Positions 1 to 64,000 of a stretch of 64,000 nt of DNA are shown here, one piece after another. A model generated the notes under the pieces. The model ran no database searches, was not told the DNA's origin, and saw only the letters and a list, made by a program, of their open reading frames with translations. Location: contig NC_135898.1 of NCBI RefSeq assembly GCF_964194155.1, positions 17,918,001-17,982,000 of the forward strand, in the 5' to 3' direction. The translations under genes and the position numbers were made by a program. Source of the stretch: Cetorhinus maximus. Lineage: Eukaryota. Every line of letters begins with the position of its first letter. Positions within the stretch are counted from its first letter, which is position 1.

Positions 1-389
1 TCCCTAACATGTCCCCTCATGTGACAATGTCACATGAGTTGGAACATGTTCATAATTTCCAAAAAAACTTTATTAAAAATTTTTAAACCCTACATGAAAC
101 CTCATCCTGCCCATGGATGAGGTGTCATGCTTTTTCTAGTTCATGCTGGGGCTCCTGGCCTGCCCGCCAACCTTAAGGTTGGACAGGCAGATCCACTAAT
201 TACTTTAATTGCTCTGTCAAAGGCCTCAATTGGCCATTGACAGGTCGGCGGGTACGCAGCTGATTTTGCCTTCCTGAAAATTTAAATGGGACGCGGTGAT
301 GTCAGGAGTTCCGCCCAACGTCACCGCGTGTCATTTTACGCATCGGCGAGCGGGCCCCGCCCCCACTCGCCGACAGTAAAATCCAGCCC
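1..389. mobile_element. Harbinger-family MITE, right part (left part outside window)
   Basis: Ends in AAAATCCAGCCC (378-389), resembling the Harbinger TIR. Colinear with the MITEs at 36395-37059 and 39033-39695, sharing the hairpins AACATGTCCCCTCATGTGACAATGTCACATGAG, CATGAAACCTCATCC...GGATGAGG and CCAACCTTAAGGTTGG. Confidence 0.85.
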
Positions 390-1065
390 TTATTACCTGT
401 TTTTATAGTTCTAGCTTGCTTTCTCTCATACTCTAATTTATCCCTCCTTTTTTTTTAGTCATTCTTTGCTGGTTTCTAACATCTGTCCAATCTTCTGACC
501 AACCACTAATCTTCGCAGTATTGTACACTTTTTCTTTCAATGTAATATTATCCTTAACTTCCTTAGTTAGCTACAGATGGTGCGTCCTTTTCATAGAGCC
601 TTTCCTTCTTAATGGAATATATCTTTGCTGAGAGTTATGAAATATCTCCTTAAATGTCTGCCACTGCTCCTCTACTGTCCTACCTTTTAACCTATTCTCC
701 CAGTTCACTTTTGCCAACTCTGCCTTCATACCCTTGCTGTTGTCTTTATTTAAGTTCAAGACACAAGTCTTAGACTCACATTTCTCACCGTCAAACTGAA
801 TGTGAAATTCTATCATGTTGTGATCACTGTTGCCTAGAGGCTCCTTTGCTCTGAGGTCATTAATTAATTAATTCATTCATTCATTCATTGTACATTACCA
901 GGTCTAAAATAGCCTGTTGTCTGGTTGGCCCGAGAACATGCTGCTCTAAGAAATTGTCCAGAACTCACTCTATAAACTCATCTTCCAGGCTACCTTTGCC
1001 AATCTGATTCATCCAGGCTACCTTTGCCAATCTGATACATCCACTCTATACGAAGATCAAAATGA
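390..1065 (-). mobile_element. CR1-type LINE ORF2 fragment (endonuclease-RT linker), decayed
   Basis: ORF 571-816(-) ...LNLNK...KAELAKVNWE...WQTFKEIF...YIP is homologous to the CR1 copy at 41800-42300. Small tandem duplication CCAGGCTACCTTTGCCAATCTGAT at ~985-1036. Confidence 0.8.
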
Positions 1066-1262
1066 TCTGTATTGAATCTTCTTCTATGTCCAAATTCAGT
1101 ATATTAACACAACATGGGTGAATATCAGTCATAAGTAAAATCTGTCATTTAAATGTTCACCAATCAGGTGGCAAGAAAATGCAATTTAGTACTCTAGACA
1201 ACTTTTTTTGGTTGAATTAATTGGTTGACGCACTTCCAGTGTTAAATGCGGAAAAATCTTCC

Positions 1263-2422
1263 ACAAGGTCCCACATGGGAGACTTATAAAGAAGGCAAAT
1301 GCACATGGGATACAGGGTAATTTAATAAGGTGGATTCAAAATTGGCTTAGTTGGTAGGAGACAGAGGGTGATGACAGAAGGATGCTTTAGTTCCTGGAAG
1401 CCAGTGTCCAGTGGCGTACCACAGGGATCTGTGCTCGGTCCCCTATTATTTGTCATTTATATAAACAACATAGGTGACTATGTGGGGGTTAGGATTAGTA
1501 AGTTTGCGGATGACACAAAGATTGGCCGGGTGGTTAATAGTGAGGTTGAGTGTCTTGGGCTACAGGAAGATATAGACAGGATGGTCAAATGGGCAGATAA
1601 GTGGCAGATGGAATTTAACCCTGAAAAGTGTGAGGTGATACACTTTGGAAGGAGTAATTTGACAAGGAAGTATTCAATTAACGGCATGACACTAGGAAGT
1701 TCTGAGGAACAAAGGGACCTTGGCATGCGTGTCCATAGATCTCTGAAGGCAGAGGGGCAAGTTAGTGGGGTGGTGAAAAAGGCATATGGGACACTTGCCT
1801 TTATCAATCGAGGCATAGATTACAAAAGTAAGGAGGTCATGTTAGAGTTGTATAGAACCTTGGTGAGGCCACAGCTGGAGTACTGTGTGCAGTTCTGGTC
1901 GCCACATTATAGGAAGGATGTGATTGTACTGGAGGGGGTGCAGAGGAGATTCACCAGGATGTTGCCCGGGATGAAACATTTAAGTTATGAAGAGAGGTTG
2001 GATAGACTTGGGTTGTTTTCGTTGGAGCAGAGAAGACTGAGGGGTGACCTGATCGAGGTGTACAAGATTATGAGGGGCATGGACAGGGTGGATAGGGAGC
2101 AGCTGTTCCCCTTAGTTGAAGGGTCAGTCACGAAGGGACATAAGTTCAAGGTGAGGGGCAGGAGGTTTAGGGGGGATGTGAGGAAAAACCTTTTTACCCA
2201 GAGGGTGGTGACGGTCTGGAATGCACTGCCTGGGAGGGTGGTGGAGGCGGGTTGCCTCACATCCTTTAAAAAGTACCTGGATGAGCACTTGGCACGTCAT
2301 AACATTGAAGGCTATGGGCCTAGTGCTGGAAAATGGGATTAGGTAGGTAGGTCAGGTGTTTCTCACGTGTCGGTGCAGACTCGATGGGCTGAAGGGCCTC
2401 TTCTGCACTGTGATTTTGTGAT
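1263..2422 (+). mobile_element. 5'-truncated CR1-clade LINE (HER1-like) with open RT C-terminal ORF 1368-2342
   Basis: 324-aa ORF with SGVPQGSVLGPLLF, KFADDTK, VRPQLEYCVQFWSP and RRLRGDLIEVYK motifs. 3' UTR GACTCGATGGGCTGAAGGGCCTCTTCTGCACTGTGATTTTGTGA is typical of CR1 tails. Confidence 0.93.
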
Positions 2423-2747
2423 CTGAATGACATCTCTCCAGCAAAATTTGAATATAATAATTAGGTTCTTCAGTATTTCGAGTGGGAGGTTTTGTTGTTA
2501 GCCTAAACGTGAACTGCAAATGATTGTGAGCTGCAAATGGGATAGAGCTAGGTGAAACTGGTCTTCTCCCCTATTTACAGGGCCGTAAAGATAAGGGAAT
2601 TGTCCCCTTAAACTCTACATTTCATGATTACTAGGAATTTGTTAACTGAATCAAATGTTTAAAATTACAATGTTTTATGGCAAATGAATAGTTGGAATAT
2701 GCAATATGCAGCACATTTGATATTCTACATGGAGCAATAAACACAAA

Positions 2748-3132
2748 TAGGGGAGATGGTAGTGGAGCAGTAATCCAAATTCCCAGGCTAATCTTCTGGG
2801 GACATGGGTTCAAATCCCACCATGGCAACTGGTGGAATTTAAATTCAAGTACTAAAGTCTAGAATTGAAAGCTAGTCTCAGTAATGATGCATGAAGCTAT
2901 AATTGATTGTTGTAAAAACCCATCTGGTTCACTAATGCTCTTTAGGGAAGGAAATCTGCCATCCTTACCTGCCTTGGCCTACATGTGACTCCACATTCAC
3001 AGCAATGTGGTTGGTTCTTAATTGCCCTCTGGCCTAGCAAATCACTCTGTTCAAGGACAATTAGGGATGGGCAACAAATGCTGGCCTTTCCAGCAATGTC
3101 CACATCCCATCGAAAGAATAAATTTTTAAAAA
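2748..3132 (+). mobile_element. tRNA-derived SINE sharing its 3' tail with the LINE at 6313-6979
   Basis: B-box GGGTTCAAATCCC at ~2806-2818. Tail CAATTAGGGATGGGCAACAAATGCTGGCC...CACATCCCAT...AAAGAATAAA matches the LINE 3' end. Confidence 0.85.
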
Positions 3133-5515
3133 TTCATTACATGGAACACTTCTGATCATCCCATTTGGGGTAAGAAATCTTTTCACACTGAAGTACTGGG
3201 CAATTAGGCACCAAATTTCACTCACTTTCTGATAGTGGGTTGTAGAAACCTATTGGAAAGCAACATGGCACTAGTCCCAAAGTGGTTATTAAAAAATAAA
3301 GGGAAACATGCTGGTAAGCTTCTTATCCACTCCATGTAACTGATCATCTATTTCTATGGTGAGCATCAAGTTAATAAAGCAATGAACAAACATATATACC
3401 ATAGCAAGTACTACATTAGGAAATGTGTGCCTTACTTTTCTATTCAAATATCAACCATTTTATTAAATTTTGCTGTGTGAAATTTAACCTCAAATATTTT
3501 GTGAAATTTTCCTTTCCAATAGATTATAATGGTTCGAAATCTAAAGCCTTGCCTGATTTTCCACAGTAAATAAATTATATTCTGAATGAATCTAAAGAAA
3601 AGCCACTTCTTGATTCTCAATCATGATATTTTAATCTAACTTAGCACATTTTTGAAAATAAATTCTACAAAAATATACATGTTTGAGAATACCATGGTTT
3701 TTTCTACACACAATTGCAATATAGAGTTAATTTGATGCATGTAATGAAACAAACTGATCAGAGGTACTTTCCCATGAGCCACGAGCAATTTAAAAATAAA
3801 TCAAACTTTGCTTGCACCATCAATGAACGCTTGCTATAACCAAGGCAACCCCCTTGCCATTGTTGCCCATTAACTTTCTGGAGCATTAATTCCCAATATA
3901 AAAAAATAACTATGGCTAAGTTTCTGACAGACAAATAAAACATATACCACCCACAACAACTTTACTGAAATGCTACCAAATTGGGGGCAGACAAACTTCA
4001 ACAATTGTCCTCCAATGACCAACACGTGCATATCCTCTTTTTTATGCTGTTTTTGATGACCAACTATTGACTTTTGAAACTGTTGATCTCATGAGCATCA
4101 AGCGGACAATTACTATTATACACAATTTCATATCATACAAGAAATTTATTAAGAATATAGGCTTAATTCTGTGCTCATGCAGAGCTTCTCTAATTCAAGT
4201 TCAGCCTCGGGCTCTGGATATCTTGTGCTCCAATCTATCACAATGTCTGTCTTGTCAAGATTCATCATGTTACAGAATCACATTGTGACAATCAGAACGC
4301 AAGGCTCCAACAACCTACAATCTCTGGGCAAGCTATGGGAAAGCTCTGAAGCAGGAGAATGGCAGGAGCTGCTCTGGGTCATACAAGTGTCTCTGGAACC
4401 AAACACGTCCATTTTATGCATCTTCTTGCTCAAATGACTGTGAATGTGATTAAATGTGAGAAGGCCCGGGCAGCCACTCCAGCAATGCATGTTTTAATTC
4501 CTGCTATGGCTGATACCTGAGCAGCATTTTAGACACAAAAAACTACTGTGACTGTTCAAGCCATTTCTTACTCATACGTGACCACCAAGAAGTGATACTG
4601 ATCTCTGAAAAAGAGGTGAAAGTGCTCACAGGTGCAAGTCATGAGAAGTGCTTGAGGGAAGATCACAATGTGCATGCTCTGGGAATGTATCTCACTCATG
4701 GAAAGAACACAAATCACTTTTTACCTGTGTTCATAGATTTATTTAGAATAGGAAATTAAAAGTCTTAGATGATTATTACTGTTCTGTCAAAAGGAGAAAT
4801 ACATTTAAAAAATTTTTTGCTGAGGTTTGATTTCATAGGTATCAGCAGCCCGCTATGTTCTTATGTGAGTCTAGATTTTGAAAGATAGGTTGATGATTTA
4901 TTGTATCTTGTTATCATAAAAGATATGTATATGTCTCCTATAGGTGTAAAGTTGTTTTGTGGGTCAGTCAGTTCATTTTCTGCCTTTCCCAAGGGTACTG
5001 CAGTACAACTGCTTGGTTTTAGCAAATACCTTATTCCCTTAGTAGCGACTTAGATCTGCAACATTATAGGTAAAGAAACTTGGAGCAGTAGATTTGAAAC
5101 TAATTCTGTCAAAGTGAACCAATATTTTTGATCTCAGTGCCATGATTTTAAGCGTGAACACAGACTCTTAGGTATGCAGAAACTGCAATCTGACCCACTT
5201 TGATCAGTTGATGAGCTTAATTGCTGATTTGCTAACAGATTCACCAACCTGTTTACAATGTTGAGCACAGCTGTTCAAAACCTCCATTCCTAAAGCACAA
5301 TGTTTCAATGCACAGCAAATTCAGGGAAAGATCAAATGAGCCCTCAATTTCAGCAACACTTATGAGATAGTGGGTATGCACAGTGTTGTGAAATGATTTT
5401 TTCTTGCAACTAGATCCCATAATAAGATTGGAGGTTAACATGTAACTTTTTGTTGAAGCTACAGTTGTCGCCTCAAATACTTGACCTGCAGTTCTAAATA
5501 TTTCAAAGCTTTATA

Positions 5516-5862
5516 CAGTAAACTTTATGTTATCCGGCACTCTACTAACCGAATTTTCTACTAACCAGAATTTCTGCTGTTTCCCTAATATGAATTCTTA
5601 CTTTACCAACCGGAAGCAATTACAAAGTACTCTAGAACCATAGCTGTATACTGTATGATTTTATACTATAATCTATGTTTTGATATGTTGAAGATTAGAA
5701 GTAAACTAAAGAACATTGTACTTTCTGAGTATTTGCCCATTAGTTCATGCCTGAAGTATTGCCCTGTATTCCATTGGTAAATTAAACTCTCTGTTAACTG
5801 GCATTTTTGATTAACCAGCACCACCCATTCCCCGTGCATGGCGGTTAATAAAGATTTTACTG
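5516..5862. mobile_element. Tc1/mariner (Tigger/pogo-like) MITE
   Basis: TA|CAGTAAACTTTATGTTATCCGGCAC ... GGCGGTTAATAAAGATTTTACTG|TA: imperfect TIRs starting CAGT, with a TA target duplication. Confidence 0.75.
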
Positions 5863-6312
5863 TAATTATTCTGTTGAAAGTTAACATCATAGTGTGTAAG
5901 TGCTTGGTTGTTCAGGATACATCCAGGTTATTGAGTATTTTTTTAAGTTTCAATTTTTTTGTATTTTAGGCACATTGGACCAAGATTGACATCAATATTT
6001 ATTTTAAACTGTGTTGCATTAGTGGGCATCTCAGAAGTGATCATAAATCAACTCAGATATATTGCAAAGCAGAGGTCAGGTTTTGGCCAGTTTTAGTACT
6101 GATGTGACCTGGGAGATATGGGCAATAATGTCATATTATCTGTTAAGAATGATTCAAATCCAGCTTCCAAAAATTAAAGATCAATAATGATTTGAGGAAT
6201 GTAATGGCCTTTCTGCACCAATATTGTATAAGCCAATATGAGGTCTATTTTCCTTTGTTCATGAATATCTACTTTGTTCTTACTCTGACTTTCTTGAATA
6301 TCATTGAATATA

Positions 6313-6979
6313 GTCACTGAATCCCCCACTATCAACATATTGGGGGTTACCATTGACCAGAAACTGAACTGGATTAGCCAGATAAATACTGTGGCTACAA
6401 GGGCAGGGCAGAGGCTAGGAGTTCTGCAGCGAGTAACTCACCTCCTGACTCCCAAAGCCTGCTCACCATCTACAAGGCATAAGTCAGGAGTGTGATGGAA
6501 TACTCTCCACTTGCCTGGATGAGTGCAGCTCCAACAACACTCAAGAAGCTTGACACCATTCAGGACAAAGCAGCCTGTTTTATTGGCACCCTATCAAATA
6601 ACATTCATTCCCTCCACCTCCACCATTTACAAAATGCGCTGCAGCAACTCACCAAGGCTCCTTAAACAGCACCTTCCAAATTCATGACCTCTATGATCTA
6701 AAAGGCCAAGGGCAGCAGAGACATGGGGACGCCACCCCTGGAAATTCCCCTCCAAGCCATTCACCGTCCAGACTTAGAAATATATTGCCATTCCGTCAAT
6801 GTTGCTAGGTCAAAATCCTGGAACTCCCTCCCTAACACACCGCAGGTGTACCTACACCACATGGACTACAGCAGTTCAAGAATGCAGCTCACCACCACCT
6901 TCTCAAGGGCAATTAGGGATGGGCAATAAATGCTGGCCTAGCCAGCAATACCCACATCCCATGAAAGAATAAAAAAAAA
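6313..6979 (+). mobile_element. Non-LTR retrotransposon (CR1/L2-group LINE) 3' fragment
   Basis: RT C-terminus INILGVTIDQKLNW...YKAQVRSVMEY-like, followed by a 3' UTR and A-rich end. Confidence 0.85.
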
Positions 6980-7346
6980 TTAACAAACAAAGGAAAATAA
7001 ATGTGTTGCACTCATGTGTAAGTAGCATCCTAAGGTTATCAATTCACAAAATTCCACATTATGTGATTGTGCTTCAGATTTGACATCATTTAGCACAGTT
7101 GTCATTATTATGGCACATGGAAGGATATATTTTTAGATTGGTTTCTACTTGATTAACAGATGCACAGCATTCAAAAACAAATGGAAAGTTTGGTGAAGTT
7201 TGTTTTCATGAGATTTTCATCAAGTTAGTGTACATCCAATTTTCTAGCTTGCTTTGCAATGGTGCTAAAAGTCACCCCCAACTTCAATATATTCATTATA
7301 GTGTTTGGTAGCACAAAACTTGAACATTGCTGAAAAAAGAGACATG

Positions 7347-7381
7347 CTGAGAAGCTTTTTGTCTTGCACTCATCAGGACAG
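7347..7381 (-). ncRNA. Minimal type-I hammerhead ribozyme motif (decayed copy)
   Basis: Minus strand reads CTGTC CTGATGA GTGCAAGAC AAAA AGCT TC TCAG. The G of GAAA is lost by a CpG transition. Confidence 0.6.
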
Positions 7382-8006
7382 AATTCACAAGAATACCAAT
7401 TGTAAAGGGAGAAACAATTTGTGCTGCATGGGAGTGCTGATTGGTTGGCAAGTGGACTCTGATTTGTAGAGGTGTTGCCATGGAGAATGCACCAGGGAAC
7501 AGTTAACTGCTGAGCTTTTTATTTAAATTCAAATATATGTAGCTTCTAGCACTCATAAGTGAGCCACACTGCGAATCCGACTGATAATGTTAAATTGGTT
7601 GCCAGTTGGACATACTTGCTAAACAATCCTGATTGTGCTAAGAATTGCACTGACAACCAATTTAAAATTATCAGTCAGGCTCGCAGTGTGACTCACTTAC
7701 ACATGCTAGAAGCTACATATATTCACACACAGGGCCCTGTCCTTTGCAAGCAGAAGGAGCATGTCCGCGCATTGCGCCTTTTCAACTAAACAAAAGCTTG
7801 GAGGCCAGCTATTCACTTGTTCATTCCCCATGGCAGTGACTTGACCAATCAGAGTCAACCTGCCTTGTTACAAAAGGAACAGTTAACTGTTCCCTGGTGC
7901 ATTCTCCATGGCAATGCCTCTTCCAACCAAAGTGCCAACCAATCAGCACTCTCTTCTCATGCATTATAAATAGTTATTCCCTTTATAATTGGTATTCTTG
8001 CGAATT

Positions 8007-8042
8007 TTGTTCTGATGAATGCAAGATGAAAAGCTTTGACAG
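8007..8042 (+). ncRNA. Minimal type-I hammerhead ribozyme motif
   Basis: TTGTT CTGATGA ATGCAAGAT GAAA AGCT TT GACAG: core CUGAUGA/GAAA, palindromic AGCU loop III, and stem I TGTY/GACA. Confidence 0.7.
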
Positions 8043-8259
8043 CGTGTCTCTTTTTTTCAGCTATATTCACTATATTAAAATTATCCTGATTATAACATTT
8101 AGATTTCCATTCAATTTCTCACTATAGCACTTATAGCCCGTATAAAGCAAGTGCCCAGGCCTACTACAGTGTTTATTTATTGGTGCATTGAAAAAACTGA
8201 ATCAAAAGATTTAAAAAAGCATTTGAGATTATTTTGACTGTTTGAGGCAGTTGGTTCCC

Positions 8260-8705
8260 CATGCTTTTTAAAGGAAGAAAAGGAAATGCAAGTGAAGCAT
8301 GACAGGCAAGTCAGGCTGCATCAGAGGAAACTGCCCAAATGGCAGTATTCACCAACCCACATTTACAGCCGGAAGAACATCTACCTTGCAATAACTGTTA
8401 AATGGCTTTGGCAATTCTAAACTATTTGTTGCAAGGAGTCTTGTAGCTAACAAACACCACGGGGGTGGCACTAACAGTTGTGACCAACCTCTGCTCCTTC
8501 CAGGTATGAAACAATGTTGTTCTTTGGGTGCCTTAAAGTGGCAAGCAGGACTACCCTTCTCACTATCTATTCATCTGAACCTTGTCAATTACACCAGTCA
8601 ACAAAGAATTAGAGTGCTGCTCACTCTATCCCTTGATCACAGAATAAAGTTGTAGTTTCCAAATTTATGGCAGCAACACTGGATTTTGCCAAATGTTACA
8701 CTGTG
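8260..8705 (+). pseudogene. Highly decayed Harbinger transposase, 5' part (apparently resumes at ~10570-10810 after a LINE insertion)
   Basis: Residual HIYSRKNIYL (cf. R.YR.R.SYL), ..SFQ and AATLDF/GFP-like motifs. The downstream piece resembles GG.LQY...CVLH. Confidence 0.4.
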
Positions 8706-10575
8706 ATATCGAGAAATGGCAGAGTGCACTGGATACACCAAAGGCTATGGGCCCTGACAACAACACAGTTGCAGTACTGAAGATTTTTTCTCCAGAAATA
8801 GTCACAACTTTAGCTAAGCCAATTGCATACAGCTACAATGCTAGCATCTACCTGACAAAGTGGAAAATTATCTGGGGTACTGTGCACAAAAAGCAGGCCA
8901 AATCCAATTCAGTTAATCAGTGGCCCAATAGTCTACTCTCAATCATCAGCAAAGTGATGGAAGGGGTCATTGACTATGCTATCATGCGACACGTACCAAA
9001 AATCTGCTCATCAAAGCTCATTTTGGGTTCCTGCAGGACCATTTGGCTGTAGACCTCATTACAGTCTATGTCCAAATATATACTAAAGAGCAGAATTCCA
9101 GAAGTGAGGTGGGAGTGACTACCTTTGGCATCAAGGCAGCATTTTCCCAAATGTGGCATGAAGGAATTCCAGAAAAATTGAAGTAAATGGGAATCAGGGA
9201 GAAAACACACCACTGGCTGGAGTCATGCCTAGTGCAAAAGAAGGTTTGTGGTTGTTGGAGATAATTAACTCAGCCCCTGGACATCACTGCAGAACTTCTT
9301 AGGGCAGTGTCCTAGGTCCAACCATCTTCAGCTAATTCATCAATGGCCTTCCTTCCATCATAAAGTCAGAAGTAGGGAGATTTGCTAATGATTACACAGT
9401 GCTCAGTTCCATTTTTCTTTATTTATTTTTTCATGGGATGTGGGCGTCACTGGTAAGGCCAGAAATTGTTGCCCATCCCTAATTGCTCTTGAACTGACCT
9501 TGCTAGGTCATTTCAGATGGCAGTTAAGAGTAAACCACATTGCTGTGGGTCTGGAGTCACATGTAGGCTAGACCAGGTAAGGACAGCAGACTTTCTTCCC
9601 TAAAGGACATTAGTGAACAACAATTTGTCGTTTTTACAACAATCGACGATAGTTTCATGGTCACAATTACTGAGACTAGCTTTATATTCCAGATTTATTA
9701 ATTGAATTTAAATTCCACCAGCTGCCGTGGTGGGATTGGAACCCATGTCCCCTGAGAATTAGCCTGGATCTCTAGTCCATTTGCAATTCCTCAGATAATG
9801 AAGCAACCCATGCCCACATATAACAAGACTTGGACAACATTTAGATTTGAACTGAGAAGTGGCAAGTAACATTCATACCACATAAGCCTCAGGCAATGAC
9901 TATCTCAATCAGGAGAGAGTCTAACCATCTCCCCTTGACATTCAATGGCATTACCATCACTGAATACTCTACAACCAAATTCCTGTGGTCATTATTGACC
10001 AGGAACTTAAATGCACCAACCATATAAATAGTCAGCTGCAAATCCAAGACAACAGCTGGATATTCTGTGGCATGTGACTCACCCCTGACTTTGCCAAGCC
10101 TTTCTATCATCTACAAGGCACAAATAAGGAGACTGATGCAATACCCTCCATTTGCCTGAATGAGTGCAGTTCCTTCAACACTCAAAAAGCTAGATGTTAC
10201 CAAGATCAAAGCAACCTGCTTGATTAGCACCTCATCCACCACCTTAAACATTCACTCCTTCCACCACTATCACACTACAAGATGCATTGCAGCAACTCAC
10301 CATACCTCCTTCAACATCATATTCAAAACTGGTGACCCCTACCACCTGGCAGAACGTGCATTGGAACACCACCACCTTCAAACTCCCGTCCCAAGTCACA
10401 CACCATCCTGACTTGGAAACAAATCACCATTCTTTCATTGTTGCTGTATCAAAATCCTGAAACTCCCTACCTGACTTCACCACAAGGACTGGAGCTGTTC
10501 AAGAAGGTGGCTCACTGCAACCTTCTCAAGGGCATTTAGCGATGAACAATAAATGCTAGTCTTGTCAGTGATGCT
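8705..10575 (+). mobile_element. LINE ORF2 fragment (same family as 6313-6979), interrupted by a SINE
   Basis: KAMGPD...SLLSIISKVMEGVI motifs, a GSVLGP-like region, and a 3' tail CAAGGGCATTTAGCGATGAACAATAAATGCT. Confidence 0.85.
9415..9775 (-). mobile_element. tRNA-derived SINE (same family as 2748-3132) nested in LINE
   Basis: Reverse complement of the 2748 SINE. Approximate TSD AG(T)TCCATTT on both sides. Confidence 0.85.
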
Positions 10576-11033
10576 GCAATAGACATAAAAAGCATTAGCA
10601 GTCTTTGTAAAGACTACCAACATTTAAATTTACTTTCACTGTTTGGAAGCAGCTTTCATTCCACCGATGTGTTCTGCACACTCTTCCCCATTTCTCAGCA
10701 AGCTTTCAATGCTCAGCATGGGTGTGAAGCCAGCCCACACTCGTAAATGAAGATGGCAATGTAGAATCAGCCAGGGTCAGGATACTGTCGTGTTAATACA
10801 TCATCTGATCAAGGCATGATCATTCTTCTTTGAAGGAGTCACATGTGCTGTGGATAAGGGGGAACTGGTGGATGTACTGTACTTAGCTTCCCAGAAGACA
10901 TTTGATAAAGTGCCACATCAAAGGTTATTGCAGAAAATAAAAACTCATGGTGTATGGGGTAACATATTGGCATGGATAGAAGATTGGCTGGCTAACAGGA
11001 AGCAGAGAGTTGGCATAAATGGGTATTTTTCTG

Positions 11034-11209
11034 AAACAAAAACAAAAATACCTGGAAAAACTCAGCAGGTCTGACAGCATCTGCGGCGAGGAATACTGTT
11101 TTTCCTTAGTTCTGATGAAGAATCATTCGGACTCGAAACGTTAACTTTATTCCTCTCCGCAGATGCTGTCAGACCTGCTGAGTTCTACCAGGTATTTTTG
11201 TTTTTGTTT
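11034..11209 (+). mobile_element. 176-bp fold-back Penelope-derived mini-element carrying a hammerhead
   Basis: ~60-bp inverted arms (AAACAAAAACAAAAATACCTGG...CAGCATCTGCGG / CCGCAGATGCTG...CCAGGTATTTTTGTTTTTGTTT). Perfect 14-bp TSD TGGGTATTTTTCTG at 11020-11033 and 11210-11223. Confidence 0.9.
11108..11146 (+). ncRNA. Minimal type-I hammerhead ribozyme motif
   Basis: AGTT CTGATGA A GAATC ATTCG GACTC GAAAC GTT AACT: intact core, stem I AGUU/AACU, palindromic AACGTT helix III. Confidence 0.8.
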
Positions 11210-12732
11210 TGGGTATTTTTCTGGTTGGCAGGGTGCGATGAGTGGTGTGCTACAGGGATCAGTGCTGGGGCCTCAACTTTTTACTTTTTATATAAATGAT
11301 TTGGATGAAGGGAACAGAAGAATGGTTGCTAAATTTGCTGACAACACAAAGATAGGTAGAAAAGTAAATTGTGAAGAGGATGTAAAAAGGCTACAAAGTG
11401 ACATAGATAGGTTAAGTGAGCAGGCAAATGGAGTATCATGTAAATGTAAAATTGTTCATTTTGGCAGGAAGAATAAAAAAGTTTATTATCTAAATGGTGA
11501 GAGATTGCAGAGCTCTGAGATTCAGAGGGATCTGGGTGTCCTAGTGCATGAATCACAAAACGTTAGTTTGCAGGTACAGCAGGTAATTAGGAAAGCTAAT
11601 AGAATGTTATAATTTATTGTGAAGGGAATTGACTACAAAAGTAGGAGGTTATACTTCAGTTGTACAAGGCATTGGTGAGACCACACCTAGAGTATTGTGG
11701 ACAGTACTGGCTTCCTTGTTTAAAGAAAGATGTAAATGCATTAGAAGCAGTTCAGAGAAGGTTTACTAGGCTAATACCAGGAATGGGCAGTTTGTCCTAT
11801 GAGAAAAGGCTGGACAGGTTGGGCTTGTATCCACTGGAATTTAGAAGTGTAAGAGGTGACTTAATTGAAACCTTTAAGATCCTGAGGGGTCTTGACAGGG
11901 TGGATATCAACAGGATGTTTCCTCTTGTGGGAGAATCTAGAACTAGGTGTCACTGTTTAAAAATAAGGGGTCACTCATTTAGGACAGAGATGAGGAGAAT
12001 TTTTTTCTCTGAGGGTTGTGAGTCTTTGGAACTCTCTTCCTCAAAAGGTGGTGGAAACAGAATTTTTGAATATTTTTAAGGCAAAGCTAGATAGATTCTT
12101 GATCAACAAGGGAGTGAAAGGTTATCGGGGGTTGGCAGGAATATGGGGTTGAGGTTACATTCAGATTGCCATGACCTTGTTGAATGGCAGAGCAGGCTCA
12201 TGGGGCTGAGTGGCCGACTCCTGCTCCTAATTCGTATGTTTGTATGTTAAATGTATAAATTCAGGAAGAAATTCCTTGGTTTATCTTTTATACAAATATA
12301 TAGCATGAGAAATAGCAGTTATATTGTGGTACATTTTCTCAATTTATTTGACCTGAACATTGGCCTCATTAGTACCATTAGCGAACGTTGTTTTTATTAA
12401 GTAAAAAAAATTACTTTTTATGCTGATATTTTCAGCTTCTCTGTGTGATTCCTTACATTGTGCATTATGGGACACAAATGCTGGCATGTGAGGACTCCTA
12501 CCTGAATGGTGCAAAATCTTTAATAGATGATAATAAATTACTCTTTTTAGATAAACGGAAAAGCATTTTTCCAGACTGGATTCACTGCACAATGCACCAT
12601 GGTTGACCTAGATGGTAGGCAATAGGTCTTCTGATAAAAGCAAAATACTGTGGATGCTAGAAATCTGAAATAAAAACAGAAAATGCTGGGGAAACGCAGC
12701 AGGTCTGACAGCATCTGTGGAGCGTGAAACAG

Positions 12733-12772
12733 AGTTAACATTCTGAGTCTTTTATGACCCTTCTTCAGAGCT
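12733..12772 (-). ncRNA. Decayed hammerhead motif (left arm)
   Basis: Minus strand AGCT CTGAAGA AGGGTCATAAAAGACTC AGAA TGTT AACT; the GAAA box is mutated. Confidence 0.55.
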
Positions 12773-13749
12773 AAGGAGAGGTAGAAATGTGATGTAATTT
12801 ATACTGTTTAAGGGCAGTGGAGCAGGTGAAGCTGGAAAGAAGGCCAGCGATAGGTGGGGGTTAAGGAGAAATTGACAAAGATGTCAAGGGCAAAAAAGAC
12901 AAAGTGAGTGTTAATGGTAGTGTTAAGGGCTAAAGGAGGTGCAGATAGTGGCATAAAGGTAAGAAAGCAGAATGTGTTAATAGCAGAACAAGAGTAAGCA
13001 CTCTATGAAAAAACAACATGGAACAAGTAACAGATGGCCCCTTTTGGGGGTGGGGTGGTGGTTGTGGGAAAAGGATGGAAAAATGGATAAAAAGGGGATA
13101 AAACAATGAATAAATGAATAAAAATGAAAATAAGTGGATTAAAAATAAAAATTTTAAAAAGGGGGGTTAAAAAAGGGGTGAAGATGGAGGAGAGAGTTCA
13201 TGATTTGAAGTTGTTGAACTCAATGTTGAGTCCGGAAGTCCTTACCTTCATCTTCTGATTAAGCAGTCTATAGTTTTCCGGACTTAACATTGAGTCCAGC
13301 AACTTCAGACCATGAACTTTCTCCTCTATCTTCATCCCTTTTTTGATCCCCCTTTTTAAAAATTATTTTTATTTTTTATCCACTGATTTTCATTTTTATT
13401 CATTGTTTTATCCCCTTTTTACCCCTTTTTCCATCCTTTTATACCAACCACCACCCCCTCCCCCCCACCCCACCCCCAAAAGGGGCCATCTGTTATTTGT
13501 TCCATTTTGTTCTTTCATAGAGTGCTTAACCTTGTTCTGCCAATAACACATTCTGCTTTCTTACCTTTATGCCACTATCACCACCTTTTTTAGCCCTTAC
13601 CACTACCATTAACACTCCCTTTGTCTTTTTGTCCATGAAATCTTTGCCAATCTCTCCTTAGCCCCTACCTATCGCTGACCTTCTTTCTAGCTTCACCTGC
13701 TCCAACCCCCTTAAACAGTATAAATTTCATCACATTTCTACCTCTCTTT

Positions 13750-13788
13750 AGCTCTGAAGAAGGGTCATACAGGCTCGAAACATTAACT
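13750..13788 (+). ncRNA. Hammerhead motif (right arm)
   Basis: AGCT CTGAAGA AGGGTC ATACA GGCTC GAAAC ATT AACT. Confidence 0.65.
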
Positions 13789-14029
13789 CTGTTTCTCTCT
13801 CCACAGATGCTGCCAGACATGCTGCATTTTCCCAGCATTTTCTGTTTTTATTATGGGTCTTCTGATTCCAGGCTTGTGACTAAACCAGCAGACAAGAGTG
13901 ACCGAGAATGATTTTCCTTCTTATTAGTATCCTTTTCTTTTTCTTTTTGTAAGGTAGAACTAAACCTCTGCTTGGCTTTCATGCATGCTAACTTGGCTAG
14001 GATAAAGGAGAAATTGTTGACCCTGCGTC

Positions 14030-14250
14030 CATAAGTCAGCTGTGCCTCAGCTGGTAGCACTACCACCTCCATGTCAGAGTCTGTGGGTTCTAATCTGATT
14101 TCTGTTTGTGGGAGCTTATTGTGTGCAAATTAAATGCTGCTTTTTCTACATTACATTAATGACTATAATTCAAAAATACTTCACTTGCTGTATTTTGTTT
14201 TGTAGTGTCTTGAGGTCATGAAGGGCACTATATAAATACAAGCCTTCCTT
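14030..14250 (+). mobile_element. Deu-domain SINE (SacSINE1-like), internally deleted
   Basis: tRNA-like head CTCAGCTGGTAGCAC...GGGTTC, the motif CTGTTTGTGGGAGCTTATTGTGTGCAAATT, and an L2-like tail CTATATAAATACAAG. Confidence 0.65.
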
Positions 14251-15085
14251 TGCGTTCCATGGAACAATGCTTTGGAACTTGTGCGATGATATAGCGTCTA
14301 AACTGAACCACAATTCAATACTGGTATAAACCTTGCAATATAAATGGGATAATAGTGATATTTTAACAGTTATGCATTGTCAACAAACTTTATACATCCA
14401 TGACTTCAGGAAAACAGCAGTGCCAACTCTACTCTGGAGATTATGAATCAGTTCTTACTTAAACAGTAATCAGTTTCCTTAATGACTAACCATAGTTTCT
14501 ATTCACAGATCAGGGGGGTTTGGATCCCCTACAGTTAATTCTTTGTCATTCACTCTAAGCAAAGAAATCCTTATGAATAACAAAAGGAAGAGGGCTAACT
14601 CTTCTGTTGATTGACGAGACTCAATTGTCAGTCTCAGCAATAGTAAACTGGGAAAGCAGCAGTTGGCCTCAAGGCATACACAGGGCTACAGTTGCCTATT
14701 TATAGTCTGTTCAGTTTTATAAAAATACTTCAAGATTGCAGTACAGAAGGTAAAGTCATTGCTTACTAATGTGACCTCATGCCCTTGATAAATCATTGCA
14801 CTGTGTGCAGGAGTCATTCATTATTATGCAGTATCTAGGATAGGCTTTGTTGTGGGCTTCTCAACTACCATCATTTCTGAAACTCTGTGATCATTTTGAC
14901 AGGAGGTACTTTTACAGTGCAACCAAATGGCTATGCTACTATCTGCCTTCCTCTGCCCACAAAAAAGATAGGACACCTTGCCTTTTATTCTCTCTAAGTA
15001 ACTAGGAGAGATAGGACAAATTCAGTTCATTATTGTCAGGTGAATTAGAATGACTGGACCTGAAACTAACAGCCTAGTAGATAGT

Positions 15086-15223
15086 CCTTAGTTCTGTTGA
15101 AGAGTCATACGGACTCGAAACGTTAACTGTGTTCCTCTCCGCAGATGCTGTCAGACCTGCTGAGTTTTTCCAGGTATTTTTGTTTTTGTTTTGGATTTCC
15201 AGCATCCGCAGTTTGTTGCTTTT
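15086..15223 (+). mobile_element. 138-bp Penelope-derived hammerhead mini-element
   Basis: Same sequence family as 11034-11209. 15-bp TSD AGCCTAGTA[G/T]ATAGT at 15071-15085 and 15224-15238. Confidence 0.88.
15090..15128 (+). ncRNA. Hammerhead motif (core CTGTTGA variant)
   Basis: AGTT CTGTTGA A GAGTC ATACG GACTC GAAAC GTT AACT: perfect stem II, one core substitution. Confidence 0.7.
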
Positions 15224-16520
15224 AGCCTAGTATATAGTTTGTTAACCAACTGTCTGTGCGATGTGCTAATTCTCTGATCAATAACCAAGAAGCATAAAAA
15301 CGTAATTTATGCTGCAGGGTTGTTTCTGATATAAATCTAGCATTGATTCAGCTCCAAAATGAAATATTTCATGCAAACCTTTAGTTTAATTACTCTACTT
15401 CCAATTTCAGTGCCATGTTAGAAGTGAGACTTCAAAACTAAAAGCAGTTAATTTCGTCCTGAAATTCAAACGTAATCTACATTGAGATATTGTGCTTTCT
15501 GGCATGTCTCCTGTTACTTGTTTTTGAAATTCTTTCCATTAAAATTTAATGATACTACCTTTCCCCATCATAGTGATGTAAAATATTGCCACTTCAGCTT
15601 ATGGCTTTCATACCAACACGACAGCAGTGTTGACTCACTGTAAATGCTATTGTGGGGTTGCTCTTTGATCTATGTTGTTTGTCTCCAGGCAACAGCGAAT
15701 GCAGTGTGATAATGTGATGTCAATTCTTCAACATCCATGCGACAATTCCAGCTAATGGCTGTGCTATGAGAAACATAGAAGATGATAAGTCTAATCTTAG
15801 CTAAAGCTGAACTGAACTGTACTAGAAATTGCTCTGTGTAAGAGTGTAGACAGAAATGAAGACAGTCGAATGGACATTTCTGTAGCACACATCCTGAAAT
15901 TGTCAAACAAAGGTCTCCATAATTACTTTATATGTTTGAGGAACAGTCTGTTTGCACAACTCCCTCTTATACATATGCTCACATCTCTGGTCATTTGTTA
16001 CAAGTTGATGCAAATAAAACACATGCTTAAACTATGTAGATTTTCTAATCAAACAAGCACCAGCACAATACATAAAGGCAGTATTTTTGCACTGAGGATT
16101 GCTGCTCAAATCCCCACTACCTCTCCTCCCCCAATATAAATGCAAATATCCACCCTCATTAGAATTCTTGCAAGTGTTTAATCATCATGCATTGTTAGGC
16201 CACTCGACGTTCCAACATTCATTCATCATTATCACCTTAGCTTCTTGTGGTCTTCTTACTGTTGTCAAGTGCAAAATAATGGTTTTCTTTGCATTGTTAA
16301 TAGCCTCAACACTTACACTTGTTTACATTGAATATACCAAGACTGCAGAGGTAATTATGCACTGCCAAAGATCTTCATTGAATACCTTAAAACTCAACAG
16401 GAAAAGTGCAAGGTTCACTCATGAAAGGCAAGAAAATGTTGTTTGTCATAATTAACAGATAACTGGTGAGGTTACAACAAATACCTCATTTGCGCAGCAC
16501 CGAAACAATACTTTAATGTA

Positions 16521-16655
16521 AAACAAAAACAGAATTACCTGGAAAAACTCAGCAGGTCCGGCAGCATCGGCGGAGAAGAAATCAGCCAACGTTTCGGGTC
16601 TTCATGACCCTTCTGGATTTCCAGCATCCGCAGTAGCTTTTAGCTTTTTGTTTTT
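16521..16655. mobile_element. Penelope-derived mini-element with internal inversion and partial hammerhead
   Basis: 16521-16613 is antisense (GAAGGGTCATGAAGACCCGAAACGTT on minus) and 16614-16655 is the sense 3' end (GGATTTCCAGCATCCGCAG). TSD ATACTTT(T)AATGTA at 16508-16520 and 16656-16669. Confidence 0.8.
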
Positions 16656-16844
16656 ATACTTTTAATGTAGCTCAGGATGATTCAAATTGGGAGCATCTTC
16701 ATGGTTACAGGTTAACCCTAATTTATTAAATAGATTGAGCAAGCTTCACGTACTTCTTGAATTGCAATTTCAGGAGATTTGCATTACATGAATTTGTTGT
16801 GTCAATGAGTTTTTCAAGTATGTAATGATACTGGGGTATGTAAG

Positions 16845-18320
16845 GAGCTAGACGGAGCAGACCATTGTATTCCCCAGCAACTGGAGGAAAAAACCTGTGC
16901 CAGGAACAAAGGTTGCCCAGTAAGTGAGAAGCAGGAGTCTAATGCCACACTCCTGGATGCAATGCAGGAAGTAGTTTAATAACCTAACCAGGTCAGGAAA
17001 AGTGAATGCAGATGCACATTAACCTACATTCTGCATGGACATTATCCCGTGCCCTCACCTTGCCAACCTAAGCATACTCCATCGTATCACAGGATGGGAT
17101 GCAGCCAGGTATTTTCATCTTGCCCACGCTACCCCCGCCTCCTCACTCAATGGAGGCATCAGTGAACTGAGACGCAGTCTTGGAATATCTCAGTTCAATT
17201 CTTTAACTTTTTTTTTCTTGTTTCCAAGATTGCATATTTGAATTGCCCTTTTGAATACTGAAGTTGAGATCATGCATGTGAGTCCTCATCACTCATACTA
17301 CTGCTGATTGGATGGCAAACTCAGAGTAAAATGATAATTAAGTGGTTAATTTAAAAGTTATTGGCAGACACACTGAGCATACTTCCAAGTTTTCCGCACA
17401 ATATTGGACTCTCCTATTCCCATCATGTCTTCCATTTAATACTGGGGCCAGAGTCTGCAGCAGTATAAACTTCAGGTGTTGACAGCGCCACAGATTTTCA
17501 ACAACATTCTTTTCATATGCTCGAAAAACTCAGTGACACACAGCAAATTTATATAATGCAAATCTCAAGACACTTTCTTCTCCAGGGAAACTGTAATTCA
17601 AGAGGCACTGGTGAGACTTAAAAATCTAGTCCATTGTTGGGTTTTACCTAGTTTCCCACACCTCACAAGCAACAAATACAGATGTTGGGCAGGGACAGAA
17701 GTGGAGAGTCCACTCCAAGCTCTGTTCAGTTGGACATAGATGCTGTCACCTGCAGCTGTCAATGCAAAGAAGAGTCATTGAGGAGCAGCAGACAATATGT
17801 GATGAGCTTTCCAAACACACTCACCATAATTGCAGAGAGAAGGAAAGAGTCAGTTTCAGGCGTGAATGGATTGTTGTTGAAGGCCATTGAGATGATGTGT
17901 TCTTCCCTAGATAGTCTGGGCAGTGCTGCGGAACATCAAAGCCTCCAATCAAATGAGTCCATTGACCATGATCATGTAGATCTGGATGCCAACATGCCTG
18001 CCACCTTAAATACAATGCCTTATCCTTACAGTGTCACATTGATCTGAAAGTGTTTTTGAGCACAGGCATAATGGTGAAATGCAGCTGGGCCATGAGAGGG
18101 ATGATGGTGAAAAGGGAGGTGGAAATGGGGACTCCACTTCTTACATTGCCACTTAACCCCTACATGCTGTCTCATCTCCTGGTATGCCAAATCTGCCTCC
18201 ACACAAATACAGGTGAAACAGTCTTGGTGGGGGACCCCCACTTGCTCCAAAACCCAGGGAACATTGGCTAAGAACTCTTTGGCAGTCAAATGCAGGGGTC
18301 CAAGCAGCCTGCTTCTAACT
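16845..18320 (+). pseudogene. Decayed Harbinger Myb/SANT gene remnant
   Basis: ~16855-17001 translates IVFPSNWRKKP...VRSRS..PHSWMQCRK*FNNLTRSGK, followed by GTGA. The ORF at 17682-18047 resembles the coiled-coil exon of the other copies. Confidence 0.6.
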
Positions 18321-18329
18321 TTGTTTAGG

Positions 18330-18530
18330 AATTGCACTGTGCAGTATAAAGGGTATAAATAGCTTAAACACATCATCAGTGATGTCAGATCACTTGTCAT
18401 TGGAACTCAGAGAGAGATGGTTCTGGAAAAAGCTTTGTGCTTATGTACCCCTGTATGTCATTATATATAGTTAATAAATGTTTGAAAGTTCCTGAGGTCT
18501 TGTTTCCAGTATTCTATGTTAAACACACCC
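18330..18530 (+). mobile_element. Possible solo-LTR fragment
   Basis: TATAAA, AATAAA and LTR-like composition interrupting the Harbinger remnant. Termini not resolved. Confidence 0.3.
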
Positions 18531-18929
18531 TGGAACTGTTTTTGATGATACTTCACACTGTGTAAGGAGTGTAAGAAAAGGAATAGTAAGGCTTTGCAGT
18601 TGCACAGGTACATACACATGGGTGTATGAGACAGTGTTGTGTTGTTAAGTTTCTGTTTCTCAGTTAGGTCACATAAACATTATTCTTTTGCACCACTTTC
18701 CCATTCTTTCCATTGTTGGGCACTGGATGGCAAGTCACTTTTAAACTGATCTGATGATGAATGACCGTGAATTGATGGGGGCCAACAGGAGGATATTTAA
18801 TGGGTGATTATTTGTTTGCAGGAATGCTTTGTGTCAGTAAATCGGCAGGGGGTGGGGGGTGGGGGGGGTAGGTGTAGCAGGAAGAGTGGTTGTTGCGTGT
18901 ACTTATGACATGATTCCACCACTATAATC

Positions 18930-20000
18930 TAAGTCAACCTCACACTTAAAAGGGCATCTCTGGCCTCCTGAACAACAATGTCAGCAGCTGAGGGTGCCTT
19001 ATACTCATTACTATCCTTCTCCTGGTCTTCCTCCTTCTTCCCCTCCAAATCATCAGAGAAGGATCTGAGCTCTTCGCTTTGTTCTTCCTGTAGGCCCAAA
19101 CCTCACTCCTTCAGAATGTGTGGAGCTCAGGACACCACAACCATTCTGGAACCCATGGCTCGTACATACTGAAGGCCACATGCAGATTTGCCGAAACACC
19201 CAAAGTGTATCTTCAACATGTCAATTGTCTGTTTGCTCACACATCTCATGATCTATGGCATTCATTGTAGCATTGTTGCACTTCAATGATTAGGTTTTTG
19301 ATGTGTGGTATCAGCCAAGTTTGAAATAGGTATTTCGATCTCCTCACAGCCACCCCTGAGGTATGCTTGCAGGTGCAAAGATATCAGGAAGCTTGACAGC
19401 AGCAAGCTATTACAGGAAGAAAGCATCATGGCAACTCCCTGGAATCTGACACTCATGTGCATAAATATTCTTTGTGGTTTCACACCACCTGCACATTAGA
19501 GAGAAGTCCTTACAGTTGACAAATACTCCAGCGTGATCCAGTGGGGTGGAGCCATAATTCTCATTTTGTGCAGTCAATGGCACCCTGCAGAAGTCAGCCA
19601 GAGCTGCAAACCTGATCTCCCACTCCTTCTAACTGGCATAATTGCAAGTAAATTTGATATAATTGCCAACCCCAAAGCCAACAAGCAAATGTCCTTTGCA
19701 TTTGTGGACCACCGACTGGGAAATTCTGGACATGTCTCTGGCAAAGCCCTGGAAGGATCCAGAGACACAAAAGATGTGTGATGATGGCTTTGACAGCCAC
19801 TGGTGAAGTGTGGGAGCGGGTGGTCTTCCAAGAGGTTGCGGATGTCTGGTGCTACGTGATGCAACAGCCAAAGACTTCTGAGACACTGCTCTTCAGGATG
19901 CTGTACCTCTGCCCTTAGATCCTGTTTCATACGTATTGCCTGCTGTGAGCTGCACTCCTCTGCTGCTGCCTTCTCTGCTGTTCCTCTCTCATCTGTGTAG
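18930..20000 (-). pseudogene. Decayed Harbinger (DDE_Tnp_4-type) transposase, convergent with the Myb remnant
   Basis: Minus-strand pieces EEQCLRSLWL, PGSCHDAF and PQGWL.GD, plus an acidic C-terminal stretch. Many stops and frameshifts. Confidence 0.75.
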
Positions 20001-20069
20001 CTACAGGCCTATGACTAGAAGATTGCTGGTGTTTTGCTCCTCATCGATCAACCAAAGTGCTACCCATCC

Positions 20070-21475
20070 TGATGTGATAGAGCAAATCTACTCAGTGTAA
20101 GAAGTAATTGTAGTATAAGGGTCTGGCACATATAGGTTAACGTGGGACTGTGTATAGTACCGCCCACACACTGTTGTAAGAGAACAGAAGACCTGCACCT
20201 AGGGGTCAGTGTAATGTTGGACAGAGCTGTGTGTAGAACCAAGCATGAAGACAGCTCCTAGCTTAGACCTTTACTGTACCTATGTATATTGTTCCGGACA
20301 GGAGAGATACAGGCAAATGCTACTTATTTCCTCTCACCACCTGTCTGTAAGCAGAAGGTGTTTTGAATTATTTTTAAAGTATGTGGTGGCATGTTTTCCC
20401 AAACCCTTCGCTTGTGTGATCCAATTTAATAATAACCCACAGCTAACCTGCGTTATAATTAACGCATAAGGTGAGCTTATTTCACATCCAAAGCCTGGAG
20501 GAGGAATGTTCACAACTTCCCATTCACTACACACAGACACACACACACACACACACACAGAGTAAAAGGAGGAACAGATAAAGGAGTTTTACAACTATGG
20601 ATAGTAACAGTACAAGAACCACAGAAATGAATCTTAGTTCACATGATTTCAAAAGTCCAGAGTCAGAGTCCAATGAGGAATTCTTTCACGAAAGAGTCCG
20701 AGTTCAGCTGGCTGAAGACCAGAGTTGTAGAATTTGTTTTACAGTTGGTGCTGATACTGCAAGATGAAATAGATACACAGAGACTGGGTCAGTTCTGCAG
20801 GTGATGGTAGGAAATCTTCCAGCATATGCAGGCTGTTGTTGTGCCTGGAGGGCTGCTTTTTTGTGGTTCGCCAGTTGGATGTTAAACAATAGACTGCTTG
20901 TGAGGCTGAAGATGCAATGTTAAAACTGTCCAAAAAGGCCAGAGGTTTGGGTTATGTGACATGTCGCATTAATAGTTAATTGCAGCTTAACAATCAGTTC
21001 TGTGCTTCTGGCCAGAATTCCATTGTTCCTCCTTCGGAGAGAGACAAAGTGGTTATTAGCATCTCTTCCAGTATAATGAGTTTCATCTCTCTCCCTTTTG
21101 TGATTGTTTTGGTTGAGGGCTCCATTTCATCTGCACTTCCTTTATCTTTGTTGATTATGAGGGATCTGTACAATGGGGTGTGAGATTCCACAGACTGAGT
21201 GAAGAATTCTTTTGTCCTTGTAACTTTTGGTGGTAGCTCCCAGAACAAAGGGCCAGCCCAGTAGTTGTGTAATTTGTAGCAGCCATCCTTTTTGGAAAAT
21301 CCATTTTTTAAAAATAGCAATAAGAATGAAGTTTTGAACGTACAGTGTTGGATTTCTTTTCATGTCGTAGGAACCCAACAAGATAGCTTCTAGTAGTTAA
21401 TAAATAACTGTCGAACTACCTAAGACTACGAATACTTAAAAAAGACCTATAAAATATGCCCAACACTTTATAACA
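20070..21475. mobile_element. LTR-like sequence(s), probably one LTR nested in another; contains a (CA)n tract
   Basis: TG...CA-like ends, TATA and AATAAA signals at ~20115 and ~21399, and a different internal segment at ~20290-21380. Boundaries uncertain. Confidence 0.4.
20529..20559. repeat. (CA)n microsatellite
   Basis: ACACACAGACACACACACACACACACACACA. Confidence 0.95.
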
Positions 21476-21734
21476 GTAACCTTACAGCAAAACTACTGTA
21501 AACAACTTTTCCCACCAGCAGGTAAGAAATCAACTATTCTTGTATATTTTGAACATTTCTTTTTCAAACACTTCAATCACAAATGTTTTTAGGTCTCACC
21601 TTAGACTCAGGCCAAAATTAAACTTTTGCTTCAGGTCCTTGAGGCATTTCAGCTCCTATGCACGTGACACCTCTTCTTCAAGCGATACCAAAATATTTCC
21701 TTGGCAGGCAGTGGTGGGCTATGGACAAGTCTTG

Positions 21735-22040
21735 TGACCACTGTGGTTAGCATCCCTGCCCCTGAGCCTGAAGGCTTGGGTTCGAGTCCCACTCCAAGTT
21801 TTGATGGCCATGGAAGGTGTGTTCATATTGTGGCCAAGCAGGTTGATTATCAACCTCTAAATCTTTTTACTCCATGTGGCAGGCAGCAAAAGCGGGAGAG
21901 TCTCCTGGTCAGCATGCTTGGTGCAGAATGGCACCCCTCAAGCTATAACCTCTGGCAACAGGCAGGCAACCTGTTCCAGGGAAATCCACCTATGAAAACA
22001 GACATAAGCATGTGCTTTGTCTGCTTCACGTGTCATTAGA
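21735..22040 (+). mobile_element. tRNA-derived SINE
   Basis: A-box-like TGTGGTTAGCA and B-box GGGTTCGAGTCCC (~21778-21790), followed by a non-tRNA body. Confidence 0.6.
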
Positions 22041-22169
22041 CGCGGGAAGCTTCTAAGTGTAATTCAGCAGTGGGCTCCCTGTGTGTGTGTCAAGTTACAT
22101 AATTAATATCTCCTCACCCAGAAAACTAGGTTAGGTCATGGTGTGATCAGGACAACAGACAGATATCCA

Positions 22170-22645
22170 GCTGACAATGGAGGGAGTGAATGTTTAAGGT
22201 GATGGTGGGGTGCCAATTAAGCGCACTGCTTTGTCCTGGATAGTCTTGAGAATCTGGAGTATTGTCGCAGCTGCAGTCATCTAGGTAAGTGGAAAATACT
22301 CCATCACATTTCTGACTTGTGCCTTGTAGATGGTGGACAGGCTTTGGGAAATCAGGAGGTGAATTATTCGCTACAGGACTTTCAATCCCTGACCTGTTCT
22401 TTTAGCCACAGTATTTATATAGCTGGGCCAGTTAACTTTCTGATCAATGGTAATTTTCAGGATGTTGATAGTGGAGGATTCAATGATGGTAATGCCATTG
22501 AATGTCAAGGGGTGATGGTTAGGTTCTCTCTTGTTGGAGATGGTCATTGCCTGGCACTTGTGTGGTGTGAATGTTATTTGCCACATTTTAGCCCAAGCCT
22601 GAATATTGTTCAGGCCTTGCTCCACATGGGCATGGTTGAGTGTGA
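22170..22645 (-). mobile_element. LINE RT C-terminal fragment (family of 6313-6979)
   Basis: ORF 22371-22667(-) IQAWAKMWQITF.PHKCQAMTISNKRE...TIDQK.NW. Confidence 0.85.
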
Positions 22646-22664
22646 ATGGTGCTAATATCTCCAA

Positions 22665-23400
22665 CACCAGCTTGGAACTTTAAGTGCTTAGAAGTTCATA
22701 GCCACGGGTCTTTCATAGTCACTGGTAACATCATCCTCACCCTGCTCTGGGGTTGGAGTTGTAGTTACAACAGTAGGTCTCATTGAGGACCTCCTTAGTG
22801 AAGCGTAGACCTTTCAAATATTGGTCTTTGCTGATGTTCAGGTAGGAGAATTGATGCCAAAATATCCTGAGCAAATATGACGTCCTACTGAAAGCACTTC
22901 TACTCCTGCCCCTCTTCCTTCTTCTAGCAGTTTGTCCTACTCTGCATGGCTTCTGCTCATTGATCCAGTTATGCGCTATTCCAATTAGAAGGCCTACTCA
23001 TGCACCCATATTAGGGGGCAATTGGTTTGTGCAGAAGGCTTGAGGTTAGCAAAAAATGGTTCAGCACCTGTTATACTATTACCTGTAGAACTTTTGAAAC
23101 AACTATGGCAAGCACCAAAAACATGGAGAATTGTAGCAACAGCCAGAAGAAAATCAATGAACAACTAACTTGTAAATAGTTGATAATCATTTTAAACGGT
23201 GGAGGTGGGGAGACGGTCTCCTTCTTGCTGTTGAACATGTGTTCAGCTATGTGAGCTTAAGAGAGAACGTCAGCTGGAGCATTGAGCTCCAGGATGACAG
23301 TGACAGCATTAAGTCAGCATTGCACTCTGACTGACATCATAATCTACTTTGAATACTTCCAATGGACATTAACTCCTTGCGCATTAATGTCTTTACTAAG
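22665..23400 (-). pseudogene. Harbinger transposase N-terminal fragment plus upstream region
   Basis: Minus strand RIFWHQFSYLNISKDQYLKGLRFTKEV... matches the SYLN..E.QC.RRL...KE.V HTH region of the 31377 transposase. Confidence 0.7.
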
Positions 23401-24790
23401 ATGACATCAAGCATACTTTGTGTCAAAGTGTGCATACTTGTGTCAAACAGATGCCAGTTTGGTACCCTCAGGGCACTTAGAGCACTCAAAAAGCAGGCAC
23501 TATTGAGTGCAATTTCTTGCCCATACCTTTTTCGGATTCAAAGGTTCCACTGCCCATTTTGGAAGCTGGCCTTTGGTTCACTGGAAAAAAGACTTCAATA
23601 TTTGTTTTTTTAGCTAATTTTTTCAAGTTAAATAAAGACCTAAGTTGTTTTATTGATAGCCTAGATAGTGAGATCATACTTGACAAGACACCTCATCAGT
23701 GGCAGAACAAGAGTTCATGTAACTGTTAGACAAGATATTTCCAAAACCAAATTGAAGGGAAGTAGACATGCCCTTGGAACAGTAACCCCAGGCCACCCAC
23801 TCATTTCATTACATACATGTGGCACTTTAAGTGACAGCCTTAGGCTAATATCTGAAAACAATTTAAATAATAACACTGTTCAGGCATGTAACATCTTAAT
23901 TAGATAATGTTTTGAAGTTTTAAATAGTTAAGCCATAGGATTTTAAATTAAAGAAATTGTGCGTATTTGGATGCTGCATTCAGTTAAACTGTCACATATG
24001 GTAAACTAACTTTAAAGATAAACTAAACTTTACAATCTCATTTCTAACTGAAAGTACTGAAACAGTTTCATAAGCATAATATATAAGTGAGTAACAAACA
24101 AATAAAATGATAGCTCAGAGAATAACCAACAACTTAAAAATTACTTTGTGTTACCCCTTGAAATATTTTGTCTGTTTCAGTTGCACTTAATACCTTCTCC
24201 AAATACACCATATTCTCAGTTCACCATGAAGTTTTTATGCCACCTAGCTGCTGATATTCCAATAAACTGGATTAACCAGCGCACACAGCACTATGGAATC
24301 TGTTTTCACTATGATAGTTGCTGGAGTGTAGAGAATTAAATGGGAAGAAAAACCTTTGTACACCAAGATTGTGGGTGGTCTGTGCCACTTCTAACAATTG
24401 AATACCTCTGAAACAACTAATCAGCTTAATGTACTGCATTTATTGAAACCAGACTTTTTTTTAACTTGATTTCCCTTGTGTTAATTTCCCTGAAAATATC
24501 ACAAGTGCCAAGACTATATCTGGCTTTCAGGCTTCTTTGACCACCAGAGTGTTTTCAATTAATATAACTGCTTTTTAAGCTAATGAAAAGGTCCCTGATA
24601 TATTTCAGAATGTGTAGTGCTGCAGATAAAAATACAAATTTAAAGAGTGACCATCAAAACCTGAGAAGTTAACTTCCATAAAATGCCAACTATAAGTTCA
24701 AGAATTCCAATGTTTATAACATCTATTCACAAATAGCATCTTTCAGAAAACCTGCACATGAATTATACTTACACTAAGCAAAAATGTCTT

Positions 24791-25024
24791 TCCCGTACCC
24801 CAGTGAGAGTCAGTGTGTGTGGAACAGAGCCTCAGTGAGAGTCGGTGCATGTGGAACCCGTACACCAGTGGGAGTCAATGTGTGTAGAACCGGTACACCT
24901 GTGAGAGACAGTGCATGTGGAACTGTACCCCACTGGTGTCAGGGCGTGTGGAACCCGTACACAACTGAGAGTCAGTGTGTATGGAACTGCACCCCAGTGA
25001 CAGCCAGTGTATGCGGAACCTACC
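24791..25024. repeat. Minisatellite, ~32-33 bp unit, ~7 copies
   Basis: Consensus approximately GGAACCCGTACCCCAGTGAGAGTCAGTGTGTGT, repeated head-to-tail with no spacers. Confidence 0.92.
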
Positions 25025-25062
25025 AAGTATAGTAACTAGTATTTCTTTACTTGAAGGACTAG

Positions 25063-26712
25063 GGGCTGAATTTTTGGCAGAGCTCATAGATTTCAGTGCA
25101 CGAATGGCCATACTTAGTTTTTTTAAGGAAATCTGATTTTCCTCTGCATTCCTGATCTCACAACATTTTTCTCCGACATTTTTTGTAAGTTTGGAATGCC
25201 TAGTGTGCAAAACGCAAACCTGGCCCTGCTGAAGTTGGGTTCCCCAATTTAACTGGGGGACGAAAATTGGATTTCCTCCTGCACACCATTTTCATCTGGT
25301 GGTGTGGGGTTGTGGAAGCCCATTAAAAGCTCAGTTGTTTGAGAGGTCGTGAAGAAGATGAAAAACCTGATAGGGAGTCTGGAATATTCTGAAAGGTAAG
25401 TGTCAAGTGTCATCATACCCTCAAATGTCACTATTAGGTGCTGTATTGTAATTTAGATGTGTTTTAATTCAGTGATTACCCTTGTGTTAATGATTTTTGG
25501 CAGAGCTCATAGATACATTTCAGTGCATGAATGGCCATACTTAGTTTTTTTAAGGAAATCTGATTTTCCTCTAGGGAACTGTCCATCAAAGGTAAGTTGA
25601 CCTTTACATTGACCAACCTTGTGTATTTGTTTACATGCATTGCCGTACTTTTCCAATGGAGAAAGCACCATAATACACTGAAAAATGTAGCAAAATATCC
25701 TGTCTGCCTGTGCTGTCATCTTTTCGTCTGTAATTTAAATGGCACTGGCTGATTTTAAAAAAGCCTGGTTTTGATGCTTGAAAAAAGTCTAACCATCTGC
25801 TTCTCTACATTGATTAACAGGCACTCTGCTTTGAAATTGAAATGAGCACCTGTTCTTTCCTTCCCAGAGAGTAGTCTCTTATTTGAACAGCTGTAGCGAT
25901 TATCAATGCTTGACTGAGTTTCAAGTGCTTATGGGTTTCAGCACTGCAGGTGTTCCATTCTCCTGAGAATGCATGATATTTTCAAGAAGTTGTAATAACA
26001 AATAGTGCTTTTGACGTGGTTTCTGGTTTGTTGACACAAGATAACAGGATTACAAGGTTTTTTTTCACATGCCAAAATGCATTTTTTTTCTCAGATTCAG
26101 TGATATGGAGGTTTTTATTAGATGTTGAGAGCTTCATTTCCTCCCACCGCTCCTCCAAGGAATGTAACATATTTTCCATTGATATTTCATGGAATCTGAG
26201 GACTGTACACAGTGCATACTGGGTGAGTGGCTATGCAAGATACATGGATGGCAGAGGGGTGACATTGGTGATCTAAGGGGCCATGGAAAATACATGGGGG
26301 CATAGAGGTGGCATGGAATGGCACAAGCAGGGGACGTAGGCAAAAATGGTGTGTAGGAGGAAATCTGATTTTTGTCCCCCAGTTAAATTGGGGAACCCAA
26401 CTTCCTGGACATGGTCTGGCATGGGAGTGGTTAGAAGGGTGAGAGAAATGAGAGGTGAGGTTTCGGAGGCCTTTAAACACTGTTGGGAGCTGGGATGCTG
26501 TTATGGAGAACCGAGTAGAGCCTTCTAACTGGACCTCCTCCACATCCACACTCCTCCAACACTGGTTTGTGTCTCACAAACTGCACCGCGAACCCGACCT
26601 TGATGTAAGAAACAAAAATGGCATGTGAAGTCACACATGGGTCGGGTGTGCAATTTGCGAGTCCTGCAAGTGCACAGATCAGGTTTCCCAAGTCTGGGGG
26701 AAAATCCATTCT
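25063..26712. mobile_element. Rearranged Harbinger-like non-autonomous element(s)
   Basis: Left end GGGCTGAATTTT and degenerate right end AAAATCCATTCT. Internal 62-bp inverted repeat (25231-25292 / 26343-26404) and ~76-bp direct repeat (25070-25145 / 25493-25572). Confidence 0.5.
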
Positions 26713-26851
26713 AATGATCACATTAGACTAAAAGTACAAAGAAACAAATACTTTTCTATTTTACAGGCTCATATCCCTCCCAAACAGTAACTAAAATAGT
26801 TTGAAAATTTCTGAGACCCTTGAACTTGTCTGTCTGAACTCGATTTTATAA

Positions 26852-27236
26852 TCCTCACCCTCGATTTCATGTCCCTCGGCTCTTCCTATGTCTATAAACT
26901 CCTCTAGCCCTACAACTCTTTGAGCTTTCTGTGCTCTTCCAATTCTGGTTCCTTGCCCACCTCTGGTTTTCTTCAGAACTCTAAAACTGGCACCCATGCC
27001 TTCAGCTGTCTAAATCTGAAGCTCTGGAATTACCTCCCTAAACTTCTCCACTCTTTATCTCTACCTCTGCCTTTAAGATGCTCCTGGAAAACCACTTCTT
27101 TGCTCAAGCTTTTGGTTCCCTGTTGTCATATCTCCTTCTGTGGCTCAGTGTCAAATTTTGTTCAATAGTGCTACTGTGAATCACCTTACAACAATAGACT
27201 ATGTTAAAAGTGTTATATAAATGCAAGTTGTTGTTG
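26852..27236 (+). mobile_element. L2 LINE 3' fragment
   Basis: AFSCL..KLWN.LP motif and tail TATATAAATGCAAGTTGTTGTTG. Confidence 0.8.
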
Positions 27237-28555
27237 AACAATAAGATTTCCAATAATGCAGCTCTAAAGGGACATGTGACTTATTCAATGTTTCAATGTG
27301 CATCATTACAACATTGCAAACGCTGGTCTTCTCCCTTGATGCAGAGACAGTATTCAATTAGGTAGAGTAGCACCTCTTAGCCCCTTTACTCAAATTGATG
27401 ATATTTCACAAAGCATTCAGACAACAAATTTAGATCCTGAACACTGTGTTGTCCAATAAAGTTGATAACGAGCCAAAGGTGTGGCTATGATGACACTGTT
27501 TTTGGCTATATGCATTAATTTTAGTTGAAATGGTTTACACACAAGTAAGTATACTTCACAGGCGTATGCGTACTTAACAAATATCAACCGCCATTCAGTA
27601 ACTAAAATTGTAAAAAAAACTTATTCAATCAAAAAATAGTTGCGCATTCTGCCTTTCATTTTACCATTTTACCAACAAACATGCAAAAAGGTGCAAGTAC
27701 AAATGCATAAGCATGAAACTAAGTATTGAGGCCACATTACCAACAATGGTGACTTTTTAAAAAAAAAATTATTCACCAGGAATACAATTAACCACATCAG
27801 GATTCTCAATTAATCTCATGTGACTATGGCTAACTGGACAACGCTGACTTACTGCTTCATCCTCAGGATTGATAGTTTCAGTTCCCTTGCATTACACATA
27901 GAAGCACAGGCAGAGATCAATCCAAAAATATTTAAAGAACATGGATGCAGTGCAAGAAGGCATTTAATGGTCTGACATAAGTTGTCAAAGTGAGTTCATC
28001 TTCAAATGTCATATAACACCGACTGCACCATGAGCCTCATCCACCTACCAACAATATGTATCAATCATTACTCAACCCTTCGTTCCATATTTATCTCACC
28101 CTCACAGTTAGTACAGTTGCAAAACACACACCCACAACTCAAAGCTCTTACAGATTGGCAATTATTCATCATGACAGCCACATCACCAAACATACTGCAG
28201 GACACCCACTGGCACACTTAACTCTTTCTTGCAGGGGAACATGACGCATAATTGGAGGCAGCAGGAACAGACTGCAGGAGGACAGGCATGCCTGGATGTT
28301 TAAACTCCCATGGAGGAGACCATGCTAATCATAAGAAAAGACATCACTGAGGCTGTGGTCACTTGTGGAGCTGAAGGGTGCAATGATGCATTTATAATAT
28401 TTATAATATAGAATTGGGTCAATTCATAGTTGCTTCAATTTCCTTTATTATGGAGCAGATTGTTCTTTTCACAATGTATCTGCACATGCAGCCCTCCTTC
28501 TCTGATCTCACTTCCCTGATCTCACTTCTCCCTTATCTTGAATTCAGTAGTAATA

Positions 28556-29341
28556 AGTCCACTGAGACTCAGAGTTTTTTTTTTACAAAACTAAATTAAA
28601 CATTTATTAATAAAAGAAATAATTTTAAGCACATACATAGGTCTACAAATTACTACTATGATAACTCCTAGCTCCCCTAATTGATCTAACTCCCAGTTAC
28701 ACCTCCGTTAAGGAAACAGTAAAAAACAAGATAGGTTTAAATAGACCCTGGCAAAGCACACAATACCCTGGACAGTGATATTTAAAATGAATTCTCTTAG
28801 CTTAGGTTCCTGGAGACAACAGCTTGGTACATAGAGGCTGGAGGCTTTTCACACTTGTTAGATCTTAGAATTCCTTCCTGCTTACACATAACTTCATCTC
28901 CTTAATCATGTTTCTCCCTTTTTAATGTAAATCCCATTGTTCCAATATGTCCTTGCAACTTTACTTTTTCCATAATATAAATCTTTCATAGTACTCATAT
29001 TATCAGAAATCTTTGGGAAAAATAAACGCACTGCTTGGCTTAGCCTCTGTTGGCTAGGTGTAACACCTTACCATCTCTTTGAAATTCACAACTCTGGTTT
29101 AGCCAAAAATGCAAATGTTCTTCACACTTACATTCTAAAACTTCAGCCATGTTTATGTATTTAGCATTTCAAACCTGGTTTCCCTTCTAATGCATCAAAA
29201 CACCCAGACCACCTGTCTGTAATTCAGTTAGAACCCATACACACGCACCTACACACAGAGAAATGAACTCAACCCCCACTATTAACCTACCTTTACAATA
29301 AATTACAATAATATTATGGAAATTATTATATTTTCATGACA
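28556..29341 (-). mobile_element. LTR-like fragment
   Basis: Begins TGTCATGAAAATATAAT on the minus strand, with AATAAA near the distal end. Interrupts the Myb remnant. Confidence 0.5.
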
Positions 29342-29384
29342 ATGGGCCATGCCGCTTTTAATATTCTGAAAATGAGAAGGGGAT

Positions 29385-29810
29385 GTACTGATCTCAGCAA
29401 TAAGAAGTCCAGTGACACTTTTGGGATTTTAAAAATTAAAAGTAAAAGTTTTATTAATAAGAGTAAAAGAAAACTTAAGCATACAAGAGTACAGATAGAC
29501 AGTTAAACTTAGTCTTACAAAATATTCCCCCAAAGAGACTCTCTACTTGGTCAGACCCACAAGTAAACACCTTCCAGGCAACACTCTCTTATAGATGTTT
29601 AATTATTAAAAATCCAATAATATTACTCAAGGCAAGCTGCTGTAGCTTCAATAAAGGCATACCACATGAAATGTAACTTTCTTCCATTCTGCTGTGAAAA
29701 CCCAAACTTCAGAATAAAACTGTATTTTGCAGCCTAAGACTCTTCTGGCTTGACTGGATGGTTGATTCAAACTGCATTCTCTCTCTGCCACACCTCCAGC
29801 TATATCTTTA
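29385..29810 (-). mobile_element. LTR-like fragment
   Basis: Ends ...AGTACA on minus with AATAAA ~70 bp upstream. Organisation resembles 28556-29341 and 35124-36346. Confidence 0.35.
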
Positions 29811-31376
29811 CCATAAACAGAAGAGATGAAGAGACACTGTCACTCGTAGCAACGGAGACTGACGCAGCATATTTCAGAGGCTAGGATAAGGTGGGATCTC
29901 TGTGTGGTAAAAAACCGGGCACAAGTATGCTGAGCCTAGGGCAGGGGAAAGGACCACATGTGATAGCTTTCTGGAGAGCAAAGTTATGCTCACGTTCTAT
30001 TGCAGAGGAGCCAGGTGCATACTTTGATGGACCAGACAACAGAAGAAGGCTGATAAATGTATATAACCAACTGCTTTGTGCACTGTAAAGCCTGCAAGAA
30101 GCCTGCACATAATGACAATGAGCATGGAGATGTCCAGTATCAACTTGGCACACAGCTTTGCGCAGATCTTGGAGCCCATCCGTTACAATATAAAATAGGT
30201 GGTCACCACCATTAGCATACCTGCTGAAGCCACCATGATACAGCATTTGTGACCTGTGTCACAGCTTTCATTGCAGCACAAACAGTATCTATCAAAGATC
30301 TACATACTATAGTGGAAGTTCAACTTTTGCCATCAGACTCTTTTGCCAACAGGTCTACCACTATTCAATGAGGCTTCCAGGGTCCCACATCAGTCCATTA
30401 TTCTATTCTCCAACAGGTCACTTGGATCGCTGAGGTGTCAGCCCAGGAGAATGGTAGTGGTGCATGGAACATGAACTTGCTGCCCTCTCTCAGGAAGAAA
30501 GTTTTCCTGTTCCTACCTCTGCCGCCAGTGGCTTTTTTATTGTCCGTCAGCCAGTCAGCCCAGACGACCCAGGCCAAGATGTTTTGGTATGAAGTCAAAC
30601 TTGCTAAGGTGCAGAGCTGCTTGAGGTCACCCTCTGAGGCCATCTATAGCACCCTCAGTATCCTTACAGCTTTCCACCACCGCATAGAAGTCAGCCATGA
30701 AGGGAATTCACAATGGTGATTAGTTTATTATTGTATCCATTATGCAAGAGTGAATTTATAAAATTGGATGGGAATGTGTATTTTCGGGTGGCTTTTATTT
30801 TTGTGTTGTCTTGAAAAGGGCAATGTGATGGTCAGTCATAGAGGAAAGGTGAGGAATGTGGGACTGTTGGTGAATCGGGAGGTATGGTTTATGTCACTAG
30901 TATCACTCATGGGGCAGAATTTTACTTCCCGCAGGCAGGTGCGCGCCCAAACTGATGCTGTTGGGTGAGAGTCCCAATGTCATCATGTAATCAAGCATTA
31001 TTTTGGTCAGTGGGTGCCAGAGCTGTGCCTTCCATTAATTAAGAGGCCACTTAAGGCCATTGAAAAGCCAATTGACGGCGATTTTGCGCTCGTTGCACGG
31101 GCAAAACGAGCAGGCGACCTGCTGACAATTTCAAAAACCTCATCCACGGGCAGGATAAAAAGGGTGAGCAGTATTGCCAGTGTCAGTAGTGAGGAGTTTG
31201 GTACATAGTTTGCTATTGCTGACATATTGGTACTTGGCAGCTTCATCACTGTTCAGGGCTTCACTGTTAGCAGTTCCAGGCTTCATTTCAGGACTTACTG
31301 GTTTTTTCAAGGTCCCAGGACGATTCAGACTGTGTGGACCCTTCCAGGTATCAGAAAGCCTTCCATTGCCCTGGTA

Positions 31377-32580
31377 ATGGTGATTGTGGTCTCTGCTGGT
31401 GGCACCTCCTCTGAGGAGGAAGAGAGGGGCAGAAGTGAGAGGAGGCCAGGTGCCCCAATTCAGCTTCCAGGGAAGGGACCTGTGTGAGGAGAGGCGCAGG
31501 CACAAGGGGCGCAGGGCCAGCAGGAAGTCCAACGCGAAAGGCAGAAGACACCACTATCCTACTGCTAGATTTTATAGGTGGCGATGCAGCTACCTCAATA
31601 TGCCTGAGGTGCAATGCCGAAGGAGGCTCTGCCTCTCAAGGGAGACAGTAACCTCCATTTGCCAGATGATTGGGCCTGAGATCAACTCTGACTGTGTGGG
31701 TGGACACCCCATGCCAGTGGCTCTGAAGGTCACAGTGGCCCTCAACTTCTATGCCTCTGGCTCTTTCCAAGGGTCAGTGTGGGGATCTGTGTGGAGTCTC
31801 ACAGTTTCATCAAGCTGGTGACAGAAGCTCTGTTCAGGCGGGTACTGACCTTTATTCTTTACCATACGGACAAGGCCAACCAGGCTGAGCAAGCCAAAGG
31901 CTTCGCAGCGATTGCTGGGTTCCCCCGCGTCCAGGGTGCAATCAACTGCACACATGTGGACATCAAGACGCCAATGGGTCAGCTGGGTGCCTTTGTCAAC
32001 AGGAAGAGATTCCACTCCATGAACATGCAGATAGTGTGTAATCACAGGATGCTGATTCTGAAAACCTGTGCAAGGTACCCTGGCAGCTCCCATGATGCTT
32101 ATACCCTGCGACACTCCCAGGTGCCGAGGCTCTTCAGTGCTCCAGCCCAACTGGATGGATGGCTGCTGGGTGACAAGGGCTATCCCTTGAAATGGTGGCT
32201 CAGGACGCCTCTCCGCCAGCCAAGAACAGAGGCTGAGCAGTGTTACAAGTCATGCCTCCGCAAGGGCGATGACAGAGAGGACCATAGGTCTTCTCAAGAT
32301 GGACTTCAGGTGCCTGAACCATTCAGGGGGTGCACTACAATACCCCTCAGAGCGGGTGTCACTGATAGTGATTGCATGGTGTGCTCACCACAATCTGGCA
32401 CTGGCAAGGGGGGACCCACTGGAGGAAGAGGATCTTGACACAGCTGCACAGGCCACAGATGATGAGTCCAGTAGTGAGTCAGGAGAGGAACACGGTGAGG
32501 AGAACGCTGAGGGCGCGGAGGCAGGCCTCTGAATCCTTCAGGACACCAGGGACGCCTTGATCCAACACTCCTTCAGCTAG
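31377..32580 (+). pseudogene. Harbinger transposase (HARBI1-like DDE_Tnp_4), frameshifted
   Basis: Motifs SYLNMPEVQCRRRL, PVALKVTVALNFYASGSFQ, GFPRVQGAINCTH, YPGSSHD, GWLLGDKGYPL and ERTIGLLK.FRCL..SGGALQY, spread over several frames. First catalytic Asp reads as Asn. Confidence 0.93.
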
Positions 32581-32911
32581 GCTGTCAAAAATCAGCTTCA
32601 GCCTCATGCCAGGGCTGCCGCCTCCATCCCGGATGTCTGAAATGACCCTTTTATTTGCACCCAAATTCCACTCAATGCCTGTGCAATAAAGTATCAAGCC
32701 ACTCATGTCCAGCATTACATACTGGTGTACCCTGCACCAGAAAGAAAAAATATGTAGCATACTCAGGCCATCAGAACCAAAGAAAATTTAATGTTATCAT
32801 CACATTGAAATCATTATGACATTACAATTACTGGTGTTGATGTCCACACCAGCAGACATATAAGCCAAACATAAATGAACAGAAAATCACCCGTGAATGC
32901 CCCTCTCATGC

Positions 32912-34808
32912 TCATGGTGCCTTAAACTTATGTTTGAGAGTGCTGCGTCTTGGTGCCCCCGACTGCTGCCAGCCCCCCTCCGCCTTGCTGGCACCAGCAT
33001 TGGAGGCAGCCTGCTGACTCTGGTGTCTTGTTGGCCTTGATGACCTTGGCGGTTGTCCTCTGGCCAGTGGAGCCTGTGCTGGCCCCACCTGGGAGGGAGC
33101 GGCCAGTGCCCTGGCTGCCATCTCCCCAGTCATCGCAGCCACATCAAATGCGACAGTCACTGGCAGAGGGGCGGAGGAGCTGCTGCGATCATCCAGAGAG
33201 CCCTGAGAGGAGCCCGCAGAGAAGACACGCAGCTCATGCGCCAACGTGAGATTGCTCTAGACCTGCCTGCTTACCATGGATGGATGGGCACCTAGCTGGG
33301 ATACTGGGTGCCTAATCTATCTTCCACACTGGCACTGACCACCTGAGATCATTGCCTGTGTGAGGGATTGCAGGTCCAAGTGCAACCCCAGGAACCCTTC
33401 ATTCTGTCCCTGGAGCTGCCTCTCCATAAGAGTTGCCACTCTCTTAGTGGAGGAGGCAGTGCGCTCGGCCATGAGGGTCAACGTCGTGCTCACACTCTGC
33501 ATGGACTTCTCCACAACGGAGACCATGGCACACAGACCCTCATGGATCTCCACCAGATACTCCTGCACATCCCATTAGACATCCAGCATGTGCTGCCTAC
33601 GACTCCAGAGACTCATCATCTGCCTTCAACTGAGCATCGTCCTGGTCCCCAGCAGCCCAGCAGCTGCTGGCACCTTGGGCACTCTCTGCCTCCACATGCA
33701 CCTCAAGTGAGTGTGAAGTGCCCTCAACAATGTGCACCGACATTCTAGCCGCTGATCTAATGCCTTCCGAGCTGCTGGTATGTGCGCTGGCGCCTGCTTC
33801 AAAGAGCGGGTGTGACGCAGGTGCGAATGAAGCCCAGTGGCCCTCCGGCCTCAGTGGTGGCCCTTCAGGCCCCACAGAGCAATTGCGTGCTGGTGAACCT
33901 AAAAGGGAGAACAAGGACATCTCATTCGTTAAAGTCACCACACTGAGAAGGTGCATGCCAGGCACCCTGGTGAGACAATGGAGATCTGCATCATGGTGCC
34001 ATCGTCTTTCAATGATCAATGGGGACTCTAGGTTTGAGGCTCCCACCAATGAAGAGACTACATTAGAACGGGTGCACAATCTGAAACTCTCACCTCTGTG
34101 CTCTTACCTTCGTCGGGCACCCCCGCCTCTCCATGCCTGTTTGCATGGGGAGCGTGCCGACTCTCAAGCTCTAGGGCGCCCTTCTCGAATCTGCTGAGCA
34201 GCAGCAGGTTGGGCGGGCCTCTGCCTGTATGTGCCCTCTCTGCTTGGTTATGGCTTGTCTTCTCCTGAAAGGACAGAGGAGCATTGATTGGTCTACTCTC
34301 TACCTCCAGCGCCATTGCAGCCAACCCCAGCTGAGGAACACCTCACAGGGCACATCTGAGTTGTGGCCCTCGAACTGCAAGGCACTCAGTCGAAGCAGCC
34401 AGGGCTCACCCCCTTGACCAGCTCTGTCGTCACTGACAGTTGGCAATCAGACTCTAGCACCCCTGAGGCCCACAGGGGGACAGCCACACATTAACACTTC
34501 TGCACACTGATTCATGCCAACACAGTACTCACCCATCCTTAGCACAGCAGGTCATTGAGCTGCTTCTGGCACTGCACCCAGGTGTGCCGCATCATGTCAT
34601 GGCTGCTCACCAGTGCTGCCACTTCCTCCCATGCCCTCTTTGTGAGGTGCAGTGGCCTTCTCCTCCCATTTCTGGGGACAAGGGTGTCTTTCCTGACAGC
34701 CATCTCCTCCAGCAGGACCGCGAGGCACTCATCCAAAATGCAGGGGGCCGAGTGCCCACCCGACCTGCCCTCCCGCCTGGCGTCTCCAGCCGCTCTCAAC
34801 TCCATCAA
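32912..34808 (-). pseudogene. Harbinger Myb/SANT (trihelix-like) DNA-binding protein gene, 3 exons (34808-34533, 34264-34108, 33898-32912)
   Basis: Exon 1 LAVLLEE...RKDTL.P...AWEEVA..VSS...TWVQCQKQLNDL. GT-AG junctions GTGAGT, TTTCAG, GTAAGA and TTTTAG. Exon 2 EKTSHNQAERAHTGRG. Exon 3 is Ser/Pro-rich with a coiled-coil segment. Contains stops and frameshifts. Confidence 0.88.
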
Positions 34809-35123
34809 GAGAATGCAGAACAGACGTCATTCTGTGGCAGCCTTTCTGGGGCTTCCTGGGCCGTTTTTAAACTGACCGCCAGGACGCCATTGGAGCAGCG
34901 AGGAGCCACGTTTCATGCTGGGCGAGCCCACGGGGGCCGATCATGGGCAGTGGGCTGTTTCCCGACCGCTCCTGGTCCCACCAACCACACCCGCCTGCCA
35001 ACCTCAAAATTCTGCCCATGAAATATTTGATCATTTAAAGGCTGAGCAGAAAGGGACTGTCTATGTTGTGGTCTCCCTTCCTCTCCATTTTTTTTCACTC
35101 ATTCCTGGAATGTGTTATTATCC

Positions 35124-36346
35124 TGTTAGGGAATTTCAAGAAGAAATCTGAATACCTAGCAATTAACTGACAGAACTGCACTACAAGATTTCACTTTCTT
35201 AAAACAAACTTTATTGTGTTATATAAAGAGAAATTAAACAAAGTAAACACTATTAACTTAACACTATAGTCTGTAAAGATGTATGCTATAAACTCAGTTC
35301 TACTTTTTACTTCCCCCAAGAGTTCCCTTATCTTATGAAATCTTAAAGCTACATTCGCTTTTCCTGGGACCAACACAAAAGGTATGCCACAGCCCTCCGA
35401 ATTTACATTAATACTCCTTAGTATTCCAGCTATTCCTCTGAGGAAGATTATATGGGGGCCCTTCCATTCCATTTTGGCTATGTGATCCTCCACCTTTTCC
35501 TTTACTGACCTCAATATTGTGCTTGCCTCAGCTCCTTATTTTGGTTGTCTGTCATCCCACAGCTTCCCAAACTAACACTGCTGACTGCTTTCTGCCACAA
35601 GGTTCTGTGAGGACCACTGTATATTTCCTCCACTAGCTGCAAGCTGGAGCAAATCTTACAGCTGCCTTTCCCTCATGAAATCCAAACTAAGATAGAGCCC
35701 TATCCACATTCCATGCAGTAAACAATGAAGTTAGTATTTTTTCAGCTTTATATGCAGGCCTAACTGACTATCACCTCCAGTTGGCTCTCAGTCTGGTGCA
35801 AAGCAGTCTTCACCAAAGCAAAGCTACAGCTGCCTCTATCCATTATCAAACTGAACTGCTTGCTTCTGTCAGCAAACACACTCAGATAAATTAAACAAAA
35901 GAACATTCAAACCCCACATCCCGTCTCCATGATGATGTGGCATGTTTTGGGATGATTCAAACATAAATGCAAATGAGCTATTTTACCTTCAACATAATTC
36001 TTTGATTCTGTAACCTAATTAAATAATTTCTACCCCTAATGGAGTTTTATGATCCTCTTTCCCAGAATTGCTAGCTTTTAGCTTCTTTATACTGAGATAA
36101 CAATAGGCACCCAGCTTGACCAGGTCATCTATTGTTCAGTGTTTACACTTCTAACTCTGACTTTGAAGATAAACATAGGTTAGTCTTTAGCCATAATTAA
36201 CTCCAAGTTTGTTTGAGTTGCATTTACTTCAGTGAAAATTTGTTTATCAGTTTCTCCATCAAATTTTTTTCACAGTTACAACTTCAATTCCCAAAACCAA
36301 AAGTTACATTCTAAAGCATCTGAATGAGGAACTAGATACTCACAAC
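35124..36346 (-). mobile_element. LTR-like sequence
   Basis: TGTT...AACA-type termini and AATAAA on the minus strand near 35210. No TSD found. Confidence 0.4.
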
Positions 36347-36349
36347 AAA

Positions 36350-37650
36350 CATGAGTATCACTGGCAAGGCTCCCTTTTATTGGTCATTCTAATTGGGCAG
36401 AATTTTGCCCTCGGATGGCGGGCGGGCCCCACTGGATCGGCGGTGGGCGGGCAGCCGAACTCCGCTGCCGAAATGGGGCTGGCCGCCATTTTGAGTGGGC
36501 GGGCCAATTAAGGCTCGCCCAGCGGCCTTCCCGACAGGAAGCGCTATGTGCTTCCTGTGCGGGGGCTGGAGGGATTCCCCATCTGTCAAAGTGTGCTCTT
36601 TCGCGCGCATGCTGTCTCAGGAAGTTTACTGACAGGTAAGAAAAGTCAAAAAATAGAGAAATATTAAAATTATTAACATGTCCCCCTCATGTGACAATGT
36701 CACACGTGATGAGACATGTTAATAAGAAACACATAAAGTTTATTACATTTTTAAAAATTGGACATGAAACTTCATCCCACCAGTGGATGAAATTTCATGA
36801 ATAATCTGGAGTCCGCTGGGGCTCCTGGCCTGCCCGCCAGCCTTAAGCTTGGACAGGCAGGGTTTTTAATTATCTTAATGACCCTGTCAATGGCCTCAAT
36901 TGGCCATTGACAGGCCGGCTGATTTCGCTGTCCGCCCGCCTTCCTGCAGATTTAAAGGGACCGGGACGACGTCGGGGGTTCCTCCCGACATCATCCCGCG
37001 TCATTTTCCCCTGGGCGAGTGGGCCCCGCCCCCAAATCGCCGAGGGGAAAATCCTGGCCATTGTCTTTTTGAAGTTGGGAGTAAGCTGCCCTCTTGAAAC
37101 TGCTGCAGTACATGTAGTGTAGCTACACCCAAAGTGCTGTTCAAGAAGGAGTTCCAGGATTTTGATTGAGTGACAATGAAAGAACTGTGATATAGCTCCA
37201 AGTCAGGATTGTGTGTGACTTGGAAGGGAACTTGCAGGTGGTGGTGTTCCCATGCATCTGCTGTCCTTGCCCTTCTAGGTGGTAATGGTTGCGGGTTTGG
37301 AAAGTGGAGTTAAAGGAGCCTTGGCAAGTTGCTTCACTAGTACACACTGTTGCCACTATGTGACAGTGCTGGAGAATGGGAATGTTTACAGTGGTGGTTG
37401 GGGTGCTTTGAGTCAGTTACTTTGTCTTGGATGGCATTGAGCTTCTTGAGTGTTGGAGATACACTCATCCAGGCAATTGGAAACTATTCCATCACACTCC
37501 TGACTTGTGCCTTGCAGATGGTGGGCAAAATTTGGCGACTCAGGAGGTGAGTTACTCGGTATGGAATTCCAGCCTTTGACCTGCTCTTGTAGCCACATTG
37601 GTTGGTCCAGTTAAGTTTCTGATCGATAGTAATCTTTAGGATGTTGGTGA
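36350..37650 (-). mobile_element. LINE 3' fragment (family of 6313-6979), split by the MITE
   Basis: ITIDQKLNW...ICKAQVRSVME on minus; the 3' UTR continues on the other side of the MITE. Confidence 0.8.
36395..37059. mobile_element. Harbinger-family MITE (665 bp)
   Basis: Ends GGGCAGAATTTT and AAAATCCTGGCC. TSD ATT (36392-94, 37060-62). Inserted into the tail of the LINE at 36350-37650. Confidence 0.92.
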
Positions 37651-37659
37651 TCATCCATT

Positions 37660-38200
37660 TCATGTAACACTTCTTCCTTGTGCTCCCACTCCTCAGCTCT
37701 TGCCTGATAGATGATGACAAGGGCTGTTCCCTCATAACGAGCAGGTTGTGCAGCATGCATCATGCTACTACAAATCTTGAAACCTGGTCAGCTGAGTACT
37801 TCAAGACTCCCCCAGCGTGATTCAGATAGCAGAAGCATTGCTTGAGGGCATCAATGGTGCACTCTATAATGATCTTGTGAGACCATGGCTCTCATTGTAG
37901 GCCTGTTATACTCGTTAGCCATGTCATGTTTGGATAACTCTTATTACGCAGTAGCTAACCTTTGACTTGGCATGATGGGTTAAATGCAGATGGCACAGCA
38001 GACTGATGCAAAATGAAGGGCTTGTTACTGCTCAAGGATAACGGGCATTCACCTGAATGATGCACTGTCTATGGTCACAAAATAGCTGCACTTTAAGCAA
38101 GTGGAAATGGACGATTCACATGTGGCACATGCAAGGTAATGTACGTGCAGTCTATGGCACTCTGTACAATGGTGAAATCTGCAATCCATACAAACCCTTG
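37660..38200 (-). pseudogene. Harbinger transposase C-terminal fragment
   Basis: Minus strand YNESH...IIECTIDALKQCFCYLNHAGGVLKYS...CMLHNL. Confidence 0.75.
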
Positions 38201-38479
38201 TACTTGCTCTTCTTGCTTGTCTCTATGTCTTACGCAAGAGCTGAGGAGTGGAAGCTTAGCCTGCCCTACTTAGTGATATTTCTCAAATGTCACAGATGGT
38301 GCCCAGCACCCTTTGCTTTCCTCGCAGTATGCTGGGAGCTCTTGACAAGGCTGTCAACAGCAGGATCAAATAATAAGCACTTCGCTCCTTTGTTTCAATC
38401 CAGGATTCAATATAGTTGAAAGTTAGCCATGGTTGAGAAGCGACCTGCAAATCACCTTCCAGGGAGAAGAGTTCAGGAA

Positions 38480-40035
38480 AAGATATAGAAGCAAGAGTAT
38501 GCCATTCGGCCCCTCAATCTTACTCCGCCATTCAATAAGATCATGGCTGATCTGCTTGTGTTTCAAATTCCACATTCCCATCTAACCCTGCTAACCTTAG
38601 ATTCTTGTTAGGCAAGGGAATCAATCTACCTCTGCCTTAAAAATATTTAGTGACTCCGCTTCGACTGCCTTCTGAGACAGAGAGTTCCAAAGTTGCACAA
38701 CACTCTGAGAGAAAAAAATTCTCCTCATCTCTGTCCTAAAAGGGCACCCCCTAATTTTAAAATAGTGCGCCCTAGTTCTGGATTCACCCACAAGAGGAAA
38801 CATCATTTCCGCGTCCATCTTGTCAAGACCTTCAGGATCTTATATACTTCAATCAAGTCACCTCTTACTCTTCTAAACTCCAGTGGAAACAAGCCTAGCC
38901 TGTCCAACCTATCCTCATAGACCAACCCACTCATTCCTGGTGTCAATCTAATAAACCTCCTCTGAACCACCTCTAATGCATTTACACCCTTCAGTAAATA
39001 ATGAGACCAAAACACACAATATTTGAGATGTGGGCCTGAATTTTTCAGGTGGCAGGTGGGAGCAGGCGGGGACGGTCGTGGAGCCGATCGCCATCCACGA
39101 TCGGCTCCGCGCCGCCATTTTTATGCGGGCAGGCCAATTAAGGCCCGCCCAGCGTAATACGAGAGCTGTAGCACTCAGCATTAATTGTGCGGGCAGGGGG
39201 AGGAGGAAGGGTCGGGGCCAGTGCTCTTTCGTGCATGCACGCGAAAGAACACTTCAATCTACCTGAGGCACAGAGCTGCCTCAGGGAGATTGAATCGATA
39301 TGAAATAATTAAATAAATGGTTTAAAAATTTATTTAAACACATCCCGTACATGAGATGGGACATGTTTTTATATTTCATAAAAGCTTTACGAAACCTCAT
39401 CCTGCTCGTCGATGAAGTTTCCTAAAAAACGCGAAGGCTGCTTGGCCTTTTCGCCTGCCCGCCAACCTTAAGGTTGGATGGGCAGCATTAACAATTGCAT
39501 CAATTACTTTCTTAATGGCCTTAATAGGCCGTTTACATATTGACAGGTACGCAGCCGACTCCGGCATGCACCTGCCGAATGAAATATTGCAGGACTGCGC
39601 GATGACGTTGGGACGCACGCCCGACGTCATTGCGATTCATTTTGCGCAGCAGTGTGTTGGGCCTGCCCCTGCACGCCAACTGAAAAACCCTGCCCGTGGT
39701 CTCACCTGTATAACTGAAGCATAACATCCTTACTTTTATGTTCAATTCCTCTTGTAAAAAAGGATAGCATTCCATTAGCTTTCTTAATTACTTGTTGTAA
39801 CTGCATACTAACTTTTTGTGACTCATGTACTAGAACACCTAGATCCCTCTGCACCTTGGAATTTTGCAGTCGTTCTCCATTTAAGTAATATTCTGCTTTT
39901 TTATTCTTCCTGCCAAAGTGAACAACTTCACATTTTCCCACATTATATTCCAGCTGCCAGAGTTTTGCCCACTCACTCAATCTATCTATATCCGCCTGCA
40001 GCCTCCTTATGTTTCCTTCACAACATACAATAGCT
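38480..40035 (-). mobile_element. CR1 LINE 3' fragment interrupted by a MITE
   Basis: RLQADIDRLSEWAKLWQ..YNVGKC, RGDLIEVYK and WNSL motifs. The LVRPHL codons are split at the MITE. Confidence 0.92.
39033..39695. mobile_element. Harbinger-family MITE (663 bp)
   Basis: Ends GGCCTGAATTTTTCA and TGAAAAACCCTGCCC. TSD GTG (39030-32, 39696-98); removing the MITE and one TSD copy restores the CR1 frame. Confidence 0.92.
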
Positions 40036-41789
40036 CCACCATTAGACCCCCAAGAATGGAATAACTTTGAAAATACATGTGTATATTCTTCTTTTAGTGC
40101 ACATCTTGAAAGCAAATGAAAACATGCTGATGCCAGTGGACATCTGACAACATCCCCAGTCCCCAAATATATGTACACACCCTCACCTACAAGGTATTGG
40201 CTGATACCCCTTTACTTATTTTTTATAGTTGCTCTGTATCCAAATGGAACAGAAGCTGCTCATTCAATATTTGCTATTTGCCATTATAGTGAGAAAACTT
40301 GGGGTGATGGTAAAGAGGGAGGAGAAGGAAGGATATTTTTTACTATTTCCACTATTTTTAAAAAGTAGACATAGTTTAAGCTTGGCAAATGCTTTGGTTT
40401 TTCACATTTTTGGATTCTCTGAGAATTGAACTTCAAAACTGATCTACCGAAAGGTTTTTGCCATTTATTTCATTTTTGAATAGTCATAATTTGAAGTCCG
40501 ATCCGATTACAGCTAACTTTTTCAAATACATAATTACATTTTTATATTTATGGAATCATTTTCCAAAGTTTCCCACAGTTGGGAAGCCTTGTTCACCTCC
40601 CTTATATCTAGAAATTCAGGTGAATTCTGCAAGTGATTTTCTGAGCATTTAAGTCATGCGTAGCATGCACCTGAATTTCAGATGTGTGTTTTCAGTAGGC
40701 AAGTCTCCATACTGAAGTGTAATTGGAAAATTTTCCCATTGGATCTTTATCCAGTTTTTTTACAATACATTTACTGATGATGGAGGATTATATAAGATAA
40801 GTAAGCTTCTGTCATCGATTTTGCAGGTTAATTAAGTAATGTGGAAAATTCTGTGGTGTGTAATGGTGAAATACAATATAAATATCTGAGATTTCATGAA
40901 GTTTTTTGAATAGATATGCTTTTAGGATTATCCTCCCAGTCGATATTCCGGACACAACATTTCTCCATAATTAACTGCATGTTATTCTCTTTAACTCTAC
41001 AAAAGCTACATTCAAAGCAGTGAATATAACTGTATCTATCATCCAGTGACATTTTTAACTGCAACTTTTCATCTCTAGAACCCCTATTTTTTAAGGCTTT
41101 CAACCTTCTGCCCCAAGTGACCCTCATGACAAAGGTGGAAGCTGTGGCATTACATGATTGAACACTGGAGTTTATCTAGGTTTTTGCTCCATCTTCAAGA
41201 ATCTGCAGATATGCAACTCTGGAAAACTGATGGTTCTAGCATTATTAATTTGAGCTGTGTCCTGTGCCAATTTGAAGGAATCAGTACATGGTCTGTGCTA
41301 TTTACAAGGTTGTATTTGTATGAAATTAAGTTTGCCAATTTGGAGGGCAGGAATATCTGATGGAATGACCTCTAATTAAAGGCAACCTACAACATTTTAA
41401 AGGGGTGTATTTTTCAGTGGTAAAAAGTGGACAGTGATATTGTGCAGCAGCAAACAGGATGACTTCAAGCAGGTCCCGTTTCTTGTATGTAAGAGTGGAG
41501 ATACTCATTGACCAAGCAAGCAGCAGGGAGCAGGTTCTTTTCTCTTCTGACAAGTGACAAATGCTGAGGTAAATTGGTTAACAGACATGGAGAGCAGTGA
41601 CAGATCATGTAAATCCCATGAACAAACTCCAAGATCTGGCTTCAGTACAGGAAAATTATTAATGATCTGACTTGGACTGCCAAGGTGAGGCTATCCATCA
41701 TATCTCTTACAGATTTTGCACAGCTCCAGGGGATTGTATTTTAACCCCAGAACTATTAATTGTTCCCTTTCCTATTTCTCATACTCAAG

Positions 41790-44240
41790 ACTGGGCCAAT
41801 CAAATTAGCAATAATACTGAGGCAGATTAATTCCTGGAGTGTGTGCGAGATAGTTTTTTAGACCAATACGTTGAGGAACTGCAGGGAACAGGCTATCCTA
41901 GATTTGATATTGTGCAATGAGAAGGGGTTAATTAATAATCTTGTTGTGCGGAGTCCTTTAGGGAACAGTGACCATAACATGCTATAATTCTTCATTAGGA
42001 TGGAAAGTGAAGTAGTCTGATCTAAAACTAGGATCCTAAATCTAAACAAAGAAAACTACGATGGTGTGAAGTGTGAGTTAGCTAAGATTAATTAGGGAAC
42101 TTCATTAAAAGGTATGACGGTGGATAGGCAATGGCTAATTTTAAGGAACGAATGTATGCATTGCACAGTTATACATTCCCTTCTGGCGCAAAAACACAAC
42201 AGGAAACGTGACCCAACCATGGCTAACAAAAGAAATTAAGGATAGCATTAGATCCAAAGAGGAGTCATATAAAGTTGTTGGAAAAAGTAGCAAGCCTGAG
42301 GATTGGGAACACTTTATAATTCAGCAAAGGAGGACCAAGAGATTGATTAAGAGGGGAAAAATAGAGTATGAGAGTAAACTTGCAAGGAGCATAAAAGCGG
42401 ACTGTAATTGCTTCGATAAGTATGTAAAAAGAAAAAGATCAGTGAAGACAAATGTAGGTCCCTTACAGTCCGAAACAGGAGAATGTATAATAGAGAACAA
42501 GGAAATGGCAGAACAATTAAACAAATACTTTGGTTCTGTCTTCACGGAGGAAGACACAAATAACTTCCCAGAAACCAACTTCCCAGGAACCAAGGGTCTA
42601 GTGAGAAGTGGGAATTGAAGGAAATTAGTGTTATTAAAACAATAGTGCTGGAGAAATTAATGGGACTGAAAGCTAATAAATCCCCAGGGCTTGATAATCT
42701 ACATCCCAGGGTACTAAAGGAGGTGACCGTGGAAATAGTGGAGGTGTTGGCTGTCACCTTCAGAATTTTTCTGTAGATTCTGGAACAGTCCCAGCAGATT
42801 GGAGGGTGGCAAATGTAACCCCACTATTTAAAAAAGGAGGGAGGGATAAAACAGTGACTTACAGACCGGTTAGCTTAAAATCAGTAGTAGGGAAAATGCT
42901 AGAGTCTATTATAAAGGATGTAATAACAGGACACTTAGAAAATATCAACGGGATTAGACAAAGTCACATTGGTCAGAAAGGGAATTCATGTTTGACAAGC
43001 CTACTGGAGTTTTTTGAGGACGTAACTCGCAGAATAGATAATAGAAAGCCAGTGGCTGTGGTGTATTTGGATTTTCAGAAAGATTTTGATAAAGTCTCAC
43101 ATAAGAGATTAGTGTGAAAAATTAAAGCACATGGGATTGCAGGTAATATATTGGCATGGATTGAGAATTGGTTCGCAAGCAGGAAACAGAGAGTAGGAAT
43201 AAATGGATCTTTTTTGGAGTGACAGGAAGTGACTAGTGGGGTACTGCAGGGGTGCTTGGGACCCAGCTATTCACAATATATATCAGTGATTTGGATGAGA
43301 GAATCAAATGTAATATTTCCAAGTTTGCTGACAACATGAAACTTGGTGGGAATATGAGCAGTGAGGAGGGTGTTAAGAGGCTTCAAGATGAATTAGACAA
43401 GTTGAATGGGTGGGCAAATACATGGTAGATGCAGTATAATGTGGATAAGTGTAAAGTTATCCACTTTGGTAGGAAAAGCAGAATGGCAGAGTATTAGTTA
43501 AATGGTGATAGATTGGGAAATGTTGATGTATGAAGGAACCTGGATGTCCTTGTACATCAATCACTGAAGGTAAGCATGCAGGTGCAGCAAGCAGTTAAGA
43601 AGGCTATTGGTATGTTGGCCTACATTGCGAGAGGACTTGAGTACAGGAGCAAGGACATCTTACTGCAGCTATACAGGGCCTTGGTGAGGCCACACCTGGA
43701 GTATTGTGTGCAGTTTTGGTCTTCTTATCTAAGACTTGCCACAGAGCGGGTGCAGCAAAGGTTCATCAGACTGACTCCTGGGATGGCAGGATTGTTGTAT
43801 GGGGAGACATTGGGCCAATTGGCCTGTATTCACAGGAGTTTAGAAGAATGAGAGGAGATCTCATTAAAACGTATAAACTTCTGACAGGGCTGGACAGACT
43901 GGATGCAGGGATGATGTTTCCTCTGGCTGGGGGATCTAGAACAAGGGGTCACAGTCTCAGTAAGCCATTTAGAACTGAGATGAGGAGAAACTTCTTCACT
44001 CAGAGGGTGGTGAACCTGTGGAATTCTCTCCAAAGAAGACTGTGGAGGCCAAGTCACTGAATATATTTAAGAAGGAAATAGACAGATTTCTGGACTCTAA
44101 AGGCATCAAGGGGTATGGGGAGAGAGCGGGAATATGGCATTGAGCTAGAGGATCAGCCATGATTATATTGAATTGCAGAGCAGGCTCGAAGGGCTGAATG
44201 ACCTACTCCTGCTCCTATTTTCTATGTTTCTATGTTCTTA
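41790..44240 (+). mobile_element. Long CR1 LINE ORF2 fragment (endonuclease C-terminus to 3' tail), decayed
   Basis: LGNSDHN, PWLTKEI, ANVTPLFKKG, YRPVSL, VYLDFQK.FDKV, KFADN and VRPHLEYC motifs. Tail (TTCTATGT)n. Confidence 0.95.
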
Positions 44241-44527
44241 ATTTCTGTTTTAATTTCACAGCACTTAATTTCTGTTTCCAATCATACAAACATATGATAA
44301 TGTCAGGCAGGAAAAGATTCACTGTTTCATTAGACCTGGTCTCATAACTGAAATGCCTTGTGCACTACAATGCATACAACCTGACCCCACCCCACCTAAA
44401 AGCCATAATATCTCCTGAGGGCGGCAAAGGACAGATACAAACCGAGGCCAGTTAAGAGGAATGCATCATTCATTCTGAAATCCCTTAAATAGAGCAAATA
44501 TTAATCCATTTTGGTCCTCTTGCAGGT

Positions 44528-45440
44528 GAAGCTGGCACATAACTGGAGTGAGTGTTACAGAAGAAGACCTACCACCCTATAGACACTGTTACCAACAGAG
44601 AAGGCTGCCATCAACACAATGGACAGGGAGTGGATGTCCAGCATCAGCAATTGCTGTGCTGGAGGCTAAACGCGTCAGGGTGTTTAGGTATCTTCCTTTG
44701 TCCTTTCTACTTAACTATCACTCACACCGACACACACGCAGCATGAACACCCAGTGGATGCAGTGACAGCAAGTTGGAGGGTCTGCGTTGGATTATTCAT
44801 GAAGCACAAGTGAGCAAAAGCAGATGGAAAGGACAACCCAGGAAACAGCTCACCAAAGGCTCGTGCATATCCTACTTCTGCTAGATATGCAGGCTTTAGG
44901 TATACAGCCTGGAAAAGAACAATCCTTTCTGTGTACCAGCAATTTCTCAAGCATTTCACGGCTTGCCAGGGATCTTCTGCAACTTGTCAGAGAAAGTCAA
45001 AGAATCCAGTCACAAATTGTGTGGGGTTCTGCTGTATGGCATTCCACACTCTGCATTCATCCATGGACTATCCATCACCTTAATGGACCCTCCCTGCAAG
45101 AGTCTGAAGCAAAAATAATAGCATTTTTCGAATGCTCACATTGCATCATGCAAGCCCTCCTCTGTCTTGGCATGCTGGGAAGCAAAATGGACAGGTGCTT
45201 CAGTCAGATCACGGATAAACAGGAGAAAAGCTAAACTGCAACAAGGCAGACATGCAATGGGAATGGAACATGTTGCCATCTCTCAGGATGACAATATATA
45301 TTGATCCCTTCGTGACCCCTTCTACCACAAACCCAGCTGGGTCAAACCGCCCCATCAGCCACCAAGTTGCAGCACTCTGCAGCCAGGTGCTTTCAGGTTC
45401 GAGCTCCTGGCGATTGCTGACTCGAGGATCTCATAAACTC
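44528..45440 (+). pseudogene. Decayed Harbinger Myb-gene exon 2/3 remnant
   Basis: Acceptor TCTTGCAG followed by VKLAHNW (K.AHN motif). Downstream sequence resembles the exon 3 of other copies. Confidence 0.45.
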
Positions 45441-45559
45441 TTAGCTGAGGTACAACAGCCTTCCACCTCTTATTTTGCAACCATTGCTTCTTTTTTAATA
45501 TAAATTAGTTACTTGGCCTTGGAGGTACAGGGCACAATTTGACATGAAATATGACACAA

Positions 45560-45860
45560 AGGTTGAAAATGTAATAAACATGAAGAAGACAGTTAAAAAA
45601 ATATGAGGTGATACATTTTGGTGGGAAGATTGAGGAGTCACAATACAAGCTAAATGGTACAATTTTAAAGCTGGGGGTGGGGGTTGGTGATGGTGGCGGG
45701 GTATGGCCGGGGGTGGTGTCCTGGTACAAGAAAGAGGTCTGAGAGTGTGCACAAACCTTTGAAGGACAGGCTAACAATGCAGCTAATAAAGTATCTTGGA
45801 TCCTGGGCTTTATAAAGAGAGAATAGAGTACAGCAGCCAGGAAGTTATGCTAACCCTGTG
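45560..45860 (+). mobile_element. CR1 LINE fragment
   Basis: EVIHFG..., Y.LNGT and LGFIKR.IEY motifs. Confidence 0.65.
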
Positions 45861-45879
45861 ATGCAAATGTTTCATCTGG

Positions 45880-46125
45880 CAAACTTGGCATTAGTCATCT
45901 GCTTTATACAGGCAAAAACTGCAGGTTGACTGATGTTATTGTTATTGATATTGGCAACCTGGAGGGAGCTGAAGGAAAAGAAGTTGAGGGCTGCAGTGAC
46001 CTTGACTGCAACTGTTGATTGCAGCTATGCTAAGGAGGTGACAATACTCTGTCACGGCCTTCCTGGAGAAGGAAAACGTCTACGTACACTGTTCTTCAAT
46101 GAACATGTTGTCCTGTGCCTATAAT
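45880..46125 (-). pseudogene. Harbinger transposase N-terminal fragment
   Basis: Minus strand EEQC...FSRKAVTEYCHLL and AVKVTAALNFFS..SLQ. Confidence 0.7.
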
Positions 46126-46639
46126 ACAGCTCTGTAAAAATCAAACAGAAAGGAATTTTAAATACAATATTGTACTGACAACCAGACTTTTATGAATCAA
46201 GCGAGTGAAAAGCCATTGCACGAAATCCCAGCAGGATTCTAAACAGGCAAGCAGCACTGAAAGGGTGAACAGGGGTAAACAATCACAAATTAATATACAA
46301 TTGACAAAAATTAAGAGATATAATGAGGCTCATACAATCCGTGTCCATGGCTTCCTTCCAAAGCTTGCAGAATTTGACACCCATATAGTCGTCATTCATG
46401 ACATTCAGTGAAGTACACTCCTGAAATGATCAATGTGTGCACCATTACTATGGGCCTTCTACAAACTTCTCTTTTATCTATTTTTCTCTTTTCTTGTCTT
46501 GAAGCTATGAACGTGAGATTTGTGTGCCTTTATTAATTGTGAATTGTGTAAACAGGTATATTTGTTTGTTTACTTTTTCTTAGATTAAAGCAACCATCAT
46601 TGTCAGTTGTATTACCAGACAATAATGAAAGGTTATAGC

Positions 46640-46938
46640 TAGGGTTGCCAACCGTCCAGGATTGGCCTTGACAAAAATCGTAGGGACATTTTAAAAAATT
46701 TCTTTGAGCATTTAATTTATCAGATATAGAAATATTGAAATGGGGAGGGGAGAAAAAGACTGTTTGGCTAACAGTCAAGCATCATCCAATTGGGTATTGA
46801 GTCGTTTTACTTTCCAATCGGCATGGGAAGACCATGCGTCACAAGGATGGTTGTATTGACAGACTAAGGGCTGGAACATGGGGGAAAGACATGTAATGAA
46901 ACCTCCAAAAATACATTTAATCACAGTTGACAACCCTA
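46640..46938. mobile_element. hAT-superfamily MITE
   Basis: TIRs TAGGGTTGCCAAC and GTTGACAACCCTA. 8-bp TSD [G/A]TTATAGC at 46632-46639 and 46939-46946. Confidence 0.85.
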
Positions 46939-47039
46939 ATTATAGCCTATTCCCCAGCTTCAGCTTGTTGCTCTTGGTGAAATTTTATGAGCAAGTTAAA
47001 CAAGACAGATTGTTTATCAACTGAAACCTACCAAAAATA

Positions 47040-47450
47040 TAATCATAGAATGGGTATAGCACAGGAAGAAGCCATTCGGCATGTCAGCGCATGCTGGTTA
47101 GAGCAATTCAGCTAGTCCCATACCCCGTCTTTTCACTGTAGTCCTGCAAATCTTTTCTCTTTAGATAATTATCCAATTCCCTTTTGAAATCCATGTTTGA
47201 ATCTGCCTCCACCAGATTCTCAGGCAGTGCATTCCAGATCCTAAATATTGCATAATAAAAGTTTTTCCTCATGTCGCCTCTGGTTCTTTTGCAAATCACT
47301 TTAGATTGTTCTCTTCTGGTTCTCAACCCTTCCTCAATGGGAGCAGTTTCTCCCTATCTGTTCAGACCCCTCATGATTTTGAACACCTCTAATCAAACTT
47401 CCACTCAGCCTTCTCTTCTCTAAGGAGAACAGCCCCAGTTTGGCCAATCT
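47040..47450 (-). mobile_element. CR1 LINE 3' end
   Basis: RGDMRKNF...IWNALPE..VEA...FKRELD.YL motif and tail ATTCTATGATT. Confidence 0.85.
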
Positions 47451-47452
47451 GT

Positions 47453-47935
47453 AACAACAACGTATATTTATATAGCACCTTTAATTTAATGAAACATCTC
47501 AAGGTGCTCCTTGGAGTATTATCAAACAACATATGACACTTTGGAGACGAGGAGATATTAGGTCAGAAGATCAAAAGCTTGGTCAAAGAGGTAGTGTCTT
47601 AAAGGAAGAAAATGAGGTGGAGAGGCAGAGAGGTAGGGAGGGTATTCCAGAGATTGAAGCCTAGGCAACTGAAAGCCACCAATGGTGCAGCAATTAATAT
47701 CGGGGTTGCACAAGAGGCCAGAATTAGATGAGCGCAGATATCTCGGAGGATTATGAGGCTGGAAGAGCTTACAGAAATAGGGAGGGGCAAGGCAATTGAG
47801 ACATTTGAAAACAAAGGTGAGAATTTTAAAATCAAAATGTTGCTGGACTGGGTGTCAAAATAGGTCAGCAAGCATGAAACTTGGTGCAGGTTAAGACACA
47901 AGCAGCAGAGTATTGAATGATTGAATGTTTATGGT
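47453..47935 (-). mobile_element. L2 LINE 3' fragment
   Basis: AFSCLG..LWN.LP motif; tail GTGCTATATAAATATACGTTGTTGTT on minus. Confidence 0.8.
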
Positions 47936-48270
47936 GTCAGCATAAACTGAGACTGAAATGGAACAATTCTTTAGTGGAATAAAATATTAGTGATAACTCA
48001 AGCATCTGGATACATGACAAGGAAGCAAGCCACAATAGATGGCTGGACTGTCTGGTGCAAGTGAGAGTTGAGTTCCATCAGCCACTAATTGTCACCTTTG
48101 TATGTCTGTAATCAAAGGAAAATGGACATCAGCCACAGGGAGCTCCAGTTTGCTTTTGAGATTTTACATATTTCTTAGGTTTGAGCAGAACATCTCTAAA
48201 ATATCATCAATGTTCCTTTGGCCATACATTGCTATTCTGAAGTAACAGAAGTTCAAATTATACAAGTTAT

Positions 48271-48380
48271 CCTCTTTAGCTCTGAAGAAGAGTCTTATTG
48301 GACTTGAAACATTAACTCTGTTTCTCTCTCCACAGATGCTGCCAGACCTGCTGAGTTTTACCAGCATTTTCTGTTTTTAT
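48271..48380 (+). mobile_element. 110-bp Penelope-derived hammerhead mini-element
   Basis: AGCT CTGAAGA AGAGTCTTATTGGACTT GAAAC ATT AACT (48278-48317), then CCACAGATGCTGCCAGACCTGCTGAG. Direct repeat TTCAAATTATA at 48252-48262 and 48381-48391. Confidence 0.82.
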
Positions 48381-48949
48381 TTCAAATTATATGACTTGTC
48401 TTTTTTTCCATTTCATAAGTTGTTTACTTCCTCCCTCTCCACATATACACAAATAAATACTAATTTCAGCAGTGCCAACCACTGTGGATAAAGATTTCCA
48501 ACGAAGAGAGTCCTTGCACGATCTGTCAGAACATTTAATAAAAGTTAAATGAGAATGAATGGCAACATAGAATGAATTCACTGGCATAGGAAAGTAGGCA
48601 GGTAACCTGCTCCTCAGCCTTCTATGCTCCTTTTCAAACACCACCGAGATACTCCCTCCATCCCCCAAATAGTTCAGCTCATTCGGAACTGACTAGAAAA
48701 CAGAGCTTTTTGCTGAATAAGAGTGCTGTTATACTCCGTGTACCAGTCTGAGACCAGTGTGTGGTTGGGTGTGCTCTAGTTGGATAGATTAGCATTATAT
48801 TGTTGCTTAGCTTGGGTAAATTTGTCATGCTGTGAAATATGTCGCCAGCTTCTTGGACATGTACGTCAATGACATTGGTTATATTGTTGATATACTGCTT
48901 TAGCTGCTGAATGCCAGGAGATCTCCATTCCTTTTCTTTGAAATGGCAC

Positions 48950-50285
48950 AACAATTACTTGTATTTATAAAGCACCATTAATGAACTAAAATGTGCCAAG
49001 GTGTTTCATAGGAGCATTGTAAAACAAAATATGACACCAAGCCACTTTGAGGAGATTTAGGTCAGATGACCAAAAGCTTGGTCAAAGAGGTAGATTCTAA
49101 GAACTGCCTTAAAGGAGGAAAGAGAGGTTGAGAAGCATAGAGATGTTTGGAGGGAATTCCATAGCTTAGGTCCTAGGCATCCGAAGGCATAGCCACCAGT
49201 GGTGGCGTGATTAATTCTCAGGAGGCCAGAATTAGATGAGCGTAGATATCTCAGAGGGTTGAAGAGATGGAGGAAGTTACAGAGATAGGGAGGGATTTGA
49301 AAGCAAGGATGAAAATTTTACAAACAAGATGTTTCTTGACCAGGAATCAATGTAGATCAACAAGCACAGGGGTGATAGGTGAATGGGCCTTGGTGCAAAT
49401 CAAGACACAAGCAGCAAAGTTTTGGATGGCCTCAAGTCTAAGGAAGACCAGCCAGAAATGCATTGGTATAATCAAGTCTAGACATAACAAAGGCATGAAT
49501 GAGGGTTTTATCAGCAGATAAGCTGAGACAGGGGTGAAGTTGGGTGATGTTACAGAGGTGGAAATAGGTAGTCTTAGTGATGGATCAAATATGTGGTCAG
49601 AACCTCATCTTGGGGACAAATATGACACCAAGGTTGTGAACTGGCTGGTTTAATCTCAGTCTGTTGCCAGGGAGAGGGACGGAGTTAATCGTTAGGAACA
49701 GAGTTTCGGGTGGGGGACCAAAGACAATAGCCTCAGTCTTCCCAATATTTAATTAGAGGAAATTTCTGGTCATCCAGTACTGGATGTCAGATGAACAGTC
49801 TGACAATTTAGCATCAGTGGAAGAGTTGAGAGCAACAATGGTGAATCAGTATACATGTGAAAACAAATGCTGTGCTTTCAGATAATGTCGCTGAGGGGCA
49901 GGAGGAACACAGGAATATAGGACTTAGGAGTAGCAGGAGGCCATTCAGCCTTTCGTGCCTACTCCGCCGTTCGATAAGATCATAGCTGATCTGGTTGTGG
50001 TCTCAACTCCACTTTCCTGTCTGTATGCAAATGGGAAATAAGAGGAGCCCAAGGATGGATCCTTGTGGGACACTAGAGGTAATGGTGTGAGAGCAAGAAG
50101 AGAAGCCTTTGCAAATGATACTCTAGCTATGATTAAATAGATAGGAATGGAACTAGATGAGAGTAGTCCCATCCACCTGGATGATAACGGAGAGGCATTA
50201 GAGGAGGATGGTGTCGTCAACCAAATAAAAAGCCGCAGACAGGTCGAGAAGGATGACCAGGGATAGTTTACCTTTGTCACAGTAA
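48950..50285 (-). mobile_element. L2 LINE fragment with a nested CR1 tail (~49900-50020)
   Basis: Minus-strand LLDLSAAF and SVPQGSILG-like RT motifs, with an L2 tail at ~48950-48980. Confidence 0.8.
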
Positions 50286-50494
50286 TAAAAGTATCTATAA
50301 TGTTGTGGAAAATACCTCTGTAATAAGATATCCTTGCATAACTCCTTGCCTAATGAAATTATGTAGCGCCAGTATACAATTACACCAGGCCACTGTTTTT
50401 AAGCATTCCATTGTGATGTCTGTAAAACATGTATGCTGCAAACCTTGAATTTGCAAATACTCCCTTTTTGATATATTAGTGACATCTTAATAAG

Positions 50495-50935
50495 AAAATA
50501 GTGCCTTTCATGACCACTGGACTTCTCAAAGTGCTTTGCAAACAATGAAGTACTTTTGAAGTGTAATCACTGCTGCAATGTAAGAAAGGTGGCTGCCAAT
50601 TTGCACACAGCAAGCTCCCACAGACAGCAATGCAATAATGACCAGGTAATCTGTGTTTTTATAATATAGATTAAGGGATAAACTTTGACCAGGACACCAG
50701 GGATAGCTCTACTGCTCTTTTTTGAATAGTGTCATAGGATCTTTTATATTCACCTTAGAGGACAGACTGAGCCTCAGTTTAACATCTCATCCAAAGTACA
50801 GCACCTCCAACAGTACAGCACACCCTCAATTCTGCAACGGAATGTCAGCCCTGACTTTTATGATCAAATCCTGGAACTTGAACCCAGAACCTGATGACTC
50901 AGGTGAGAATGCTATCAACTAAGCCGTGGCTGACT
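50495..50935 (-). mobile_element. Deu-domain SINE (SacSINE1-like)
   Basis: Minus strand CACGGCTTAGTTGATAGCA...GGGTTCAAGTTCC head and CATTGCTGTCTGTGGGAGCTTGCTGTGTGCAAATTGGCAGCC core. Confidence 0.8.
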
Positions 50936-51399
50936 GCCTAAGTAGAAATAAATTAGTTTGTTTTCCCCTTTAATTAATTTATTTATTTTAGCATTATAAT
51001 TTACTTCCTTCTGCTTTTTGTGGATAAATCTGAGCATTAATATATGCAGCAAGAGATGGATACTTCTGAACGTCATTCATCACGCAGTTCAAACAAATTA
51101 AACAGTTGAATGATTTTGCGTTTAGCCGAGGTTAACTGTATGAATAAAGACCAGAGGCTATGATGACAGTATAAATAGATTCAGAATAAAGTTAATGTGG
51201 TTGGGAGAGAAAGTAGATTGAGAAAAATGGTGAAGGGGTGGATGGGTGGGACTGATTTCTGACAAAGTTATTTTCTTATTACACTTAACAATCTCTTCTC
51301 TTCGAGTAATGTCTTATGTTTTATTGGAAGTAGTTTCCGTAATGACAAAGTCTTCAAATATTCAATCTTAAAAATGAAAGAAGCTGCATCGCAAATGTG

Positions 51400-51765
51400 T
51401 CCTAACCAAAGAATTATCTTTGTAGTGAGTTCACAATTGTAATGTAGGCAATATGTGCGCAGCAAAGTCCCGCAAACAGCAATGACATAAATGACTAGAA
51501 AATCAATTTTTGTAGTGTTAGTCAAGGAATAAGTTGGCTAGAACATCAGGAAGGCTCTTCTGCCCTTCCTCAAATTATGTCATGGGATATATAAGCTAAG
51601 CAAGAAAACAAGGCCTTAATTTAACATCTTAGCTGAAAGATAATGCCTCTGACATTCCCTCACTGCTGTACTTAAGTGTTATCCTAAATTATGTTCCAAA
51701 GTTACTGGAGTAGGGCTCACACCCATTATCCACTGACATAGCAGCAAAAATACTCCCACTGGTCC
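51400..51765 (-). mobile_element. Deu-domain SINE, more diverged
   Basis: Core CATTGCTGTTTGCGGGACTTTGCTGCGCACATATTG on minus. Confidence 0.65.
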
Positions 51766-52116
51766 TGATATGCTCCTCTCCTCTTTTAAGATGATCCTTA
51801 AAACCCAACTTTTTTGACTAAGCATTTTAATCTAATGAGCGAAATTTTCCGCTTCGGAGACTAAGTGCAATAGCAGGCAGGAAAGATGGCACGGAACCCA
51901 CCGACTGTTGTGGCAAGTTTCTGCGCCAGATTGCCTGCTTTTCAGTTCATTAAATATGCATGAATGTGATGCATGGTGTATCTCATGGCAGGGCGGGCTG
52001 GGATTCGTCCACCCCAATGTTACCTCATTGGCTCATATTTCCGAGCGCCATATTTAAACCACACCTATGCACATTTCACTTTCTGCAGCCCAGGACTTGT
52101 TGTGCCAACCAGTAGA

Positions 52117-52792
52117 ATGGCCCCGAAGAGAACAAAACACACTGCTCTGAAGTTTAGTGACACTGCACTGGGGGCACTCCTTGAGGCAGTAGAGGACTGG
52201 TGGGACATACTTTTCCCCCGTGATGCAAGCCTGAGGCCCACCAATCTCATCATTCTGGCTTGGGAGCAGGTCACCAGTGCAGTCAGCGCTAACACGCCTC
52301 AGGGGAGAACTGTTATCAAGTGCAGGAAGAGGATGAATGATCTCATCTGCTCCACCATGCTAAGTCCACCTTCTCACTCTCAACTCACCCTCTCATAAGC
52401 CCATCAGGCATTCACACGGTTACTGTACACAAGGGTCTCACACACTAACAACACAAGGGACATCACTATTGATCCTCTCACACACACTGTAACATCTTCA
52501 TCTCTTGTCACATCCTTTACAGCTCACATCCCCAGACCTTAGAAAGGGCCACTCAGCACCCACAGAAGGCGGCATGCTAATAATTTGCTGTGGCATCAAT
52601 CCAGCTCACAGTCTGTCCATATGTCTTTATGCAGGAGAAGATCGGCCACAACAACAGGGAGAGATTACAGACCAGAGGTTGGATGTCTGAGCTCAGGCCA
52701 CTCACTAGATTTTAAGAGCAGGTAGCAGAGCTAGCTGGCGAGTACCAGGACCGTGCCTGCACCGAGGATGAGATCAGCATCTCCCAAGTCGG
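52117..52792 (+). pseudogene. Harbinger Myb/SANT gene exons 1-2
   Basis: MAPKR...KFSD.AL.ALLEAVE...DILFP...AWEQV...VSA....RT.IKCRKRMNDL. Exon 2 follows TTTATGCAG (EKIGHNNRERLQT...LRPLT). Exon 3 is missing. Confidence 0.85.
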
Positions 52793-52908
52793 TGAGGACC
52801 CATTCAGATATTGATGTGCTTCATTGAGATGATGAGGATCGCAACAAGGGTATTAAAGTGGACCCAGCGTGGAGGGCACTGGTGAAAGAAGCTCGTATGA
52901 GTTATTCG

Positions 52909-54180
52909 TTACCATCCTCCTGGAACCTGGTGGCTAGAAGCATCTCATATGCACACATGCCTCGTCTTCCCTGTGCTATAGCCTCTTCCTCTGGAGCATC
53001 AGCTTCCTCGCCCTCATCAACTCAGCCCTCTTGATATCCTCCTCATAGGAGGAAACATGCAGCTCCTCCATCTCTCAATCTGGCAAGTCATTCCTCCTTT
53101 GTAGCGCCAGGAGTGTAGAGTGCAGCAAGCCATGATGATGCGGTAGACCTTCTGTGGAGAGTACTGGAGAGCGCTGCCTGACCTGACCAGATATCTAAAA
53201 TGCATCTTCAAAATGCCAATGGTCTCCGCAATCAATGAGTGTGTTGCAGAATGAGCAGTGTTGTACCTCTCCTCTGAAGGGCTTTGTGGCTGCTGAGAGG
53301 GCATCATCAGCCACATCTTTTGTTGTAGCCTTTGTCACTGAGGAGCCAACCCTGGATGCACTGAGGGCCCTCAAAGATCTGCAGCACCTGTGAGTGACTC
53401 AAGATGTAGGAGTCGTGGGAGCTTCCAAGGTGTCTCACACATACCTGCATAATCTGCTTCTGGTGGTTGCAGACCAGCTGCACACTGAGAGAGTGGAACC
53501 CTTTCCTGTTGATGAATTGTATTGGTTGTTCTCAGGGACCTCTTAAAGCCACATGTGTGCAGTCGATTGCACCCTGCATCTGTGGGAATCCAGAGGTCGC
53601 TGCAAGTCCCACTGCTCTGACAGCCTGACTGGCTTCAGCCAGGGACAGCGGGATGTTATTGTGTGCCTTGCTAAATAGGACACCAGTACTCTCTCGGGTG
53701 CACTTATGCTTGAGATATTCCACAGAGGTCCCCAGTGGAGCCCTGCAACGAGCCACTCGCTAAGAAGTTCAGAGCGGCAGTCACTTTGAGAGCCACTGGC
53801 AATGGATGGCCTTCCAGTCCCTGCTGTGTCAGCTTCTCCGGGAGAATGTGGCCAATGTGAGCCACCACATCTACGGCACTGTCTCTCGCTCATCTGTAGG
53901 TATGAGAAGCATCTTCAGTACATCCTTGGTCATGCCAAACACCTCCATTGAAGCAGGTCTGTCAGCCTCAGCTTCAGGGTCTTGAGGGTGGCCTGTTTGT
54001 ACTTGTCCATCAGGGCACGGCTCTTCCCTTTGCCAGCCTGACAGCGACGGGCCCTTCTTCTTCTTCTCCTCAGTTGCCTGATTGCCAGATAAATACAACG
54101 TTGGCTGCTCCATCCTTTATACATTTGTGCTTGTCTCTGCAGAAACATTGAACAGATACATGAATGCACATAGGGCTGCA
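52909..54180 (-). pseudogene. Harbinger transposase, frameshifted
   Basis: [56 protein letters not shown] and TIGILKMHFRYL..SGSALQY.P motifs. Confidence 0.9.
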
Positions 54181-55638
54181 ATGGTCACCTTCCAGTCCCA
54201 AGCTAGGGAGTCACTGTGAAGCCCATGGGTTGCATTCATCCCAGCCATTCCAGCCCAACCCCAGCGCCCTACAAATGCCACAGGTGCTTGGATCTGACTG
54301 AGTGCTGCCAGGCGATAGCAACCTTAGTCTGGACACTGTCAGACTGAATCCTTTGGATTACACAGCAGCACCAACTTGCACTTATGTTATAACAGTATTT
54401 GGTTGTGGGGGGGTGGGCAGTGTGAAAAGCCTGAACCTGGCAGCTGCAAGATCTGGAGGTATTTAGGCCATTAAGCATATGCATTTTGGCCATTGCCCCT
54501 TTAAGTTGGTTCCTTCTGACCCTTGTAATTTCTGAAGAGAGGGACAAAGGGCCTTTGGAAGCCAATCCAAAAATGGCCGCAATCAGAATTGGCTCTTGCA
54601 AGAATGTGCACATGAGTTAAGGTACCATGAATCCTTAATTAGCATATGGCATTTCTCAGCTGTGCCTCCTCTTCATTTGCTAAAGTGGAAATTAGCAGGA
54701 TACCCCTTCAATCGCCCCAAAGGTGCAGTAGTCGACTCCTCACACAAGCCCTGAGTGCCCTCCACTGCTGATTCTTTTCATTCCTTGTTTTTCAACTGCA
54801 TCATTGGATCAGCTTGAAAGATGGTGAGGCTGTGGTTTTATTACGAGACCAGCCTCCACCAACAACCTCCCCTCACCCCCTGTGACCACCAAGTCCCTCC
54901 CATCATGCTGGAAGAGCATGATGTAAGTTTCCCTCCCTCGAATCACTCTCCTCCCTCCCCCTCTAATCCTTGATCCCATAGTCAATGTCATTAATATCCT
55001 GTCCTCCCCCCATTTGCTGTTGATGTCCCAATGCCCCAAGTAGACCTGACCCCTTCTCACCTTGACGCTCATTGCACTTTGACTTACCGAGACACACCCC
55101 CCCCACCCCCACACCCCCTGCATTACTTATTCCCCATGTACAGGCTGCAGATGCGTCCCCTGACTGTGACTTTGCCATCTGCTGCCCAGTATCAAGCCAT
55201 CAATCCCCACGGCTGACGTGTATGAGAATAACCATGCCCTGCAAACTATGCTGGGCATGACTGACACAGGACTGACAGGCTCTCCCCCTCCCTGGGCTGG
55301 GACCAGGACAAGTGTGTCAAGCACAGCCCTCAAAATTGTGGCACAAATTCCCAGGACTCTCTGTGCTTTCTGGCCCCGACTACCTTTTGCACTATAGTCC
55401 AGGACTGTCTATGCTTTCCCCCACCACCACCCCCCCATTCACGTGTCTCTGTGCTCCCTTCACTCGTCATCCCCCCTAGTCATGTGTCTCTGCACTGTCT
55501 TCACCAGTCATGCCCCCACCCCAGGCGAGTGTCATGTGTCTCTGCGCTCTTGTCCCCAGTCACCCCACCACCATGCCCCGCAGTCATGTATCTCTAATGG
55601 GTGCTGCAGTCATTTTTAAAATGTAAACCAGACACCAG

Positions 55639-55900
55639 GGGCAGAATTTTAACTGCCAAGGAGAGGGAGGATGGTGCGGGTGAGGGAATTGAAGCCTGAA
55701 AAAGCGGCATCAGATTAGGAACCTGATTTGTATAACCCCGACAGTTTTCAAATGAGGGTAACCCCTGTGGAGCTGTCGGGTAATTAATGAAATTCCAGCA
55801 TTTAAAGAGGCAATTAACAGGATTTAACCCAGAATTCTGGCTTTAACAGCCAGCTCATGGGTTTCCCGAGTTGTGTAGAACTTGCTAAGGTCAAGCAGAC
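55639..55900. mobile_element. Harbinger-type terminus / decayed MITE
   Basis: Exact TIR GGGCAGAATTTT at 55639-55650 followed by a GC-rich subterminal region. Partner end not found. Confidence 0.45.
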
Positions 55901-58059
55901 GAGAGCACAATGGGAGTGCTTTTTCAATGAAACTGAAAGGCTAGAAACCCCTCAACCCCTGGTTGTTTGCCTCTCTTTGATTGTGCGTCCTCTTCTGCAA
56001 AGAGAGAAAGCAGGGAGTTGTGAGTGTGAGAAGTAGCTTGCCACCCTAAAGTACTCACCTCTTGGGCACTGTCTCCAGGACCACACTCCTGCTTAACACT
56101 GGCTCGATCACAGCCTCAGGAATCAATGTACATTCTGAGCCCTGCCAGGGTCCTTTCACTAGAAATCTGTCCTTTGACAAATTGAGAACTTCATCTTGTC
56201 TGCCCTCTCTGATTGGTCAAAAATCCTGGAAGCATGTCTTGGTTGAGTTAGTGAGCCATGACAAAGCCCGCTGACAGCACAAATGGGTTTCCGATCTGCT
56301 ACTGGCTTCCTTGCTGCATGTGGCTCCATTAAGATAAAAGACCCCCCCAAAAGGTTCCGATTTTTTATCCCCTCATACTGGGCCAGAATTTGCTGGAGTC
56401 CAACATTTCAAGGCATACGCGCCCTGTGCCCTGCGTCCTCCTGCTCAAAAGGTTTAGTACCTTCACTTGCTGTAAGTGCGATAATGGTCATGGTATGGCC
56501 AGGGCATCTGGAACCTTAGTGAACAACAAAACCAATGAAATACTTCCTTATTCAATGAGATTTAAGGATTGAGAAATAAATAGAGGGACAATTGTGAAGA
56601 AGGTGAATTAGAATGGGTGGCTTAGAGTCAAATCAGGACAGAAGGAGAAATAAATATTGAATTAAAAGAACAGAAAGGAAGATTTTTAAAATTTTAAATT
56701 TAACGGACGGAATGTTGTACTCTCGCTGGTGGCAAGCTAGGAGGCAGGAAGGGCACTTAATTAGGTGGGATGGTGGTGTACCGGAATCCCATCGCCTTCC
56801 CGCCTCCACCAGAATTATGTTCTGGGCAGGATGGTCCATGGTTGACTTTCCCACTCTGCTGCCAAATAAGGACCTTAAGTGGCCAATTAATGACCACTTA
56901 AGGGCCTCATCATACCACCACTGGTTTTAACCTAGCTGCAGACAGGTCGGTCACCATGCAGTGTGCATGACTGGTAAAATTGTGCTGGCAGCTTGTGAAG
57001 TCCAGTTGGGGGATAGGGGGAGGGGACCCTCAATCAAAGGCATAACAATAACTCACTGCCTGAAGGAATGAGAATTGTTTACTTTCTAACTCAGAGGTTG
57101 ATTGGCAGTCATTAACAACTATCATGTTGTTAAAAAGGTACTATTAATTATAAGATGTGCCTTTCCGTGTAATGTTTAATAGACAATTAATGCGCAAATC
57201 CAGCAAGTTGTTCAAAAATTATGTCGGCATGAAGGGAAAGATACCCCAGGGCAGAATCTTCTGGTCCCGCCAGCGCGGGAAACGTGGCAGGCAGGGAAAC
57301 TTAATTTGGTGGGAGGTCAAAAATCAGTTTCCCAAAGGCGGGATGAACTTTAGGAATTCTGTTCTCGGGACTTTAAAGGCGGGTTAAAGGTGGGTCGAGT
57401 TTCTTGACGCACAATGGCGGGAAGCCCTTTTGGATGCATTAATTAGCATGTCATGCATGCTCATTAAAATGTCACCTCGCCAGAATTAAGTTCCCCACCA
57501 GTCAGAAATTAGAATGTTCACATTCACGACTGTATATAAGTGGCATGCACCTGGCGAGCTTGACTTCTTCCATGACTTCGAATTGAAGTAGACACTGCTT
57601 TGACCTTCTTGTGGAATGTTCACAAAACTCAGCCTCTTGACTCATATTGGGTGCCGGTAGGACTAGCTGTGCAAAGGCTGAACAGGAGAGGCAGTTGAAG
57701 GGTGGAAGTGGTGGGGGTGCTGGGTAAGTTGGAGTGGAGGCTGCGCACAAGAGGCAGGCTAAGGGTGGAAGGGTGGAGCGGAGGCTGGACACGGGAAGCA
57801 GGCTAAGGGGAGAAGGGAGGGGGGCTGTCCAGGGAAGGGAGACAGACTGTCTGGGGCAGTGAAGGAATGCCAGGGTGTAGCGACATGGGATGGAGGGAAG
57901 GGCCTTGCTTGCTGGGTCTGGGGGTTCCTGTGGCTGGGTGGGGGAGGAGGGTTTCCAGGCTCAGATGGTGGTCGAGAGATAATCCTAGAGGGTGGGATCG
58001 GTGCTCTCGATGGTGGGATTCTGGGGGTCGAATGGAAGGCGCTGGGCAGCAGAGGGAAC

Positions 58060-59093
58060 TGTCACAGTGAGAGTGGGGAGTGGGCTGCAGAAAGGTGACC
58101 CAGCCTTCTAAGGGTCTCCTGCTCAGGTGCAGGTGCACCCTCTTTGGTCTGAACTGCTGGAGGTGATGTTGTCACTGGCAAAGGGGAGGTGGAGCGACAG
58201 GGCACTCTTGGGAATGTCCTGTGATGAATCCACTGGGGCACCTGGCTGGCGCTCCTCCTCCCTGTGGGTGCCCAATGGCACCTCCCTGACTCCTTGAGGA
58301 GGAGGGGCACCTAGAGGGAGGTCGAGGTGCCCCATCATCCTCTTGCCTAGCCACTGCTGCACTCCATGCATGGCTAAAGTGACGGAGTACATGTCCAAGT
58401 GCATATCCAGCAGCCACTTTGTGTTCTGCTAGACCTGGGTCTCCAAGGCAGCTGCCACACTTTCCATGTAGGCAGCCAAGTGCTCACATGCTGTAGCCAC
58501 AACAGCAGACGGAACGTGGATGGACTCCTCCAGCCTTCAGTCCAGTCTGCGCATGGGCCCTGGCAACTCTGTCTGATGTTCCCTGCCTGTCTCTGCATCT
58601 TCCACATGTCTCTTAGAGCCTACTTCAGAGACTCGTCATCCTCATGGGGTTAAACAGAGACCTGGTCTCCAGCAGTCCTTCGACTGTCAGAGGCCTCGGC
58701 TGTGATTTCCTCCTCCAGCTGTAGACCCATGTCAGTGATGTGCTTGACAGATTGTGACCCCAAGCCTACTCTAAAATGTGGCCCCACCGAAGTGATCGTA
58801 TCTGCGCAGAGGATGCAGGTAAACGCCGTAACCGTGCATCCTCTGAGGCTTCTGAGGCATCCTCCTCAAAGGTGGGGTTGGAGATGGAGTTATGGTGTTC
58901 TGGGTGCAGCTGAGAACTGCAGACAGGAGACATTCTCACTGGCTTCCTCATGAAGTCCTATCTCTCCTTCAGCACAGTCTTGTTCCTCCCTGGCTATATA
59001 TGCGGCCTGCTCCTCATAAGGAGTGAGGACTCTAATATCTGGAATGGCCTCTCCGGTCTTGGCCCACTCCTGCTTATTGAGGCTGTTCTTGTC
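58060..59093 (-). pseudogene. Harbinger Myb gene exon 2 and exon 3 remnant
   Basis: After CTTCTGCAG: DKNSLNKQEWAKTGEAIPDIRVLTPYEEQA. Coiled-coil segment ...RRLDRRLEES...LLDMHLDMYSVTLAM. Confidence 0.75.
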
Positions 59094-59330
59094 CTGCAGA
59101 AGGACAGAAGGATTGATTGTCATCTCAATGATTGCATGAGCAGTTCAGGGCATGCACGCCTATGGCAGCTGCTGAGCACTCTCCAGTAAGTGATTAAGCA
59201 GGATGTCCTGCAACTAATGGAAGATTGAGAGCATGAAGTGGCTGGCACGCATTCAGTGAACATGTTCCACCTGCTGGTAGGTGCTGCAACTCAAACCCCT
59301 GCCTGATATCCCTTTGCACTTGCACATTTA

Positions 59331-59875
59331 GGGCAGGATTTTTAGTTCGGCGGGCACCTGCAATCGGCAGATCCGGGAGCAGCCGGGGAACAGACCACCA
59401 ACTGCAATTGCCCCCCAACTGCAATTTCATGCTGGCTGGCCAATTAACAGCCAGCCAGCGTGAAAGACAGGCTGAAATGCTCAGCGCTGCCGGGTGGGGG
59501 TGTGAGGAGGGCGAGCGCTGAAGTCAGCAAGGGCGCGGGAGAGTGCGGAATGAAAGCTTCCTGAAGGCAGAGAGCTGCCTCAGGGAGCTGAAGAATCCAA
59601 AAGCGAATAAAGAAAGATTTTAAAATGCCGAAATCAGGATCAGTCACCTGTACATATGGATGACGAAAATTCTGTCCAAGTATTTTTATTTTTTTTAATT
59701 AATATCGGAAACCTCATCCCACCCTTGATTGAGGTTTCCTCAAAAAGGCAAAGGCTGCCTGGCTGATTCGCCTGCCCGTGATGTTGGACGGGCAACGTAA
59801 AATCTCCATCAATTACAATATTAATGGCTTTAATGGCCTCTTAATTGCTGGCAGGTGCATTGCCAACTCTGGAGC
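59331..59875. mobile_element. Harbinger-family MITE, right end truncated
   Basis: TTA|GGGCAGGATTTT. Shares GGCCAATTAA, GGCAGAGAGCTGCCTCAGGGAG and the GGAAACCTCATCC...GAGGTTTCC hairpin with the 39033 copy. Confidence 0.8.
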
Positions 59876-61254
59876 CTGGGCCTTTGAACTCATGAGCTAA
59901 TGGTGGGTCGGCAACTTTCTGCCCGGCCCTTCAACGAGATTCACCAAGCTCCTCACGGATGCATAGGTAATGAGCTGAACAGTGCAAGATTGTGCTTGGT
60001 CAGTTGTCCCGCACCCCACCCCCATCCCCACCAGAAATCACTCCAACTTCCTCCCTCGCCACCAAACTCAGACTTCAGACGATTCCAGCCACTGTTTCTG
60101 TGAAGAAAATTGCATAAATCAACCACCAAATTCCAAAGATTTGCAATCCACACATATCCCTTAATCTCCTGAATTTGCTGGCCAACTTGCACATTGATAA
60201 CAGTTGCGGTGTTCAATATATCCTTACTTTTTTCAGTAAGCTCTAATCATTGTGTTTTCTGATGCAGACAAATTGCTTATTTAAATAACTAATGGTTTCA
60301 TTAACAGCAAAGAAAACATCAAAACTCAAAGCATCCTCTGTCCAGTTTCATTTTTAAAATTTACAGAGCATGGCAATGCTAATCCCATAGATCGCAAAGC
60401 AGTTCCTCTTTCGAGCACATAACTACATGCATGAGACTACAACACTAGATTTTAAAATAGATTAAGTGTGCCTTATGTCATTGCAACTCTGAAAGCATTA
60501 CTAAAACTTAGTCTCTGTTTTGAGCAGCAATATTTAATATTTTTGTGGAGAGTAGAATTTCCAAAAACTTGCCCATGGGCCTCGAACACCTAATCCAACC
60601 GACAACTATTCATGTGTGAGCCTGGCAAGTGAATGTCAGCCCCTATTTGACTACATAAGGCTGCCACAAATTTTCAATCCATTCCTGAAGTATCCCAGGT
60701 GCCTCGCCAAGGTGAGGACTTTGAATATTGATCCTATAAATTCATTTGTGAGACAACATAAATGTGCATTAGTAAGTTGCCATTTTTTATGTATAATCAA
60801 CTGTCAACTGCTGGAAGTACACTGTGTGCGTATTAAATAAAGGTAGAATCAAGTTAGGCTATGATGTAGTCAATTAGGCTCCCAATGCTCTGCCTGAATG
60901 ACCACTCAGCCCAGAAGACTGGAGGGCAATTTGGGAACATGGACCCAAATAACAACAAGGAATCAATGCAAGAAGGTGAACAGAAGGGAGAAAATTGGCA
61001 ATAAAGGACAGAAATTGAAAACAAATATTACCTTCATGACACTTGACATCTACGCCCTAAAGCTGACATATAAGAGTAATGTTTCCATAATGAGTAGTGG
61101 GGAACTTCACCCACTGCTAGCATTGATGCAAAAATCGTGGACAATAGATGGATAGTTGTGGTCAGCTCATTCAGTGCACACTGGTGTATTTGAAGAAAGT
61201 CTGTACTTGGAAAATTTGCCCCTCAGTGAAATGACATTACTTATTAATACGGTG

Positions 61255-61688
61255 TCCACGTTAGCTCAGTGGTAGCATACTTACCTTTGAAGCAAAATGT
61301 CTAGGGTTCAAGCTTCACTCCAGAAATTTGGATGCATAATTTAGGCTGATCCTTCACTGAAATACTGAGGGATTGCACCACTTTTGACGCAGTTGCCTTT
61401 TGGATTAAATGTTAAACTTATGCCCCGTTTTCATAAATCTATTTGAAAAAGAGCAAGAAAGTTGTCCTGGTCGATATTTCTCCCTTCATGAGCCAACATA
61501 ACTACAACAGTTTAATGGCTCGTTTGTCTCATTGCTGTTTGTGGTACCTTGCTCTGAGCAATTGGCTGTCGCATTTTCCTATATTACAAGCAGCATAGTT
61601 GAACTTTAAAAGTACTTTGTTTCTATGAAGAAATACATATATATGTTGGGGATATAATCCATTCTGTAAATGCAAGTTCTTTCTTTTT
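61255..61688 (+). mobile_element. Deu-domain SINE (SacSINE1-like)
   Basis: tRNA head TAGCTCAGTGGTAGCA...GGGTTCAAG, core CATTGCTGTTTGTGG, and tail AATGCAAGTTCTTTCTTT. Confidence 0.8.
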
Positions 61689-61751
61689 GAATGAATCTGA
61701 GACTATTTTTGTGAACTACTTTTGGTGTCCTTCTGGGATCAGGAATGGAAT

Positions 61752-62025
61752 TGGGGCCCCTGTGATGGCTTAGTGGTCAAATACATTGTAAGGCATGGTA
61801 AAGCGTAACACAGATTTGAAAGAACTAGATTCAATCCTCATCATTGCTAATCTGGAGTTGTGGCTGGGGCACAACAATTGGCCTTACTGTACCAATGCTG
61901 GAAAGGGAAATATTAACCCTAATTAATGATCGCACCATTGTAGAAACCACTGCAATTCACTACCCAGTGATTACTGCTTTAAATTTGGGGAAGGATAGGT
62001 TTAATCCTGGATGTGATACTCTAAA
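61752..62025 (+). mobile_element. Old tRNA-derived SINE (LF-SINE-like)
   Basis: A-box TGGCTTAGTGG, degenerate B-box AGATTCAATCC, and ACAATTGGCCT...GGGAAGGATAGG body. Confidence 0.4.
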
Positions 62026-62185
62026 AGGAAGTCTTGCATCATGTTTCATGATCTCAGAATATTCAGAGGTGTTTTACAGCCAATAAACTACTTTTGAAGA
62101 GCAGTCACTGTTGTAATATAGGAAATGTGGCAGCCAATTTAGATACAAGTTCCCACAAACAGCAATGTGATAAACTGTTTTTAAC

Positions 62186-63186
62186 TGTTTCACGCCTTCT
62201 CCTCCCTCCCAGAAACATGATAGAGTCCCCCTTGTCCTCACTTATCACCCCACCAGCCTCCGCATTCAAAGGATCATCCTCCACCATTTCCGCCAACTCC
62301 AGCATGATGCCACCACCAAACACATCTTCCCTTCACCCCCCCCGGCGGCATTCTGTAGGGATCGTTCCCTCCGGGACACCTTGGTCCACTCCTCCATCAC
62401 CCCCTACTCCTCAACCCCCACCTATGGCACCTCCCCATGCCCACGCAGAAGATGCAACACCTGCCCCTTCACTTCCTCTCTCCTCACTGTCCAAGGGCCC
62501 AAACACTCCTTTCAAGTGAAGCAGCATTTCACTTGTATTTCCCCTAACTTAGTCTACTGCATTCGTTGCTCCCAATGCGGTCTACTCTACATTGGAGAGA
62601 CCAAACGCAAACTGGGCGACCGCTTTGCAGAACACCTGCGGTCTGTCCGCAAGAAAGACCCAAACCTCCCTGTCGCTTGCCATTTTAACATGCCACCCTG
62701 CTCTCTTGCCCACATGTCTGTCCTTGGCTTGCTGCATTGTTCCAGTGAAGCCCAACGCAAACTGGAGGAACAGCACCTCATCTTCCGACTAGGCACTTTA
62801 CAGCCTTCCGGGCTGAATATTGAATTCAACAACTTTAGATCTTAAACTCCCTCCCCCATCCCTACCCCCTTCCCGTTTCTTCCCCCTCCCTTTTGTTTTT
62901 TCCAATAATTTATATAGATTTTTCTTTTCCCACCTGTTTCCATTATTTTTAAATCTATAACTGTAATACCCTGTCGTCAGTCTTTCCACCCCACCCCCAC
63001 TAGAGCTGTACCTTGAGTGTCCTTCCATCCATTTTTAATTAGCACATTTTCTTAGATAATATCACCACCTTTAACACCCCTTTGTTCCTTTTGTCTGTGA
63101 CATCTTTTGATTATCTGCTCCTATCACTGCTTGCTTGTCCCTACAACCACCCCGCCCCCCAACTTCTCTCCCCCCCCACCCCACAA
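62186..63186 (+). mobile_element. Penelope-like retroelement fragment: RT thumb, Cys linker, GIY-YIG endonuclease and 3' UTR
   Basis: RVPLVLTYHPT..., then ORF 62381-62845 PCPRRRCNTC...FTC...NLVYCIRC..CGLLYIGETKRKLGDRFAEHL...E..LIFRLGTLQPSGLNIEF. The 3' UTR is related to the arms at 12636-13852. Confidence 0.93.
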
Positions 63187-63203
63187 ATTCGCTTTTGGAG
63201 AGT

Positions 63204-63470
63204 ATGTTGTGGTTTGTTGTACATTGCAACATGAATAGTAATCTGTAGTAACCTGAGATGTAATATACCTTTAAGACAAGTATTGTAATGTAAGGTCACA
63301 TGATCTTATTGTCCAATAGCAGAGTAGTGCAGGCTACCTCTATGTGAGAGAGTCTTGAGTTAGTCACTGATGAGTGAAGATGTTGTGAGCGCACAAACAT
63401 AGCTGTAGAGTTAGTTTGTAAATAAATAGCATGTGTTTATTCTAACAACTATCTCCAGATGTTTTCCGTC
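63204..63470 (+). mobile_element. Possible Gypsy-type solo LTR
   Basis: Starts with TGT and contains CTTTAAGA, GGTCACATGAT and AATAAA. 3' end not resolved. Confidence 0.35.
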
Positions 63471-64000
63471 TCTATATTGACTCGGTCACCCCGAACAAAG
63501 CGTGCAACCCGGATCCTTTAGCCCCCGCAAACCAAGGGCACTGGATCCAAGATAATCATGATTAAAATCAAACTTGCCTAGTTGGAATCTCTTTAGTCTG
63601 ATTCGAAATTGGCACTAGGAAGTTTTAATCTGAGCAGACACCAGAGTCAGCTCATGTACTTTGTTTATGCTATGAATTTTAATTTTAGAATTCTAAGTTG
63701 TGATCAAATCTGAATTTGCTGCCATTGTGTAAAGTGATAAATTTTAAAAGAAAATAAATAATAGGTTCCCTATCAGCCTTCTCTTTCTTAGTTTCCTTCC
63801 CCCACTCCTTGAAGGTCAGAAGTCCAATGCTGTCATTAATCAGTGCCATATGAGAAAAGATAGTTTAAAACATGGAAGAATAGAAATTTCACTAGAGACT
63901 GCTAGAGTAATTGGCTGATCCTCTTGCTGTAAGATCAGAGGGTTGAAAGGGCACAGTGTGGAGTATTCCCTGAGGAAGAAAAGGCTAAGCATGCCATTAC

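What the first reader, a model, noticed from the sequence alone, without database searches (positions are those of the whole stretch)
15086..48380. Independent mini-insertions begin within ~10 nt upstream of the hammerhead core
Seen: the sense portions of the copies at 15086 (CCTTAGTTCTG...), ~11104 (CCTTAGTTCTG...) and 48271 (CCTCTTTAGCTCTG...) all start just 5' of stem I. They run ~105-140 nt to the element 3' end, and each has its own 11-15 bp TSD. Inference: a shared 5' boundary suggests a defined short RNA template or a structure-determined RT stop or template switch at the ribozyme, not random 5' truncation. Eight hammerhead motifs from two distinct families occur in these 64 kb.
Basis: partly seen in the sequence, partly recalled or inferred. 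Interest (0 to 1): 0.7.

Follow-up and report, generated by a model that had tools for sequence, protein, structure and literature searches.

The report
Penelope stubs start at ribozyme edge
Short copies of a known jumping gene, a Penelope-like retroelement, begin about ten times more often than expected just in front of its small hammerhead RNA motif, likely because the element's RNA starts there and the copying enzyme runs off its end, not because the motif cuts the RNA or stalls the enzyme.

Summary
The three copies are real, TSD-flanked end fragments of one abundant Penelope-like retroelement (RT, CX4CxxC linker, C-terminal GIY-YIG). Numbering the C of CUGANGA as 0, 44 of 221 sampled arms start at -10..-1 against 3 at -20..-11; -10..+5 is enriched 6- to 43-fold in each subfamily group. 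The mode is -4/-3, so the window's copies (-8 to -10) are the upstream shoulder. Most young arms read through (98 of 139). The predicted cut site (+31) is not enriched (4 of 221). A TATA-like box lies 29-31 nt before an initiator-like A at -4. In 54 of 55 TSD-validated fold-backs both arms fall on the same side of the boundary, and 54 of 55 carry the tail on one arm only. Best reading (0.55): reverse transcription primes at two internal sites near the RNA's 5' end and runs off at the transcription start. No RNA start was measured. The 11104 copy is a fold-back; 'eight hammerheads, two families' was not confirmed. This scan reported the same pattern before, in this and other genomes; six literature searches did not show it in print.

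The parts
15071..15085 (+). 5' TSD of the 15086 insertion (15 bp, one mismatch to 15224-15238)
15086..15223 (+). Simple solo-pLTR insertion with tail; starts 8-9 nt before the core
15090..15128 (+). Minimal type I hammerhead motif; core at 15094 has U at position 6; predicted cut between 15124 and 15125
   Evidence: cut site inferred from the min-HHR scheme of PMC4209133
15190..15223 (+). PLE 'tail' (about 35 nt; in full-length copies it leads into the ORF)
15224..15238 (+). 3' TSD of the 15086 insertion
11020..11033 (+). 5' TSD (14 bp, exact) of the fold-back insertion
11034..11100 (-). Inverted pLTR arm, starting at +31 (the predicted cut site), no tail
11102..11209 (+). Sense pLTR arm starting at -10, canonical core at 11112, no tail
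11210..11223 (+). 3' TSD of the fold-back insertion
48252..48262 (+). 5' TSD (11 bp, exact)
48263..48271 (+). 9-nt filler between TSD and element
48272..48380 (+). Simple solo-pLTR insertion of the older subfamily, starts at -10, core at 48282, no tail
48381..48391 (+). 3' TSD
12636..13852 (.). Long fold-back insertion of the same element; both arms read through the boundary to the ORF end; tail on the left arm only; 14-bp TSD (12622-12635 / 13853-13866, one mismatch)
13719..13725 (+). TATA-like box, 31 nt before the initiator-like A at 13750 (-4); predicted promoter, untested
16520..16655 (.). Composite insertion: inverted arm starting at +5 joined to a sense piece that is little more than the tail
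62189..63185 (+). 3' part of the element's ORF (GIY-YIG domain, 97% aa identity to a full-length copy) and 3' UTR, ending before the hammerhead

Best explanation
These are solo end fragments of a Penelope-like retroelement whose 5' ends pile up 3-5 nt before the hammerhead core, likely because the element's RNA starts there and the reverse transcriptase runs off the template. Shown here: the peak, its sharp upstream edge, two 3' end classes, one-sided tails, matched arm lengths, and a TATA-like plus initiator-like pair at the right spacing. From the literature: a PLE protein cuts both target strands and primes at two internal RNA sites that bracket the tail, on uncleaved RNA (PMC11167929). Inferred: when priming happens at the first pLTR-ORF junction of a transcript started in the pLTR, only about 100 or 138 nt lie upstream, so the cDNA ends at the RNA's first bases, like a retroviral strong-stop product; priming from both target ends on one RNA gives the head-to-head pairs; priming at a later junction or on read-through RNA gives the copies that pass the boundary. 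The hammerhead marks the spot only because it is the first thing in the transcript.
For: Peak: 41 ends at -10..+5 against 3.4 expected among 176 young arms; 14 against 1.5 among 71 young simple arms; 26 against 1.4 among 69 arms from unselected blocks; 6-, 17-, 43- and 17-fold in four subfamily groups. Edge: 44 ends at -10..-1, 3 at -20..-11, of 221. Genome-wide exact counts for one core variant: 38,555 matches from -3, 34,941 from -4 (9.4% lost), 4.2% with a purine at -5, 2.5% lost at -6; locally 6 of 6 matches without A at -4 were true ends, among 45, and 1 of 30 in long copies was a read-through variant. Promoter-like pair: TATA-like heptamer at -33..-35 in 60 of 62 reference UTRs (54 distinct around the pLTR), 11 of 12 clusters, against 30 of 6681 three-nt windows elsewhere in the UTRs; pyrimidine-A at -5/-4 in most references. 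A TATA+Inr pair in a pLTR is described for Adineta Pen2a (PMC3846280, passages) and TSSs lie in the pLTR in Penelope and Chlamys-3 (PMC8557442, PMC2377424, passages). 3' ends fall in two classes, mostly +88..+104 and +126..+148. Fold-backs with TSD of 11 or more: 32 both short, 22 both long, 1 discordant against 26.6 expected if arms were independent; tail on exactly one arm in 54 of 55; arm ends correlate (Spearman 0.67, 50 pairs). The peak persists in subfamilies whose core lost A6.
Against: No transcription start was measured; the RNA data on hand are assembled contigs that cannot show starts. No clear cap-derived extra G: 755 G against 718 A at -5. None of 8 copies that continue into the ORF begins at -10..+5 (ends at +103, +76, +60, -19, -58, -68, -97 and beyond the reference). 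The mode also coincides with the 5' edge of stem I and with a polypyrimidine-AG motif. In the youngest subfamilies the box reads TATATTT, a weak match, and the references are relatives, not independent cases. D. virilis Penelope has a TATA-less promoter with its start about 120 nt before the hammerhead (46 nt plus a 75-nt intron; PMC2377424 and PMC4209133, passages). Matched arm lengths are also predicted by snap-back on the first cDNA.
Confidence: 0.55

Rival explanations
1. The RNA is longer at first and is trimmed by a 5'-3' exonuclease that stalls at the folded or protein-bound hammerhead, so the template's 5' end is set by structure; RT then runs off that end.
For: The mode (-4/-3) is the 5' edge of stem I; both arms share an end; no strong cap-G signal; a protein-assisted fold is reported for the Anolis element (PMC11167929).
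Against: The region folds no better than shuffles (z -0.71 and -1.48); stem I is 4-5 bp and has a mismatch in the older subfamilies, which still show a 17-fold peak; the TATA-like box at 29-31 nt would be a coincidence.
Confidence: 0.13
2. RT stalls or switches template at the ribozyme structure.
For: A modest shoulder at +6..+25, over stem II, in all young arms (22 of 176; hazard about 0.007 per nt against 0.002-0.003 beside it).
Against: The shoulder is nearly confined to fold-back arms (2 of 71 young simple arms), where joining at short palindromes trims ends; the main peak lies past the whole structure; 98 of 139 young arms read through; independent stalls would give about 27 discordant pairs, 1 of 55 was seen.
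Confidence: 0.1
3. One cDNA is made, reaches the RNA end or breaks off, snaps back on itself and is copied into a hairpin (self-priming, as proposed in PMC3846280). It differs from the best explanation only in how the second arm arises.
For: Matched arm lengths and short palindromes at junctions.
Against: Does not by itself explain why the two outer ends sit at two fixed positions, one tail apart, in 54 of 55 pairs, nor why simple insertions show the same peak.
Confidence: 0.1
4. The polypyrimidine-AG just before stem I is a splice acceptor, as in D. virilis Penelope, and the boundary is an exon start in spliced templates.
For: Pyrimidine tract plus AG at -4/-3 in most references; the Penelope intron ends at the 5' end of helix I (PMC4209133).
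Against: No upstream exon: of 60 peak arms only 3 had a sense-strand element match upstream (one a duplicated pLTR piece, two short matches at different places, not abutting); 0 of 300 pairs of simple arms share their 15 upstream letters; several arms abut the TSD or the other arm directly.
Confidence: 0.05
5. Hammerhead self-cleavage sets the template's 5' end.
For: The window's inverted arm at 11100 starts exactly at +31.
Against: 4 of 221 ends at +29..+33 against about 2.3 expected; the peak is 35 nt upstream, so the copies contain the uncut motif. Cleavage was not needed for insertion in vitro (PMC11167929).
Confidence: 0.03
6. The short copies are a self-propagating non-autonomous element (SINE- or retrozyme-like) with its own fixed ends.
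For: Very high copy number (33,524 and 46,312 exact matches to two pLTR motifs).
Against: Junctions and fillers differ in every copy; short copies match the same subfamilies as long ones; they lack the TATA-like box and the ORF start that binds the protein in vitro; no tandem arrays of the short unit in the 254 arms examined.
Confidence: 0.04

Closest known systems
Endonuclease-positive Penelope-like elements, Neptune/Nematis type (PMC8557442, passages)
   Same: Single ORF of about 920 codons with RT (PF00078) and C-terminal GIY-YIG, DKG motif, CX4CxxC linker, pLTRs with hammerhead, inverted 5'-truncated copy, tail on one side, TSDs.
   Different: Nothing structural. The passages read describe 'a high degree of 5' truncation' with no preferred point; here about 30% of young arms that reach the motif stop within 16 nt. 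Neptune versus Nematis was not resolved by a tree.
Poseidon PAc of Anolis, internal initiation at two sites (PMC11167929, main text and part of methods read)
   Same: Two 3' end classes one tail apart; uncleaved hammerhead in the template; both target strands extended.
   Different: PAc lacks the CX2-5CxxC linker and its ORF starts inside the hammerhead; here the first ATG is about 150 nt downstream. The text read does not map genomic 5' ends or propose run-off at a transcription start.
Adineta vaga Pen2a and relatives (PMC3846280, passages)
   Same: Inverted pLTR, one-sided 31-bp tail, TSD, putative TATA plus Inr in the pLTR, palindromes at inverted junctions, solo pLTRs.
   Different: Few copies, so no end distribution; inversions ascribed to self-priming on an antisense template and solo pLTRs to recombination or deletion.
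Minimal hammerheads of metazoan PLEs (PMC4209133, results and discussion read)
   Same: Short stem I, extra base before stem II, palindromic 15.2-16.2 region, mostly single dispersed motifs.
   Different: The two youngest subfamilies have U or C at core position 6.
Non-LTR retrozymes (10.64898/2026.07.22.740005, parts 1-3 of 5 read)
   Same: Non-coding, hammerhead-bearing, derived from PLE pLTRs.
   Different: Retrozymes are head-to-tail tandem arrays; these are single or head-to-head insertions with TSDs.
Retroviral minus-strand strong-stop DNA (recalled, no call)
   Same: Works like it under the best explanation: internal priming near the RNA 5' end, then run-off.
   Different: Target-primed and integrated as such; no tRNA primer or strand transfer shown.

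Membership tests
EN+ Penelope-like element | Single ORF with RT and C-terminal GIY-YIG endonuclease | tested here: met
   920-926-codon open frames; RVT_1 over cut-off, GIY-YIG E 4.5e-4 (just under cut-off) in L156 and over cut-off in the window fragment
EN+ Penelope-like element | pLTRs in direct or inverted arrangement | tested here: met
EN+ Penelope-like element | 30-40-bp tail on one side | tested here: met
   54 of 55 TSD-validated fold-backs; 36 of 93 simple arms
EN+ Penelope-like element | Target-site duplications | tested here: met
   11-18 bp, mode 14, in 55 of 68 called pairs
Neptune/Nematis clades | CX2-5CxxC motif between RT and EN | tested here: met
   C-x4-C-x2-C in the translated ORF; definition from PMC8557442
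Neptune/Nematis clades | RT phylogeny placing it in Neptune | not tested
   no tree built
Minimal type I hammerhead | Stems I and II, GAAA, UH cleavage triplet | tested here: met
   descriptor scans
Minimal type I hammerhead | Intact CUGANGA core | tested here: inconclusive
   met at 11112, 13754, 48282; not met at 15094 and in the two youngest subfamilies
Minimal type I hammerhead | Self-cleavage | not testable with these tools
   no excess of ends at the predicted site
Non-LTR retrozyme | Head-to-tail tandem units each with a hammerhead | tested here: not met
   single or head-to-head insertions among 254 arms; one partial direct duplication at a junction
TATA+Inr RNA polymerase II promoter | TATA-like box about 30 nt before an initiator-like A | tested here: met
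   29-31 nt; 11 of 12 clusters; spacing rule recalled
TATA+Inr RNA polymerase II promoter | Capped transcripts starting at that A | not testable with these tools
   contigs only; cap-G count not decisive

The most novel reading that the evidence does not exclude
The PLE hammerhead is not mainly a cutter but a 5'-end device: the folded, protein-bound motif sits at or defines the first bases of the template RNA (as leader or exonuclease barrier), one RNA is primed twice from the two target ends, and tens of thousands of stubs are a base-resolution fossil map of that RNA end.
Probability: 0.15. Interest if true: 0.65.

Novelty: new member of a known kind. Interest (0 to 1): 0.33.

Why it matters
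The element and its insertion shapes are known. What is added is a measurable regularity in the poorly understood PLE cycle: a preferred 5' end and matched arm lengths. If the run-off reading holds, the many solo hammerhead pLTRs in animal genomes are by-products of internal priming near the RNA start, not random truncation or recombination; transcription starts of PLE families could be read from genome sequence; and the head-to-head structure has a direct in vitro test with the existing PAc system.

Tried and rejected
RVT_1 family search returned other retroelements. Pfam found nothing on a partly frameshifted copy. RNA contigs from 4 coded runs (RNA status guessed) cover the pLTR heavily but cannot show starts, and listed no GT..AG joint: no evidence either way. 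Cap-G test: not decisive. Shift of the peak with TATA spacing between subfamilies: numbers too small and confounded by a palindrome at -4..-1 in the older group. Spliced upstream exon: not found. Cut-site peak: not found. Alignment artefact from subfamily divergence: rejected, because long copies align through the same bases, TSDs abut several ends directly and exact counts agree. The four hairpin repeats at 96, 36766, 39391 and 59708 were checked as a possible second hammerhead family: plain inverted repeats, not picked up by the scans. Rows dropped: of 254 arms, 31 under 88% identity (listed; 10 of them also at -10..+5) and 2 near a block edge; of 68 called pairs, 13 with TSD under 11, several of them mis-paired neighbours. 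Arms starting downstream of about +60 are invisible to the census. Of 94 planned C1 stretches only 40 were obtained. Supplements of the papers were not read; Fig. S2 of PMC11167929 (genomic coverage) may bear on the claim that the 5' peak is not in print.
Full report
Numbering. The C of the hammerhead core CUGANGA is position 0; the predicted cut lies between +30 and +31 (inferred from the minimal-hammerhead scheme in PMC4209133). The window lies in a 4.0-Gb genome. That it is shark-like is recalled and echoed in earlier scan notes; no call of mine tested it.

1. The observation. All three sense pieces exist and begin 8-10 nt before the core. 15086-15223 abuts a 15-bp TSD and carries a tail. 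48272-48380 has an exact 11-bp TSD but a 9-nt filler before the element. The 11104 piece is the right arm of a fold-back: its 14-bp TSD also encloses an inverted arm, 11034-11100, which starts at +31. TSD scores of 11 or more occur in 7 of 1000 random flank pairs. BLAST shows eight pLTR pieces in the window, but only four hold a motif with both stems, one of them with U at core position 6; the two 'families' are subfamilies about 80% identical. Rfam lists no hammerhead family.

2. What the repeat is. A 23-letter pattern from the ORF end has 4,134 exact matches, and a protein search led to copies with open frames of 920-926 codons. [quoted passage not shown] The hammerhead lies 360-570 nt after the ORF-end motif used as anchor, about 95 nt before the pLTR end; the tail is the sequence that leads into the ORF in full-length copies. 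Two pLTR motifs have 33,524 and 46,312 exact matches; these count arms, not insertions.

3. I took 854 kb of unselected blocks from ten contigs (264 kb of it the window and its flanks) and 541 kb around matches to motifs downstream of the hammerhead, and aligned every arm to 54 natural reference UTRs. Of 254 arms, 221 passed (31 dropped for identity under 88%, 2 for block edges). Ends per ten positions: +30..39, 10; +20..29, 14; +10..19, 15; 0..9, 24; -10..-1, 44; -20..-11, 3; -30..-21, 3. The mode is -4 (13) and -3 (10). In -10..+5 there are 41 ends against 3.4 expected among 176 young arms, 25 against 2.1 among 93 simple arms, and 26 against 1.4 among 69 arms of unselected blocks. Genome-wide exact counts for one core variant agree: 38,555 matches reach -3, 34,941 reach -4 (9.4% lost), 4.2% have a purine at -5, and 2.5% are lost at -6. 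The T-only count at -5 is confounded by a subfamily with C there and was not used. Locally, all 6 of 45 matches without A at -4 were true ends; 1 of 30 in long copies was a variant. The peak is real but partial: 98 of 139 young arms that reach +5 read through, and 52 of 176 reach the ORF end. The window's three copies belong to a shoulder of 7 ends at -8..-10.

4. What the peak is not. It is not the cut site: 4 ends at +29..+33 against about 2.3 expected, although the window's own inverted arm is one of them. It does not need an intact core: the two youngest subfamilies have U or C at position 6 and show 17- and 6-fold peaks. It is not where a helix should stop RT: young simple arms have 0, 2 and 0 ends at +26..35, +16..25 and +6..15, then 14 at -10..+5, and the region folds no better than shuffles. 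A shoulder over stem II exists, nearly all in fold-back arms. It is not a spliced exon start, although a pyrimidine tract plus AG precedes stem I and the D. virilis intron ends there (PMC4209133): no shared upstream sequence was found in 60 peak arms.

5. What fits. A TATA-like heptamer starts at -33 to -35 in 60 of 62 references and 11 of 12 clusters, 29-31 nt before an initiator-like A at -4; elsewhere in the UTRs it occurs in 30 of 6681 three-nt windows. I looked for it after reading scan note e1-9277450. 3' ends form two classes, mostly +88..+104 and +126..+148, matching the two internal RT start sites that bracket the tail in the Anolis element, which extends both target strands and uses uncleaved RNA (PMC11167929). 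Among 55 fold-backs with a TSD of 11 or more, 54 have the tail on exactly one arm (the exception is the window's 11034-11209), and 54 have both arms on the same side of -10, where independent arms would give about 27 discordant pairs. Long pairs match closely too (-148/-146, -185/-190, -245/-234). The simplest account is one RNA primed twice, both cDNAs running to the same 5' end, which is often the transcription start, then trimmed and joined. A few junctions repeat the last five bases of the element, as expected when RT runs out of template; this is anecdotal.

6. Against this reading. No RNA start was measured. G is not clearly favoured at -5 (755 G, 718 A). None of 8 ORF-continuing copies starts in the peak. 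The mode coincides with the edge of stem I, so exonuclease trimming up to a folded or protein-bound motif stays open. Snap-back on the first cDNA (PMC3846280, passages) also predicts matched arms. D. virilis Penelope has a TATA-less promoter with its start well upstream of the motif (PMC2377424, passages). The census cannot see arms that start downstream of about +60, such as the tail-only piece at 16611.

7. Known or new. The element, inverted pLTRs, one-sided tail, TSDs, minimal hammerheads and internal priming are all published. Six searches and the texts read did not show a mapped 5'-end peak or the run-off explanation; supplements were not seen. Earlier notes of this scan describe the same pile-up and the same reading in other genomes and in this one; they are unchecked AI notes and are not counted as support. 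Verdict: a real regularity of a known element class, with a likely ordinary cause and a clear test; interest 0.33.

Noticed in passing
window 15094-15100; references of clusters 6 and 7: The two youngest subfamilies carry U or C at hammerhead core position 6 yet have tens of thousands of copies; earlier scan notes report the same.
   Followed up: partly
window 15174-15181; L153, L156: A splice-donor-like site about 80 nt after the core, present only in the younger subfamilies; an intron across the pLTR-body border is described for Chlamys-3 (PMC8557442). No such joint was listed in RNA contigs.
   Followed up: partly
window 16520-16655; L151 about 6684-6717: Inverted arm joined to a sense piece that begins close to the start of the tail; the same arrangement precedes a full-length ORF in L151.
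   Followed up: no
window 62189-63185: Young ORF fragment (97% aa identity) whose 3' UTR stops before the hammerhead, so it lacks the usual 3' end.
   Followed up: no
window 96, 36766, 39391, 59708: Four copies of an unrelated dispersed repeat with a short perfect hairpin; not a hammerhead by my scans; family not identified.
   Followed up: partly
G000 many contigs, e.g. C21:27308847-27338692: A very young retroelement with a 1303-codon open frame occurs in head-to-tail arrays with a period of about 7.3 kb at many sites.
   Followed up: no
L061-L064 (C1:41715001-41755000): An 8-kb unit repeated in tandem four times at 95-97% identity, carrying PLE fragments.
   Followed up: no
L155, L152: Inverted arms of 2.1-2.4 kb that are 99.9% identical, i.e. 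very recent fold-back insertions that include most of the ORF twice.
   Followed up: no
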